The notes below the pieces were generated by a model. The model made no database searches. It was not told where the DNA came from and saw nothing but the letters and a program-made list of their open reading frames with translations. From NCBI GenBank assembly GCA_964438445.1, contig CAYTLV010000001.1, positions 22,763 to 63,539 on the forward strand: a stretch of DNA of 40,777 nucleotides. Reading direction: 5' to 3'. Shown here piece by piece: positions 1 to 40,777 of this stretch. Made by a program: the position numbers and the translations under genes. Position 1 is the first letter of the stretch. Each line of letters starts with the position of its first letter. The stretch is from an uncultured bacterium. GTDB lineage: Bacteria > Fidelibacterota > Fidelibacteria > Fidelibacterales > Fidelibacteraceae.

Positions 1-242
1 GGATAATATCGACCTTGATAATAAAAACTTCCGGAAATACCGCTATTGCTTATTTGTCCGGTTTTTACAAATTCCGTAAGATCATCATGGCTTATTTCCC
101 ATTTATACGAAAATACAGCCGGAGACTCTTCAATATTCCATGTTGCGGAATATAATCCGGAGACCATAACAAACGCCAATAACAGAACGCTGCTAACGGT
201 TCGATAAATATGTGTACAACGATGTTCGCATTTCGTCTTCAT
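1..242 (-). CDS. hypothetical membrane-anchored protein; its 3' part runs off the window (CdaR/YbbR-like by position only)
   Basis: Minus-strand frame open from ATG 242-240 (alternative ATG 167-165) to the window edge. It is absent from the ORF track because it has no stop in the window. My translation is MKTKCEHRCTHIYRTVSSVLLLAFVMVSGLYSATWNIEESPAVFSYKWEISHDDLTEFVKTGQISNSGISGSFYYQGRYY, with one hydrophobic N-terminal segment. It sits directly downstream of cdaA and overlaps it, as cdaR often does. Confidence 0.35.
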   Translation of the reverse strand, partial: MKTKCEHRCTHIYRTVSSVLLLAFVMVSGLYSATWNIEESPAVFSYKWEISHDDLTEFVKTGQISNSGISGSFYYQGRYY

Positions 243-957
243 TAACATCCCGTTTTAATTTTCCCTGATACGCGATAGATATCTTGCCCCGTTCTTCTGA
301 AACAATAATAACTACTGAATCGCTTTCTTCCGATAAACCCAAACCCGCAAGATGGCGGGTACCAATCGTTGGGTCTAATTCAATATTTTCACTTAAGGGC
401 AAAATACATTTTGCCGCTAATATTCTATCTTCGTAGATAATGATCGCTCCATCATGCAAGGGTGATGATGTATTAAAAATCGACAATATCAAATCATGAT
501 TAATCATAGCGTTGACTTGTACGCCTCGTTCTACAATAGATTTTAACCCGGCGTCACGAATAACAACTATTAGAGCACCCAAACCGGCCTTCTTTAATTC
601 TAAAGCAGAGTGGATAATCTCCTCCGTTTTGCTATTATCAGATTTTGATATCCAACGCAAAAGCGGGTTTTGCCCAATATACAATAAAATACGCCTTAAT
701 TCAGGTTGAAAAAGTATGATAAATAAAATCACCCAAACAGTTGCTAATCTTTCAAATAGCCAGGCAGTAGCGCGAAAATCAAGTAAATGCGCAACAAAGC
801 CAAGAATCGCAATTGCGACCATACCATAAAGCATCTGACTAGCGCGCGTATTGCGAAACAAAAGATATGCACCGTAAAACACAAGAGCAACAACAATGAT
901 ATCAATAATATCAAGAAGTGTTACGGAGATAAACCCTATGTTAAATAATTCTACCAT
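193..957 (-). CDS. cdaA: diadenylate cyclase (c-di-AMP synthase) CdaA/DacA
   Basis: Three N-terminal hydrophobic helices followed by a DAC domain with LHDGAIII and GTRHLAGLG(LSEESD) motifs. ATG start. Overlaps the folP 3' end by 7 nt. Confidence 0.9.
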   Translation of the reverse strand: MVELFNIGFISVTLLDIIDIIVVALVFYGAYLLFRNTRASQMLYGMVAIAILGFVAHLLDFRATAWLFERLATVWVILFIILFQPELRRILLYIGQNPLLRWISKSDNSKTEEIIHSALELKKAGLGALIVVIRDAGLKSIVERGVQVNAMINHDLILSIFNTSSPLHDGAIIIYEDRILAAKCILPLSENIELDPTIGTRHLAGLGLSEESDSVVIIVSEERGKISIAYQGKLKRDVNEDEMRTSLYTYLSNR

Positions 958-1748
958 ATATGCTCTATTATTTTCAGTGCCTGAACCGTTTCAGCCACAT
1001 CATGTACTCTAAGAATATCAGCACCTCGTTGTGCCGCAACACAAGCGATCGCCAAAGAACCCGGTAAGCGTTGTTCTACTTCGGCATCGCAAATGGTGCC
1101 GATCATTGATTTTCTTGAAGCTCCTATTAATAATGGGAAACCAAGATTTTTAAGTTTTTTAAGTCCTCTTAATATGCGAGTATTATCTTCCAAGCGCTTC
1201 CCAAACCCAATTCCGGGGTCCAATATAATATTCTCTTCTTTTACGCCTTTCCCTAGTGCAACTTTTGTTTGATCTTTAAAAAAATCAGTGACTTCAGATA
1301 TAATATCTTTTGAATCCGGATCAACTTGCATTGTTTTCGGAACACCTTTCATATGCATGATGACCAACTTTGCATTGTAGCTTGCCACATGCTCTGCGAT
1401 CAATGTACTATACTGTAGCCCGGAAACATCATTAATAATATCCGCACCCATTTTTAAGGCCTCAAGAGTAAGATCGGGCTTGGTGGTATCAACCGATATT
1501 TCGACATTGAACCGCACAAGTTTTTCTAAAACCGGTAAAACACGATCCATTTCTTCTTGAAGAGACACTGGTTCAGATCCCGGTCGTGTTGATTCTCCGC
1601 CAATGTCAATAATATCTACTCCCGCTTCTACCATTCTTTCAGCTTGAAAAATGGCTTCCGGCGCATTGCGGTATAAGCCCCCGTCACTAAAGGAATCGGG
1701 AGTAACATTCAATATTCCCATTATCCGGGTTTTTAATATTTTACCCAT
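951..1748 (-). CDS. folP: dihydropteroate synthase
   Basis: Pterin-binding hallmarks GILNVTPDSFSDGG and DIGGESTRPG. Typical length of 265 aa. Confidence 0.92.
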   Translation of the reverse strand: MGKILKTRIMGILNVTPDSFSDGGLYRNAPEAIFQAERMVEAGVDIIDIGGESTRPGSEPVSLQEEMDRVLPVLEKLVRFNVEISVDTTKPDLTLEALKMGADIINDVSGLQYSTLIAEHVASYNAKLVIMHMKGVPKTMQVDPDSKDIISEVTDFFKDQTKVALGKGVKEENIILDPGIGFGKRLEDNTRILRGLKKLKNLGFPLLIGASRKSMIGTICDAEVEQRLPGSLAIACVAAQRGADILRVHDVAETVQALKIIEHIW

Positions 1749-1764
1749 AACTTATCAAAGAGCT

Positions 1765-3720
1765 TTATTTTGTTCTTAACTCAATTCCTTCGCCTGTGAC
1801 AATTTTCTCAAGGTGTTCACGGTCTAAAGATTCTTTTTCCAATAACGCATCTGCAATAATTTTTAAAATTTTAGAATACTCTTTTAAAAGCACTTTGGCA
1901 TTATTATATGCTGCGCTGATAATTTTTTGAATTTCTTGATCTATTTTTTGTGCCGTTGCTTCGGAGTAATTTTTTGTTGTTCCAAAGTCGCGACCAAGAA
2001 ATATTTCATTCGTTTTACTGCCAAAGCTTGCGACGCCAAATGCTTCGCTCATACCCCATTCGCAAACCATTCTGCGCGCCATATCTGTAGCTCGCTCAAT
2101 ATCATTGCTTGCGCCGGTTGTAATATCTTCATTGGCTAGTTCTTCGGCAACGCGACCACCCATCATAACCTGCAATTGCGCATTAATATATCTTTTAGTG
2201 TAATTGTATTTATCCGCCTCCGGCAACATATGGGTCACACCCAGCGCCCTGCCACGAGGAATAATACTAACCTTATGAACCGGATCTGCATCTTTAAGCA
2301 GAACTCCAATAAGTGCGTGTCCGGCTTCATGTATAGCTGTGATCTTTTTATCGTCTTCGCTGAGCAACATGGATTTTCTCTCTGTACCCATCATAACTTT
2401 ATCTTTAGCTTCTTCAAAATCAACATTTGAAACCGATTTGTGATTTTTGCGCGCAGCCAATAAGGCCGCTTCATTTACAAGATTTGCAAGATCGGCTCCC
2501 ACCATACCCGGCGTACCTTTGGCTAATGTTTTAAGATCAACTTTGGGAGAAAGTTTAATATTCTTTGCATGAACTTTTAGAATACCTTCACGACCAACGG
2601 CATCGGGGACATCCACTACGATCTGCCTGTCAAAACGACCGGGACGAAGCAAAGCGGAATCTAAAATATCAGGTCGGTTCGTTGCGGCGATCACGATCAC
2701 GCTTGCATCAGAATTAAAACCATCCATTTGAACCAATAACTGATTTAGGGTTTGTTCTCGTTCATCATGACCACCACCCAATCCGGCACCTCGCTGACGT
2801 CCAACGGCATCAATCTCATCAATAAATACAATAGCGGGTGAATTTTTAAGAGCCTGGTCAAACAACCCGCGAACACGGCTTGCGCCGACACCCACGAACA
2901 TTTCAACAAAATCAGCACCAGAAATACTGTAAAAAGGCACCTTTGCCTCGCCTGCAACAGCTTTTGCGAGTAAGGTTTTACCAGTTCCGGGAGGGCCCAG
3001 CAACAGTGCGCCACGCGGGATCTTGCCACCAAGACGTTGAAAACGTTCCGGTGTTTTTAAAAACTCAATGATCTCTTCGAGCTCTTGCTTGGCTTCAACA
3101 CATCCGGCAACATCTTTAAATGTGATCGTTGAGTTTTCGGGATTAAATTTCTTTGCAGGGTTGGTGTTTCCAAATGAAAACATTCCACCGCCTGACTGAC
3201 CATTCTTGTTTCCAGACATTCTGCGCATTAATATGATCCAAACAGCAATGATCACGATCCAAGGAAGAACATTCATCAGAATATCACCAAAACCAATGCT
3301 TGGTTCATTAAATTCATATTCCAGTCCGGCATCATCCCATTGATCTAATAATTCTGTATCCAAATGAAGAATAGTAACACGATAACGTAGATATTCCATT
3401 TCTTTGGCATTTACGTAATCTGTTAGGGGTACTTTAAACTCACCAGAAAGAGCATTGCCTTCAAAAACGCCATTTAGGATCTTGCCTTCTTGTAGGTATT
3501 TGTTGAATTGAGTATAAGTAAGTTTTTTCTCCCCCTGATTACCGGCAGTTCCAAAAACCTGTGCCAGTATCAACATAACAATGACTAAGCCAATCCAAAT
3601 CAATGGAGTTTTAGGAATCTTTATTGGTCCTTTAAATTCAGGACCGCCACCACCCGATGGTTTGGGCTTTTTCTTGTTTTCTGGGTTCCCGTCAGGGCTA
3701 TTATAAAAACGGTTGAACAT
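1765..3720 (-). CDS. ftsH: ATP-dependent zinc metalloprotease FtsH
   Basis: Walker A GPPGTGKT, Walker [32 protein letters not shown], zinc site HEAGHA, two N-terminal TM segments. AAGGAG lies 6 nt upstream of the ATG. Confidence 0.97.
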
Positions 3721-3778
3721 GTAATCTCCTTTATATCCTATTAATATACTATATCTTTATGAGATTATGTTCCATTTT

Positions 3779-4357
3779 TTATTGGTTTTTCGGGAAATTC
3801 ATGGCAAAAATATCCCGTAAACGTCGATATTGTTGTTCTATGTCCAAGCCATAGCCTACAACGAATTTATCTGGAATTTCAAAACCAACATATTCAGGCT
3901 CGATTTCAACCTTTGTGATTTCTTTTTTATAGAGCAATGTTGCAACGCGAACAGAGCCGGGATGACTGTTCTCAAAGTGTTTTCGCAGGTAGTTGATCGA
4001 TAAGCCGGTGTCAACAATATCTTCTACAAGAATGAGGTCGCGGTCTGAAATATCGGCACTTATATCTTTAATCAAACGAATGGTCCCGGTGGAGCCTGTT
4101 TTTTGATAAGAAGATATTTTAATAAAATCCATTTCCGCCTCAATGCTCATTGCTCTTAAAAGATCGGCCATAAAATAAAAACTACCGTTCAAAACCCCAA
4201 TAATGATCGGTGGTTTTTTCTTTTTCTTGTAATCTGTCGATATCTTTCGTGCAAGATGCTTAATGCGATCTTGAATATCTTCTTCAGAAATCAACAGGTC
4301 CAATACTTCTCCATCAAAAGAACCGCCATAATCAAGGGTTAAGGTTTTTTTTATCAT
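3779..4357 (-). CDS. hpt: hypoxanthine phosphoribosyltransferase
   Basis: PRPP-binding loop LILVEDIVDTGLS. ATGA overlap with the tilS stop. The tilS-hpt-ftsH order is conserved. Confidence 0.9.
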   Translation of the reverse strand: MIKKTLTLDYGGSFDGEVLDLLISEEDIQDRIKHLARKISTDYKKKKKPPIIIGVLNGSFYFMADLLRAMSIEAEMDFIKISSYQKTGSTGTIRLIKDISADISDRDLILVEDIVDTGLSINYLRKHFENSHPGSVRVATLLYKKEITKVEIEPEYVGFEIPDKFVVGYGLDIEQQYRRLRDIFAMNFPKNQ

Positions 4358-5769
4358 TTTCCCGCTCCATGTTTGTATGTGATCATTACTATTTTATCTT
4401 CGTTAAAATTAACAATATATCTATCTGAACGCTTAACTTTTGGGATCCAAAGAACCTCTTCACCTAAAGTAAGAACAAGTTGTTGTCCCTTATCTGCAAT
4501 ATTCACTTTTTCGTCTTTGAGAATATCACTGAGCTTTTTAGTGTGCCCCGATCCGTAAATTTTCATTGTATCTCCGGACCTCCATGTCCGTAAATGTAAT
4601 TTCCCATCCAATATTTCTTTAGAGAATAGCGCTACACTATTATTTGTTATCAAGGATTTAGGCATATCAACTATTTTTATTTCGAGTTCTTTCTCGCTTT
4701 CCGGAATCTGAATTATACCCTCTTTACACAAAAACATTAAGTTCACTTTCATGAACTCATCCAATTTACAAATAATATGTTCGCGAGCTTTTATTAATTT
4801 ATGTCCCAGTAATTCTATTGTATTGCCCATGTCTGATGATAGAATAAAAGTATTTAATTGAATAAGCTGCTTTTCTGAAATATGCCTAGAAACAAACAAG
4901 TTATTCTTGAACATGTTTTTAAGAATCTGTTTCTGTATCAAAAGCGGTAATCCCTGATAATCTTTAATAGAAATTTTTATTTCATTGCCAGAAACACTAA
5001 GAACCTGCTCAATTTCAATTTTAGCATAGTGGTCAATTGCCTGCACCGCTTCAGTCATAGCTAAACCTGAATCTGCCAAGGCCTTTTCACAAAGAGGGAA
5101 ACCCATTTTTTTCAATGCGGGTATTATTGAATGCCGTATCTTGTTCCTTGCGAATTTTTCATCCGTATTGCTATGATCTTCGTAATATTTCAATTCCTGT
5201 TCTCTGGCGTAATTTTCAATTTCTTTACGCAAGAAAGGTAAGAACGGTCGTTTAATAAAATCTCTTGATTCCGGAATACCACTGAGCCCTTTGATGCCCG
5301 CTCCGGTCAACATGCGGTACAAAACAGTTTCCGCCTGGTCGTTGGCATGATGAGCAGTACAAATAGCATTGCACTGTAAATCATTCATCCATTTTGAAAA
5401 GACTCTATATCGGACATCCCGTGCCAGCGATTCAATACTGGGGTTTTGTGTACTGTCTGCAGCATATCCATCAATAACTTCATTTTTATTAAGATCAACT
5501 TTTTCTTCTACATAGTGTAAATTATTCTTTTTCGCAAGCTCCCTACAAAGCTGAGACTCATTTGCGTCATCACCCGGTCGAAGACCGTGATCGATATGCC
5601 CTACAATAAGTTCCCAATTCCAGCGTTTCTGAAGTTCAACAAACACAGATAACATCACAATGCTATCCACTCCCCCGGAAACAGCCAGCAAGATCTTGTC
5701 ATTATGTTTCAACAGGGTTTTGCGGATCAAGAACTGATGTACTTTTTCCGCAAGAGGTGACCACTTCAT
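4354..5769 (-). CDS. tilS: tRNA(Ile)-lysidine synthase
   Basis: PP-loop LLAVSGGVDS plus a long C-terminal substrate-binding extension. Position upstream of hpt/ftsH. Confidence 0.9.
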   Translation of the reverse strand: MKWSPLAEKVHQFLIRKTLLKHNDKILLAVSGGVDSIVMLSVFVELQKRWNWELIVGHIDHGLRPGDDANESQLCRELAKKNNLHYVEEKVDLNKNEVIDGYAADSTQNPSIESLARDVRYRVFSKWMNDLQCNAICTAHHANDQAETVLYRMLTGAGIKGLSGIPESRDFIKRPFLPFLRKEIENYAREQELKYYEDHSNTDEKFARNKIRHSIIPALKKMGFPLCEKALADSGLAMTEAVQAIDHYAKIEIEQVLSVSGNEIKISIKDYQGLPLLIQKQILKNMFKNNLFVSRHISEKQLIQLNTFILSSDMGNTIELLGHKLIKAREHIICKLDEFMKVNLMFLCKEGIIQIPESEKELEIKIVDMPKSLITNNSVALFSKEILDGKLHLRTWRSGDTMKIYGSGHTKKLSDILKDEKVNIADKGQQLVLTLGEEVLWIPKVKRSDRYIVNFNEDKIVMITYKHGAGK

Positions 5770-5808
5770 GATGTGCCTTTATGGGTCTTTTTGAAAAAAA
5801 ATCTTTTT

Positions 5809-7020
5809 CTATTTTTTAAGCTTAATAAACTTACGTTTTCCAACTTTCAGGATATCACCATCCTTAACTTCCAAAGGATTTGAATGAGAATTAACACGTG
5901 TCCCATTTATTGAAACACCCCCTTGAGCGATAAGTCGCTTCGCTTCTCCTCCTGATTGACACAAACCGCTTTCAAGCATTAATTTTGTAATAAATACATC
6001 GCCGATCGGTACTGTAAATTCAGGTATATTATCTGGAACATCTTTTTTTACAAAAACCTTTTGAAAATGATCTTTTGCGCGGTTTGCCGCTTCAGTATCA
6101 TGATATCTTTTCACAAGACGCCAAGCAAGTTCATGTTTAATATCTCTTGGGTTTTCTCCAGCTTCCATGGCTTTTTTAAATGACTCGATCTCTTCCGCAG
6201 GCGTATTTGTCACGAGCGTAAAATAGCGGAGAATTAGATCGTCGCTAATAGATACCGTTTTACCGTACATATCTTCGGGAGTATCGGTAAGCCCAATATA
6301 ATTATCCAAAGATTTGGACATTTTGGCACCCCCGCTCAATCCCTCAAGAATGGGCATGGTAAGAATGACCTGGGGATATAATCCATATTCACGTTGAATA
6401 TCACGACCAACGAGAAGATTGAATTTTTGATCTGTACCGCCAAGTTCAATATCAGATTTTATTGCTACACTGTCATATGCTTGTGCCAACGGATAAAGAA
6501 ATTCATGTGTGGAGATAGGTATACCTTGAGCATAACGCTTTGAGAAATCATCTCTTTCCAACATGCGGGCAACAGTATAATGAGCTGATAGCGTGATTAC
6601 ATCACGGAAATCCATGGGCGCAAGCCATTCCGAATTATGTCTGATCTCTAGAGTCTCTTTATTTAGAACAATTCCGGCTTGATCGAAATATGACTGTGCG
6701 TTTTCTTTTGTGTCTTCAAGAGTAAGTGCTGGGCGTGTTTTATTTCGGCCTGTAGGATCACCTATCATAGCGGTGAAATCACCAATGATCAGGACAGCTT
6801 GATGACCAAGATCTTGAAATTGCCGCATTTTACCTAAAACAACTGCATGACCGATATGAAGATCCGGGCAACTTGGGTCTGCCCCTAATTTGACTCTTAT
6901 GGGTTTTTGTTCTTTAATGCTTAATTCTATCTTTTTTACCAGTTCTTCTTCCGGTATGATCTCCTCGGCACCCTTGCGAATAATGTCCATCTGTTCATTT
7001 AACGATGGAAAGCGACTCAT
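5809..7020 (-). CDS. tyrS: tyrosine--tRNA ligase (with C-terminal S4 domain)
   Basis: HIGH motif (PDLHIGHAV), KMSKS motif (GAKMSKSL), S4-like tail (RLIAQGGVSINGTRV). The track start at 7038 is a TTG. I prefer ATG 7020-7018, which has AAAGGAG 5 nt upstream. Confidence 0.92.
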   Translation of the reverse strand: MSRFPSLNEQMDIIRKGAEEIIPEEELVKKIELSIKEQKPIRVKLGADPSCPDLHIGHAVVLGKMRQFQDLGHQAVLIIGDFTAMIGDPTGRNKTRPALTLEDTKENAQSYFDQAGIVLNKETLEIRHNSEWLAPMDFRDVITLSAHYTVARMLERDDFSKRYAQGIPISTHEFLYPLAQAYDSVAIKSDIELGGTDQKFNLLVGRDIQREYGLYPQVILTMPILEGLSGGAKMSKSLDNYIGLTDTPEDMYGKTVSISDDLILRYFTLVTNTPAEEIESFKKAMEAGENPRDIKHELAWRLVKRYHDTEAANRAKDHFQKVFVKKDVPDNIPEFTVPIGDVFITKLMLESGLCQSGGEAKRLIAQGGVSINGTRVNSHSNPLEVKDGDILKVGKRKFIKLKK

Positions 7021-7034
7021 ATCAGCTCCTTTGA

Positions 7035-7478
7035 TCAATGTTTCATCTGACGGTCCATATTGCGTTGTACATCTTTTTTCGCAATATCCTGTCGTTTATC
7101 GTATAATTTTTTACCTTTTGCCAATCCCACTTCAACTTTAATGTGATTTCCCACCCAATACATGGCCACGGGAATAAGCGTAAGGTGTTGTTCATCTCGT
7201 TTTCTTTTAAGCTTTTTTAGTTCTTTTTTGTGCAAAAGCAATTTCTTTGGTCGGATGGGATCATGATTTTCATATCCGGCATGCGAATAAGGGGAAATAT
7301 GTGCCTGTAATAAGTACAATTCACCATCTTGAAAATTGCAGTAAGCTTCTTTAATATTTATTTTTCCCTCACGGATGGCTTTTACTTCAGTTCCGTGAAG
7401 TACAAGGCCTGCTTCAATATTTTCAAGAATTTGAAAATCATGATAGGCTTTCCGGTTTTTCAGAATGAGCTTTTCCAC
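7035..7478 (-). CDS. smpB: SsrA-binding protein SmpB
   Basis: NRKAYHDFQILENIEAGLVLHGTEVKAIREGK is the SmpB signature. Basic C-terminal tail. GTG start (7478-7476) with no obvious SD. Confidence 0.88.
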   Translation of the reverse strand: MEKLILKNRKAYHDFQILENIEAGLVLHGTEVKAIREGKINIKEAYCNFQDGELYLLQAHISPYSHAGYENHDPIRPKKLLLHKKELKKLKRKRDEQHLTLIPVAMYWVGNHIKVEVGLAKGKKLYDKRQDIAKKDVQRNMDRQMKH

Positions 7479-7520
7479 GGGAATAATATAACGAAGTTAT
7501 TTAGAAATATGAAAAACTAT

Positions 7521-7548
7521 GTTTAAGAGTTTAAAGTTTAACGTTTAA
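7521..7548. repeat. four phased GTTTAA (minus strand TTAAAC) units, spacing 8/7/7 nt
   Basis: gtttaaGAgtttaaAgtttaaCgtttaa read directly, 43-70 nt upstream of the smpB start codon. Confidence 0.7.
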
Positions 7549-7622
7549 GGGTGAAGTGCTGATTTCTGCCTAGTGCTTTGCCCTGCGTGGTTTTAGCGTA
7601 GAGAAATTCACGACTTACTGTA

Positions 7623-8849
7623 TTATTCGGCGTTTCCGTTCAGCACCAACCCGACAAGTCCGAAACTGGTCATTAAAAAACTGCCGCCATAACTGATAAA
7701 GGGTAAGGGCTTCCCTGTTACAGGTAAAAGTCCAACCGTCATTCCAACATTAATAAATATATGGGCAAGAAGCGCTGTTGTACCACCAATGATCAACATA
7801 GCACTAAAAGTACTTTTTGCCGTTATGGCCATTCGATACCATCTAAGAACCAGAAAACAATAAACAAACAATATCAGAGTGATCCCAATAAAACCGAACT
7901 CTTCAGAAATAACCGAAAAAATAAAATCCGTGTGTTGTTCCGGTAGAAAATTGAGGTGAGCTTGAGTCCCCTGCATAAAGCCCTTTCCCACCAAGCCTCC
8001 TGACCCAATAGCGATCTGAGATTGAATTACCTGATAACCCGCTCCCATAGGATCCAAATGAGGATTCAGCATGGTTAGGATACGTTGTTGTTGGTAGGGT
8101 TTGATTGTGTTCCAGAAAAAAGGCGTCATAACACCCACTAAAATATTCATCAGGAATATAGCAACTGAAAAAAGAATGTTCTTATTATTTAAGAAAATGA
8201 TGATCGCTAAGGTAATTCCCCAAACCAGAAAGACCCAACTGTTAAAGGCCGCCAACATAGTTATAAACGGAGCTGCGATCAGAAAAATATAATATAACTT
8301 ATAACCGCTTGCAAAAAGCATTGCGGTAAAAATAGCGCCATAGATCAATGTTGTACCCAAGTCGGGTTGTAAAAACACTAAAATTGCCGGGATCGCTAAA
8401 ATACCGAGTGGATAAAGGACATAGCCAGCTTGAAGGGGCGAACGTCTGGTCTCGCTGAACACTTTTGCCAGCATGATGATCAAAATAAATTTCATGTACT
8501 CCGATGGCTGTATCTGAAATCCGCCAAGATTTATCCAACGATTGGTACCGGAAGTGACCATTGATAGAATAAATGGAAGAATAATCAACACTGTTCCAAC
8601 TATATATAGGACTTCCGCATAGCTTAATAGAAAACTTTTCCTTACTGAAAATAACATAATTAACATGGCAAGGCCACCAAGAATACCCAGCATTTGTTTC
8701 CAGAAATACTGCATATTGGACTCGGTTCCAATAAAAGATGTCGCACTATAGATCGCGATCAAGCCACATCCGGTAAGTACAAATACCAAAATAAGCGATG
8801 GTACATCAATCTCTGAAATTTTTAAATCAAAAAAATCTTTAAATTTCAT
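7623..8849 (-). CDS. rodA: peptidoglycan glycosyltransferase RodA (SEDS family)
   Basis: Polytopic membrane protein with SEDS motifs QPSEYMKF, LQPDLGT and TDFIFSVISEEFGFIG. Follows mrdA with a 4-nt overlap. Confidence 0.87.
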   Translation of the reverse strand: MKFKDFFDLKISEIDVPSLILVFVLTGCGLIAIYSATSFIGTESNMQYFWKQMLGILGGLAMLIMLFSVRKSFLLSYAEVLYIVGTVLIILPFILSMVTSGTNRWINLGGFQIQPSEYMKFILIIMLAKVFSETRRSPLQAGYVLYPLGILAIPAILVFLQPDLGTTLIYGAIFTAMLFASGYKLYYIFLIAAPFITMLAAFNSWVFLVWGITLAIIIFLNNKNILFSVAIFLMNILVGVMTPFFWNTIKPYQQQRILTMLNPHLDPMGAGYQVIQSQIAIGSGGLVGKGFMQGTQAHLNFLPEQHTDFIFSVISEEFGFIGITLILFVYCFLVLRWYRMAITAKSTFSAMLIIGGTTALLAHIFINVGMTVGLLPVTGKPLPFISYGGSFLMTSFGLVGLVLNGNAE

Positions 8850-10624
8850 TGCTCTCTCATATAGTAATAAGCTTTAAGTAGCTGCCCGGCAACCGGAGCA
8901 GCAACAACTGCGCCTGCGATACCGTATTCAACAAAAACAACTATTGCATAAGGGAAATCTTTTTGTTTTGAAAATCCAATAAACCATCCATGGGGCTCGC
9001 CATGTGGGTTTTGTGCCGTTCCGGTTTTGCCATACATCTTCAAGCCTGGAACATTTGCAGTACGACCGGTTCCCCATGAGCTTTGAACGGCATTCAACAT
9101 ACCCGCGTCAATCTCTTTCCAAGTTGAAGCGGAGATATCATCCACATATGAAACCTTGTATTTAGGATCTTCAATTACCTCATTTCCGATATAATGAACT
9201 GATCTTAATAAATGTGGCGTTACGACCTTTCCGTGTGTCGCCAAAATACCCGTATAACGCAATGCTTGCAAGGGCGTAATAAGTACATCTCCTTGACCGA
9301 TCACCATATTTAACCACATACCTTTCCACCATTTTCTACGTCCATACTGATTATCAAGAAATGTACGATCTGGGCATATGCCCGGTAACTCTCCCGGCAA
9401 GTCTATTCCGGTCAGATCGCCGAATTTCATTTTCTTCGCGTACGAACTCCAATCGTCAATCCCAAGTGCAAGAATAACATTATAAAAATATACATTGCAG
9501 GAATGGGCTATCGCTTCATTCAGGTTTTCCGTACCATGCACGTGTGAACATTTGAATTCACGTCCACCCAAATCAAAAACACCCGTGCACTCAAATTCGG
9601 TTTCCGGCGTAATAACTCCTTTTTCCAAAGCGGCTATTGCAGTTACCATTTTATAAATAGAACCAGGGGGATATTGACCCCGTATTGCACGATTAAAAAG
9701 TGGAATACGTTTATCTTGAACAATGGAATCCCATTCTGTTTGACTTAATCCTTCCGTAAACATGCCGGAATCATATGAAGGCGATGAAACACAAGCAACG
9801 ATCTCACCGTTTTCATAGTTCATCATAATGACCGCTCCGTTATAATTTACCAATAAGGATTCTGCATGAGCCTGCAGATCTTGGTCGATGGTCAAGTAGA
9901 GAGCATTCCCGGGAATAGGATTGGTTTGTTCATAAGCCTGATCATTGAGGGGTTTACCTGTGGCATTAACTTGTTTATAACGATATCCCCTTTTTCCCCT
10001 CAAGATATCTTCATACTGTTTTTCAATACCATCATATCCGATATTGTCGCCAAGCTTATATCCGAAATTGCGATATTTATACATATCGCGACGACGGATC
10101 TCGGCGGTATATCCCAATAAATTTCCACTTAATATTTCATTTGTATATTCCCTAATGGGATCAAAAGCAACCTCTGCACCGGGAAGATCCTGAATACTTT
10201 CGTTAATAATGGCATTGATCTTGTAGTTAATATTACGCAAAACAATGGCGGGACGATATGATCCATATTGATTGCGTTTCATGGTTCTTTGAAGTTGATC
10301 AATTGGAACTTTTGTGATATCTGCTAATTTTTCCCATGTTTCGGGGTGTTGTTTTATAATATCTGGGTAAACGACAATATTGTAACAAGGAACATTGTAA
10401 ATAAGTTTTTTACCGTTACGGTCAAACACGATCCCACGCGGTGCTGAGATATCAATACGATTCAGCATATTGCCCCTGGCTTCGCTTTCATAAGTGGAAT
10501 AATTTACTATTTGCAGAGAATAAAAACGGATAATAATCACTAAAAAAAGAAAAAGAGCCATAACAAAAAGGGTAATGATCCGATATTTATCCATTCTATT
10601 TTTTACTTCATGTGGCATGATCAC
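8846..10624 (-). CDS. mrdA: penicillin-binding protein 2 (elongasome transpeptidase)
   Basis: N-terminal TM anchor. Transpeptidase motifs SxxK (GSIYK), SxN (HSCN) and KTG (GKTGTA). Start at 10624 is GTG (GTGA overlap with the mreD stop); alternative ATG at 10618. Confidence 0.88.
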   Translation of the reverse strand: MIMPHEVKNRMDKYRIITLFVMALFLFLVIIIRFYSLQIVNYSTYESEARGNMLNRIDISAPRGIVFDRNGKKLIYNVPCYNIVVYPDIIKQHPETWEKLADITKVPIDQLQRTMKRNQYGSYRPAIVLRNINYKINAIINESIQDLPGAEVAFDPIREYTNEILSGNLLGYTAEIRRRDMYKYRNFGYKLGDNIGYDGIEKQYEDILRGKRGYRYKQVNATGKPLNDQAYEQTNPIPGNALYLTIDQDLQAHAESLLVNYNGAVIMMNYENGEIVACVSSPSYDSGMFTEGLSQTEWDSIVQDKRIPLFNRAIRGQYPPGSIYKMVTAIAALEKGVITPETEFECTGVFDLGGREFKCSHVHGTENLNEAIAHSCNVYFYNVILALGIDDWSSYAKKMKFGDLTGIDLPGELPGICPDRTFLDNQYGRRKWWKGMWLNMVIGQGDVLITPLQALRYTGILATHGKVVTPHLLRSVHYIGNEVIEDPKYKVSYVDDISASTWKEIDAGMLNAVQSSWGTGRTANVPGLKMYGKTGTAQNPHGEPHGWFIGFSKQKDFPYAIVVFVEYGIAGAVVAAPVAGQLLKAYYYMREQ

Positions 10625-11121
10625 CTGTTTTTATTATGAAGTGGAAAAATCATATTTAGAACAAGCAATATCAAAAATGTGTAAAGTGTTTCCGGTAATG
10701 AATAGCGGTAAAATATGATAAAAGGCTTTACATAACCGGAGTAGTAAAGGAGGTTATAAAAAATATAATAAAGAAATATTGTAGAAAAAACACTCAGTTG
10801 AAAATAAAAACCCCGCAAGCGTTCAACAAAAGGTAAAAGTTTCAATAAACCATAAATAATTAGCGTTTTAAAAAGAGGTGACAATCCCCAATATTGAATA
10901 CTGCCCGGCAAAAATATATCCTGCAAAAAGCCAAAGGCAAAGGCAGCAATAATAACAAAAATGGGTTTTTCATTAAATGCCAGAAAAAGCAGTACGATCA
11001 ATAAAATATCTGGACGAACACTGGCAATACTGATAAAATCATTGAAGATCACACTCAAAATGAACAAAACGCTCATGATGATATAAGCAGCGATTAATCT
11101 ATTTTGTTTTGTTTCTATCAT
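10621..11121 (-). CDS. mreD: rod shape-determining protein MreD
   Basis: Small, very hydrophobic multi-TM protein at the canonical position between mreC and mrdA. The call rests on synteny and hydrophobicity. Confidence 0.7.
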   Translation of the reverse strand: MIETKQNRLIAAYIIMSVLFILSVIFNDFISIASVRPDILLIVLLFLAFNEKPIFVIIAAFAFGFLQDIFLPGSIQYWGLSPLFKTLIIYGLLKLLPFVERLRGFYFQLSVFSTIFLYYIFYNLLYYSGYVKPFIIFYRYSLPETLYTFLILLVLNMIFPLHNKNR

Positions 11122-11902
11122 GACTTAAAATGAATACTTCCCGTAAGTTGTTAAATGAAACATTATAATTACCTTCGATCATGTGCGTAAATCCATTTTC
11201 CGAGGTCCGCACATTTGTGATTTCACCAATTGGGATATCCGCCGGATAAATTTCAGACAATCCGGATGTTGTTACCGTCCATCCCTGCTGAATATTAATG
11301 GTTGTTGGAATATCTTCAATAGTGAAAGTGTTCCCATGGTGCCATTTTAATATTCCATATACGCGAGAAGGATTTATCCGAACGCTTACGCGCACATCCG
11401 GTTCGATGATCATACTGGCAATACTGGTTCTTTTCCCCGAAGAGAGAATTCGCCCAACCAAGCCTTCTTTGTCTACGATCACATCATCGGCACGAATGCC
11501 TTCATTTCGACCCTTATCTATTGTGATTACGCTTGATCTGTTTTTATATCCTTTATAAACAATAAGTGAGGGTAATAGTTCATAGCGTGAGGTATCACGA
11601 AAACCTATCATTTCACGCAATCGTTCATTTTCCATATCAAGATTTTGCAAGCGTGCAACTTCTTGATTTAGTTTAAATACATCCATGCGCAATTGTTTAT
11701 TTTCTTCAATAACCTTTTTCTTGCGCTGTTGTTCTGCAGCAGGTTTTTTTAGGAATAATGAAACATCCTGCCAGCCGGTTTGGACTCGCAGGACAATATG
11801 GTTTTCTGTTTGGGACAAAAGAATGAGAGATATTCCGACAAAAATGATGGTTAATATCTCGAGATGTTTTCTAATTATAAAATCATACAGTTTGCTCAGC
11901 AT
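11099..11902 (-). CDS. mreC: rod shape-determining protein MreC
   Basis: N-terminal TM, a coiled-coil stretch (KQLRMDVFKLNQEVARLQNLDMENERLREM), then a beta-domain with EGLVGRI. Immediately follows mreB. Confidence 0.85.
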   Translation of the reverse strand: MLSKLYDFIIRKHLEILTIIFVGISLILLSQTENHIVLRVQTGWQDVSLFLKKPAAEQQRKKKVIEENKQLRMDVFKLNQEVARLQNLDMENERLREMIGFRDTSRYELLPSLIVYKGYKNRSSVITIDKGRNEGIRADDVIVDKEGLVGRILSSGKRTSIASMIIEPDVRVSVRINPSRVYGILKWHHGNTFTIEDIPTTINIQQGWTVTTSGLSEIYPADIPIGEITNVRTSENGFTHMIEGNYNVSFNNLREVFILSHDRNKTK

Positions 11903-12910
11903 CTACAACAAAATATCAATATAGTTCTCGATATTCTCCAATACTTTTCCAGTTCCTTTTGCAACGGAGAGAAGTGGTTCGTCTGCAATACTTACCGGAA
12001 GATTTGTTTCACGGCGAATGCGTTCATCAAGTCCATGCAGCAATGACCCGCCACCTGTAAGAATCACACCGCGATCCAAAATATCCGCTGAAAGTTCAGG
12101 CGGTGTATGTTCGAGTGTGCGCTTAATGGCCGCGATCATCATTTCGATAGTTTTTTGCAAACATTCCGATACGTCATTCGCATCAACTTCCACTGTGCGC
12201 GGAATACCGGTCAAAAGATTACGACCTTTTACGGCTATGATCTTTTCTTCCGTTGGAATGGCTGAGCCAACAGCTTTTTTTATCTCCTCAGCTGTGCGCT
12301 CACCAATCAAGAGATTATGTTTGCCACGAAAATAATGAACAATAGCGTTGTTTAGCTCATCACCTGCAACGCGGATAGATTCTTTTGCAACAACGCCGTT
12401 CAGGGCAAGAACTGCAATCTCGGTAGTTCCACCACCAATATCGACGATCATGCTTCCAATAGGCTTGCTGATATCAATTCCTATACCTATAGCGGCGGCA
12501 ACGGGTTCTTCAATAAGATAGACCCGACTAGCATTTGCGCGTTCAGCACTTTCCTGTACGGCTCGTTTTTCCACTTCGGTAATACCTGATGGAACACAAA
12601 TAACCATTTTAGGACGAGCAAAACGGGAAAGCTGGATCTTCTTGATAAATCCCTGTAACATACCGTCTGTCATTTCAAAGTCAGCGATCACACCGTCTTT
12701 CATAGGTCTGATGGTAGTAATATTGGGGTGTGTACGACCTAACATGTCACGGGCTTCGTTTCCAACCGCAATGATCTTTCCGGTTTTCATCGATTTTGAG
12801 ACAATAGAGGGTTCATTAATAACAATGCCTGCACCGCGCATATGTATAAGCGTATTTGCTGTTCCCAGATCGATAGCAATATCGCTGTTTAACCATTTGA
12901 ACATACTCAT
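11903..12910 (-). CDS. mreB: actin-like rod shape-determining protein MreB
   Basis: DIAIDLGTANTL, VDIGGGTTEIAV and ILTGGGSLL actin-fold phosphate/adenosine motifs. AAGGAA SD. Confidence 0.96.
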   Translation of the reverse strand: MSMFKWLNSDIAIDLGTANTLIHMRGAGIVINEPSIVSKSMKTGKIIAVGNEARDMLGRTHPNITTIRPMKDGVIADFEMTDGMLQGFIKKIQLSRFARPKMVICVPSGITEVEKRAVQESAERANASRVYLIEEPVAAAIGIGIDISKPIGSMIVDIGGGTTEIAVLALNGVVAKESIRVAGDELNNAIVHYFRGKHNLLIGERTAEEIKKAVGSAIPTEEKIIAVKGRNLLTGIPRTVEVDANDVSECLQKTIEMMIAAIKRTLEHTPPELSADILDRGVILTGGGSLLHGLDERIRRETNLPVSIADEPLLSVAKGTGKVLENIENYIDILL

Positions 12911-12933
12911 GACAATTCCTTATTATTTCTTAG

Positions 12934-13006
12934 AGCCACCTGCCGGATTTGAACCGGCGACCTACGCTTTACGAAAGCGTTGCTCTACCAACTGAGCTAA
13001 GGTGGC
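12934..13006 (-). tRNA. tRNA-Thr (anticodon CGT)
   Basis: Hand-folded 73-nt cloverleaf: GCCACCT/AGGTGGC acceptor, GCTC/GAGC D stem, ACGCT-TTCGTAA-AGCGT anticodon arm, GCCGG-TTCAAAT-CCGGC T arm, discriminator T. CCA is not encoded. Confidence 0.85.
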
Positions 13007-13062
13007 ACAGCTTACAAATATAATATCTTCATTAAAAAAAACATTAATTTTTCTAAACTAAT

Positions 13063-15060
13063 TTAGACCTTAACTTTTGTGAGCCACGTTTTTACTTTAT
13101 TATATACGGCTTCTGCCGTAAATCCAAATTTTTCAGCTAAAATCTCATACGGCGCTGAAGACCCAAAATGGTCAATTCCAAGATGCAGAACCGGATTAGA
13201 ACTTACATTTCCCCAGCCGAATGTGCGTCCGGCTTCAACAGTAATCACGCTTGTGCTTCCTGGAGGAATAACACTATCGCGATATGATTGTTCCTGCTTT
13301 AAAAATGTTTCATAAGAGGGTACCGAAACAACGCGAATATCATGCTCCTCTGCTGTTAATTTTTCCGCTGCTTTCGTACATAAGGCAAGTTCTGATCCCG
13401 AAGCACAGAGCACAGCTTCGGGTTTCATTTTAGTATCTTTTATAATGTAGGCACCCTTATCAAAATCCACAATCGTATTATGATCATTCACGTGCAATTC
13501 GGGTAAGGTTTGACGGGTCAGGATCAATGCGGTCGGACCTTCCTGATATTCCAGTGCCGACAACCATGCTTCTGCTGTTTCCTTTTCATCTGCAGGTCGT
13601 ATGACCTGAAGACCCGGAATAAGACGCAGGGACATGATTTGCTCAATAGGTTGATGTGTAGGTCCATCTTCGCCTACAAAAATACTGTCATGAGTAAAAA
13701 CATAGATAACTTGATTTTTCATCAAAGCAGACATCCTGATCGCAGATCGCATATAATCTGAAAACACCAAAAAGGTTCCAGCATAAGGTATAAAACCATT
13801 TCCGTACAAAGCCATTCCGTTCATGACCGCACCCATGGCAAACTCGCGAATACCATAATGGATGTTTCTTCCCGAGAAATCATCCTTGGAGATATATCCC
13901 GCACCCTTAAGCGTTGTCTTATCTGATGCGCCAAGATCGGCAGAACCGCCAACAAGTCCTGAGACATTCTTTGCGATTTCTTGCAAGATATTTCCGGAAT
14001 GCGCGCGGGTTGAATTTGCTTTTCCGCTTAAACTTTTTAATATTGTTTTTCTAAGATCTTGTGGTAAAGTCTTTGATACCTGAGCTTCGAATTTTTTATA
14101 TGCATCAGGAGATGTAATTTTCCACTTTTCAAGATCAGATTGCCAATTCTTATAACCTGCTTTCAAAGTTTCTTGATATGTCTGAAATTCTTTTATTACT
14201 TCTACAGGGATATAAAATGATTCATTTTCCGGAAAGTTGAGTGCTTTTTTTGTTAATTTAAGTTCTTCCTCGCCGAGAGGCGCACCGTGAGCAGCACTTG
14301 TATCTTGTTTATTCGGACTACCAAAACCAATGTGAGTTTTAGCGATAATTAATGATGGTTTTTCTGATTTTGCCTGTGCAGTTTTAATTGCTTCGGTAAT
14401 TTGTTCGTGATCATGACCGTCGATTTCCTGTACGTGCCAATGATAAGCATTAAAACGCATTGCAACATCTTCAGTAAAAGTTAGGTCTGTAGATCCGTCA
14501 ATAGTAATTCGGTTACTATCGTAAAAGCAAATCAGCTTGCCCAAACCAAGATGTCCGGCGAAAGATGAAGCTTCGTGGCTGATGCCTTCCATCATATCGC
14601 CATCACCACAAAAACAATAAGTATAATTTTTACCAAAAATATTACAGTTTTCATCATTCCATTGGGCCGCGGTCATACATGCCGCCAGTGCAAGCCCAAC
14701 GGCATTTGTTAGTCCCTGCCCTAATGGTCCTGTCGTGGTTTCAACACCCGGCAGATAGCTTTCGGGATGTCCCGGAGTTCTTGAGCCCCATTGACGAAAG
14801 TTTTTTAGATTTTCTAAAGAAATATCATATCCCGACAGATGTAACACTGCATAAAGCAGTGAAGAACCATGGCCACCGGACATAACAAAGCGATCACGTC
14901 CCGGCCATTCGGGGTCTTGGGGATTATATTTTAGGAATTTAGTCCAAAGTACGCTTGCGCAATCGGCCATTCCCATAGGTAAACCCGGGTGCCCGGAATT
15001 CGCTTTTTGCACCATATCAGCCGCCAAAAGGCGTATCGTATCTGCAGTCTTTCTTGACAT
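13063..15060 (-). CDS. tkt: transketolase
   Basis: ThDP motifs GHPG and GDGDMMEGISHEA, and the transketolase signature HDSIFVGEDGPTHQPIE. 665 aa. GGAG SD. Confidence 0.96.
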   Translation of the reverse strand: MSRKTADTIRLLAADMVQKANSGHPGLPMGMADCASVLWTKFLKYNPQDPEWPGRDRFVMSGGHGSSLLYAVLHLSGYDISLENLKNFRQWGSRTPGHPESYLPGVETTTGPLGQGLTNAVGLALAACMTAAQWNDENCNIFGKNYTYCFCGDGDMMEGISHEASSFAGHLGLGKLICFYDSNRITIDGSTDLTFTEDVAMRFNAYHWHVQEIDGHDHEQITEAIKTAQAKSEKPSLIIAKTHIGFGSPNKQDTSAAHGAPLGEEELKLTKKALNFPENESFYIPVEVIKEFQTYQETLKAGYKNWQSDLEKWKITSPDAYKKFEAQVSKTLPQDLRKTILKSLSGKANSTRAHSGNILQEIAKNVSGLVGGSADLGASDKTTLKGAGYISKDDFSGRNIHYGIREFAMGAVMNGMALYGNGFIPYAGTFLVFSDYMRSAIRMSALMKNQVIYVFTHDSIFVGEDGPTHQPIEQIMSLRLIPGLQVIRPADEKETAEAWLSALEYQEGPTALILTRQTLPELHVNDHNTIVDFDKGAYIIKDTKMKPEAVLCASGSELALCTKAAEKLTAEEHDIRVVSVPSYETFLKQEQSYRDSVIPPGSTSVITVEAGRTFGWGNVSSNPVLHLGIDHFGSSAPYEILAEKFGFTAEAVYNKVKTWLTKVKV

Positions 15061-15144
15061 TTTATCTCCACTATTCGTGCCATTAATTTAAGGGGAATTA
15101 ATAAGGTATAAAACTCTTTAATACAATAATTGAGGAATAAAATT

Positions 15145-15198
15145 AAGGCTAAGGTTGAGGCTGGGGCTGAGGTTGAGGCTGGGGCTGAGGTTAAGGAC
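15145..15198. repeat. nine tandem RRGGYY hexamers, with an 18-nt higher-order unit (GAGGCTGGGGCTGAGGTT) present twice
   Basis: aaggct aaggtt gaggct ggggct gaggtt gaggct ggggct gaggtt aaggac read directly. It lies in the divergent tkt / plus-strand-gene intergenic region and is not inside a credible ORF. Confidence 0.85.
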
Positions 15199-15260
15199 AG
15201 ACAACTTGGCGAAGAACAAATAACTTGTGAATGATTTTTAGCTTGATTACATTTTCAATT

Positions 15261-15917
15261 ATGAAAAAGATAATAGTATCCATTACAGTTTTATTTATGG
15301 CCTTTTCGCTATTTTCTGCGGTCGAGTTCTTGGAATTTAATGCGGAATTACAAGGTCTAAATATTCTGCTTTCCTGGTCCACAGCTACGGAGACTGCAAA
15401 TTCAGGTTTTATTCTTGAACGAAAAACTGCTTCACTGGCATCTTGGGAATCTCTTGCCAATTACATGAATGACGATGCATTAGTGGGACAAGGTACCGTG
15501 TCTACACAAAGCAATTATACTTATACCGATTCGTTAGTCACTAATGGCGAAACCTATTTCTATCGTATTTCTGGTATAGATTATGCCAATAATATTGGCT
15601 TACTTGACAGTCTTTCAATTATGGTGGGGGAGGTTGGAATTAGACCAGTGGTTCCAGGCGATTTTATATTAACCGTATATCCAAATCCGTTTAACCCAAG
15701 AGCAGTAATCAGTATGCACTATGCTGTAGGTAGAAATACCGTGCTCAATATATATAATATTCGCGGAATATTGGTTGACCAGTTGATCAATGGTTTTGTT
15801 GAAAGCGGAACACATGAAATGATATGGGATGCATCTAATATGCCTAGCGGCGTTTATATTGTGAAGATGCAAGCAGGTGAATATTTACATTCACGGAAAA
15901 TAATCCTAATGAAATAA
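15261..15917 (+). CDS. small secreted FN3-like protein with a canonical T9SS type-A C-terminal sorting domain
   Basis: Signal peptide MKKIIVSITVLFMAFSLFSA (ATG 15261 preferred over the track start 15231). C-terminus YPNPFNPRAVISMHY...SGVYIVKMQAG...RKIILMK. The only plus-strand gene in the window. Confidence 0.75.
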   Translation: MKKIIVSITVLFMAFSLFSAVEFLEFNAELQGLNILLSWSTATETANSGFILERKTASLASWESLANYMNDDALVGQGTVSTQSNYTYTDSLVTNGETYFYRISGIDYANNIGLLDSLSIMVGEVGIRPVVPGDFILTVYPNPFNPRAVISMHYAVGRNTVLNIYNIRGILVDQLINGFVESGTHEMIWDASNMPSGVYIVKMQAGEYLHSRKIILMK

Positions 15918-15943
15918 ATCATTTAAAAAACGATATGGATTAT

Positions 15944-15971
15944 GTAAAAACGCAAGATTTTGCGTTTTTAC
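15944..15971 (+). terminator. intrinsic terminator hairpin (12-bp stem, GATT loop)
   Basis: GTAAAAACGCAA-GATT-TTGCGTTTTTAC, 27 nt after the stop of the plus-strand gene. A/T runs on both sides could allow bidirectional function. Confidence 0.6.
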
Positions 15972-16017
15972 CTTATTGTCGAAAATTTTCTGTGTCGTTG
16001 GAAATATTGGTACAAAG

Positions 16018-16047
16018 CAAAAACCCGTCTTTTTCAAGACAGGTTTT
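16018..16047 (-). terminator. intrinsic terminator downstream of tRNA-Val
   Basis: Minus strand reads AAAACCTGTCTT-GAAA-AAGACGGGTTTTTG. The one imperfect position is a G-U wobble on the minus-strand RNA but a C-A mismatch on the plus strand, which favours minus-strand use. It starts 4 nt after the tRNA 3' end. Confidence 0.6.
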
Positions 16048-16050
16048 CTG

Positions 16051-16125
16051 TGAGCGTTGAGGGACTCGAACCCCCGACCCCCTGCTTGTAAGGCAGGTGC
16101 TCTAAACCAACTGAGCTAAACGCCC
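16051..16125 (-). tRNA. tRNA-Val (anticodon TAC)
   Basis: Hand-folded 75-nt cloverleaf: GGGCGTT/AACGCTC acceptor (one G-U pair), CCTGC-CTTACAA-GCAGG anticodon arm, GGGGG-TTCGAGT-CCCTC T arm, discriminator A. Confidence 0.85.
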
Positions 16126-16142
16126 GATATTTCAAGCCCGTA

Positions 16143-16171
16143 ATTATAAAATGTTTATGGTTGTTTTGCAA
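16143..16171 (-). promoter_or_regulatory. sigma70-type promoter for tRNA-Val (TTGCAA-17 nt-TATAAT)
   Basis: Minus strand reads cacTTGCAAaacaaccataaacatttTATAATtacgggcttgaaatatc, then the tRNA 5' end. Exact 17-nt spacer and consensus -10. Confidence 0.5.
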
Positions 16172-16240
16172 GTGTTATTCTTTGAAATCGCGGGGATAAG
16201 TCGCAATTTACCTTTACAATATCGAAATAATATTCAAAAA

Positions 16241-19200
16241 TTATTTCAAAAAGATCATCTTTGCTTTTCGGATCTCATTCCGTGATTCTAGAGAATAAAG
16301 ATATATTCCGCTCGAAAATCCGTTCATATTTATATTGACTTTATTCATGCCATATTCGGGATTTGCGATTTGTCTATTCAGGACAAGTTTTCCATCTAAA
16401 GAATAAATGCGAAGATCCAGTGGTGTAATGTCGTTAATTCTATAGCTAATCGTTGTCATGGGATTAAATGGGTTCGGAGCATTTCCGATCAGTTCAAATT
16501 CAAATTCTTCGGGGAAACTAATATCATCAATGCCTGTTAGTATTTTTGTAATTGAGCCTTTTCTGTCAGCTGAACCACGATGCATAGACCAATAAATTGT
16601 ACCCGCAAAGTTCTTTAAATCGATCACGGATAAGCCGGAGTAATTACCTGCGATCAGATCATTATCGCCATCATCATCGATATCTGTTACAGCCAGTCCG
16701 GATTTTGATAACAATCCGGTATTAAGAGGATAGCCTTGGACCCTATTGCCTTCCATGTCGAAAGCATAAATATAACCATCATTTCCCATGGCAAGAATTT
16801 GTGCTTTATTTTCTGCATCATCAAGCACATCAACAAGTGCCAATGTCTGATCAATTCGACTTACTCTTTGGGGCCAGTTGTTTTCCAAGGTACCATTGAG
16901 AACATCGATCTTATAGATATCTCCGGATGTTGTACCAAAGAATGCAAAAATATCGTCTCCACTTACATAGATGGCCGGAGATGCATAAATAGCTCCAAAT
17001 CCATCAATCATAAATCGTTGTGTCCCATTAAGATCAAAACCATACATATCGCCATTATCGTTCCCAATTAAAATGATAGCCGAATGATCTCCCGTAAGAA
17101 TAACCTGAGGTTCTGATGTAATAGAACCCGATGTACTGACGGGCCATCCAATGGGGGTCGTTCCGTCAGCCAGGACAATCGAACATTGCCCGCTTTTATC
17201 GCCATAAACAATATCATCAAGTCCGTCAGCATTTACATCTGCCAGTGAAACACCACCATGCAGGAGCTGTCCCGTTGCATGTGGAAATGTTGTGACATCC
17301 GTGCTGTCGTGATTTAAGGCATATATGTTTTGATCCCAGGAGCCAACAACCACTTCGAGCTCAGGGTCGTTATCTATATTTCCGATTGCCGGAGTTGCAG
17401 TAATAAATAAATTAGCATGTCGTGTCCATTCACGATTTCCCATTACATCAACAACCTCAATTTTTTTATTGAAAAATGACGTTGTAACGATCTCCAAGGT
17501 ATCATCCAAATCAATATCGGCAACAGCAATTCCACCGAGCTGTGAACCGAGAGTTATCGGGAATCCATCAAGGGTATCACCGGTATAGTTGACTATATAC
17601 AATTCTCCACTTTTATCTCCAAAAATGATCTCCTGTTTCCCGTCGTCATCTATATCAACGAACAAGGGAGAAGCTTCTACGGCAGTACTTGCGTAAAAAG
17701 GAAAACCTTTTTGATCTAGAGATAAAGAAACATCAAGAAGAATGGTTTTTTCATAGGGCAATTCACCGGAGTCATTTGCTATTAGAATCAATTCAAAATC
17801 ATAATTTGCCGGCATTAATGTATTGGAAAATTGGATCATAAATCCATTATTTGTATTTGAAGCATTTGTGTTTTCGGGAATTGATGCCCATGTCCCGATA
17901 CTATCCAGGATCGTGATTTCTTCATTGCTTGAACGCAAAACACCCTGAACATTTGAGGCTGTTGTCCAACCGGTATCGTTTTTTAATTCAACAATAAGAT
18001 TGATCGTTTCACCGGGATTCAGGACTGAATCACCATCATCGTTTAGAATACTTTCACTTTGATCCATATATGATAGTTTTGGCCATTTATCGAAAATCAA
18101 TGCTTTTAAAATATTCACTCGGCCTGTGCCCAATTGTCCTTCATAACCCGGATTGAGATGATCGATGGGGTCTGTATGAGATAGCATGCGATCTACCAAC
18201 CAGTCATTCGTGCTGTCAGGATAAACAGATTTTAAAAGCGCAAAACAAGAAGCAACCATGGGTGATGCCATAGATGTCCCCATTAGATATGCATAGGAAT
18301 TTTGTTTTGTTAAATAAGTACTGAGCATATTCTCGCCAGGTGCGGCAATATCTACTCCGTAAAAATTATTAGCAGGATCTGCTTCTCCATAACTTGCCCA
18401 AGAAAAGCGGTCTTGTGAACTTACCGCTGTAACCGATACGACATTATCATACCCAGAGGGGTAGTGAGGATCATCTTGTTTAATGCCCTGATCTTCATCA
18501 GCACCATTTCCCGCCGCCGCAACAATAAGTGAACCATAAGTATTATATGCCGTATTAATCAAAGTCTGAGAATATGAACTATAGCCGGGGCCACCCCAAG
18601 AGCAATTGATAATATCTGCACCTGCATGTGCAGCATACATGATACCATCCCATCCGGTGTTAATGGTTCCTTCAGTCTCATCTCCGGTTGCTTTTACTGC
18701 CATAATGGAAATATTATATGCAATTGAGGCAACACCAATACTGTTATTGGAAGTTGCTCCCACGAGTCCGGCAACATGTGTTCCGTGACTATTATTCGTC
18801 ACCATGGGATCTCTGTCATCGTCCGCTGTACCCACAGATTCATCCGTATCCCATCCTATAATATTGTCAATATATCCATCTCCATCATTATCACTACCAT
18901 CGGCCAATGGCGAATTTGTAGATACAACATCCTGTAAATTGCTTTTACCATCCCCGTTAAGATCACCGCAGAAACTGACAGCTTCATTAGCGCTAACATA
19001 TCCGTCAGAATTTCCATATGATTCATCTATAAGCGTTGCATATGCGGTGATTTCATCCTGGTTGATCCAAATATTTTTCCAAAGATCTGGGTGTGTGTAT
19101 TCAACACCATCATCCACAACAGCAACAACAATATTGCGATCACCGGGTATTTCTCCCGCTTCAAGATCCCAAAGCTTCCAGGCGTCTTTAGCCTGAGATT

Positions 19201-19627
19201 TTGCAAGAAACCATTGATTTCCGATCAAGGGATCATCGGGTATTGCATGGGTGCGCATAATAGCTTCCCGCTCAGTTCCGGTGATAGCAGGCGATGAGTT
19301 TTTAAATTCCGAGATCAACGCCAATGGAGCCGGAACATCATGATTAGTTGTCAGGCGATAGATACGATTTAAATATACTTCACCATCATGATCGCTGGCT
19401 TTTGCATTTGGTAACCACGGTTCTATTTTTACAACATCATATTTCTTAATTATTTTATTTAATTCGGGGTAGGGCGTATTCAGATTTTTGCATTGTCCAA
19501 CCGTTAGAACTTCCTCATCTTTATCCAAAGAAAAAAGAAATTTATCGGCATAGTAAGATGGCACTGTGGCCATGAGCAGACTGATTGACAGCAATAATAT
19601 TGAGAGTAGTTTTGGTGTTCGTTGCAT
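16241..19627 (-). CDS. secreted subtilisin-family (S8) serine peptidase with C-terminal FG-GAP/VCBS beta-propeller and T9SS type-A CTD
   Basis: Signal peptide. Catalytic Asp VAVVDDGVEYTHPDL, His HGTHVAGLVGA, Ser GTSMASPMVAS. At least six D-x-D/N-x-D-G...(I/L)(I/V)xG repeats (e.g. DIDDDGKQEIIFGDKSGELY, DVNADGLDDIVYGDKSG, DIDDDGDNDLIAGNYSG). CTD is APNPFNPMTTISY...SGIYLYSLES...KMIFLK. Confidence 0.9.
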   Translation of the reverse strand: MQRTPKLLSILLLSISLLMATVPSYYADKFLFSLDKDEEVLTVGQCKNLNTPYPELNKIIKKYDVVKIEPWLPNAKASDHDGEVYLNRIYRLTTNHDVPAPLALISEFKNSSPAITGTEREAIMRTHAIPDDPLIGNQWFLAKSQAKDAWKLWDLEAGEIPGDRNIVVAVVDDGVEYTHPDLWKNIWINQDEITAYATLIDESYGNSDGYVSANEAVSFCGDLNGDGKSNLQDVVSTNSPLADGSDNDGDGYIDNIIGWDTDESVGTADDDRDPMVTNNSHGTHVAGLVGATSNNSIGVASIAYNISIMAVKATGDETEGTINTGWDGIMYAAHAGADIINCSWGGPGYSSYSQTLINTAYNTYGSLIVAAAGNGADEDQGIKQDDPHYPSGYDNVVSVTAVSSQDRFSWASYGEADPANNFYGVDIAAPGENMLSTYLTKQNSYAYLMGTSMASPMVASCFALLKSVYPDSTNDWLVDRMLSHTDPIDHLNPGYEGQLGTGRVNILKALIFDKWPKLSYMDQSESILNDDGDSVLNPGETINLIVELKNDTGWTTASNVQGVLRSSNEEITILDSIGTWASIPENTNASNTNNGFMIQFSNTLMPANYDFELILIANDSGELPYEKTILLDVSLSLDQKGFPFYASTAVEASPLFVDIDDDGKQEIIFGDKSGELYIVNYTGDTLDGFPITLGSQLGGIAVADIDLDDTLEIVTTSFFNKKIEVVDVMGNREWTRHANLFITATPAIGNIDNDPELEVVVGSWDQNIYALNHDSTDVTTFPHATGQLLHGGVSLADVNADGLDDIVYGDKSGQCSIVLADGTTPIGWPVSTSGSITSEPQVILTGDHSAIILIGNDNGDMYGFDLNGTQRFMIDGFGAIYASPAIYVSGDDIFAFFGTTSGDIYKIDVLNGTLENNWPQRVSRIDQTLALVDVLDDAENKAQILAMGNDGYIYAFDMEGNRVQGYPLNTGLLSKSGLAVTDIDDDGDNDLIAGNYSGLSVIDLKNFAGTIYWSMHRGSADRKGSITKILTGIDDISFPEEFEFELIGNAPNPFNPMTTISYRINDITPLDLRIYSLDGKLVLNRQIANPEYGMNKVNINMNGFSSGIYLYSLESRNEIRKAKMIFLK

Positions 19628-19750
19628 TTATATATCCATTCTTTTTTTATCCGTAATGTTATGATTTTAATGGAAATAAAACAAGAAAGAAAAATATAAA
19701 GGCAAGAGTTGAAAATTGAAAATTATAATAAATAAATGTGATTTATAAAT

Positions 19751-19879
19751 GTCGCAAAATGAAAAACATTTTGCGACGATGTGTCACCCGAAATGATTGT
19801 AGAGACGCAGCATGCTGCGTCTTTACAGGCTCATTTTTAGAAAGTCGCAGAGCAATTTATAAATAAATTGCTCTGCGAC
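19751..19879. repeat. cluster of three long palindromic hairpins (REP/BIME-like)
   Basis: 19751-19777 GTCGCAAAATG-AAAAA-CATTTTGCGAC (11 bp). 19798-19827 TGTAGAGACGCAGCA/TGCTGCGTCTTTACA (30-nt palindrome with 1 mismatch and a perfect 20-nt core). 19844-19879 GTCGCAGAGCAATTTAT-AA-ATAAATTGCTCTGCGAC (17 bp, perfect). Confidence 0.8.
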
Positions 19880-19898
19880 TGTACTTTATACTTGAAAT

Positions 19899-19933
19899 AA
19901 AAAAACCCTCCGCCTGCTGGCAGAGGGTTTTTT
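19899..19933 (-). terminator. rho-independent (bidirectional-looking) terminator after the 965-aa gene
   Basis: Minus strand reads AAAAAACCCTCTGCC-AGCA-GGCGGAGGGTTTTTTT, 20 nt after the stop at 19953. Confidence 0.75.
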
Positions 19934-19952
19934 ATTTATGATGTAAATCTGA

Positions 19953-22850
19953 CTATTTAAGCAGAGACATCTTCTTAACAGCGGTGAAATCACCTGAAGT
20001 CATGCGGTAGAAATAAACACCACTTGACAATGCCGAAGCATCAAATCTTAGGTCATAAGAACCAGCTGACATATTTGTATTGGCAAGAGTCCGTACATGA
20101 CGTCCGGTGATATCAAAGATATCAATCATTGTCATACCAGCTTCTTCCAATTCAAAATGGATAGTTGTAACCGGGTTGAAAGGGTTAGGATAGTTCTGTG
20201 CCAGCGCATATTCGGCCGGTACGATCTCATCCGTAGCCGTTATATCAATATCGGTATCAAAGTATCCGCGGATCATCGGGTTGCATAGTAAGTAAGAAGC
20301 AATAGATGTCCATCCACCACCCGGTACCTGCATTGTTGCTTTACCTGAATAACCGTCTGTATCGGCACCTAACCATGCGGGATCATCACCCGGGGTAGCG
20401 CCTTTAACTCCAATCCATACACTTTCGCCTTCTTCAAGAACAATACCGCTGCCAGTTACAGTCAGTCCGTCAATGGGAAGGAAAGTGTTCCAGCCGTAAA
20501 TGGCTGTTACCGGAGTTTCGATCCTCAACCATGTGTCACCGGGCATACCTGCGTCATCTATAAAGATCTTAACTTTATAGACATCGCCTGCCCACAAAGC
20601 AGCAAAGCGTAATGCTTCAAGTTTTGCCGGGTAAGTTGAAGGTGTAATCTTTACAACAACCATGGTATCCAGAGCAAGATCGAAATGAGTTTCTGCTTCA
20701 CCATCATCATATTTAGCTTCTTCAACATCTGAAGGTGTTACAAAGATCGATGAGCCATCGCTCAAGAGACTTTCATAATCACCGGCAACTGCCGTCACAT
20801 AGTATTCATATTCAACAAGTGCTTCTGTGCTTGTATCAACAACTGTCATTGCACTAATATCTTCTGCAATTAAATCATATGTTGATTCAGTGGTTACACG
20901 ACGGTAAACATTATAGTTTAATCCACTATACGTAATATCGCCATAGGAACCGGTTGCACCAACGGGTGTTGCATAAGAGGTACCATACATAGCACCGCCC
21001 CATAACAACATGGTTCCACCAGCAGCCCCTGTATTCATAAACATTATAGGGGTTTTCGCTGCGCTTTCCCAATACATCATCACCCAAAATGGACCTGCCC
21101 ATGAGATCTCTTTAGCACTGATGTCAATGCTTTGCATATATTTCACAGGAACAAATGAATCTGAAGCATACAGCATATGAACGCCACCTGTATCTAGCCC
21201 ATATAGTACAATACTGATACTATCTGCACTTATTGGATAGCTAGCAAAATCTAAGCTGGTGAACATCATTGAATCAGCACCCGTTGAGTATTCTTCACCC
21301 ACACCGGCGCCAACATATGTTTCGCTACTAAAGAATGTCCAGGCGGGACCGTAATAAGTACTGCAGTCATCAGTCGTTGTTGCTAGAAATGATCTCATTT
21401 GCTCAGTACTGTTATTTCTATCATTCCAAGTAAGGACAACATCATCACTTGTGTTCATTGCTGCTGCCATGCCCGTAGGAACAGGAAGATCAGCTGCAGT
21501 ATAAACGATAAAATCATCGATCATTAAACCATGTCCAAGCGGTTGATCATCATCAGAATGGAAATAGAAACGGAATTTAACTGTTTTGTTTGCAAACATC
21601 GTTAAATCACAGGCTTCTCCATATACCCATTGGAAATCATACCATGCGGGGATACAATGATTATATACATAATTTATGCCACCATCATCTGCTGACAGAC
21701 CTGTCGGATTTGAAATAGCATTCCAAGTTTCGCCATCATCAGGAGAAACTTCTAAGCGCCAATAATCAACAGCCGGGAAAACATCAAGATCTGCAAAATC
21801 TGCAAAAAATTCGAAATTGCAATAGATGCGTGTTTCCGGTTCACTTGGTAAAGTAATAGATGGAGATTCAAAATAATCTTCCAATCTAGTTACATACGTT
21901 GTATCAGTCATATCATATTCACGCAATACATGTGTATTTGAAGGTAATGAATCTGTTCTGTCCTCTACGGTCCAAAAAGAACCAATAAGGGGATTTAATG
22001 GGTACTGTACCAAGCCATCGCTTGTTGAACCGTTAAATACAGCATTTCCGGCTACATCTATTGAATCAATATACATACCTGTTAAATCAGCATCATCAAG
22101 ACCATCATAGCCACCGTCTGAAGCAAAAATAAAACGTACTATAACGGTATCACCCATATATTCTGCGAGGTTTACTTCGGCTTTTCCACCGAATTCACCA
22201 CCCCAGCCGGGTATACCTTCGCCCCAACCCCAAATATATCCAAATGAATATAAGCTGGTTGCGTTATAGGGTAAGCTATCGGGTTCCATAATTGTCCATG
22301 TGGCACCGCTGTCATTGGAGACCTGAACAAGTCCGCCATCCCAGCCGTCCCAACCTTCATCTTCACCACCGGGCCATTCACAAGCCATTGTCATATCAAA
22401 CGACAAAATGCTATCAGGACCAGCCATGACAACTTCGGGAACTTCCAGTGCTACCAGCCAATTGCTGATATAAATGGGATCACCGTATGAATCATACGTA
22501 CCACACCACCAGAGAGAATCTCCGGTTCCCATATCATCCAGGTGCCATTGTCCTAACGGATCATTCGATCCATCAAAATTTACCCATCCGGGGGCACCGT
22601 CTTCAAAGTCTTCAAAATAAACGACGGTAGCTTCATTGGTAGTATCAACAACAAGAAGCGGAGCTTTTGTTGAGTTGATATTTAATGAACGAACATTTGT
22701 GTCTTCAATAGGTGTTGGTGCAAATGTTGGTACAAATTGCGGCAACGCCTCTCTTGGACTACCTGCGTTTACCTTGAGATCACTTTGAGGAGCTACTGCT
22801 GCAAACAATGCAACACTAGCAATCAATAACAAAGCAACTACACGTTTCAT
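19953..22850 (-). CDS. large secreted protein with two jelly-roll/MAM-like modules carrying Asp-boxes, FN3-like regions and a T9SS type-A CTD
   Basis: Signal peptide MKRVVALLLIASVALFAA. N-terminal FEDFEDGAPGW. Asp-boxes SNDSGATW and SPDDGETW. Module ends VRFIFASDGG...YIDSIDV and FRFYFHSDDD...MIDDFIVY. CTD is YPNPFNPVTTIHF...SGVYFYRMTSG...KKMSLLK. AAGGAG SD. Confidence 0.8.
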   Translation of the reverse strand: MKRVVALLLIASVALFAAVAPQSDLKVNAGSPREALPQFVPTFAPTPIEDTNVRSLNINSTKAPLLVVDTTNEATVVYFEDFEDGAPGWVNFDGSNDPLGQWHLDDMGTGDSLWWCGTYDSYGDPIYISNWLVALEVPEVVMAGPDSILSFDMTMACEWPGGEDEGWDGWDGGLVQVSNDSGATWTIMEPDSLPYNATSLYSFGYIWGWGEGIPGWGGEFGGKAEVNLAEYMGDTVIVRFIFASDGGYDGLDDADLTGMYIDSIDVAGNAVFNGSTSDGLVQYPLNPLIGSFWTVEDRTDSLPSNTHVLREYDMTDTTYVTRLEDYFESPSITLPSEPETRIYCNFEFFADFADLDVFPAVDYWRLEVSPDDGETWNAISNPTGLSADDGGINYVYNHCIPAWYDFQWVYGEACDLTMFANKTVKFRFYFHSDDDQPLGHGLMIDDFIVYTAADLPVPTGMAAAMNTSDDVVLTWNDRNNSTEQMRSFLATTTDDCSTYYGPAWTFFSSETYVGAGVGEEYSTGADSMMFTSLDFASYPISADSISIVLYGLDTGGVHMLYASDSFVPVKYMQSIDISAKEISWAGPFWVMMYWESAAKTPIMFMNTGAAGGTMLLWGGAMYGTSYATPVGATGSYGDITYSGLNYNVYRRVTTESTYDLIAEDISAMTVVDTSTEALVEYEYYVTAVAGDYESLLSDGSSIFVTPSDVEEAKYDDGEAETHFDLALDTMVVVKITPSTYPAKLEALRFAALWAGDVYKVKIFIDDAGMPGDTWLRIETPVTAIYGWNTFLPIDGLTVTGSGIVLEEGESVWIGVKGATPGDDPAWLGADTDGYSGKATMQVPGGGWTSIASYLLCNPMIRGYFDTDIDITATDEIVPAEYALAQNYPNPFNPVTTIHFELEEAGMTMIDIFDITGRHVRTLANTNMSAGSYDLRFDASALSSGVYFYRMTSGDFTAVKKMSLLK

Positions 22851-22882
22851 GTGTGTTCTCCTTTCTCAAGTTTGTTTTCTAG

Positions 22883-23929
22883 TTATATTCCTAATTGAAT
22901 GCTTACTTGGTTTACGAGCCCTAAGACTCCATAATTTACTATAGCATAATCAATATTCAAAGGCATACTGTTAATATCAAGATTTAGTCCTACACCTGCC
23001 GAAAAAGTGGTTTCATCATAATTTAAATGATAACCGGCCCGAAATGCGAGCAATTCATTGTATACATATTCCAATCCGGTATTAAAACGAAGGAAATGAT
23101 CCAGCGGATCATTAGCGTCAAATGACAAACTAATGCGATGGTTTGGATTCTTGATGATCTCGCTGTTCGGACCCAAAATATCCACAAGAATTCCCATACG
23201 GAAAGTCAAGGGTAGTGACCATTCCTTAGTATTTAGCCTTGCTTCAGTTTCGGGATTGCCTTCATAAAGTGGATCCGTATCTACATCAATGTTCAGATCG
23301 GGACCATCAAATTTAAATTTTGTGCTAAAGTTGGTAATTGCCATTCCAAGTTTAATACCAAGAATACCTGTGTCAAACTGTGAGCCGATATCAAATCCAA
23401 AAGTATTTGCCGTTTCACGCCAAATTGTTTCATTGACAAATTTAGCCGTGCCACCTACACTCAGGCGATCCGTCAGCTTCCGGGCATATGATATACCAAT
23501 TGCAAGATCACTGACCGAAAAGAACTCTCCTGAACCCTCAGGGAAATCCAATGTTGTAACTTCCATCTCACCGGAATTTAAATACGTAACATGAACACCG
23601 AAATAGTCAGATCGACTAATTTGAGTTCCAAATGCAACATACCCATGTTGAATTCCGGCATATAGAGATGTGTAAGTCCCATAAAACGATTGTTGGCTTA
23701 TCTTTGCCAAACCTGCAGGATTCCAGAACAGGGCGGACATATCATCCACACCGGCCACATAAGCGCCACCGAGTGCGGCTGCCTTCGCGCCCACTTCCAG
23801 TTTTAGGAATTGACCGGCATGCGTTCCAACTTTGGAAATGTCCTCGGGAATATCAATTTCCTGAGCAAATCCAATTCCTGCAAACAGCAGTGCCAAACCT
23901 ATAATTAATGAACGCTTCATTTTAATCAT
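22883..23929 (-). CDS. PorV/PorQ-family outer-membrane beta-barrel protein (cassette B)
   Basis: Signal peptide, then GTHAGQFLKLEVGAKAAALGGAYVAGVDDMSALFWNPAGLA, which matches the PorV/PorQ N-terminal signature as I remember it. Alternating beta-strand pattern to the C-terminus. AAGGAG 7 nt upstream of ATG 23929. Confidence 0.72.
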   Translation of the reverse strand: MIKMKRSLIIGLALLFAGIGFAQEIDIPEDISKVGTHAGQFLKLEVGAKAAALGGAYVAGVDDMSALFWNPAGLAKISQQSFYGTYTSLYAGIQHGYVAFGTQISRSDYFGVHVTYLNSGEMEVTTLDFPEGSGEFFSVSDLAIGISYARKLTDRLSVGGTAKFVNETIWRETANTFGFDIGSQFDTGILGIKLGMAITNFSTKFKFDGPDLNIDVDTDPLYEGNPETEARLNTKEWSLPLTFRMGILVDILGPNSEIIKNPNHRISLSFDANDPLDHFLRFNTGLEYVYNELLAFRAGYHLNYDETTFSAGVGLNLDINSMPLNIDYAIVNYGVLGLVNQVSIQLGI

Positions 23930-23940
23930 CTGCGCTCTCC

Positions 23941-26900
23941 TTATCGAATAATGGCAAATTTGCCAATGTGTTTTCTACCATCAGGAAGCTCGACAGCGAA
24001 GACATAAAGTCCCGGCGCGATTTCCTGACGATTGATCGTTGTCAGGTCCCATGCTTCAGAATCATCATAGGGATTATTGTGCTCTACCATATTTACGAAT
24101 TCACCGGTTAAGGTAAATATCTTGATCGTACATTCTGTTGGAAGATTGGTAAACAAAAGCTTTTTGGTATACTGACTCTGTTCCCATTGTGCAGACACAA
24201 AATAGGGATTCGGAACTACTTTAATAGCTCCCAGATCATCTTCTGTTAAATTTACTTCCTCACTAAAATCAGCTGCTGTAAATCTAAATTCATCACCATC
24301 TTCAAAAGGTTTGTGTGTTCGGAAGTACAGGGTATCACCCGGAGTAAAGGGGTAACCTGTTGGAGCAAGCAATAAAGTATCCCATATAAATTCAAACGAC
24401 CATGTAGCCATGGGCATGGCTGCAGGATAGCCCGGCACGCCCGTTTCAAAAAAGATTATTTCATCTAAATAGTTGAGCGTATCGTCTTTTGATATTGCTT
24501 CTTCCTTGATCCAGATGGGAACTCTTTCGCCATCCGGTAAACGTATCGCTTTAAATGGGACAGGACCGGCAAAGGCAGGAATGGGAACATTCCAATAAGC
24601 CGTATCTAATATTTCATCCGCAGCCCCAAAAATAATTGCATAATCCGAGGCGGTCGGATAAGGCAAAGTGGAGCGGGGTTCTGTCGTGATATATTTTTGA
24701 CCGGATGCCCATGAAATTGAATCAACTGCTGCTTTTTCAATATTGTCAAATACAACCTGAAGACCATCAAATATTGGACGATAATTTGTGACAACATTGG
24801 GGTCAATATCATTGTTAGCCAATTCACTTACCAGTGTGTCATTCTCGGTCATATCGATCACGGTATATTTGGGAGCGTTAATTTTGGGACCCTTTATGGC
24901 AGGACTTGCAGAGATCGTGATTTTATATTCATGATCCGTTACATTTCCGGGTTCCGCTATTCTAATCAAGGTCTCGGTATTTCCAATAGTGCTGTCACCG
25001 GGAACAAGATTAATATGTGCTTTGATATCGATAGGATAGCGCGACGGCGTGATCCTTACAAATTGCGGAGAAAGAGGTGTCGTCCCTTTGGGATTTTCCA
25101 AGCTTTCCAGTGCATAGGTTGACCATTGATCATCCACATTGGTTGTTGACCAAGTGGTATCATATCTGATCACTTCGTAGACTATACCCGAAGAATCATC
25201 AATAACTTCTTCTGTCGATATTTCAATTGAATAACCAGGTTCAATACCAATATCAAAGGCCGTTACAGCGTAAGTATATTCTTTACCGATCTGAACATCT
25301 TCATCAAGATATTCATGTTGTAGACCGTTATCTGTTCCCAGGTTCATCCATGGCGCCACAGGATCAGGACCGGAAACACCACGGTTATATCGGGCCATAT
25401 CTTCATCAAATGTCAAATCATATTGGGCAAGAGGCTCAAAACCAACTTGTGTTTGATTTACATCTAACACCGGGTCACCCCAGTTCTGACCGCCATCAGT
25501 AGATTTATAAAGACGGTATCCTTCAAAATCCAAATAGCCGGTAACGATATCTTCAGAACTTTCAGCGGCATCATCCCAAACAATACGAACAGCCATTTCC
25601 TCTTTAACGGGATCCCATTCACTAACGGCAGAAACAGTAGGTGCCTGCGGTGCAGAAAAACCCTGATAGCGAAGATCGTACATGATCTGTGCCATATTTG
25701 CATTACGATTAAGATCCGGTACGTTTTCGCCCATGATCACAGCAAATGAGAACATAGCCGTATCGCCCACTGAAAAATCGAATGGACCTGCAGACATCAT
25801 ACAAACACAGTCAAGGCCATCGGGAAATTGTGTTCGAAGACCCTCCATACTATCATAATGCGGATTTAGTTTGCCGCCATTATCAGGATGGAAAAACCAT
25901 ACATCTTCTCTTTCTGTTAAACTGGTCGTATCACCAGCCATCAATTGATACATTAATTCTTCTTTTTTAGGAGATTCGGGTTGCGTACCGTTACCAATAA
26001 ACGGCCCGCCCGAACCTTCCTTATCTGTAACACCGGGTCTATTATACCAATCAAACCAATGCCAGTCTGTTAACCCTAGTTCTTCACCCGGAGCAATATA
26101 ATTTGTCTCATCTACCCATACTGTATCGCTTGCTTGTGGTGTATCAAGTAGTTTAACGGCAGCAAAGGCATCAACATCGAAACGGCCATCACATTCTTTT
26201 TGATCCAGATCGTAGATATAGGCATAATCATAGGTAGCATTATAACCCATCATATCACCATCATTGGTGTTACATGGCCTATATCCGCCGCCGTAATAAG
26301 CAGAAAACATATCTGCGTCAAAATAGAAACCACAGTATGCACCTTTATAATCAAAACCCGCACCATTATTTAAACCGTATTTATCACTTTCGTTCACCAC
26401 TTTCATGGTAACGAACATGATGTCTTCTGCATAAGCACGACCATAAGAATGAACGGTTGCGTAAACACGAGTTCCGGTTGGATACCCATTGTATGCTGAA
26501 ACAGGTTCACGATCGGCGAATTTATCATCAAATTCAAGATAAATATCTACATCAGATGTAAAACGTCCCTCAACTTCTTCACCGTAAGTGGGTGATGATG
26601 GATCGGTATCTACCGCGTACCATCCCGGCCAAAAACGTTCTTCTTCATCTTCATCATTTGTTCGGGTGGGCCAAGATTCGGGAGCAATAGACGTTGCCAA
26701 TAAAGGCCATGAATCATTTTCATCTGTCCATGTAGGTGCAGCATAATCGCCGGCTGTTATATCGCCGGAGAATGTTTTTCCCTTTGATCCCAAAACAACA
26801 TCCCAGTCTGTATTGATCTGGTTTCCCGTGCGGTCCAACCAAGATTCAGAAACTGTAGAACCCCAATAAATGGTGTCGGTTCTCGCAGGATCCGGATGCC

Positions 26901-27207
26901 GGCGATTAGCCCAAGGATAGGCATTTCCGTCTTTATCACTTCCGGGGACTCCGATCATGAAAGATACGTTTGCAAGGTACTGGTAATCACCCCATGCACC
27001 CGCAACATCATCTTGCCAATGATCAACAAAGTTCCCGTAGTTCAAGATTGCTGTTTTAAATTTTCCCTGATCGGCATAACTTTTAGCCCGTTCATAAAGG
27101 GGATTAGCAAATGTTTTTCCAAACTGCGAGCCATATTTATCTTCAAGCGGAATCGCAAGAAGTAAAACTGGTAGTAATAAACATCCTAAGCGTTGAATAT
27201 ATTTCAT
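23941..27207 (-). CDS. 1088-aa secreted protein of unrecognised family with FN3-like middle region and divergent T9SS-like CTD (cassette B)
   Basis: Sec-type N-terminus with no lipobox. Internal landmarks CVCMMSAGPFDFSVGDTAMFSFAVIMG, then VRIVWDD...FEGYRLYKS...YTYAVTAFD. C-terminus VVPNPYF + 13-aa insert + LLFTNLPTECTIKIFTLTGE...GLYVFAVE...GKFAIIR. AAGGAG SD. 11-nt gaps to both neighbours. Confidence 0.8.
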   Translation of the reverse strand: MKYIQRLGCLLLPVLLLAIPLEDKYGSQFGKTFANPLYERAKSYADQGKFKTAILNYGNFVDHWQDDVAGAWGDYQYLANVSFMIGVPGSDKDGNAYPWANRRHPDPARTDTIYWGSTVSESWLDRTGNQINTDWDVVLGSKGKTFSGDITAGDYAAPTWTDENDSWPLLATSIAPESWPTRTNDEDEEERFWPGWYAVDTDPSSPTYGEEVEGRFTSDVDIYLEFDDKFADREPVSAYNGYPTGTRVYATVHSYGRAYAEDIMFVTMKVVNESDKYGLNNGAGFDYKGAYCGFYFDADMFSAYYGGGYRPCNTNDGDMMGYNATYDYAYIYDLDQKECDGRFDVDAFAAVKLLDTPQASDTVWVDETNYIAPGEELGLTDWHWFDWYNRPGVTDKEGSGGPFIGNGTQPESPKKEELMYQLMAGDTTSLTEREDVWFFHPDNGGKLNPHYDSMEGLRTQFPDGLDCVCMMSAGPFDFSVGDTAMFSFAVIMGENVPDLNRNANMAQIMYDLRYQGFSAPQAPTVSAVSEWDPVKEEMAVRIVWDDAAESSEDIVTGYLDFEGYRLYKSTDGGQNWGDPVLDVNQTQVGFEPLAQYDLTFDEDMARYNRGVSGPDPVAPWMNLGTDNGLQHEYLDEDVQIGKEYTYAVTAFDIGIEPGYSIEISTEEVIDDSSGIVYEVIRYDTTWSTTNVDDQWSTYALESLENPKGTTPLSPQFVRITPSRYPIDIKAHINLVPGDSTIGNTETLIRIAEPGNVTDHEYKITISASPAIKGPKINAPKYTVIDMTENDTLVSELANNDIDPNVVTNYRPIFDGLQVVFDNIEKAAVDSISWASGQKYITTEPRSTLPYPTASDYAIIFGAADEILDTAYWNVPIPAFAGPVPFKAIRLPDGERVPIWIKEEAISKDDTLNYLDEIIFFETGVPGYPAAMPMATWSFEFIWDTLLLAPTGYPFTPGDTLYFRTHKPFEDGDEFRFTAADFSEEVNLTEDDLGAIKVVPNPYFVSAQWEQSQYTKKLLFTNLPTECTIKIFTLTGEFVNMVEHNNPYDDSEAWDLTTINRQEIAPGLYVFAVELPDGRKHIGKFAIIR

Positions 27208-27218
27208 TAATTAACTCC

Positions 27219-30104
27219 TTAAAACTCCACTTCTACAAAGAAATCAAGACTTCTCTGATCATCATAATACCAAGGACGATCATAGATGGTTGAACTTCTT
27301 ATACCATCAAGAATATAACCCTCGTCAATACCACCGGGATTGTCCGGAGTCCCTGTACGTGGATAAACGTATAGAGGATTTTCTCTATTGAAGAGATTTG
27401 TACAAACTAAACCAAGTACCAGGCGACTTGAACCAATAATATCAATATACTTTCTAATAGCAAGGTTTGTCGTGTAATAAGCCGGCATACGTTCACTATT
27501 TTGAGGACCCAATTGATCATTGTTCAGAACAGGAGTATAGGGTGCTCCCGAGATCGCCACAAAGGTCAGGTTTGTCATTGTGTTTTGGAAAAGGTTATAT
27601 GAACCGACCGGAATTCCGTATCCCTTGGGAATGCGGAATGTCAATTGTGCACTAAAATCGTGTGTTCGGTCATAATCCTGCAAAACCTCATTCTTCGGCA
27701 TAGTAAGAGGGTTTTCTCCGTTTCGGTAACCTTCCCATGGATCGGAACGGTTTCCTTTCGCCACTGAATAAGTATACTGTATATTGCCGGTCAAGAATTT
27801 ACCCCGGCGTTTTTCAAAGATCATATCCATACCACGAGCTGAACCATAATCATAGTTTACAAAGGTCGTATAGGTTACAGATCCCACACGAACTTGTTCT
27901 GTTGAGTTCATGTTACTGTAATCCTTTGACCAACCAACAACTCCCAGCACATAATTACGTGCTACTTCAGTATTAATACCAAATTCATAACTGGTTACTT
28001 TTTGAGCACTAACATCGGGATTACCAACAAGCGGCAAAGGAGTATTAAAGAATTCATCTAAATTATCGCGCTCATCAATATTGTTATAGATATCGCGATA
28101 AGTAGGATTTTGATAATAAATACCGTATCCGAACGTAAACGTTGCTTTATCTGTAATTACATGTGAAAATCCCAAACGGGGACTCCAAAGAAATTCCCAA
28201 TTAGTCGGAACAAGCACAGAATCCGGAACCCGGGGATCTGCCCACATGGAATCATTTGCGTTGGCTGCGTCAAAACGTAAACCGGCATTGATAACCATCC
28301 AGGGATATTCGATCTTATCTTGAAGATAACCGGCAAATTCTTGGGGAATACGATTATAGTTTTCAGTATAAGGCGTCGATAACCAAGGTAATTGTACTTC
28401 GTCAAAGACAATATCATGTGTCTTATAGTCGAGTCCACTCTTTATCTGATTATGCCTGCCAACCTGTGATGTAAGATCTAATCTATATTCCTGAGTACGA
28501 GTACGAGTATAGTGAAAATATCTATCTGCGCCACTATAGTAATACTCTCCGGAATAATTCTTTAAATTAGGGCTGGCCTGATACTCTATGGTCATTTTTT
28601 CATCAATAAAAGGATATAATATATAAGGTTGGTTGTACTGTTCAGGTGTAAGCCACTCACCCATTTCATCACCATGATGCCAAATGGTATCTGCTCCTGA
28701 GAGCACATACTCAAGTGGAATATAATTTCCTGTTCCATCATCCACGTAAGGAACTTGAGTGCTATCATAGAAATTTTCTAAATAACGCTGTTCTACCCAA
28801 TCGGGGTAACCGTCGCCATCGGAATCATAGTTCCGTACACCCATGGTCATTTCTTGTGTAAAATTAGAATAATTAAAAGTGTAATAGGTCTTGTCATTTA
28901 ATTGATGGCGCCATTCTAAAGCATAGCGTTTTGACACTTTTTCTACTTCATTTTTACCAAGATCATAATAAATATAAACAGGGTCAAACGCCTTATAATT
29001 TGAATTTACATACCAATGCGAAAGATTTAAACGAATCTTTGGCGACACAAGAAAAGTCAGTTTTGAAAATATATCAAATGTATTGTCAAATCCAAATGAA
29101 CGCCATCCTGCAATTGTGTCTAAAGGATTAATGTGATTATCTTCGTTATAATCGCTTAGGGGATCATCCATATCAAAAGCATAATCGTCAAATTCGTATA
29201 CCGCATAAGCGCTATTCGTTTGATCAAAACTGGTCCACCAACGAATTCTATCCGTAAAAAGGGGTCCGCCAAAACCACCTGCGATCTTGGAATAATTTCG
29301 CAACTGATCTTGCTCTGCTGAGACGGGCCCAAAATTACTGCGTTCATAGCGTAGCATTCCGGTAAATTTGCTTGGGCCGGTTTGCGTAACGGTATTGATC
29401 ATACCGGACATTGCATCGCCGTACTCAGCATTAAAAAAACCCGTCTGGAAATCAACCTGCGCTACAGCAAATTGGTTCAAACGCGTACCTTTACCCTTGC
29501 CTCCGTAAAGCGGGTTTTCAAGGTACATACCATCAATCATGAAACCTGTCTCATTGGCTCGACCGCCACGAACATGAATCTGCTCGATACCGCGTTCTTC
29601 AAATCCGGGGATACCCAAATCGGCAGTCTTGATCTCAATAATACCCGATTGCAGTGTATAAACTTCAGTCATATCACGAACGGGAAGATTAAGCACCTGT
29701 TCTGATTCCATGATAATCTTACGTCCAACTACATCTTTTTCAACAGAAGGACGATCTGCAATCACTTCTACAACTTCGCCTTGGACAGCCTCGACTTCCA
29801 TACGAACGTTAATAATAGTTGATTGATCACGAATAACTTTAACACTTCGTTGGATTACTTTTTTAAAGCCGATCATTGTATATGTTACAGTAAATTCACC
29901 GATCGGAAGGTTGATAATATTGTAATAGCCTGTCTGGTCCGCAAAGGTCCCCATATGGGTATCTTCAACCATGATGTTGACACCCATAAGCGGTTCATTG
30001 GTCCCGGCAGCCACAATGGTACCGCGGATAGAACCAACAATATCGCCATAAGCCATGCCAAAAAATAGCAGACAAACTACAAAAAGGATATAACCTTTCT
30101 TCAT
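27219..30104 (-). CDS. TonB-dependent receptor-like outer-membrane protein with N-terminal CarboxypepD_reg domain (SusC/Oar-type; cassette B)
   Basis: Signal peptide. CarboxypepD_reg-like GSIRGTIVAAGTNEPLMGVNIMV...GYYNIINLPIGEFTVTYTMIGF. Linker GEVVEVIADRP. Plug IHVRGGRANETGFMIDGMYLENP. Long Gly/aromatic-rich barrel. C-terminal FFVEVEF with terminal Phe. Confidence 0.85.
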   Translation of the reverse strand: MKKGYILFVVCLLFFGMAYGDIVGSIRGTIVAAGTNEPLMGVNIMVEDTHMGTFADQTGYYNIINLPIGEFTVTYTMIGFKKVIQRSVKVIRDQSTIINVRMEVEAVQGEVVEVIADRPSVEKDVVGRKIIMESEQVLNLPVRDMTEVYTLQSGIIEIKTADLGIPGFEERGIEQIHVRGGRANETGFMIDGMYLENPLYGGKGKGTRLNQFAVAQVDFQTGFFNAEYGDAMSGMINTVTQTGPSKFTGMLRYERSNFGPVSAEQDQLRNYSKIAGGFGGPLFTDRIRWWTSFDQTNSAYAVYEFDDYAFDMDDPLSDYNEDNHINPLDTIAGWRSFGFDNTFDIFSKLTFLVSPKIRLNLSHWYVNSNYKAFDPVYIYYDLGKNEVEKVSKRYALEWRHQLNDKTYYTFNYSNFTQEMTMGVRNYDSDGDGYPDWVEQRYLENFYDSTQVPYVDDGTGNYIPLEYVLSGADTIWHHGDEMGEWLTPEQYNQPYILYPFIDEKMTIEYQASPNLKNYSGEYYYSGADRYFHYTRTRTQEYRLDLTSQVGRHNQIKSGLDYKTHDIVFDEVQLPWLSTPYTENYNRIPQEFAGYLQDKIEYPWMVINAGLRFDAANANDSMWADPRVPDSVLVPTNWEFLWSPRLGFSHVITDKATFTFGYGIYYQNPTYRDIYNNIDERDNLDEFFNTPLPLVGNPDVSAQKVTSYEFGINTEVARNYVLGVVGWSKDYSNMNSTEQVRVGSVTYTTFVNYDYGSARGMDMIFEKRRGKFLTGNIQYTYSVAKGNRSDPWEGYRNGENPLTMPKNEVLQDYDRTHDFSAQLTFRIPKGYGIPVGSYNLFQNTMTNLTFVAISGAPYTPVLNNDQLGPQNSERMPAYYTTNLAIRKYIDIIGSSRLVLGLVCTNLFNRENPLYVYPRTGTPDNPGGIDEGYILDGIRSSTIYDRPWYYDDQRSLDFFVEVEF

Positions 30105-30119
30105 ACAATCCCCTTTAGG

Positions 30120-30152
30120 ACAGGTCGCCCTTCCAATGGAAGGGCGACCTGT
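30120..30152 (-). promoter_or_regulatory. perfect 15-bp GC-rich hairpin (3-nt loop) between the BNR gene stop and the receptor RBS
   Basis: ACAGGTCGCCCTTCC-AAT-GGAAGGGCGACCTGT. On the minus strand it is followed directly by CCTAAAGGGGATTGTATG (SD plus start of the 27219-30104 gene) and has no U-tract. Confidence 0.6.
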
Positions 30153-30167
30153 ATGTTTGTAAACAAT

Positions 30168-32258
30168 TTATTTTAATAATACTGATTTTCGAGTAACAGT
30201 TACATTATCCCCTGTCAGAGAATAGAAATAAATACCCGAGGACATGTTTGAACCGTCAAGTTCAATTTCATAATGTCCACTTCCTTTATATTCACTGAAA
30301 AGAGTTTTAACTTTTCTACCTAAGGTATTAAATACTTCAAGATTGTATTTACCTGCTTGATGGATATCAAAATTGATCGTTGTAATAGGATTGAAAGGAT
30401 TGGGATAATTTTGTTCAAGCTCGAATTTAGCTGGAACATCAACAAAACCTTCAATTCCACTGACGACTGATGAATAATCTACATCCATGAAATATAAACG
30501 ATTCTTATAATCTTCCGGTACTGCGTCTGAAGTATCATCATCTACAGTATGGGTAGCATAGTCCGGAACCTGATATATAAGATAAACATGATCATCGGTA
30601 GCATCGGGATCAGCATGTGCACAAATTTCATCGAAGTCATCTGTGTTCGTTGCGTTAATCTCTGTCTGCCAAGTTTGACCGGCGTTTATTGAACGTCGAA
30701 CATATATATCATAAGATTTTTTATATAGCAGTGTATCGCCAGGGGATTCGGGGTCTTCTTCTTTATAGATATTACCTTTGGGATAAACGGCGTAAATGAC
30801 ATCAGGGTTTTCGGTGGACGTTGCCATTGCGGGGAAAAAACTTTGCCATGCGCGATCACCATGACCATAAGAAAAACGCCAGGTATTCTGCATACTTGTT
30901 ACAAAAGATACGCTCCAAACTGCTGATTCTGATGCCGGATCTGCACAATAAAGATGATAAAATCCACAATATTCATTTACTGTTGGCATAATATAGCCCG
31001 ACTCTTCAGATTCAGGAATAACCAAACACATAAAGTGAACACCACCATTTGCATCAACAACCACGTCATTATCATATCCGATAAATAGACCCGGGTAATT
31101 TAAAGTATCAAGAATTGCATCTTCAGAACCTGTAAGCTCATCAACGATCACGGTATCTGTACCATTAACAACTTCAAATTGTTGTGAAGGAAGATAAACG
31201 TCAAAAATATTATCATCAAAAATATGGTCCTCAACATAATAATAAGGGACATCATCATCAAAAGATGTTTCACTCCATGTTGCACCATAATCAGTTGTTT
31301 TACGGAATTTAAAGGTGTGATATGCGTTATCCTCAACCATAGTATCAATCCCCGTATGCCAGTACGCAACATTTGCAATATAGCCTGTACCATTATCTGC
31401 AATTGAGATCATAGCATCTGAGGTGGTTGAGCCGTCTGCAGTACCTTCTTCAAAATAGGTCAAAGCATCAAGGATTTTCACAGGTTCCTGAAAGGTAATA
31501 GCTCCGGTCGTGATATCATTTGAGCGGAATAAGTACATGTTATGACTACTAATTGTTCCTGTAACGTCAAATTCGCGCCACGTGGTAAATGTCATATTTA
31601 AATGTCCGGTTCCGCCGTCTTCTTCACAATAGTCCGGGCAACCCATCCACATAGCTTCCGGGTTTGTTGTTACATTACCAATAACCTGGGGTGGGGACAA
31701 ATAGGGAAAACCATATGGCAGTAGTGTTTCATCTACAGAAAATAATGGAAGTGCGTCATTTTCAACTCCACTTTCCAAGCCGGTGTATTCAGTCCACGCG
31801 ATCATAAGACTGTTTCCAGCACCAATGGCAGAAGGATATCTTGCTGCCAATTCACCGGGAGATGTTGCGTTTACATTACTTTGATTTGACCATGTTACAC
31901 CATCGTTCAGACTGTATGCCATTCCAACAACACCAGAAGATGCTTCAATACCGGCCCACTGGCGATAAGCCATAACAAATGTGTTTCCATTATGAGAGAC
32001 AGGATTAGTAACGCCGGAGACAAGTCCAAAACCATTTTTACTTGAATCGATCAATACAGCCGCAAATGCCGGATCATAAGCTGATGCGGATTTCGCGGTA
32101 GCTTTTGATAACTGTTCACTATAGATCTCTCTACCTGTTTCTTTTACAATTCGCTCTACTTTACCTTTGTAGTTTAACGGTAATATTTCCGTTTGAACTG
32201 CAAAAACTGAGCTAAGTAACAACACCGCCACAAGTGTTGCGATAACAATGCGTTTCAT
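30168..32258 (-). CDS. secreted BNR/Asp-box repeat (beta-propeller-like) protein with T9SS type-A CTD
   Basis: Three Asp-boxes: SLNDGVTW, TTDYGATW, SINAGQTW. CTD is YPNPFNPITTINF...SGIYFYSLTGD...RKSVLLK. The track start 32270 is TTG. ATG 32258 (MKRIVIATLVAVLLL) has GGAGG 5 nt upstream. Confidence 0.8.
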   Translation of the reverse strand: MKRIVIATLVAVLLLSSVFAVQTEILPLNYKGKVERIVKETGREIYSEQLSKATAKSASAYDPAFAAVLIDSSKNGFGLVSGVTNPVSHNGNTFVMAYRQWAGIEASSGVVGMAYSLNDGVTWSNQSNVNATSPGELAARYPSAIGAGNSLMIAWTEYTGLESGVENDALPLFSVDETLLPYGFPYLSPPQVIGNVTTNPEAMWMGCPDYCEEDGGTGHLNMTFTTWREFDVTGTISSHNMYLFRSNDITTGAITFQEPVKILDALTYFEEGTADGSTTSDAMISIADNGTGYIANVAYWHTGIDTMVEDNAYHTFKFRKTTDYGATWSETSFDDDVPYYYVEDHIFDDNIFDVYLPSQQFEVVNGTDTVIVDELTGSEDAILDTLNYPGLFIGYDNDVVVDANGGVHFMCLVIPESEESGYIMPTVNEYCGFYHLYCADPASESAVWSVSFVTSMQNTWRFSYGHGDRAWQSFFPAMATSTENPDVIYAVYPKGNIYKEEDPESPGDTLLYKKSYDIYVRRSINAGQTWQTEINATNTDDFDEICAHADPDATDDHVYLIYQVPDYATHTVDDDTSDAVPEDYKNRLYFMDVDYSSVVSGIEGFVDVPAKFELEQNYPNPFNPITTINFDIHQAGKYNLEVFNTLGRKVKTLFSEYKGSGHYEIELDGSNMSSGIYFYSLTGDNVTVTRKSVLLK

Positions 32259-32276
32259 AACAACCTCCAAATTGTT

Positions 32277-32726
32277 TTAATCAACGTATAAGCTTGATGT
32301 TTCTTTTTCTGTTTTCAATACAATGGTCGAATCAGTGTTTTTCACGTTATCGATCAAATTCATGCTATCCAATAATTTTTCAAGATCCTCTGTACCTGAA
32401 GTACGGACTTTAGCCATAATAGAGCCCTTACCGGCGATATAGTGGATTTCTTGTATTTTGTCAAATCCCGCAAGTACCTTTCCGGTATCTCGCATTTTTG
32501 TTAGGTCATAAAGAGAGATCAACACGATTGCCAGAAGGTTCAACCCCAATATAGCCGGTTCTAATCTTGCTTCATACGCCTTAACTATCCCTGCTTTTTC
32601 AAGCTTTTTTACACGCTCATAAATCGCAGAAGCTGTCATTCCCATATGTCGTGCTATCTCTGCATTTGATGTTCTTGCATTATCCTGCAAGATCTTCAAA
32701 ATAATCCTGTCTTTTTGGTCTAACAT
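32277..32726 (-). CDS. Lrp/AsnC-family transcriptional regulator
   Basis: N-terminal wHTH LDQKDRIILKILQDNARTSNAEIARHMGMTASAIYERVKKLEKAGIV followed by a RAM/ACT-like effector domain. 149 aa. Confidence 0.88.
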   Translation of the reverse strand: MLDQKDRIILKILQDNARTSNAEIARHMGMTASAIYERVKKLEKAGIVKAYEARLEPAILGLNLLAIVLISLYDLTKMRDTGKVLAGFDKIQEIHYIAGKGSIMAKVRTSGTEDLEKLLDSMNLIDNVKNTDSTIVLKTEKETSSLYVD

Positions 32727-32981
32727 TTTGTTATTCTCCAGTTAAAGTTAAAATTACATGATAAATTGCAGGTCAACAAGAAAAAAAACGAATAATTTTG
32801 AAATATATAAGTTTAAATAAAGAGTTTATTGATGATTTATTGCTACAGCATTAGTATATATATCCCAAAAGATAAAATATCTAGGGTGAACCCTATAAAA
32901 ATACTACGAAATCTGCTTCTATATCGCCATGTCTGATATATTGTGATCAAAGGCGGGCTGAAGAGTGCTTTTCTCGGTTGT

Positions 32982-32993
32982 TGATGGTTGAAA
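32982..32993. repeat. copy 1 of the 12-nt direct repeat TGATGGTTGAAA
   Basis: Exact 12-mer, also found at 33164-33175. This copy overlaps a small palindrome ATGGTT-GA-AACCAT (32984-32997). Confidence 0.85.
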
Positions 32994-33032
32994 CCATAAG
33001 AAGAATTTAATAAATCATGTCATCGCGTACTT

Positions 33033-33139
33033 GATCCGGGATTTCATTTATTGATCACTCCAACTTATTTGGGAATCTCCCATTATTCAGATCCCGGATA
33101 AACTTGCCACCGGTCCCCGATCGTTCGGGGTTCCGGGAT
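33033..33139. other. GC-rich structured non-coding segment with mutually exclusive helices (possible ncRNA or leader)
   Basis: ATCCGGGAT (33034-33042), ATCCCGGAT (33091-33099) and TCCGGGAT (33132-33139). The middle element is complementary to both outer ones (9 bp and 8 bp). Nested hairpins CCCCGA-TCGT-TCGGGG (33115-33130) and GGGA-ATC-TCCC (33071-33081). No ORF of 60 aa or more. The strand cannot be assigned because the pairings are palindromic. Confidence 0.4.
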
Positions 33140-33163
33140 AACACAAGGGAGGGGATCGAGAGC

Positions 33164-33175
33164 TGATGGTTGAAA
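33164..33175. repeat. copy 2 of the 12-nt direct repeat TGATGGTTGAAA
   Basis: Exact match to 32982-32993. The two copies bracket the structured segment. Confidence 0.85.
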
Positions 33176-33256
33176 ATAAAGTCGATTTGTCTAGCCGTCT
33201 GGTGAATTCTTGAATCTTGCCTTTTGGATCTTCATCTTTGTACTTTGTACTTGAAT

Positions 33257-33287
33257 AAAAAAACCCTCCGCGAAGGAGGGTTTTTTT
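33257..33287 (-). terminator. rho-independent (bidirectional-looking) terminator after cassette A
   Basis: Minus strand reads AAAAAAACCCTCC-TTCGC-GGAGGGTTTTTTT, 22 nt after the stop at 33309. Confidence 0.75.
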
Positions 33288-33308
33288 ATTATGTCTTAAG
33301 TATTCGAC

Positions 33309-34337
33309 TTAGATACCAATTCCGAGACAGATTAGATTTTCTGTTCCGAGGAATTGTCCTGGACGAAATACATAATCTACAGAAATCTTAGTTGTGCTTA
33401 CATCAAATTTAACACCTGCACCGAGGGTTAAACCATAAACGCTATAACCAAGATCTGCACCGGCTGCATTCAACTGAAATGCATAGCCTGCGCGTACAAA
33501 TCCGATACCGGCAAAGTTAAGTTCAGTACCCACTTTGAGGTAATCGGTTTCGGCATTACTATTCTGATAAACTGCGCTGACCAGAATCATGTCTGTAGGC
33601 TTATATGTCAAGCCCATTTCCATGCTTGCCGGTAGCTGATCCGAAGAGGTGAGAACATTGAAGAAATCATCATATGTTTCATCTTCTTCTCTTGCAGAGA
33701 ACAACATTGCGGTTCCATCATATTCCATGTTGGTACCAATATTGCGAATGGCAAGACCAAGTCCCAAACCTTCCACATCCATTAGGTTTTGATACTGTAA
33801 ACCAAAATCGAAAGCAAAAGCCGTACCGCTTGCACGGGGGATGCTTTCATAGATTAGTTTAGCATTCAAACCAATGCTAATGCGGTCGGTTAATTCTCTA
33901 GCATAGGATGCGCCAAGCACCGAAAATGTCGGTGAGAAGGTAGCACCGGTACCGTCCATATCATGAACGGTCGTAATGGCGATTTCCCCCATTGCGAGAG
34001 ATTTCATACTGACAGCCAACACGCCATTTGATCCTGTATTAAATGCAAGAGCAAAATAGTTTGTTGAAATGTCTGCTATAATCTTTGCCGAGGAGAACAT
34101 ACCGTCCACCCGGCCCTTAACATCGCTCAGACCTGCAGGATTCCAGAATATTGCATCTACACCGGCTGTGTAAGCAATATCAGATCCGCCCATACCCAGC
34201 GAGCGTCCGCCAACGGGGATCTGGACCTGAACACCGGCTGTTGTGCCGGTTCGGTCAATATCTCCCGCAAAGGCAACACCCACAAACAGGGCTGCGATCA
34301 GGATAAGCGACATGAATTTATTTAAAAGTTTCATCAT
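33309..34337 (-). CDS. PorV/PorQ-family outer-membrane beta-barrel protein (cassette A)
   Basis: Signal peptide, then GTTAGVQVQIPVGGRSLGMGGSDIAYTAGVDAIFWNPAGLS. Paralogous along its length to 22883-23929 (e.g. YARELTDRISIGLNAKL vs YARKLTDRLSVGGTAKF). AAGGAG SD. Confidence 0.72.
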   Translation of the reverse strand: MMKLLNKFMSLILIAALFVGVAFAGDIDRTGTTAGVQVQIPVGGRSLGMGGSDIAYTAGVDAIFWNPAGLSDVKGRVDGMFSSAKIIADISTNYFALAFNTGSNGVLAVSMKSLAMGEIAITTVHDMDGTGATFSPTFSVLGASYARELTDRISIGLNAKLIYESIPRASGTAFAFDFGLQYQNLMDVEGLGLGLAIRNIGTNMEYDGTAMLFSAREEDETYDDFFNVLTSSDQLPASMEMGLTYKPTDMILVSAVYQNSNAETDYLKVGTELNFAGIGFVRAGYAFQLNAAGADLGYSVYGLTLGAGVKFDVSTTKISVDYVFRPGQFLGTENLICLGIGI

Positions 34338-34373
34338 AACACTCCTTTAATATCGTTATGGTTTCATGCGGCA

Positions 34374-37300
34374 TCAATAATATTCCAGAATTTGTTTCTT
34401 CTGAACGATCATGACTTTCAAGATCTTCTGTACACCTGTTACACCATCAATTACTACATCAGGCATATCGATATGCGCAATGTACATACCACTACCAACA
34501 GGGATGTCTGACTCATTGGCCAAAGTCCACTTTTCGAACTGACCACTCACGTGCTCAATTGTTTTAACCAATACACCAGCAAGATTGAATATCTTGATGG
34601 TTGCCGTTGTCGGCAGGTGTGTAAAGGTTACATACTGATCATAAGGCGTCGTTGCCAGTTCGTTGTATGCGTAGTATGGATTCGGGAATACATTGATCTT
34701 ATCAAGTGCAAGTGTCATCAATGAATCGCTTGTTTCCGGAGCATAATCAGCAGTTGAGAATGCAAATACATCTTGGTTGGCAACATTTACATTAGAAGCA
34801 AAAATTTCTATTTCAAATTCTTCTTCTACATAATACCAGCCACCTCTGTCAACTGGTGAAATATTATACAACACAGGCCAAGCAAAGCAATCGTCTGAAC
34901 TGCCTCCCGGCAAATAATCGGTATATGTTGCATCATAATCATCATTGAGAAAGTAAATATACTCATATCCACCTGCAGCAGCATAAATTGAATCCACAGG
35001 ATTATATCCCATATCCCAAATATTATTTTGGCCGGGAGTTCCTGTGTCTTCCAAAAATGCTATTTTCAGTCTGCGTGGAGGAATGCTTTCAGTATCATAA
35101 GCTGCTATTGGAATGTCTGCCAGAGAAGTACCCCAGTTACCCCAACCGTCAATGCTAACAGCCTTAGACCATCTATCTGGACTCGAAAGCTTACTATTTG
35201 CCATTTTTTCCGCCATTGTAGCTACACTACCCTTGACAGTATCTCCGGCAAAATACAGTTTCACATCCATGTAGTCTAAACCTGATGTTAATGTAGTTCC
35301 AAGATGTTGATTTCCATTACCTAAACCACCCCAGAGACCAATCCATCCTTTATCTCTACCTGAAATCCAACGACCACCGTCAAAATCCCAACCAGCAAGA
35401 TAAGCATCATCGTAACTGGCATAAGCGGGACCATAATTTGTGCTGTAGAAATCGCCGTGTTTGTTTGGATTGATACCCACAGGTGGACCTGAAACTCTGA
35501 TACCTAAACCATCAACGAGAGTTGTTGCTTCAAGATCTTCCAAAGTTCCAAGAACTTTTTGACCTGTTACAGCAACCGTATCAAGATCAAGATCGGTCAA
35601 TGCCCATTGTGTTTCCGAACTATCAGTATTGAAAACAAAACTGATCTCATAATCGTGACCTGTTACAGCCACGGGATCAATCACAACGAGTTGGATCTGA
35701 CCATCGCTAATACCTACTGTATGCGTTGTTGGAATCGCCATATCAGGAGCAACTGTAGCTGTACCCGGTAGTGATTCTTGAAGTGTAGCTGCCAATGCAA
35801 TCAAAGAAGATTCTTGAGCTTGTTCAGACAAGCGTCCGGGGTCTAAATTTTGATTGTATGCAGTTACGGCAAAATAATAAGTTTTACCTTCATACAGAGG
35901 TTTTCCATCAATATAATCCCAATCTATGGTTAAGAAACGTTCAATTCCCGAATCAGAGCCATAAACGATCGGAACGCTTACGGGGCTACCTTCATATTCA
36001 TCGGGGGTGCGTGTTTCGTAAATCATTCTAATACCATTAACGATATCAAAAGTTGCAAGTCGAATAGCTTGATCTTTCGTTGCAGTAGCATGAGGTAACT
36101 GATAAACGTTATATCCTTCAAATACATATCCGGATACTACAGTTTCTTCGACCTGAGCTACACTTTCCTGGTCTGATCCCCATTCAAGAATAAGAGTATT
36201 TTCTTGAGGACGAACCGTAACATTCGGTGAAGCCGGAGGTTTCGGAACTTCAAGGAACAAACCATTAAACAAGGTCTGTGCTACAGCATCCGTAAGTTTA
36301 AGGTCTGCGACTGAACCGATATTGTCTGCACCTAAACCACCAAGAATAGCCACAACGACTTCTTGTGATTCGCCCGGGGCGAAAGTAAATGGACCGGATG
36401 ACAAACACATGCGGCGGTCACCGGGTGTAAAGTAGCTTTCTGTACCATCAACTTCGAGTGCTCCGGGAATAGTAGGATCTCCATAAAGCGGAAACTTTGT
36501 TGTTGCTGCACCGGCTACGTTACCAAGAGTCCAAGGAGAAGGAGCATCCACGTCTTCAGTCGGTTTGAAACCCCTGAGCAGGTTATAGAACTCAAGAGTA
36601 CCGACATAGTCGCCAAGTTCCGGATCTTCAATAGCGGAACCCGCTGCAAACCAACCGAATGAAGTCATAGGAAGGTTTTCGTGATCCAAAACATATTCGA
36701 GTCCACTAATAGCAGTGTCGCCGACACTGGCTATCATAGGGCCCTGGAAAAAGTCATAACCGAAAGCGGGGGGTGCGAGGCCAAAGACATCGTAATCGGC
36801 ATCGGTAGCTTCACCATTGTAGGAATAGCCCATACTTAATGTCGTGTCACAACCTGCATAGTCATTGGCTGCAGAACCCAGATCGGGGTCAGCCCACATG
36901 GATACATATACATCGGTCATGGTGGTATTTGATTTGTTGATCAGTTTGTTGGATCGGAAAATGATCTGTCCCAAACGAACACCGGCCTGATTGTAAGCCC
37001 AGAGAGTCGTCTGTAGCTCGACACCAATAGGTTGTGAGCCGTAAAGACTGGTTGTTACGGTTGCGCTATAGTCGTTTACTACATACCACAACACCTGATC
37101 TGCCTGAGCGATACCAGGTGTTTCACCGATATCGGGGTCGTAAACACCGTCATCATTAAGATCATAAAATGGAGCACCCCATGCTGTTGGCCATTCTTCC
37201 CAATCTAATGCATATTGATCCATTATGTCTTGGGTCATGGCTTCGGTAACACTGCTGGCTGAAGTTTCATTCAGCTCTGCAGCATCCGCGATAAGCATAG

Positions 37301-37745
37301 CGTGATTCAGGCTTAAATAATCGGTGCGAATACGGTAAACGCGAACGAGTGGGTCCGCAGCACTGGCAATCTCATAAGTTCCATCTTCGTAATTTCCGCC
37401 GGTAATAACACGGCCTGGTTGTGTTCCGATATTATAGGTTTGTCCACCAACACGAATTTCTTCGCTTGTGCCGTATTTACCACCCCAAATAAAACCATCC
37501 TGATAGATAGCGCCGGCTGTACCGCGAGGATAAATACCTCCGGAACTTCCATTCGGCTGTTGAGCGGTTTTACCATTGTAATAAACCCAGTAACCCCAGT
37601 TTGAAATATTCGACATCGTCCGGGTTACCTGGCCGGCTGTCGTTGCCGCTGTTTTCGCTAACGGTTGGCCATCCAATGGCTTGGCCACCAATCCCACAGC
37701 GAAGAGTAACGCGACAATGGTTACTATTGTAATTATTTTCTTCAT
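34374..37745 (-). CDS. ~1120-aa secreted protein of unrecognised family with FN3-like middle region and divergent T9SS-like CTD (cassette A)
   Basis: The track start 37775 is TTG. AAGGAG at 37757-37752 sits 3 or 6 nt before ATG 37748 or ATG 37745, giving the signal peptide M(M)KKIITIVTIVALLFAVGLVA. Landmarks RRMCLSSGPFTFAPGESQEVVVAILGG, then LILEWGSD...FEGYNVYQLP...YYFAVTAYN. C-terminus VFPNPYY + insert + VTFTHLPTTATIKIFNLAGV...GMYIAHID...KVMIVQKKQILEYY. Confidence 0.8.
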   Translation of the reverse strand: MKKIITIVTIVALLFAVGLVAKPLDGQPLAKTAATTAGQVTRTMSNISNWGYWVYYNGKTAQQPNGSSGGIYPRGTAGAIYQDGFIWGGKYGTSEEIRVGGQTYNIGTQPGRVITGGNYEDGTYEIASAADPLVRVYRIRTDYLSLNHAMLIADAAELNETSASSVTEAMTQDIMDQYALDWEEWPTAWGAPFYDLNDDGVYDPDIGETPGIAQADQVLWYVVNDYSATVTTSLYGSQPIGVELQTTLWAYNQAGVRLGQIIFRSNKLINKSNTTMTDVYVSMWADPDLGSAANDYAGCDTTLSMGYSYNGEATDADYDVFGLAPPAFGYDFFQGPMIASVGDTAISGLEYVLDHENLPMTSFGWFAAGSAIEDPELGDYVGTLEFYNLLRGFKPTEDVDAPSPWTLGNVAGAATTKFPLYGDPTIPGALEVDGTESYFTPGDRRMCLSSGPFTFAPGESQEVVVAILGGLGADNIGSVADLKLTDAVAQTLFNGLFLEVPKPPASPNVTVRPQENTLILEWGSDQESVAQVEETVVSGYVFEGYNVYQLPHATATKDQAIRLATFDIVNGIRMIYETRTPDEYEGSPVSVPIVYGSDSGIERFLTIDWDYIDGKPLYEGKTYYFAVTAYNQNLDPGRLSEQAQESSLIALAATLQESLPGTATVAPDMAIPTTHTVGISDGQIQLVVIDPVAVTGHDYEISFVFNTDSSETQWALTDLDLDTVAVTGQKVLGTLEDLEATTLVDGLGIRVSGPPVGINPNKHGDFYSTNYGPAYASYDDAYLAGWDFDGGRWISGRDKGWIGLWGGLGNGNQHLGTTLTSGLDYMDVKLYFAGDTVKGSVATMAEKMANSKLSSPDRWSKAVSIDGWGNWGTSLADIPIAAYDTESIPPRRLKIAFLEDTGTPGQNNIWDMGYNPVDSIYAAAGGYEYIYFLNDDYDATYTDYLPGGSSDDCFAWPVLYNISPVDRGGWYYVEEEFEIEIFASNVNVANQDVFAFSTADYAPETSDSLMTLALDKINVFPNPYYAYNELATTPYDQYVTFTHLPTTATIKIFNLAGVLVKTIEHVSGQFEKWTLANESDIPVGSGMYIAHIDMPDVVIDGVTGVQKILKVMIVQKKQILEYY

Positions 37746-37777
37746 CATTATCTCCTTAACTATACGTTTCATCAATG

Positions 37778-40777
37778 TTAGAATGATAAGCGAACGCCAA
37801 AGGTAATCTGACGGGGATTGCCAAATAGCTCTCTACTAATGCTATCCCAGTAAGCCTGACCATTGACCAAATTAATGGCTGTATACATATCTATATAATC
37901 TTGTCCACCATTATTTGCGATCGTAGTTGCTGAGCGAACAGGGTCGGTCAGGAAACCATCGTCTTCCGCGTTTCCGGTGAATTCATATACATTGACAATA
38001 TTCTTACGGTTAAAGAGGTTGGTAACCATAACAAATACATTGGCGTCCAAAGATCCGATCATAAAGGATTTGTCCAAACGAAGATCGGTAGTGAACTGCC
38101 AAGGTGTTGTTGAGGCACCAATAGGTTCCAATGCTATTCTATCACGGGTATCATCCATATAGTCGATACCTGCGGTATAGGGATCAGATTGACCACCGAC
38201 TTTTACATCAACAAATGTAAAGGGGTGACCACTTGAGAAACCAATCAAAAGGTTAGCGCCCATGTTTTCAAGCAGGAAGCCACCATCGTTATCACCGAAG
38301 CGATAATCGAGGTTGATCGATCCAGTATGCATCTGTGAAAAATCCAAAGGATTGATCGTAGACGGCATTTGGGTGTTCATATAAAGAGCACCATGAGCTG
38401 CCGTACTGTTAGATGCAGTACCTTCCGCCATAGTTAGAGTATAATTGATACTTCCTGCAAGACGGTTTGTACGGCGCATATTCATACGAACTTCAACACC
38501 TTTCTGTGTTGCAAAATCGCCATTTTCAAATCTGTCGTAATAACCCGGAATCGTTGATCCGGACGTAGGAAGCTGTTTAACCACTTCAACCAAGCCTTTT
38601 ACATTTTTGTAAAACGCTGTCAGGTCTAATGCAGCAAAATCTGTGATCTCGCGACGGAAACCAACTTCGTATGAAGTGGTGCGCAGCGGATCCAAACCAA
38701 ATCCAACCGGGTTCTGAAAATAGAAACCCTGGCGGACAATATGACGAGCATAAGTATAAGAAGAGAAATATGCTTCGTTCAATCGCGGCATCTGTACAAA
38801 CTGACCATAATTCAAATAGAAGACAGTTTTATCATCAATTGGGAAAGAGAAACCGATACGAGGACTTAAATTGATAGACGGTGCCTTATTTACCCATGCA
38901 GAATCCGCTAACATTGAGGTAGCAGGATCAACAGCCGGGTTGGCCGGGTCAACAAGTTCTCGGTCGTCTGTATCAAAATAATCAAATCTAAGACCGGCAT
39001 TGATGATAAGATCTTTATATTCGATCTTGTCCATTAAATAAGCTGCAAACTCAGTCGGATGTTTGGGACCATCAATATAGGTACCATCATCATAAACGGT
39101 TTGTGTTGTCGTTTTATTGCCAAATGCATCATAGCCATAAGCGTCAACACCTGCGTTTTGGATCCATTGAGCTATTGGAATAGAATCCAAATTACCATAC
39201 TGAGTATAACCGGAAACCGAACCGGGTTCGCCTGCATAGATCATAGCAGCAGGAGCAACACCGAAGTAGCGAATTGTATATTGTTTAATATCAGCACCTA
39301 TTTTAAGCTCGTGATGTTTATTGATTTGATTGACATAATCAATATTCAAGCCAACGTAGGTTTGTTCCTGATTCAGGTAAAAGTTTAAAGGTTCGCCATC
39401 GCGCTCAACAGGAAAACCATTAACAATATAATTGTATTGAGGTCTGTAGGCGTTACGGTAAGTTACTTCACCACCGGTATATTCGGAAACTGCTGTACTA
39501 TCCCACCATTTTTTCCAGTCGTTACCAAAATACGGATCATTCAATTCGCGTTGGTAGCGGAAATAACTGGCCTTCACATCAATATATGATGTGTTTGAGA
39601 ATAGTTTAGTAGCTTTTGCCGATATAAGTGTTGTGGGTGTAGTATAATAATAGGTTCTGTTGTTCATCGTGTTAAGCATAACCGGTGCATTGTATGAACG
39701 GTCATATTTTGTCCAGTCGTGCAACACATCAAAACGAAGGCGAATCGGAAGATCAATAGTGACTGATCCGTTAATCGCATAAGTTAAGTCTTTTGAACCT
39801 GTAGTAAATCCATCAGGATATACCATATTAACTGTATCAGCATTTGTGTCATCATTCGGATTGTTGTTGATCATATTCAGAAATTCGAACCCTTCGCTGA
39901 AACGAACTTCGGAATCCAGTTGTTGGTCATACTGTCCGGCAACAAAAAATTTAACTTTTTTGCCGATCGGGCCACCAAGAGTGGCGATCATGGAATTATG
40001 TCCATAATTATAAGTTCCAAGAACTTTTTGTCCGAGAGTTGGATCACGGAAACCGTCTGTACGGCCTTCAAATGATCCTGTTAATTTTGAGCTACCACTT
40101 TTGAGCTCAGTTTTCACGATACCTGCATTTGCATTTCCCATATCAGCGGTATAACCGCCGGCAAATACTTGAATTTCTTCAATAGCATCATGAATGATCG
40201 TCATTACGTTATTATTATTGGTCGGCAATGATGTTGACACACCACCTACTAAAAACTTAACTTCGTGAGGACGACCACCACGGATATGAACTTGTCCATC
40301 CTGGAGGACCACTCCAGCCATGCCAGCAATAATGTTCGCAACACCGCGAACAGGTACATTTTCAAGTTCATCTGATGTTGTCATGGAAACAGAGGATGTC
40401 ACAGATTTTTCGAACAATTTACGTTCTGCCACAACGGTCACTTCCTGACCCGCGATAACAGATCCTTCAAGTTCAAAATTCAACTCGGTCGTAACACTTG
40501 AAAGAACACGAACTTTTTGGATCGTGAGTTTCTTATGTGAAATGATCGATGCTGAAACATCATAGGCTCCAACCGGGACGTTCAAGATAATAAACGAACC
40601 GTCAGCATTCGCTGCCGCTCCGAGAACCGTTCCTTCTAGAAGAACATTGGCTCCCGCTAGGGGTTCATTTGTCTTGCCGTCCGTGACTACTCCCACAATC
40701 TTACCTGTAGCCTGCGCGAAAACGCACATAGGTAAAATCATAAGAATAGCTAATACGGCTACAACAAGCTTCTTCAT
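37778..40777 (-). CDS. TonB-dependent receptor-like outer-membrane protein with N-terminal CarboxypepD_reg domain (SusC/Oar-type; cassette A)
   Basis: The ATG is the last three bases of the window. Signal peptide MKKLVVAVLAILMILPMCVFAQA. GKIVGVVTDGKTNEPLAGANVLLEGT...GSFIILNVPVGAYDVSASIISH. Linker GQEVTVVAER. Plug VHIRGGRPHEVKFLVGG. C-terminal FGVRLSF. The promoter lies outside the window. Confidence 0.85.
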   Translation of the reverse strand: MKKLVVAVLAILMILPMCVFAQATGKIVGVVTDGKTNEPLAGANVLLEGTVLGAAANADGSFIILNVPVGAYDVSASIISHKKLTIQKVRVLSSVTTELNFELEGSVIAGQEVTVVAERKLFEKSVTSSVSMTTSDELENVPVRGVANIIAGMAGVVLQDGQVHIRGGRPHEVKFLVGGVSTSLPTNNNNVMTIIHDAIEEIQVFAGGYTADMGNANAGIVKTELKSGSSKLTGSFEGRTDGFRDPTLGQKVLGTYNYGHNSMIATLGGPIGKKVKFFVAGQYDQQLDSEVRFSEGFEFLNMINNNPNDDTNADTVNMVYPDGFTTGSKDLTYAINGSVTIDLPIRLRFDVLHDWTKYDRSYNAPVMLNTMNNRTYYYTTPTTLISAKATKLFSNTSYIDVKASYFRYQRELNDPYFGNDWKKWWDSTAVSEYTGGEVTYRNAYRPQYNYIVNGFPVERDGEPLNFYLNQEQTYVGLNIDYVNQINKHHELKIGADIKQYTIRYFGVAPAAMIYAGEPGSVSGYTQYGNLDSIPIAQWIQNAGVDAYGYDAFGNKTTTQTVYDDGTYIDGPKHPTEFAAYLMDKIEYKDLIINAGLRFDYFDTDDRELVDPANPAVDPATSMLADSAWVNKAPSINLSPRIGFSFPIDDKTVFYLNYGQFVQMPRLNEAYFSSYTYARHIVRQGFYFQNPVGFGLDPLRTTSYEVGFRREITDFAALDLTAFYKNVKGLVEVVKQLPTSGSTIPGYYDRFENGDFATQKGVEVRMNMRRTNRLAGSINYTLTMAEGTASNSTAAHGALYMNTQMPSTINPLDFSQMHTGSINLDYRFGDNDGGFLLENMGANLLIGFSSGHPFTFVDVKVGGQSDPYTAGIDYMDDTRDRIALEPIGASTTPWQFTTDLRLDKSFMIGSLDANVFVMVTNLFNRKNIVNVYEFTGNAEDDGFLTDPVRSATTIANNGGQDYIDMYTAINLVNGQAYWDSISRELFGNPRQITFGVRLSF

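Follow-up and report, generated by a model that had tools for sequence, protein, structure and literature searches.

Among described outer membrane systems, those of the SusC/SusD and RagA/RagB type in Bacteroidota combine a gene for a CarboxypepD_reg-containing transporter with a directly following gene for a surface protein, a SusD-fold TPR lipoprotein. Such pairs are paralogous and co-diversifying, occur as several cassettes per genome, and are followed by further genes for surface proteins, with secreted hydrolases or proteases encoded close by. In Porphyromonas gingivalis, the T9SS substrates PorZ and PorU are held through an uncleaved C-terminal domain by dedicated 14-strand barrels of the PorV family, PorQ and PorV, respectively; the C-terminal domain of PorZ is retained and binds PorQ, and cognate PorV-like barrels have been proposed to shield such domains from cleavage (PMC10202324). 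For type B T9SS cargo, exemplified by SprB/SprF, the cargo gene adjoins that of its own PorP/SprF-like anchor barrel (Gorasia et al., 2022; PMC9143113). Transporters capped by surface proteins are also represented by BtuB-BtuG and XusA-XusB, and in the BAM complex of Bacteroidota, BamG, a FadL/PorV-type 14-strand barrel, lies beside a larger barrel as a platform for extracellular proteins (PMC12578637). Finally, in Myxococcus xanthus, the transporter Oar is needed for secretion of PopC. Here we describe a receptor-giant-barrel trio, for which we found no description in the literature, and which has, in our estimation, about an even chance of being a lipoprotein-free uptake unit of the SusC/SusD or RagA/RagB type, whereby a T9SS-exported, barrel-anchored giant protein would feed the transporter.

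Within the analysed stretch of a Marinimicrobia genome (40,777 nt, hereinafter the window), ORF calls place genes in the order receptor, giant, barrel twice on the minus strand. Cassette A encodes a TonB-dependent transporter (receptor A; 37778-40777, 999 aa), a giant protein (giant A; 34374-37745, 1123 aa) and an outer membrane beta-barrel of the PorV/PorQ family (barrel A; 33309-34337, 342 aa), and the corresponding genes of cassette B are those for receptor B (27219-30104, 961 aa), giant B (23941-27207, 1088 aa) and barrel B (22883-23929, 348 aa). The longest ORF for giant A spans 34374-37775, with the ATG at 37745, the start chosen in the initial annotation, being the likeliest because AAGGAG is located 6 nt upstream of it. 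Gaps within the two cassettes measure 32, 36, 11 and 11 nt, and all four downstream genes are preceded by AAGGAG-type ribosome-binding sites, so that the coordinates, gene order, 11-36 nt spacing and ribosome-binding sites reported initially all stand. Immediately past the barrel A stop codon lies a canonical intrinsic terminator on the minus strand (33264-33276; CCCTCCTTCGCGGAGGG, then a T-run), and cassette A is a self-contained operon closed by this terminator. Neither a SusD-like domain nor a canonical lipobox was detected in the six cassette proteins or among the remaining large ORFs of the window, consistent with what had been noted at the outset. Unlike in SusC/SusD and RagA/RagB, the partner of the transporter is not a SusD-fold TPR lipoprotein but a ~1100-residue beta-rich protein that carries a T9SS-type C-terminal domain, and a third component, the PorV/PorQ-family barrel, is present. 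The partners in BtuB-BtuG, XusA-XusB and the BamG assembly likewise are lipoproteins rather than T9SS cargo, whereas SprB/SprF-type systems lack a TonB-dependent transporter.

The receptors carry CarboxypepD_reg and Plug domains recognizable by Pfam (CarbopepD_reg_2, 54.8 bits, and Plug, 33.7 bits, in receptor A). In receptor A, the N-terminal CarboxypepD_reg domain is accompanied by a TonB-box-like motif, QEVTVVAER, a plug and a barrel; receptor B has the same domains, with the motif GEVVEVIADR, in which G109, V112 and V114 are nearly invariant, and a barrel of 22 strands. Judging from its AF2 model (pLDDT 85.1, pTM 0.82), receptor B is a complete plug-and-barrel 22-strand TonB-dependent transporter, with Foldseek matches at an E-value of 6e-29 to PfeA, YddB, BtuB and XusA (TM-score on target 0.63-0.83), the structures including XusA (9gbc) and BtuB3 (8p98). 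The initial annotation was correct in recognizing a CarboxypepD_reg/Plug transporter, but its SusC-type option is rejected, as the SusC/RagA model TIGR04056 yields 43.8 bits against a cut-off of 368, over the N-terminus only. The domain architecture, namely, N-terminal CarboxypepD_reg, plug with TonB box, and barrel, is the same as that of Oar. Furthermore, receptor B orthologues pass PF00593, and some pass PF25183 (OMP_b-brl_4), presumably a Pfam family built on Oar-like barrels. These similarities fit an Oar-like scheme in which the transporter acts outward, as does Oar for PopC, helping the giant through or into the outer membrane, where the barrel would anchor it with no involvement of the T9SS translocon. 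We regard such a scheme as highly improbable. Among all TonB-dependent transporters, 28% have this architecture, which predominates in Bacteroidetes importers and therefore is not diagnostic; Oar lacks an adjacent giant or PorV-like gene, and for the cassette, an export direction is not indicated. The giant, moreover, is a multidomain protein of ~120 kDa, and a T9SS is available, given that the window encodes four canonical T9SS cargo proteins.

Giant A consists of a Sec signal peptide, an uncharacterised all-beta body, an FN3-like domain and a divergent T9SS-type C-terminal domain. In giant B (AF2 model, pLDDT 80.5, pTM 0.65), the signal peptide is followed by a beta-rich head (residues ~40-520) with a helical insert (415-460), an FN3-like domain (~525-650), a beta-sandwich stalk (~660-990) and a PorZ-like C-terminal domain (996-1088). 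Pfam domains were found in neither giant, the global structure of giant B retrieved no convincing PDB match with Foldseek, and structure and Pfam searches recognized no binding or catalytic domain in the head, which is predicted to be a novel beta-rich domain. As anticipated in the initial annotation, profile searches against Pfam, NCBIfam and PDB gave no match to a well-characterised family, and the giants belong to none. The family is large: giant A has more than 1758 homologues, some of them carrying the NCBI name 'T9SS type A sorting domain-containing protein', and clustering at 50% identity produced ~11,500 clusters, many of which share only profile positions ~485-1094, whereas the N-terminal halves differ.

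The C-terminal domain of the giants most resembles that of PorZ, which was the sole PDB profile match to this domain and the best Foldseek match of giant B (probability 0.99). The two domains are 28% identical and have the FA(V/I)IR ending in common (FAVIR/FAIIR). The C-terminus of giant A scores 26 bits with that of PorZ but only 17.5 bits with TIGR04183, the model of the type A T9SS C-terminal domain (cut-off 23 bits), and giant B does not match TIGR04183 at all, so this particular check of the T9SS delivery originally envisaged came out negative. Some giant homologues touch CHU_C, the type B C-terminal domain, albeit weakly (E 0.002-0.06). With the C-terminal domain below the type A cut-off and CHU_C only weakly matched in some homologues, T9SS dependence is therefore something that we infer. 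The divergence from the type A model would also suit Oar-like export; however, the domain can be aligned to the fold of T9SS C-terminal domains, with the PNP, G and GxY landmarks retained, which argues against that route.

Both barrels exceed the cut-off of NCBIfam NF033709, the PorV/PorQ family (90 bits), with 147.9 bits for barrel A and 205.2 bits for barrel B, the latter also matching PorV in the PDB (6h3i_F, E 7e-7). The PorV/PorQ-like assignment proposed initially accordingly holds at the family level, but neither protein reaches the PorV, PorQ or PorV2 equivalog cut-offs. A FadL identity is rejected (Toluene_X, 21.7 bits versus a cut-off of 29.7), and barrel A scores a mere 30 bits against the BamG model, for which the cut-off is 250. 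The anchor thus differs from the PorP/SprF-like barrels of type B cargo, and the giant-barrel pair differs from PorZ-PorQ and PorU-PorV in being duplicated and linked to a TonB-dependent transporter, with no sign of a role in cargo attachment.

The trio is conserved in at least three sister phyla of Bacteroidota, being found in Marinimicrobia, Calditrichota, including the cultured Caldithrix abyssi, and KSB1, and was recovered from both giant-based and receptor-based searches; a genome scan of species representatives yielded at least 561 confirmed stretches. The strict order receptor-giant-barrel was observed in 39 of the 50 loci with enough flank, and inspection raised the number of trios to ~44, five further loci having the barrel nearby. 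This conservation across phyla, which answers the neighbourhood mining suggested in the initial annotation, indicates that the adjacency of the genes is not coincidental. The six loci (of 50) in which a giant lacks an adjacent receptor or barrel and has unrelated housekeeping neighbours all belong to pelagic Marinimicrobia; linkage of the three genes in cis is therefore not essential. Beside A-type giants there are exclusively A-type receptors and barrels, which share 36-50% identity with the A proteins versus 23-29% with the B proteins; receptor A orthologues of 37-49% identity adjoin A-type giants in other phyla. The partners next to B-type giants, likewise, are all of the B type. The cognate pairing holds in both Marinimicrobia and Calditrichota, showing, at the sequence level, that receptor, giant and barrel co-diversify as A and B sets. 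Pairwise distances across 30 loci correlate with r = 0.95 for receptor-barrel and r = 0.82 for receptor-giant, compared to 0.62-0.75 between trio members and the MAM-like gene downstream of cassette B, but tighter rate covariation within the trio can be considered suggestive only, given that neither shared phylogeny nor the saturated distances of the MAM-like protein (mean 1.41) were properly controlled.

Some loci contain extra giant-barrel pairs, or one extra giant, after a single receptor, and several paralogous cassettes with variable giant heads can occur per genome or contig. By analogy with the SGBP genes that follow susCD, the extra genes might represent variation of the kind seen in polysaccharide utilisation loci (PUL). 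Alternatively, giant-barrel pairs without a receptor of their own, a receptor-giant pair without a second barrel and the orphan giants could point to a looser arrangement, in which the giant, anchored by its barrel in the style of PorZ/PorQ, is a surface enzyme, adhesin or binding protein, and the transporter is merely co-regulated and imports products, with no giant seated on it. Such a pair is accounted for by the PorZ-like C-terminal domain and the adjacency of giant and barrel, with no need to invoke the receptor. Nevertheless, we find this arrangement rather unlikely because the receptor co-diversifies with both partners into A and B lineages, receptor and barrel distances are closely correlated and the receptor adjoins the giant in 56 of 66 loci, a pattern of co-diversification and adjacency typical of the physically paired SusC/SusD.

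Under the uptake model that we favour, the T9SS would export the giant, the divergent PorZ-like C-terminal domain of which would remain uncleaved on the cognate PorV/PorQ-family barrel; the barrel encoded alongside would hold the giant at the cell surface in the same manner as PorQ holds PorZ and PorV holds PorU. Docking could be the task of the giant's C-terminal half, which is conserved and comprises the FN3-like domain, the beta-sandwich stalk and the C-terminal domain, and the variable N-terminal head would bind the substrate. The captured material, or fragments thereof, would then be imported by the adjacent transporter, which has a TonB box.

Cassette B forms the centre of a larger conserved block of six to seven genes, three of which encode additional T9SS cargo proteins; the initial description of a cassette present twice was correct as to the two cassettes but understated this context. 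From Marinimicrobia to Calditrichota and KSB1, the block has the order BNR protein, receptor, giant, barrel, MAM-like protein, S8 protease, all on the minus strand in the window. The 700-aa BNR protein (30168-32270), the conserved upstream neighbour of receptor B, contains weak BNR/Asp-box repeats as well as a type A T9SS C-terminal domain (Por_Secre_tail, 46.5 bits). The gene for the 965-aa MAM-like protein (19953-22850; weak MAM-like, InhA-like domain and type A T9SS C-terminal domain) starts 32 nt past barrel B, is preceded by a ribosome-binding site of its own and is a conserved neighbour across phyla. The last gene encodes a 1128-aa S8 subtilase (16241-19627; Peptidase_S8, 163.6 bits) that combines an FG-GAP beta-propeller with a type A T9SS C-terminal domain (Por_Secre_tail, 34.7 bits). 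Directly upstream of the block, a position kept only in close relatives (loci L005-L018), is the gene for an Lrp/AsnC-family regulator (32277-32726; Pfam HTH_24, HTH_AsnC-type and AsnC_trans_reg). Because its neighbours are T9SS-secreted and include the S8 protease, and the Lrp/AsnC regulator lies upstream in this lineage, the substrate of cassette B is likely a protein or peptide. More generally, peptidases of the S8, M6 and M43 families that bear T9SS C-terminal domains are encoded next to the trio.

The constant gene order of the B block and its housekeeping neighbours (mreBCD, the transketolase gene and tRNA genes) look more like core envelope machinery than an uptake unit. The B-type block could then be housekeeping surface machinery, for instance, a T9SS accessory or attachment module or a surface-coat assembly, which would be compatible with retention of the giant where receptor and barrel are not adjacent, and with the number of stretches recovered (at least 561), which may correspond to about one copy per genome. 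PorU/PorV and PorZ/PorQ provide precedents for a C-terminal-domain protein and a PorV-family barrel acting as machinery rather than cargo (PMC10202324). We nonetheless deem this quite unlikely: PorU and PorZ models do not match the giants outside the C-terminal domain, the giant body being unrelated to the two beta-propellers of PorZ or the C25 peptidase PorU and its head being beta-rich, unlike the C25 caspase-like fold. The occurrence of several paralogous cassettes that differ in their heads rather fits substrate diversification. To our knowledge, a TonB-energised transporter has no role in T9SS attachment.

BLASTP supports the proposed paralogy of cassettes A and B at all three positions (22-30% identity), and the two copies in the Marinimicrobia genome are old. 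The receptors share 25-29% identity (E 8e-34 and 1e-32) and the barrels 29% over their full length (E 8e-35), and the giants align over the C-terminal domain (E 1e-15) and across ~430 residues of the middle (E 1e-9). The giant motifs SxGPFxF, FEGYxxY and YxYAVTA, picked out in the initial annotation, correspond to columns that are invariant or almost so in an alignment of 56 family sequences, and both receptors indeed terminate in Phe. The 18-nt run reported as identical between the barrel genes also is real (two matches versus none expected); its reverse complement encodes F-W-N-P-A-G, the conserved motif of the barrels, so the identity stems from codons shared for a conserved peptide and not from recent gene conversion.

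The ORF map reproduced the coordinates and gene order that the initial annotation had given for two three-gene cassettes on the minus strand, each encoding a TonB-dependent transporter (receptor), a surface protein of ~1100 aa (giant) and a barrel of the PorV/PorQ family. Cassette A comprises the receptor at 37778-40777, the giant at 34374-37745 and the barrel at 33309-34337, and cassette B the receptor at 27219-30104, the giant at 23941-27207 and the barrel at 22883-23929. The longest ORF of giant A opens with a TTG at 37775, and an AAGGAG is found 6 nt 5' of the ATG at 37745, where we place the start. As claimed, the genes within the cassettes are separated by only 11-36 nt (32, 36, 11 and 11 nt), with an AAGGAG-type site at each junction, and all three positions are paralogous between the cassettes: the receptors are 25-29% identical (E 8e-34), the barrels 29% identical (E 8e-35), and the giants match in the C-terminal domain (E 1e-15) and in the middle (E 1e-9). 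The identical 18-nt run reported for the two barrel genes is likewise present, but codes for the conserved FWNPAG peptide and is therefore no sign of gene conversion, an explanation that we reject. A canonical intrinsic terminator lies 3' of barrel A, indicating that cassette A is a self-contained three-gene operon. This was the sole convincing terminator in the window, where terminators overall are not enriched (17 versus 14.8 expected), and the window-wide promoter scan was uninformative (58 sites versus 55.8 expected).

Both receptors contain CarboxypepD_reg and Plug domains recognizable with Pfam models, although for Plug (PF07715, cut-off 23.9 bits) receptor A scores 33.7 bits and receptor B falls marginally below the threshold (23.2 bits). 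Receptor B has no match in PDB by sequence. Its AlphaFold2 model (pLDDT 85.1, pTM 0.82) superposes in Foldseek searches on plug-and-barrel transporters (best E 6e-29), including PfeA, YddB, PhuR, FusA, BtuB, FhuA and XusA, with target TM-scores of 0.63-0.83. The PF00593 barrel domain was not matched at E<0.01 by the window proteins and is passed by the receptor orthologues P0259 and P0300 (50-59 bits). Judging from the model, with its plug and predicted 22-strand barrel, the receptors are general TonB-dependent transporters. Their N-terminal extension is followed, ahead of the plug, by a TonB-box-like motif, GEVVEVIADR in receptor B and QEVTVVAER in receptor A, of which G109, V112 and V114 are nearly invariant in the receptor family; a transporter with such a motif would provide an energised gate.

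The receptors had been described as SusC-type or Oar-type. The CarboxypepD_reg and Plug domains bear out part of this description, whereas SusC/RagA identity is rejected: against TIGR04056 (cut-off 368.25 bits), receptor A reaches 43.8 bits, confined to its N-terminal 136 residues, receptor B is not matched, and SusC structures are absent from the top 50 Foldseek matches of receptor B. As to Oar, PF25183 is passed by the receptor orthologues P0256-P0260 (42-47 bits versus a cut-off of 30) and not by the window receptors; the tool describes it simply as an outer-membrane beta-barrel domain, and we take it to be a family built on Oar-like barrels. Oar-like export, the second role proposed in the initial annotation, could draw on the CarboxypepD_reg N-terminal extension, an architecture shared with Oar, yet the same architecture is common to 28% of all TonB-dependent transporters and hence not diagnostic; we regard export as very improbable.

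The barrels had been called PorV/PorQ-like, and both indeed pass the PorV/PorQ family model NF033709 (147.9 bits for barrel A and 205.2 bits for barrel B versus a cut-off of 90), with barrel B also matching the PorV structure 6h3i_F (E 7e-7). Neither can be assigned to a named component: the best scores for PorV, PorQ and PorV2 (84.3, 105.4 and 78.2 bits, respectively) are all below the equivalog cut-offs (NF033710, 250 bits; NF033711, 220 bits; NF052325, 325 bits), and those for BamG are far below its cut-off. Assignment to the FadL transporters, a family outside PorV, was rejected as well, given that Toluene_X remains under its cut-off, whereas the PorV family model is passed. These profile scores place the barrels inside the PorV/PorQ family as predicted paralogues of the named components rather than as their orthologues.

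The giants have type I signal peptides, without a lipobox, and even at E<5 their Pfam matches are confined to noise and weak hits to the C-terminal domain. The AlphaFold2 model of giant B (pLDDT 80.5, pTM 0.65) consists of a beta-rich head with a helical insert (residues ~40-520), an FN3-like domain (~525-650), where the FEGYxxY and YxYAVTA motifs are located, a beta-sandwich stalk (~660-990) and a C-terminal beta-sandwich (996-1088). In Foldseek, the whole model has no convincing global match, retrieving only FN3/Ig arrays, and the local matches to GH94-type N-terminal beta-sandwiches have low TM-scores (0.13-0.21). The giants thus do not join a well-characterised family; a match to one was what the initial annotation had named as fatal to its own reading. 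In the head (alignment A1 of the giant family, giant B numbering), the acidic residues D219, D228, D297, D318, D466 and D498 are invariant, W382-H383-W384-F385-D386-W387-Y388 forms a nearly invariant motif, and many aromatic residues are invariant; neither an HExxH motif nor an obvious catalytic triad is seen in A1. The invariant residues may form a metal- or ligand-binding site.

The only PDB match of the giants, by sequence and profile, is the C-terminal domain of PorZ (E 0.048), with which their own C-terminal domain shares 28% identity and the FA(V/I)IR ending. PorZ is also the top Foldseek match of this domain, with the TM-scores for PorZ 5m11 against giant B being only 0.10-0.14. The C-terminal domain of the giants is a domain with T9SS landmarks that is nearest to that of PorZ. 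PorZ identity in full, which calls for a match over two beta-propellers plus the C-terminal domain, is rejected, as NF052228 (cut-off 260 bits) yields 26.2 and 15.1 bits, restricted to the C-terminal domain. The type A T9SS sorting domain models (TIGR04183/PF18962, cut-off 23) give 17.5 bits for giant A and nothing for giant B; an alignment with type A domains shows agreement at PNP, G and GxY, and some homologues of the giants are named 'T9SS type A sorting domain-containing protein' by NCBI. The resemblance to type A domains therefore holds at the level of the fold, with the curated cut-off missed. PorU, for which a C25 caspase-like fold is expected, was rejected, given the beta-rich head of the model and the lack of matches to C25 or PorU models. 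The same applies to SusD/RagB-type proteins, considering that the giants lack a lipobox and are modelled as beta-rich rather than TPR-like helical; in agreement with the initial annotation, no ORF in the window matches a SusD Pfam family.

The closest database matches are proteins of Candidatus Marinimicrobia (Neomarinimicrobiota/Fidelibacterota), which are 84-93% identical. Relatives of giant B occupy at least 561 confirmed stretches among the GTDB species representatives, in Marinimicrobia, Calditrichota (including Caldithrix abyssi) and KSB1, and an exhaustive HMMER search recovered 11,509 clusters at 50% identity with E<=1e-3, of which 1,704 reach E<=1e-30. Many clusters match only profile positions ~485-1094 and differ in their N-terminal halves, suggesting a conserved anchor/stalk module with interchangeable heads.

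When the window proteins were compared by tblastn with 84 loci fetched from other genomes, the order receptor, giant, barrel was found across the loci, usually within a longer order. Cassette B is the core of this block (16241-32726), which is kept in order across Marinimicrobia, Calditrichota and KSB1 and consists of a BNR-type T9SS protein, the receptor, the giant, the barrel, a MAM-like T9SS protein and an S8 subtilase with an FG-GAP propeller; the BNR and MAM-like proteins are themselves uncharacterised. In close relatives, an Lrp/AsnC regulator gene and the cassette A barrel lie upstream of the block, in an arrangement identical to that of the window. By a strict automated criterion, both partners adjoin the giant in 39 of the 50 loci with sufficient flank, and a barrel is nearby in five of the 11 exceptions. 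Such synteny across three phyla excludes chance adjacency, the failure of conservation against which the initial annotation had cautioned.

The remaining six loci contain true orphan giants, all B-type (that is, related to the cassette B protein) and all from pelagic Marinimicrobia (L060, L068, L077, L079, L083 and L084; giant at ~6001-9040 in most), with neither receptor nor barrel adjacent. Evidently, the giant can persist away from its partners in a sublineage of pelagic Marinimicrobia. Annotation of two of these loci showed it among unrelated or housekeeping genes, such as those for a cyclophilin, a methyltransferase, an M48 peptidase, a PLP-dependent enzyme and an adenylate cyclase containing Rieske and ferredoxin domains; L077 additionally encodes a large protein with a T9SS tail upstream and a thermolysin-type (M4) peptidase downstream. 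The orphans, together with the six-gene order kept across phyla and the housekeeping neighbourhood, would suit a core envelope or T9SS-accessory function, which nevertheless appears rather unlikely considering that cassettes are multiple and the giant heads variable.

Pairing follows lineage: the partners of A-type giants are A-type receptors and barrels, and those of B-type giants are B-type, with the A-type giants of Calditrichaceae and pelagic Marinimicrobia also being flanked by receptor and barrel. This suggests that the cassette was duplicated as a unit and that its three components co-diversified in Marinimicrobia and Calditrichota, so we infer a duplication at least as old as the split of these two phyla. 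Across 30 loci, the distance matrices correlate between receptor and barrel (r = 0.95; partial r = 0.91 when controlling for the MAM-like gene), receptor and giant (0.82) and giant and barrel (0.75), compared to 0.62-0.75 with the MAM-like neighbour, a rate covariation that is suggestive only, since the comparison does not adequately account for shared phylogeny or saturation. That the receptor-barrel value exceeds those involving the giant hints at direct contact between the two barrels or at rate shifts shared by membrane proteins.

When distant receptor homologues served as the starting point, the order was either receptor, giant, barrel or receptor, giant, barrel, giant', barrel, where giant' denotes an additional copy. 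The extended order is exemplified by L003 (10001-17278), L089 (11430-18803) and L075 (5353-11629). The giant' proteins are 715-732 aa long and match just the C-terminal half of the profile. In L003, the two 339-aa barrels have identical scores, so that they either arose by recent tandem duplication or are an artefact of the assembly. Locus L088 (189-10819) encodes a giant, a barrel, an additional receptor (920 aa), which passes PF00593 with no CarboxypepD_reg match listed, and a giant', without a second barrel; here, one barrel may serve two giants, or the minimal pair may be that of receptor and giant.

In the T9SS, PorU and PorZ are substrates with uncleaved C-terminal domains, the PorZ domain being retained for PorQ binding and that of PorU for PorV binding, and cognate PorV-like barrels have been proposed to protect such domains, like PorP/SprF-like proteins for type B cargo (review PMC10202324). 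The giant-barrel pair fits the PorZ/PorQ principle, because a PorZ-like C-terminal domain is combined with a PorV/PorQ paralogue encoded 11-36 nt downstream. The giant would be exported by the T9SS and anchored by the barrel through its PorZ-like, presumably uncleaved C-terminal domain, from where it could present substrate to the transporter for import. A precedent for two adjoining barrels is BamG of the Bacteroidota BAM complex, a small FadL/PorV-type barrel beside a larger one, serving as a platform for extracellular proteins (PMC12578637). The trio would thus resemble SusCD and RagAB in the pairing of a transporter with a surface partner, and PorZ/PorQ in a barrel anchoring an uncleaved C-terminal domain, but belongs to neither family: it passes the PorV/PorQ-family and general transporter tests but not the SusC/RagA model, the SusD criterion or the equivalog models of PorV, PorQ and PorZ.

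Given the presumed energised gate and a strict co-diversification of the receptor with the giant-barrel pair of the kind known for SusC/SusD, a lipoprotein-free uptake unit is the most likely reading, a functional claim that rests on genomic context. Of the tripartite surface machine initially proposed, with the giant as SusD/SGBP substitute, the trio as a conserved and co-diversified set of genes stands, and genomic context lends partial support to its working as a machine. Alternatively, the genes might be co-regulated and the transporter uncapped, with giant and barrel forming an anchored surface protein and the transporter merely importing products, which we consider unlikely. The uptake reading fits a PUL-like logic in several respects, namely, the variable heads on a conserved stalk and C-terminal domain, the additional giant-barrel pairs after one receptor, and the T9SS peptidases (S8, M6 and M43) that adjoin the trio. 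The peptidase neighbours and the Lrp/AsnC regulator of this lineage suggest that the cassette B substrate is a protein or peptide; Lrp/AsnC regulators respond to amino acids, and RagAB, which works with gingipains, would be an analogous case. Assuming that SusD lipoproteins are unused in the sister phyla of Bacteroidota, as in the window, these phyla might have evolved a different substrate-capturing partner for TonB-dependent transporters: a T9SS-exported ~120 kDa protein whose uncleaved PorZ-like C-terminal domain is plugged into a dedicated PorQ-like barrel packed against the transporter, yielding a three-protein, two-barrel 'utilisome', to which we give somewhat less than even chances.

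Marinimicrobia (SAR406) rank with the most abundant heterotrophs in dark and in low-oxygen ocean waters, and we know of no molecular mechanism described for their polymer uptake. Published genome studies of the phylum report just an abundance of TonB-dependent receptors and of Por-tail proteins (PMC5596340; PMC8359207). No description of a trio of transporter, giant and PorV-like barrel was found in full-text literature searches, nor is the trio mentioned in the genome paper of Caldithrix abyssi, and we rate it as a new combination around a large uncharacterised protein family. A T9SS-anchored uptake unit would offer a testable mechanism for polymer uptake in Marinimicrobia and a role for a very large family without a Pfam domain, and would extend two principles beyond Bacteroidota, namely, the anchoring of uncleaved C-terminal domains by cognate PorV-family barrels and the capping of TonB-dependent transporters. 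If the 'utilisome' exists, its ~11,500 clusters with interchangeable heads would represent the main polymer-capture apparatus of Marinimicrobia, Calditrichota and KSB1. The trio is real, widespread and uncharacterised, and its presence in the cultured Caldithrix abyssi makes it experimentally approachable.

Several further features of the window concern expression and surroundings of the cassettes. A perfect 15-bp inverted repeat with 10 G-C pairs, ACAGGTCGCCCTTCC ATT GGAAGGGCGACCTGT (30120-30152), takes up most of the 63 nt that separate the stop codon of the BNR-type T9SS gene from the receptor B start; it is not followed by a T-run on the coding strand and might stabilise RNA, serve as a processing site or act as a partial terminator tuning the ratio of upstream to downstream transcript. 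Between the cassette A terminator and the Lrp/AsnC gene, ~580 nt (32727-33308) are gene-free, with no ORF of >=100 aa and no Rfam match, and presumably hold the B block promoter and operator. At 15231-15917 (plus strand), the window contains a fourth gene for classical T9SS cargo, a 228-aa protein that combines a signal peptide with a canonical type A C-terminal domain (40.1 bits). Rfam detected two tRNA genes and nothing else, tRNA-Thr(CGT) at 12933-13006 and tRNA-Val(TAC) at 16050-16125, both on the minus strand, which part the outer-membrane locus from housekeeping genes that include a transketolase gene, mreBCD, the PBP2 and RodA genes, smpB, tyrS, tilS, ftsH, folP and cdaA.

Follow-up and report, generated by a model that had tools for sequence, protein, structure and literature searches.

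Background

PorZ and PorU of Porphyromonas gingivalis retain their CTDs and have PorQ and PorV, respectively, as their anchors, and the PorQ-PorZ complex forms without PorU or PorV (PMC5121618, PMC10947112, PMC12365241). In each of these pairs an uncleaved CTD of seven strands sits on a 14-strand barrel of the PorV/PorQ family. A different pairing is known for type-B CTDs and PorP/SprF proteins, as in SprB-SprF of Flavobacterium johnsoniae and PG1035-PorP of P. gingivalis. There the CTD is non-standard, the outer-membrane partner is encoded immediately downstream of the cargo, and some orphan cargo have no adjacent partner (PMC12618676, PMC9143113). The canonical type-A CTD (TIGR04183/PF18962) is a C-terminal seven-strand beta-sandwich with the motifs B, D and E and a PNP at strand 1. 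Two systems with other kinds of partner are also of use for comparison. One is SusC/SusD of Bacteroidota, in which a CarboxypepD_reg TBDR gene lies directly upstream of the gene of its large partner, and the other is BamG-BamH of the Bacteroides BAM, in which a FadL/PorV-like 14-strand barrel docks a surface protein encoded alongside (PMC12578637).

Here we describe a stretch of 40,777 nucleotides (the window) from a Marinimicrobia (SAR406/Fidelibacterota) genome, where two giant proteins with a variant CTD are each encoded between a TonB-dependent-receptor-like protein (TBDR) and a barrel of the PorV/PorQ family. Among the uncultured bacteria of the dark ocean and of oxygen-minimum zones, Marinimicrobia rank with the most abundant. 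The literature on the T9SS of Marinimicrobia, Caldithrix or Fidelibacterota, or on 'PorV2', gave no account of such a receptor-giant-barrel cassette, and nearly all relatives of the giants are currently annotated as hypothetical in databases. All ORFs of the window were scanned for the variant CTD, and every ORF in 84 related loci (L001-L084) was scored as well.

The two giant proteins and their gene clusters

Giant 1 (1088 aa; 23941..27207, minus strand) and giant 2 (1133 aa from a TTG start; 34374..37775, minus strand) are distant paralogs with 22-33% identity. The database cluster representative of giant 2 has 1123 aa and is 100% identical over 99% of the query, so the start of giant 2 probably lies about 10 codons downstream of the TTG. 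Giant 1 is laid out as a conserved N-terminal domain of about 500 aa, an Fn3/BNR-like middle domain, a variable region and the variant CTD. The bodies of the giants have no Pfam or NCBIfam match, and a profile search against PDB sequences gave nothing convincing for them, only a marginal Fn3 match. A full-length giant model searched with Foldseek found PorZ through the CTD; its other matches were multi-domain proteins of low TM (GH94, adhesins), which we do not trust. Both giants have Sec signal peptides and neither has a lipobox or a barrel; therefore an outer-membrane export route is needed.

The giant-1 cluster lies on the minus strand. Its conserved first gene encodes a 696/700-aa protein that weakly matches BNR (Asp-box) repeats (30168..32270), followed by receptor 1 (961 aa; 27219..30104), which ends 11 nt upstream of giant 1. 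After giant 1 come the barrel porv1 (348 aa; 22883..23929), a conserved gene for a 965-aa MAM-like protein (19953..22850) and the conserved last gene, a 1128-aa S8 peptidase with a beta-propeller (16241..19627). In the second cassette, also on the minus strand, receptor 2 (999 aa; 37778..40777) lies directly upstream of giant 2, and the barrel porv2 (342 aa; 33309..34337) follows it. A terminator-like hairpin with a T-run just 3' of porv2 (33264..33276, minus strand), a consensus match only, is likely the end of this cassette. The gap between giant and barrel is 11 nt for giant 1 and 36 nt for giant 2.

Both receptors score above the cutoff of CarboxypepD_reg. For Plug (cutoff 23.9), receptor 2 is above with 33.7 and receptor 1 just below with 23.2. 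A CarboxypepD_reg receptor gene directly upstream of a large and presumably surface-exposed partner recalls SusC/SusD. Unlike SusC, however, receptor 2 reaches 43.8 bits on the SusC/RagA model TIGR04056 (cutoff 368), in its N-terminal region only, and receptor 1 has no match to it. The giants, moreover, are Sec/T9SS-type proteins with a CTD and not SusD-like lipoproteins, and their module includes a third gene, the barrel.

A discrete family of variant CTDs

The last 92 aa of giant 1 (23944-24219, minus strand) read PNPYF-VSAQWEQSQYTKK-LLFTNLPTECTIKIFTLTG...GLYVF...GKFAIIR, within a variant CTD of seven predicted strands at 23944..24237 that we call subtype 1. Its strands 1 and 2 are separated by a 13-aa insert, YFVSAQWEQSQYTK. 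In giant 2 the last 107 aa (34377-34697, minus strand) read PNPYY-AYNELATTPYDQY-VTFTHLPTTATIKIFNLAG...GMYIA...KVMIVQKKQILEYY, where AYNELATTPYDQY is the 13-aa insert; this CTD, subtype 2, spans 34377..34715 and ends in KVMIVQ followed by the aromatic tail KKQILEYY. All strings and coordinates quoted for the variant tails in the original prediction are present in the ORFs of the giants. The KKQILEYY that it gives as an extra tail is conserved family-wide and not peculiar to this copy. In alignments the variant CTD keeps the type-A motifs B (I-x-I-F-x-L-x-G), D (G-x-Y) and E (K-x-x-x-x-R/K/Q). To these it adds a conserved insert of 12-13 aa after PNPY, an FTxLP motif, an H...W(D/N)L motif (H...WDL against the canonical CTD) and subtype-specific termini, GKFAVIR in the giant-1 type or ...QILEYY in the giant-2 type.

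How far do these tails depart from the canonical CTD? The curated cutoffs are 23 bits for TIGR04183, 27 bits for PF18962 and 35 bits for TIGR04131, the type-B model. Four proteins of the window have canonical tails, namely the S8 peptidase, the MAM-like protein and the 696/700-aa protein of the giant-1 cluster and a 228/218-aa protein on the plus strand (15231..15917), which is used for comparison only. These tails score 29.6-41.9 bits with TIGR04183 and 34.7-46.5 with PF18962. They carry PNPFNP...SG(I/V)Y...(L/M)K, as had been predicted, but are less uniform than that prediction held, since RAVIS and SGVYIV replace xTTIx and SGxYxY in the 228-aa protein. Giant 1 is below both type-A cutoffs, with 16.1-17.4 bits for TIGR04183 and 14.1-15.2 for PF18962. 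Giant 2 is also below, with 17.5 bits for the full protein and 22.1-22.3 for the tail alone on TIGR04183, and 13.7-14.1 on PF18962. With TIGR04131, giant 1 reaches 14.5-15.5 bits and giant 2 gives no match, which rules out membership of the variant CTD in type B. Across the six C-termini, then, four pass type A and the giants fail both models, with the giant-2 tail close to the type-A threshold.

When the 23-bit cutoff of TIGR04183 is equated with an E-value of 6e-5, which is an estimate, about 6 of 44 giant-2 homologs and 2 of 44 giant-1 homologs reach it. The giant-2 type sits on the threshold of this model and some orthologs pass. An HMM of the variant CTD, built without the window sequences, gave 139 bits for giant 1, 48 bits for giant 2 and 4-16 for the canonical tails. 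Each subtype scores 48-66 bits on the HMM of the other, and canonical tails score at most 16. Over all ORFs of the 84 loci the scores are bimodal: either 111-149 bits or at most 30, with none between. In the window, the scan found the variant CTD on the two giants only. A representative library holds 4282 clusters with the domain at E<=1e-10; of the best 150 of these, nearly all have the match running up to the C-terminus or close to it, and the clusters named by taxon belong to Marinimicrobia and Calditrichota. The variant CTD is thus a discrete family with two subtypes and thousands of protein clusters, and the distinct subclass that had been proposed for the two giants is borne out.

Likeness of the CTD to PorZ

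AF2 models show the variant CTD as a seven-strand Ig-like beta-sandwich at the extreme C-terminus, with a pLDDT of 88.5 for the CTD. The best Foldseek match of this model is the CTD of PorZ (E 8.6e-7, TM 0.80, rmsd 2.4 Å, 24% identity). The cargo CTDs of RemZ and RemA reach a TM of 0.49, and RemZ, RemA and PorU together range over 0.49-0.55. A search of the CTD profile against all PDB sequences returned, at E<1, only PorZ (5m11, E 0.0096) and PorU (6za2, E 0.085). The best NCBIfam match of the excised tails is the C-terminus of the PorZ model NF052228, with 21-31 bits, and PorU comes next. Matches to the PorZ model were found in 43 of 44 giant-2 homologs and 17 of 44 giant-1 homologs. With PorZ the variant CTD also has in common the terminus ...FAVIR and a Cys at an aligned position. 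The insert is conserved in sequence, yet its pLDDT is below 50 in the full-length model. From sequence and predicted fold, the tails of the giants appear to be a distinct, conserved, PorZ-like branch of the T9SS type-A CTD superfamily.

The giants themselves were considered as PorZ orthologs and this was ruled out, as only the CTD matches. They score 15-31 bits on NF052228, whose cutoff of 260 applies to the full length of two beta-propellers and CTD, and the match is limited to model positions 662-757 of 757. Their bodies are unrelated to PorZ or PorU.

Could the domain be something other than a sorting signal? It might be a C-terminal structural module of FlgD-like or Fn3-like kind, and the giant, the barrel and the TBDR might form an outer-membrane complex assembled by a route other than the T9SS. 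Ig-like folds are common, Foldseek also lists CopC, FlgD and Fn3 at a TM of about 0.5, and among the library matches listed a few proteins have 11-15 tandem copies of a related domain. Against these stand the place of the domain at the very C-terminal end of nearly every member listed, its T9SS motifs and PorZ-like terminus, the need of the giants for an outer-membrane export route, and their position among canonical T9SS cargo genes and adjoining PorV/PorQ-family genes. We regard such a non-T9SS module as highly improbable.

Type-B cargo with its PorP/SprF-like partner had been put forward as the precedent for these proteins. The likeness is in gene order, but the variant CTD fails the type-B model, has about 95-107 aa with the type-A fold and motifs, and is followed by a partner of the PorV/PorQ (FadL-like) family. 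With motifs B, D and E, a seven-strand fold and PorZ as its closest CTD, it fits the PorZ-PorQ and PorU-PorV precedent better.

Pairing of the CTD with a PorV/PorQ-family barrel

Both barrels pass the PorV/PorQ family model NF033709 (cutoff 90), porv1 with 205.2 bits over positions 2-324 of 326 and porv2 with 147.9 bits over positions 7-323, which agrees with the original prediction that both variant-CTD genes sit directly upstream of a PorV/PorQ paralog. They fail the equivalog cutoffs of PorV (NF033710, 250 bits), PorQ (NF033711, 220 bits) and PorV2 (NF052325, 325 bits), with 84, 105 and 78 bits for porv1 and 62, 69.5 and 78 bits for porv2. In one related genome a true PorQ is encoded separately (L085:14011-15018; 238 bits against the cutoff of 220). 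The cassette barrels are thus extra paralogs beside a bona fide PorQ elsewhere in that genome. A disulfide between the conserved Cys of the CTD and the barrel was also considered, and it is ruled out because porv1 has no Cys.

A PorV/PorQ-family gene comes directly after the variant-CTD gene in 72 of 80 cases for subtype 1 and 73 of 73 for subtype 2, counts that are not independent events because they come mostly from orthologous, syntenic loci. The adjacency test proposed in the original prediction thus supports a tight pairing with dedicated PorV/PorQ-family paralogs. Orphans, which lack both a barrel and a TBDR nearby, make up about 10% of giant-1-type genes; the real ones are at L053, L056, L057, L066, L074, L082 and L084, while the apparent exceptions at L105 and L025 are artefacts of ORF starts or frameshifts. 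The giant genes adjoin a TBDR gene in 61 of 79 cases (subtype 1) and 49 of 49 (subtype 2). In the same loci none of 122 canonical-CTD genes is followed by a PorV/PorQ-family barrel. The subtype of the CTD matches that of the barrel in every pair (72/72 and 72/72). Note that this matching could be a mere trace of two ancient paralogous operons. The CTD-barrel pair is kept on at least three types of body, and also in tandem giant-barrel duplications that have no second TBDR. In six tandem loci, three of them checked in the DNA, an exact repeat of about 1.14 kb spans the last ~34 codons of the CTD and the barrel gene as a unit. That the giants stand next to a PorV/PorQ-like barrel of their own suggests dedicated surface docking. 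The private sorting or anchoring route of the original prediction is likewise putative.

One alternative is that the giants are ordinary type-A cargo. Their CTD would then be a long lineage-specific form handled by the general PorV, cleaved by PorU and replaced by attachment to LPS, and the adjacent barrel would do another job, for example as a FadL-type channel or as a scaffold for the TBDR. The kept motifs B, D and E and the kept fold, the near-threshold score of the giant-2 tail and the name 'T9SS type A sorting domain-containing protein', which NCBI gives to several giant-2 orthologs, all speak for it. So does work on Prevotella, where type-A CTDs occur in a long and a short form: four of the long and five of the short ones were shown by mapping to be cleaved, a total of six cargo carried glycosylation, and both forms are set on the general PorV alike in AlphaFold-Multimer models (PMC11969387). 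A variant in sequence, therefore, need not mean a separate route. FadL-family barrels also serve outside the T9SS, as BamG-BamH does (PMC12578637), although BamH is a lipoprotein without a CTD and porv2 has 30 bits on the BamG model, whose cutoff is 250. However, the variant-HMM scores have no intermediates, and the best matches are the uncleaved CTDs of PorZ and PorU and not those of cargo. Where a TBDR is missing, as in tandem giant-barrel pairs, the variant-CTD gene still has the barrel after it; the barrel gene has been homogenised together with the 3' end of the CTD; and canonical-CTD genes have no such adjacent barrel. We therefore consider ordinary cargo unlikely.

The barrel might also be a shuttle only, that is, a cargo-specific carrier that takes the giant from the translocon and hands it on, after which the cargo is cleaved or released. 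In F. johnsoniae, cognate shuttles of type-B cargo are encoded directly downstream of the cargo (PMC12618676, PMC9143113), and the giant-barrel loci have the same gene order with near-obligate adjacency. But these barrels belong to the PorV/PorQ and not the PorP/SprF family, and the CTD fails the type-B model. PorZ and PorU, to which it is most closely related, have a stable anchor and are not merely shuttled (PMC10947112, PMC12365241), and even the type-B carrier has itself been reported as an anchor (PMC9143113). This makes a pure shuttle role quite improbable in our judgement.

A proposed scenario of surface docking

By analogy with the P. gingivalis pairs, we think it fairly probable that the T9SS exports the giants and that a retained CTD then keeps each of them on its private PorQ-like barrel, next to the TBDR. 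Export would use Sec at the inner membrane and, at the outer membrane, the general T9SS translocon. The barrel of the operon would then receive the giant and hold it non-covalently via the uncleaved CTD, as happens with PorQ-PorZ and PorV-PorU in the attachment complex of Porphyromonas. Specificity for the cognate barrel would probably come from the conserved insert and from the C-terminus of each subtype. The locus differs from its model in that giant and barrel form an operon pair, usually with a TBDR, and that such pairs occur in Marinimicrobia and Calditrichota and not in Bacteroidota; CTD retention and binding to the barrel are inferred from the gene pairing.

What might a tethered giant do? 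Beside its co-encoded TBDR, it may act as a surface partner of the receptor in capture or processing, and the two would then be a counterpart in function to SusC/SusD that does without a lipoprotein. Giant 1 may further act in concert with two T9SS-secreted products of its cluster, the S8 peptidase and the MAM-like protein. It is possible, if doubtful, that these cassettes are surface machines for nutrient acquisition in Marinimicrobia and Calditrichota of a class not described before, in which a TBDR is joined to a non-lipoprotein giant that is exported by the T9SS and kept permanently on its private barrel by a PorZ-type CTD.

If that reading is true, thousands of CTD-barrel pairs in two co-diverging subtypes would encode the client-recognition code of PorV/PorQ-family barrels. 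An operon family of PorZ-type CTDs and barrels would give covariation data and simple two-gene test systems, which bear on client recognition by these barrels and on the reason for CTD retention in PorZ and PorU. The family would also extend cargo-specific sorting or anchoring in the T9SS to the type-A/PorV side, and beyond Bacteroidota. The conserved receptor-giant-barrel module, which is clustered with secreted peptidases, is a candidate for the capture of polymeric organic matter by Marinimicrobia.

An ortholog is also carried by the cultivable Caldithrix abyssi (P0074/L001).

A separate class of C-terminal domain in the two giants

The window (40.8 kb) belongs to a member of Candidatus Marinimicrobia (Neomarinimicrobiota / Fidelibacterota, SAR406), as judged by near-identical database entries. 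Its positions 1-15,000 are occupied by housekeeping genes, in which Pfam names cdaA, folP, ftsH, hpt, tilS, tyrS, rodA, pbp2 and mreC; gene order and translation point to putative mreB, mreD and transketolase genes as well. The giant-1 cluster runs from 32,270 down to 16,241 on the minus strand with all genes co-oriented, and encodes in order a BNR-like protein (696 aa), a TonB-dependent-receptor-like protein (TBDR, 961 aa), giant 1 (1088 aa), a PorV/PorQ-family barrel (porv1, 348 aa), a MAM-like protein (965 aa) and an S8 peptidase (1128 aa). Upstream of it is a second, shorter cassette of TBDR (999 aa), giant 2 (1133 aa) and PorV/PorQ-family barrel (porv2, 342 aa). The genes of the two cassettes are pairwise paralogous (TBDRs 25-29% identity, giants 22-33%, barrels 30%), and the best-conserved portion between the giants is the C-terminal domain (CTD).

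Does this domain differ from the ordinary CTD of type IX secretion (T9SS)? The original prediction set the two giants apart from four window proteins with a uniform canonical tail. The tail strings on which it was based are all found in the translations, and its canonical consensus holds generally, with the 228-aa protein deviating at two motifs. When the six C-termini were scored on TIGR04183 (type A), canonical and variant tails were cleanly separated. The four canonical tails reach 29.6-41.9 bits (cutoff 23), and 34.7-46.5 bits on PF18962 (cutoff 27), while giant 1 stays below both cutoffs with 16-17 and 14-15 bits; giant 2 has 17.5 bits on TIGR04183 as a full protein, 22.1-22.3 as a tail alone, and about 14 on PF18962. 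On the type-B model (TIGR04131, cutoff 35) giant 1 scores only 14.5-15.5 bits and giant 2 has no match. An HMM of the variant tail, trained on homologs from outside the window alone, assigns 139 bits to giant 1 and 48 to giant 2, against 4-16 for the four canonical tails; each giant scored on the model of the other subtype gives 48-66 bits. A scan of all window ORFs finds no further carrier. Curated models, HMM scores and ORF scan thus confirm a separate CTD class in the window, limited to the two giants as proposed.

The class forms a family of two subtypes. For giant 1, 231 of the 8,000 scored candidates are homologs at E<=1e-5. None of them has a Pfam domain; those with a name are all labelled 'hypothetical protein' and belong to Marinimicrobia, to 'FCB group' bins or to Calditrichota (Caldithrix abyssi among them). 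Their C-terminal consensus begins VVPNPY-[13 aa]-FTxLPxxCxIxI(F/Y)TxxGExV...H...W(D/N)L and continues ...N(R/N)QE(V/I)APGLY(V/I)(F/Y)xVE...GKFA(V/I)(I/V)(R/K). For giant 2, with more than 1,700 homologs, it is NVFPNPYY-[12 aa]-VTFTHLPxKATIRIFNLAG...SQFxxWDLxN, followed by ...LPVASGMYIAxIDMP...K(V/I)LKxx(I/V)(I/V)Q-xxQIL(E/K)(Y/F)(Y/F). Among all ORFs of 84 related loci (L001-L084), scores on the variant HMM are bimodal: 95 ORFs lie at 111-149 bits, ordinary CTDs at 30 or below, and the gap is empty. When the profile was run on 1.84 billion representative proteins, 4,282 clusters matched at E<=1e-10. For nearly all of the best 150 of these, the match reaches the C-terminus or stops close to it; the bodies measure about 700, 1000-1200, 1450-1650 and 2283 aa.

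The KKQILEYY tail of giant 2 is present, but it is not an extra of this one protein as first described: it is the conserved aromatic C-terminal extension of the subtype, eight residues, xxQIL(E/K)(Y/F)(Y/F), past the last strand (window 34377-34400, minus strand; 108 homologs). A minority of giant-2 homologs terminate in ...VVRGGIY instead. The aromatic end is reminiscent of the beta-signal of outer-membrane proteins, or of an extra strand for beta-augmentation.

Another body type with the giant-1-type tail (71 bits) is a 699-aa protein between TBDR and porv1-type barrel in locus L087 (1980-5061), which has a longer CTD insert and the terminus GKFVIIR; a solo giant-2 homolog follows 1.9 kb downstream. 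A few very long proteins, P0241 (2295 aa), P0252 (2194 aa) and P0292 (2417 aa), contain 11-15 tandem internal copies matching the variant-CTD core (positions ~20-85), so the Ig-like module of the domain also serves as a repeat unit.

Pairing of the domain with a barrel gene

The giant-1-type CTD alignment was searched against one genome per species (185,579 species), and 80 of the 225 confirmed loci were examined together with L001, L002 and L004. A metagenome scan for the giant-2 type gave 559 confirmed loci, of which 80 were examined. The adjacency noticed in the window is borne out in both, with counts that are not independent because the loci are largely orthologous and syntenic: a PorV/PorQ-family gene lies immediately downstream of 72/80 giant-1-type CTD genes with sufficient downstream sequence, and of 73/73 of the giant-2 type (72/73 raw, the lone exception being an ORF-start artefact). 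The subtypes match completely, giant-1-type tails standing with porv1-type barrels (72/72) and giant-2-type tails with porv2-type barrels (72/72 scored pairs). As a control, such a barrel follows 0/122 canonical-CTD genes of these loci; given the lack of independence, the Fisher P value of this contrast is not to be read at face value. Conversely, each PorV/PorQ-family ORF with upstream room in L001-L084 and L089-L168 stands behind a variant-CTD gene, two apparent exceptions being artefacts.

It is unlikely that the giants are ordinary type-A cargo beside a barrel with an unrelated role. In favour of ordinary cargo, subtype 2 scores near the type-A threshold; in Prevotella, cleavage was found for long and short type-A CTDs, glycosylation was seen on some cargo, and AlphaFold-Multimer models put both CTD kinds alike on the general PorV (PMC11969387).

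Which neighbour is the closer partner, barrel or receptor? A TBDR is immediately upstream in 49/49 cases of the giant-2 type and in 61/79 of the giant-1 type. Most TBDR-less genes belong to a second giant-barrel pair right after the first (TBDR, giant, barrel, giant', barrel), and what these second giants share with giant 1 is confined to the middle Fn3/BNR-like domain and the final ~137 aa. Since such pairs occur without a second TBDR and with other bodies, the CTD-barrel pairing is tighter than the TBDR pairing and is kept on different bodies. The true exceptions to adjacency stand alone: these giants of about 1040-1060 aa lack both neighbours (L053, L056, L057, L066, L074, L082, L084), have fully scoring variant CTDs and form a giant-1-type subclade. 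They are 'orphan' cargo whose barrel, if any, must be encoded elsewhere, and F. johnsoniae has comparable 'orphans' among its type-B cargo (PMC12618676).

The cassette barrels reach just 62-105 bits on the PorV, PorQ and PorV2 equivalogs. A Calditrichaceae MAG (L085, which is outside the ORF sets counted here) encodes a bona fide PorQ at 14011-15018 (NF033711, 238 bits, cutoff 220), 2.5 kb downstream of its giant-2 cassette and beside amidase and racemase genes. Given the low scores and this separate true PorQ, the cassette barrels are additional, cassette-specific paralogs, and L085 shows that canonical attachment-complex parts coexist with them.

In six tandem-pair loci from different projects (L038, L039, L044, L048, L075, L076) the two barrels are 100% identical proteins. 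The two genes were compared as DNA in L076 (7093-8124 and 10291-11322), L048 (10308-11336 and 14932-15960) and L075 (10303-11334 and 15711-16742), and show 0-2 mismatches over about 1,030 bp. In these three the identity continues upstream for 102-107 bp, covering the final ~34 codons of the CTD before the barrel, and ends exactly at the barrel stop codon, forming a ~1.14-kb exact direct repeat; the remaining CTD portions are 62-71% identical. This suggests that CTD strands 6-7 and the barrel act as one unit in gene conversion or very recent duplication, though part of the repeats may be assembly collapse.

Relation to PorZ and a proposed docking model

The distinct class stands, but PorZ is a better precedent for it than type B: the variant CTD is a type-A derivative which keeps motif B (conserved G, IxIFxLxG), motif D (GxY) and motif E (a basic residue in the last strand). 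Its specific affinity is to PorZ. In NCBIfam both excised tails match best to the PorZ model, at its C-terminal end (positions 662-757 of 757) and with 21-31 bits. The runners-up of giant 1 are TIGR04183 (16.1 bits) and then, with 13.8 bits, the PorU sortase model at its C-terminus, to which the excised giant 2 tail has no match. None of the four canonical window proteins matches the PorZ model, which 43/44 giant-2 and 17/44 giant-1 homologs do; at E<=6e-5, the estimated equivalent of the 23-bit cutoff, TIGR04183 is matched by only 6/44 and 2/44. Against 177,635 distinct PDB sequences, the CTD profile finds at E<1 only PorZ (5m11, E 0.0096) and PorU (6za2, E 0.085), with PorZ and variant CTD aligned as ...IRFAVIR / ...GKFAVIR and VKWNARG..VASGVYAVAV / EVWDLRT..VAPGLYVYVV. 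Giants as PorZ orthologs were considered and rejected, since the CTD is the sole matching part.

AlphaFold2 gives the variant CTD the canonical seven strands (pLDDT 82.8 full-length, 88.5 CTD-only), and we regard it as very improbable that the domain is a structural Ig domain foreign to the T9SS. Foldseek places the PorZ CTD on top (E 8.6e-7, query-normalised TM 0.80, rmsd 2.4 Å over 98 columns, 24% identity), with TM 0.55 for PorU and 0.49 for the translocon-bound cargo CTDs RemZ and RemA. The 13-aa insert between strands 1 and 2 is conserved in sequence but modelled with pLDDT <50 in the full-length prediction, a pattern that would fit a segment becoming ordered only on a partner.

A strand-3 cysteine (LPxxCxI) is nearly invariant in the giant-1 type and aligns with a cysteine of the P. 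gingivalis PorZ CTD (LQAGCSV). In giant 1 it is Cys1026 (window 24130-24132); the giant-2 type has Ala at the equivalent position, and the porv1 barrel has no Cys.

Of the T9SS proteins, the two that are exported with an intact CTD are PorZ and PorU; PorQ and PorV are the barrels that anchor them, and PorQ-PorZ assembles as a subcomplex without PorU or PorV (PMC5121618, PMC10947112, PMC12365241). We consider it probable that the giants cross via the T9SS and stay docked on their own PorQ-like barrels by a retained PorZ-type CTD. Specificity would be set by the insert and the subtype-specific terminus, and the docked complex would adjoin the co-encoded TBDR as its partner in capture or processing.

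Among known systems the nearest are PorZ-PorQ and PorU-PorV, which have CTD type and barrel family in common with the cassettes, and type-B CTDs with PorP/SprF, where the cognate partner is likewise encoded downstream. A dedicated barrel working as a transient shuttle in the manner of SprF seems to us quite doubtful. The docking model is functionally comparable to SusC/SusD, with receptor and surface partner, and to BamG-BamH, with a FadL-like barrel as docking platform (PMC12578637). Unlike in the nearest systems, each cassette barrel is an additional paralog that shares an operon with its client, the clients are giants without assigned fold family, the TBDR belongs to the module, and the host lineage is outside Bacteroidota. 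We found no description of the receptor-giant-barrel cassette in the searchable literature.

Organization of the giant-1 cluster

The order of BNR-like CTD protein, TBDR, giant, PorV-like barrel, MAM-like CTD protein and S8 peptidase with propeller and CTD (window 16241-32270, minus strand) is kept across Marinimicrobia and partly in Calditrichota (L002, L004, L006-L014 and others). It looks like a locus for surface protein degradation and uptake. A perfect palindrome with a 15-bp stem at 30120-30152 (ACAGGTCGCCCTTCC AAT GGAAGGGCGACCTGT) takes up most of the 63 nt that separate the 696-aa gene from the first TBDR gene, and the 325 nt ahead of the S8 peptidase gene contain two further long hairpins (19797-19828 and 19843-19880). 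All three could act inside the cluster as attenuators, terminators or processing sites. Between the two cassettes is a 149-aa ORF (32277-32726, minus strand). From its translation it looks like a transcription regulator of Lrp/AsnC type, and it could regulate the adjoining cluster.

Follow-up and report, generated by a model that had tools for sequence, protein, structure and literature searches.

A family of large all-beta proteins with a PorZ-like C-terminal domain, encoded between a TonB-dependent receptor and a PorV/PorQ-family barrel, as possible surface partners in nutrient uptake

In Porphyromonas gingivalis, PorZ retains its C-terminal domain (CTD), through which it binds to the PorQ barrel, and cognate PorV-like barrels have been proposed to shield CTDs from cleavage (PMC10202324). 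[quoted passage not shown] The genes of such cargo cluster with those of their PorP/SprF carriers (PMC10202324), and a carrier-protein concept has been put forward for the barrels of type IX cargo (PMC10994853). SprB of Flavobacterium johnsoniae is a large surface protein encoded next to a dedicated outer-membrane barrel, SprF. CTD proteins have been described as restricted to Bacteroidota (PMC10202324). SusC/SusD, RagA/RagB, and the "utilisomes" combine a SusC-style receptor, made of an extension, a plug, and a large barrel, with an adjoining gene for a surface partner. SusC/SusD and RagA/RagB form paralogous units with variable specificity elements, and SusD is a helical lipoprotein.

We analyzed a stretch of 40,777 nucleotides from an uncultured bacterium (GCA_964438445.1 CAYTLV010000001.1:22763-63539), referred to as the window, that contains two copies of a three-gene cassette. 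In each, a protein of about 1,100 amino acids, termed the giant, is encoded between a TonB-dependent receptor-like protein and a barrel of the PorV/PorQ family (Table 1), a trio that we did not find described in the literature. Giants A and B share 22 to 23% identity and align by hhalign with an E value of 1.7e-50 across A residues 211 to 1094, which identifies them at the sequence level as true but distant paralogs. The open reading frame of giant A covers 34374..37775 when begun at TTG.

Table 1. Features of the two cassettes, with positions in the window.
Feature	Position	Strand	Details or evidence
Giant A	34374..37745	minus	1123 aa from ATG at 37745
Sec (SPase I type) signal peptide, giant A residues 1-21	37683..37745	minus	read from sequence
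N-module, giant A residues 38-505	36231..37634	minus	AF2 pLDDT 96.1, pTM 0.94
Acidic cluster D225, Y251, D286, D288, D295 (A numbering)	36861..37073	minus	at least 98% conserved
Conserved block CLSSGPFTF (SxGPF)	36381..36407	minus	sequence
Pro-rich linker (499-508) and FN3/Ig-like domain (509-657)	35775..36251	minus	DSSP, Foldseek
V1, residues 658-760, moderately conserved beta domain	35466..35774	minus	phmmer
V2, residues 761-1005, fast-evolving, indel-rich	34731..35465	minus	phmmer, identity
Variant type IX secretion CTD and tail "QILEYY"	34374..34730	minus	NCBIfam, local alignment
Cassette A gene 1, TonB-dependent receptor-like, 999 aa	37778..40777	minus	Pfam, ortholog profile
Cassette A gene 3, PorV/PorQ-family barrel, 342 aa	33309..34337	minus	NF033709 147.9 bits
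Terminator-like hairpin and T-run	33264..33276	minus	consensus match only
Giant B	23941..27207	minus	1088 aa; distant paralog of giant A
Cassette B gene 1, TonB-dependent receptor-like, 961 aa	27219..30104	minus	Plug 23.2 bits
Cassette B gene 3, PorV/PorQ-family barrel, 348 aa	22883..23929	minus	NF033709 205.2 bits

An earlier note, made from the sequence alone, had given both giants Sec signal peptides without a lipobox, a W/Y/G/D-rich N-terminal region, a conserved block, a proline-rich linker, an FN3-like domain, and a variant CTD, and our analysis bears out this layout. Giant A starts with MKKIITIVTIVALLFAVGLVA/KP and has no Cys in its signal peptide. Giant B starts with MKYIQRLGCLLLPVLLLAIP, where the sole Cys precedes the hydrophobic core, in "RLGC", which from its sequence is no lipobox. 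Over the N-terminal ~470 amino acids, W, Y, G, and D account for 2.3, 6.2, 11.5, and 7.7% of the residues in A and for 3.4, 6.8, 9.8, and 11.3% in B. The conserved blocks lie at most 5 nt from the positions given earlier; that of B (CMMSAGPFDF, nt 25774-25803) aligns with that of A by both BLASTP and hhalign, and in A the block comes after the triplet D443-R444-R445, which does not vary within the A family. The AF2 model of the whole of giant A (mean pLDDT 86.7, pTM 0.72), assessed with DSSP, predicts an almost entirely beta structure with few helices; residues 15 to 37 have low pLDDT values.

The claim that the giants carry no recognizable catalytic or binding signature was upheld by all sequence and profile searches. 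No Pfam family reached threshold in giant A or B, and none matched across six long B-type relatives. NCBIfam models matched the giants at the C terminus only, PHROGs returned nothing for the body domains, and the PDB, searched with phmmer and family profiles, gave only noise and a weak match to the PorZ CTD (E 0.24). A motif scan found HExxH, HxxEH, and GDSGG in neither giant, in line with the lack of HExxH and of Ser/His/Asp protease motifs noted before, and the absence of such motifs led us to dismiss a metalloprotease or serine protease. TPR/SusD-like features were also missing, as previously stated: the giants have no SusD Pfam match, and the missing lipobox together with the nearly all-beta structure rules out a SusD-like protein. 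Whole-chain Foldseek produced low-TM matches only, namely, to PorZ, FN3 arrays, GH N-domains, and PorU; the body fold and the failed full-length models exclude that the giant is PorZ or PorU. A viral structure library held nothing useful for the giants, and its one GH65 match again concerned the N-domain. The giants have no recognizable enzyme domain.

According to AF2, the N-module folds as a single unit of a small beta domain, a helical hairpin, and a large beta-super-sandwich. Its only Foldseek matches, and its best and only consistent structural relatives, were the N-domains of GH15-like, GH94, GH116, and GH161 enzymes, which have a galactose-mutarotase-like fold (probability ~1.0, E values of 2e-6 to 1e-4, TMq 0.22-0.39, rmsd 7-12 Å, identity ~10%). 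These N-domains are non-catalytic and adjoin an (alpha/alpha)6 catalytic domain, whereas this barrel is absent from the AF2 models of the giant; the N-module differs further in its additional small beta domain and helical hairpin. None of the Pfam GH N-domain families matched the giants. The structural comparison goes only halfway toward a confident match of the N-terminal region to an enzyme or CBM family, given the weak TM values and the missing catalytic barrel. We regard it as a fold-level hint from models, possibly carbohydrate-related, that does not amount to family membership.

A phmmer search with the N-module against 1.84 billion representatives (clusters at 50% identity) retrieved 6074 matches at E ≤ 1e-3, with 1217 at E ≤ 1e-30, and the module was always N-terminal. 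Judged by these matches, the N-module family exceeds 6000 clusters at 50% identity and has no Pfam model. The residues of the acidic cluster are each conserved to 98% or more across 122 sequences, which include A and B types from different phyla, and DSSP places them at strand ends along one edge of the modeled sandwich. Together, they may bind Ca2+ or a ligand; Asp clusters in such positions are equally typical of structural Ca2+ sites.

The linker of giant A reads VPKPPASPNV. The FN3/Ig-like domain that follows is all beta by DSSP and has a weak Pfam Ig match under threshold, and the FN3 arrays retrieved with the whole chain were 6mfa, 3t1w, and 4lxo. The earlier note had seen a long variable region between the FN3 domain and the CTD and had suggested that this half of the protein could determine specificity. 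Only part of it is fast-evolving. V1 was detected by phmmer in 111 of 113 full-length homologs, whereas V2 was detectable from A in 35 of them only. Among 69 homologs, the mean identity to A was 57% for N1, 61% for N2, 53% for FN3, and 57% for the CTD, as compared to 37% for V1 and 25%, with 20% gaps, for V2, the length of which ranged from 212 to 441 amino acids. The suggestion can thus be retained for V2, which is probably the likeliest specificity determinant, but not for the rest of the stretch. Since all V2 versions join by single linkage, V2 is a diverged module, and a swapping among unrelated cassettes is ruled out.

The CTD of giant A contains "PNPYY...VTFTHLP" and ends with its conserved tail; seven strands are predicted between residues 1018 and 1113 (AF2). 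The NCBIfam model of PorZ matched at the C terminus only (2.5e-6), with NF052228 scores of 26.2 and 15.1 bits for the two giants against a cutoff of 260, confined to model positions 663-757. The giant model, which consists of beta-sandwiches and not of the two propellers of PorZ, had a TM of 0.10-0.14 to 5m11. With the type-A model TIGR04183, giant A scored 17.5 bits, below the cutoff of 23, and giant B had no match. Neither giant matched the type B model (CHU_C/TIGR04131) or PF18962, and PF18962 was passed by four other proteins in the window. Local alignment of the CTDs to the P. gingivalis PorZ CTD scored 74-78 (z 12-14), as compared to 27-49 (z 0.6-5) for their alignment to the four ordinary CTDs of the window, and the end of giant B, "...GKFAIIR", resembles that of PorZ, "...RFAVIR". 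In sequence, the CTDs of the giants are nearer to the PorZ CTD than to the ordinary type-A cargo tails of the same genome. The window contains none of the core type IX secretion genes (SprA/Sov, PorK/L/M/N).

The receptor of cassette A comprises a signal peptide, a CarboxypepD_reg extension (CarbopepD_reg_2, 9.9e-15), a TonB-box-like "QEVTVVAER", a Plug (33.7 bits; cutoff, 23.9), a barrel of ~780 amino acids, and a C-terminal Phe; the Plug score of the cassette B receptor is just below that cutoff. No Pfam barrel model matched the cassette A receptor, even at E 10. A profile of 30 receptor orthologs matched solved TonB-dependent transporters over plug and barrel, with matches to 9gbc (1.3e-13), the barrel of PhuR (1.3e-9), and RagA (7.6e-9). 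The cassette A receptor falls outside the SusC/RagA family TIGR04056 (43.8 bits versus 368, N-terminal extension only). The cassette A barrel is above the NF033709 cutoff of 90 bits and matched F. johnsoniae PorV (6h3i_F) at 8.3e-7; the cassette B barrel scored higher on the PorQ model (105 bits) than on the PorV model (84 bits), and neither barrel reached the NCBIfam equivalog cutoffs of PorV, PorQ, or PorV2. The terminator-like hairpin is located 33 nt past the cassette A stop codon. The window also encodes an S8 peptidase and other secreted proteins.

The gene order is conserved. A TonB-receptor gene lies directly upstream of the giant in 68 of 75 loci (median gap, 32 nt), and a PorV/PorQ-family gene directly downstream in 68 of 71 (median gap, 27 nt). 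Cassettes are widespread among relatives of the Bacteroidota, the loci coming from Marinimicrobia, Calditrichota, Latescibacterota, Ignavibacteriota (including Melioribacter), Kryptonia, and others, with several divergent paralogous cassettes per genome. Receptor, giant, and barrel co-diverge (distance-matrix correlations of 0.83-0.88; Mantel p 0.001). The identity between cassettes A and B is 25% for the receptors, 23% for the giants, and 27% for the barrels, and this equal divergence indicates that each giant has stayed with a receptor and a barrel of its own. One Calditrichaceae locus (L047) has four tandem giants without a receptor. Among 342 ORFs flanking 82 loci, we found no shared degradative theme, only lineage-specific neighbors; those downstream of the cassette in Ignavibacteria-type loci encode a GWxTD protein, a lipid A acyltransferase, and a GT9 heptosyltransferase.

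The type of CTD is associated with the cassette. Ordinary type-A CTDs occur in roughly half of the N-module family, and among six such members, a receptor gene lay upstream in 0 of 6 cases and a PorV-like gene downstream in 0 of 5 (Fisher p about 3e-6 and 5e-6). CTD type and barrel are not strictly coupled, because one protein with an ordinary CTD (P0254) nevertheless has a PorV-family gene directly upstream. Because the N-module also occurs outside the cassette, in about half of the family and with ordinary CTDs, it is not simply a lid for docking to the receptor, and this candidate role was ruled out. The free-standing relatives carry BNR/sortilin propellers or PKD or dockerin domains. One of them adjoins GH31 and GH13/CBM48 genes. 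The earlier note had not covered what the cassette means, the likeness of the CTD to that of PorZ, or how large and widespread the family is.

The giant cassette shares with PorZ-PorQ the proposed anchoring of a type-A-like CTD by a PorV/PorQ-family barrel and a closest CTD relative in PorZ itself, with the terminal "...FA(I/V)IR" in giant B. It differs in that the giant body consists of beta-sandwiches unrelated to the two propellers of PorZ, the barrel gene adjoins, several paralogous copies exist, a TonB-dependent receptor is present, and the hosts lie outside Bacteroidota proper. An uncleaved CTD held by a carrier barrel is likewise proposed for the giants as for type B cargo, but their CTD is not of type B, their barrel is PorV/PorQ rather than PorP/SprF, and a receptor is added; the shared arrangement with SprB-SprF does not imply a role in gliding. 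Unlike SusD, the giant has 1100 residues, is all beta, and lacks a lipobox, with type IX anchoring proposed instead; unlike the Sus and Rag receptors, that of the cassette fails the SusC/RagA model and has no consistent enzyme neighbors.

We tentatively propose, at not quite an even chance, that the giant is a type IX cargo that remains on its own barrel and captures substrate for the neighboring receptor. The barrel encoded directly downstream would export the giant and then anchor it at the cell surface, its CTD staying attached. There, the giant would cooperate with the SusC-style receptor encoded directly upstream by capturing, and possibly processing, a macromolecular nutrient and passing it on for TonB-powered import. 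The N-module, with its beta-super-sandwich and Asp/Tyr cluster, would be the common working part, and V2 would tune specificity. The giant would functionally replace SusD or surface glycan-binding lipoproteins in a module built from type IX parts. Contacts of the giant with barrel and receptor would be physical, and carbohydrate is a mild favorite as the ligand. This reading is supported by the conserved order, the co-divergence, the PorZ-like CTD, the PorV/PorQ barrel, the lack of a receptor and of a downstream PorV-like gene next to ordinary-CTD members, a SusC-like receptor homologous to solved transporters, the likeness of the N-module to accessory domains of carbohydrate enzymes, the added domains and GH31 and GH13/CBM48 neighbors of its free-standing relatives, and the position of V2 between conserved ends. 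It is weakened by the lack of core type IX genes in the window, the description of CTD proteins as Bacteroidota-only (PMC10202324), the occurrence of the N-module outside the cassette, the barrel neighbor of P0254, the weak GH N-domain similarity (TM ≤ 0.39), flanks that, unlike Bacteroidota polysaccharide utilization loci, show no degradative theme, and a search that turned up no RNA or protein expression data.

The giant might instead be an enzyme that is tethered to the surface and belongs to a new catalytic family, with the acidic cluster as the catalytic center of a glycosidase, lyase, or peptidase whose products the receptor imports. The cluster is kept across types and phyla, some beta-sandwich folds are catalytic, free-standing N-modules bear ordinary secretion tails as secreted enzymes do, and an S8 peptidase and other secreted proteins are encoded in the window. 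We nonetheless consider such an enzyme unlikely, given that neither sequence nor structure matched an enzyme family, that the structural relatives are accessory domains, and that the Asp cluster would fit a structural Ca2+ site equally well. An adhesin on a dedicated barrel, comparable to SprB/SprF or RemA/PorV, that attaches cells to particles would account for the large size and all-beta multidomain build of this surface protein, for its hypervariable module and cognate carrier gene, and for the four receptor-less giants of L047. However, the receptor, which would then be functionally independent, is as tightly linked and co-diverged as the barrel and is missing where the PorZ-like CTD is missing, and the giants lack a repeat-rich stalk of the SprB type, rendering an adhesin distinctly improbable.

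There is little to recommend a housekeeping envelope complex in which the giant, as an analogue of PorZ bound to an analogue of PorQ, handles LPS or cargo. The PorZ-like CTD, barrels whose PorQ scores equal or exceed their PorV scores, and the Ignavibacteria-type neighbors agree with it, but these LPS-related neighbors are limited to one lineage, genomes carry several divergent paralogous cassettes with a hypervariable module, and the fold is unlike the two propellers of PorZ, the full PorZ model reaching 26 bits versus 260. Least credible is that the receptor-like barrel is no importer but the export route of the giant. In Myxococcus, Oar, a receptor with a CarboxypepD_reg extension, is reportedly required for the secretion of the protein PopC, and the receptor barrel of the cassette has diverged beyond the reach of the Pfam barrel models. 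Export is already explained by the type IX sorting domain of the giant and its own PorV-family carrier, and the plug and TonB-box features are of the importer type.

Marinimicrobia (SAR406), Calditrichota, Latescibacterota, and Ignavibacteriota abound in oceans, sediments, and the subsurface, where they degrade organic matter. These phyla are not known for SusD-type systems, and little has been described of the means by which polymers are captured on their cell surfaces. The almost invariant linkage of the three genes suggests a common, unannotated surface apparatus. If substrate capture for the receptor is correct, type IX secretion would be tied to TonB-dependent import, the "retained CTD" principle of PorZ-PorQ would extend beyond the secretion machinery itself, and the type of CTD could serve as an annotation rule to predict tethered versus free deployment. 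A bolder and rather doubtful extension is that the cassettes represent an unrecognized nutrient-uptake machine of the FCB superphylum, in which a PorZ-type CTD seated on a dedicated PorQ-type barrel, and not lipidation, serves to deliver and anchor the receptor partner, the N-module is a new ligand-binding or catalytic family, and the whole is a SusD-independent, possibly older counterpart of Sus. None of the RNA sequencing runs contained the giant gene, and no protein expression data were found. DNA of the giant gene was found in marine and salt-lake metagenomes, and the cultured Melioribacter and Caldithrix carry the module.

The earlier note, made from sequence alone, had described the two giants, the large secreted paralogs of ~1100 aa encoded by the middle genes of cassettes A and B, as proteins without a recognizable catalytic or binding signature. 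All the sequence features it named were found, exactly in place or a few bases off. Both giants have signal peptides without a lipobox, an N-terminal region rich in W, Y, G and D, and a Pro-rich linker followed by an FN3-like domain and a variant C-terminal domain (CTD); the conserved blocks CLSSGPFTF (A) and CMMSAGPFDF (B) align with each other in BLASTP and hhalign, and an HExxH motif is absent. The giants are real, distant paralogs (22-23% identity; hhalign E value of 1.7e-50 over A residues 211-1094). After searches of Pfam, NCBIfam, PHROGs and the PDB, the description largely holds. Neither giant has an above-threshold match in Pfam or any match in PHROGs, and precomputed Pfam domains were found in 0 of the 240 homologs listed. 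NCBIfam matches were confined to the last ~100 residues, where giant A matched the C-terminal end of the PorZ model (E value of 2.5e-6) and scored under the cutoff of the generic type-A sorting domain model; the match of giant B to the PorZ model was weaker (E value of 0.0059). Single-sequence and family-profile searches of the PDB retrieved nothing but the PorZ CTD (E value of 0.24).

The giant is more aptly seen as the central part of an outer-membrane module that is conserved in several phyla and combines familiar types of components in an undescribed way. The literature searched contained no description of the trio of TonB-dependent receptor, giant and PorV-like barrel, which is no proof that none exists. 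In the window, the cassette-region genes are all on the minus strand, in the same order in both cassettes and with intergenic gaps of 2-36 nt.

Coordinates of the features in the window and in giant A
Feature	Position	Strand	Description
Cassette A gene 1 (receptor)	37778-40777	-	999 aa; barrel 37778-40117
Giant A	34374-37745	-	1123 aa; CLSSGPFTF at 36381-36407
Cassette A gene 3 (PorV-like)	33309-34337	-	342 aa
Cassette B gene 1 (receptor)	27219-30104	-	961 aa; barrel 27219-29399
Giant B	23941-27207	-	1088 aa; CMMSAGPFDF at 25774-25803
Cassette B gene 3 (PorV-like)	22883-23929	-	348 aa
Terminator-like hairpin	33264-33276		3' of cassette A
Perfect 15-bp inverted repeat	30120-30152		10 G-C pairs, 3-nt loop; precedes cassette B
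Lrp/AsnC-family regulator	32277-32726		directly downstream of cassette A
Non-coding gap	32727-33308		580 nt, before the regulator
Ordinary type-A type IX sorting-domain proteins (n = 4)	15231-15917 (+), 16241-19627, 19953-22850, 30168-32270 (-)		PF18962 above cutoff
Housekeeping genes	7623-12910, 12933-13006, 16050-16125
Signal peptide	A residues 1-21
N-module	A residues 38-505		small beta domain, helical hairpin, large sandwich with long terminal helix
Pro-rich linker			A, between N-module and FN3-like domain
FN3-like domain	A residues 509-657
V1 (variable segment)	A residues 658-760
V2 (variable segment)	A residues 761-1005
CTD	A residues 1006-1113		seven-stranded
Conserved tail QILEYY	A residues 1113-1123 (window 34374-34406)		after the CTD

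To analyze the cassette in other genomes, the ORFs of 82 loci were searched with the window's cassette proteins. A receptor gene lay directly upstream of the giant in 68 of the 75 loci with enough flank, and a PorV-like gene directly downstream in 68 of 71. Across 56 complete trios, the three proteins have correlated pairwise distances (r of 0.83-0.88, Mantel p of 0.001), and cassettes A and B show the same degree of divergence across the three genes (25, 23, and 27% identity), which indicates that the cassette duplicates and diverges as one unit and that receptor and barrel are private to each giant. When one genome per species was scanned, at least 353 related loci emerged; the best 80 belong to Marinimicrobia, Calditrichota (including Caldithrix abyssi), Latescibacterota, Ignavibacteriota (including Melioribacter isolates), Kryptonia, Handelsmanbacteria, and MAGs labelled Bacteroidota. 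One Calditrichaceae MAG locus (L047, 26-11491) departs from the cassette rule: four giant paralogs stand in tandem, and no gene for a receptor or a PorV-like barrel is interposed. Genes flanking the cassette loci share no metabolic theme.

The PorV-like proteins of the window scored 148 and 205 bits on the PorV/PorQ family model (cutoff of 90) and reached no equivalog cutoff; in neither did the PorV model outscore the PorQ model, and one also matches the solved Flavobacterium johnsoniae PorV. The receptors carry a CarboxypepD_reg extension and a Plug domain, and their barrels (~750 aa) had no match to a Pfam TonB-receptor barrel, even at an E value of 10. A profile of 30 receptor orthologs matched solved TonB-dependent transporters over plug and barrel alike. 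Membership in the SusC/RagA family was excluded with the NCBIfam model. The cassette receptors are a divergent subfamily outside current models.

An AlphaFold2 model of giant A, built with 70 homologs, is almost all beta (mean pLDDT of 86.7, pTM of 0.72), and domain borders were drawn from secondary structure and conservation. Foldseek comparison of the whole protein with the PDB gave low-TM matches only (PorZ, FN3 arrays, PorU, and glycoside-hydrolase [GH] N-domains). The isolated N-module (pLDDT of 96.1, pTM of 0.94), by comparison, almost exclusively and consistently matched the non-catalytic N-terminal super-sandwiches of (alpha/alpha)6 enzymes, including the GH15-like dextran dextrinase 9ju0 (E value of 2e-6, TMq of 0.37-0.39), GH94 phosphorylases, GH116, GH161, GH142, and cyclic-glucan synthase. 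A viral GH65 protein gave a further match of this type. These matches have low TM values and ~10% identity, and the N-module lacks the catalytic barrel. The idea that the N-terminal region has no match to a known enzyme or CBM family stands as far as family assignment is concerned; what the model adds appears to be a fold resemblance to GH N-domains, to which the N-module is possibly remotely homologous. Six polar residues, D142, D225, Y251, D286, D288 and D295, are universally conserved in a set of 122 sequences of both types from several phyla, and in the model the last five lie at strand ends along one edge of the sandwich. This cluster of five is a putative Ca2+ or ligand site, though it could be catalytic.

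With the 468-aa N-module as query, 6,074 representatives of 50% identity clusters were retrieved at an E value of ≤1e-3 and 1,217 at ≤1e-30. The module is N-terminal in the best 150 matches listed, which are mostly proteins of 1,000-1,300 aa. The variable part behaves differently: over 69 homologs, mean identity to A was 57% (N1), 61% (N2), 53% (FN3), 37% (V1), and 57% (CTD) versus 25% with 20% gaps for V2. Of 113 full-length relatives, only 35 showed a detectable match to the V2 of A, against at least 111 for each other segment. All V2 versions (212-441 aa) were nevertheless joined by single linkage, which argues for a rapidly diverging module rather than unrelated inserts.

The CTDs of the giants scored 74-78 in local alignments with that of Porphyromonas gingivalis PorZ (z of 12-14 versus shuffles), but only 27-49 (z of 0.6-5) with the four ordinary type-A CTDs of the window. 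PorZ and PorU are type IX substrates with unprocessed CTDs; that of PorZ is kept for binding to the PorQ barrel, cleavage may be blocked by cognate PorV-like barrels, and type B cargo genes cluster with their own PorP/SprF carriers (PMC10202324; for the carrier-protein mechanism, PMC10994853). Of 99 full-length N-module family representatives, about half have a PorZ-like CTD (PNPY[YFL]) and 48 an ordinary type-A CTD (PNPFN). The contigs of seven ordinary-CTD members were examined, one of which was too short to judge; a receptor was present upstream in 0 of 6 and a PorV-like gene downstream in 0 of 5. This comparison indicates that PorZ-like CTD, private barrel and receptor travel together, and that the N-module, free-standing in ordinary-CTD members without a receptor, has a function of its own. 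However, one ordinary-CTD member (P0254) has a PorV-family gene immediately upstream, not downstream, and no receptor (L085, 3869-4864); a dedicated barrel can thus occur without a PorZ-like CTD. The variable part of some free-standing proteins contains BNR/sortilin propellers, PKD or dockerin domains, and the gene of one free-standing protein adjoins GH31 and GH13/CBM48 genes.

We tentatively favor, at a little below an even chance, a type IX-exported giant that is retained at the surface and feeds the neighboring TonB-dependent receptor. The giant would be exported by Sec and escorted across the type IX translocon by a PorV/PorQ-type carrier of its own, the barrel on which its uncleaved PorZ-like CTD would hold it. 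It would then capture or process a polymer via the N-module, with V2 tuning specificity, and the adjacent receptor would import the product. The N-module fold, as modeled, and the free-standing relatives mildly favor a carbohydrate ligand.

Among the alternatives, that the giant is a new surface-tethered enzyme is rather unlikely, the structural matches being to non-catalytic domains. An adhesin beside an unrelated receptor is less probable still, set against the recurrent gene order and correlated distances. A type IX attachment- or LPS-related housekeeping complex seems improbable: the envelope/LPS synteny of Ignavibacteria-type flanks is specific to one lineage. The least credible alternative is a receptor acting as export channel. 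In 6-11 Ignavibacteria-type loci (e.g., L069 9600-11848, L050 11846-12892, and L029 1006-1719), a DUF4397 gene precedes the cassette, and a GWxTD-domain protein, a lipid A acyltransferase and a GT9 heptosyltransferase are encoded after it.

The inverted repeat between the 700-aa BNR/CTD gene and the cassette B receptor start is probably a terminator or regulatory element dividing two transcription units. The Lrp/AsnC-family regulator may point to amino-acid-responsive control; none was seen adjoining cassettes in other phyla. The four ordinary-CTD genes encode an S8 subtilase with an FG-GAP-type propeller, a 965-aa protein with a weak InhA-like MAM match, the 700-aa BNR-repeat protein and a 228-aa protein. 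They form a dense secreted-protein block in a non-Bacteroidota genome, in contrast to the restriction of CTD proteins to Bacteroidota in a review (PMC10202324). The remaining window is housekeeping (an mreB/PBP2/rodA cell-shape cluster, tRNA-Thr(CGT), tRNA-Val(TAC), transketolase, TyrRS, and FtsH), which supports a chromosomal, non-mobile setting of the cassettes. A-type giants end in a predicted helix after the CTD (consensus QxxQILEYY), whereas B-type giants and PorZ lack this tail and end directly at FA(I/V)IR. The closest homologs of the giants are from Marinimicrobia (Neomarinimicrobiota/Fidelibacterota), and the window DNA occurs in marine and salt-lake metagenomes.
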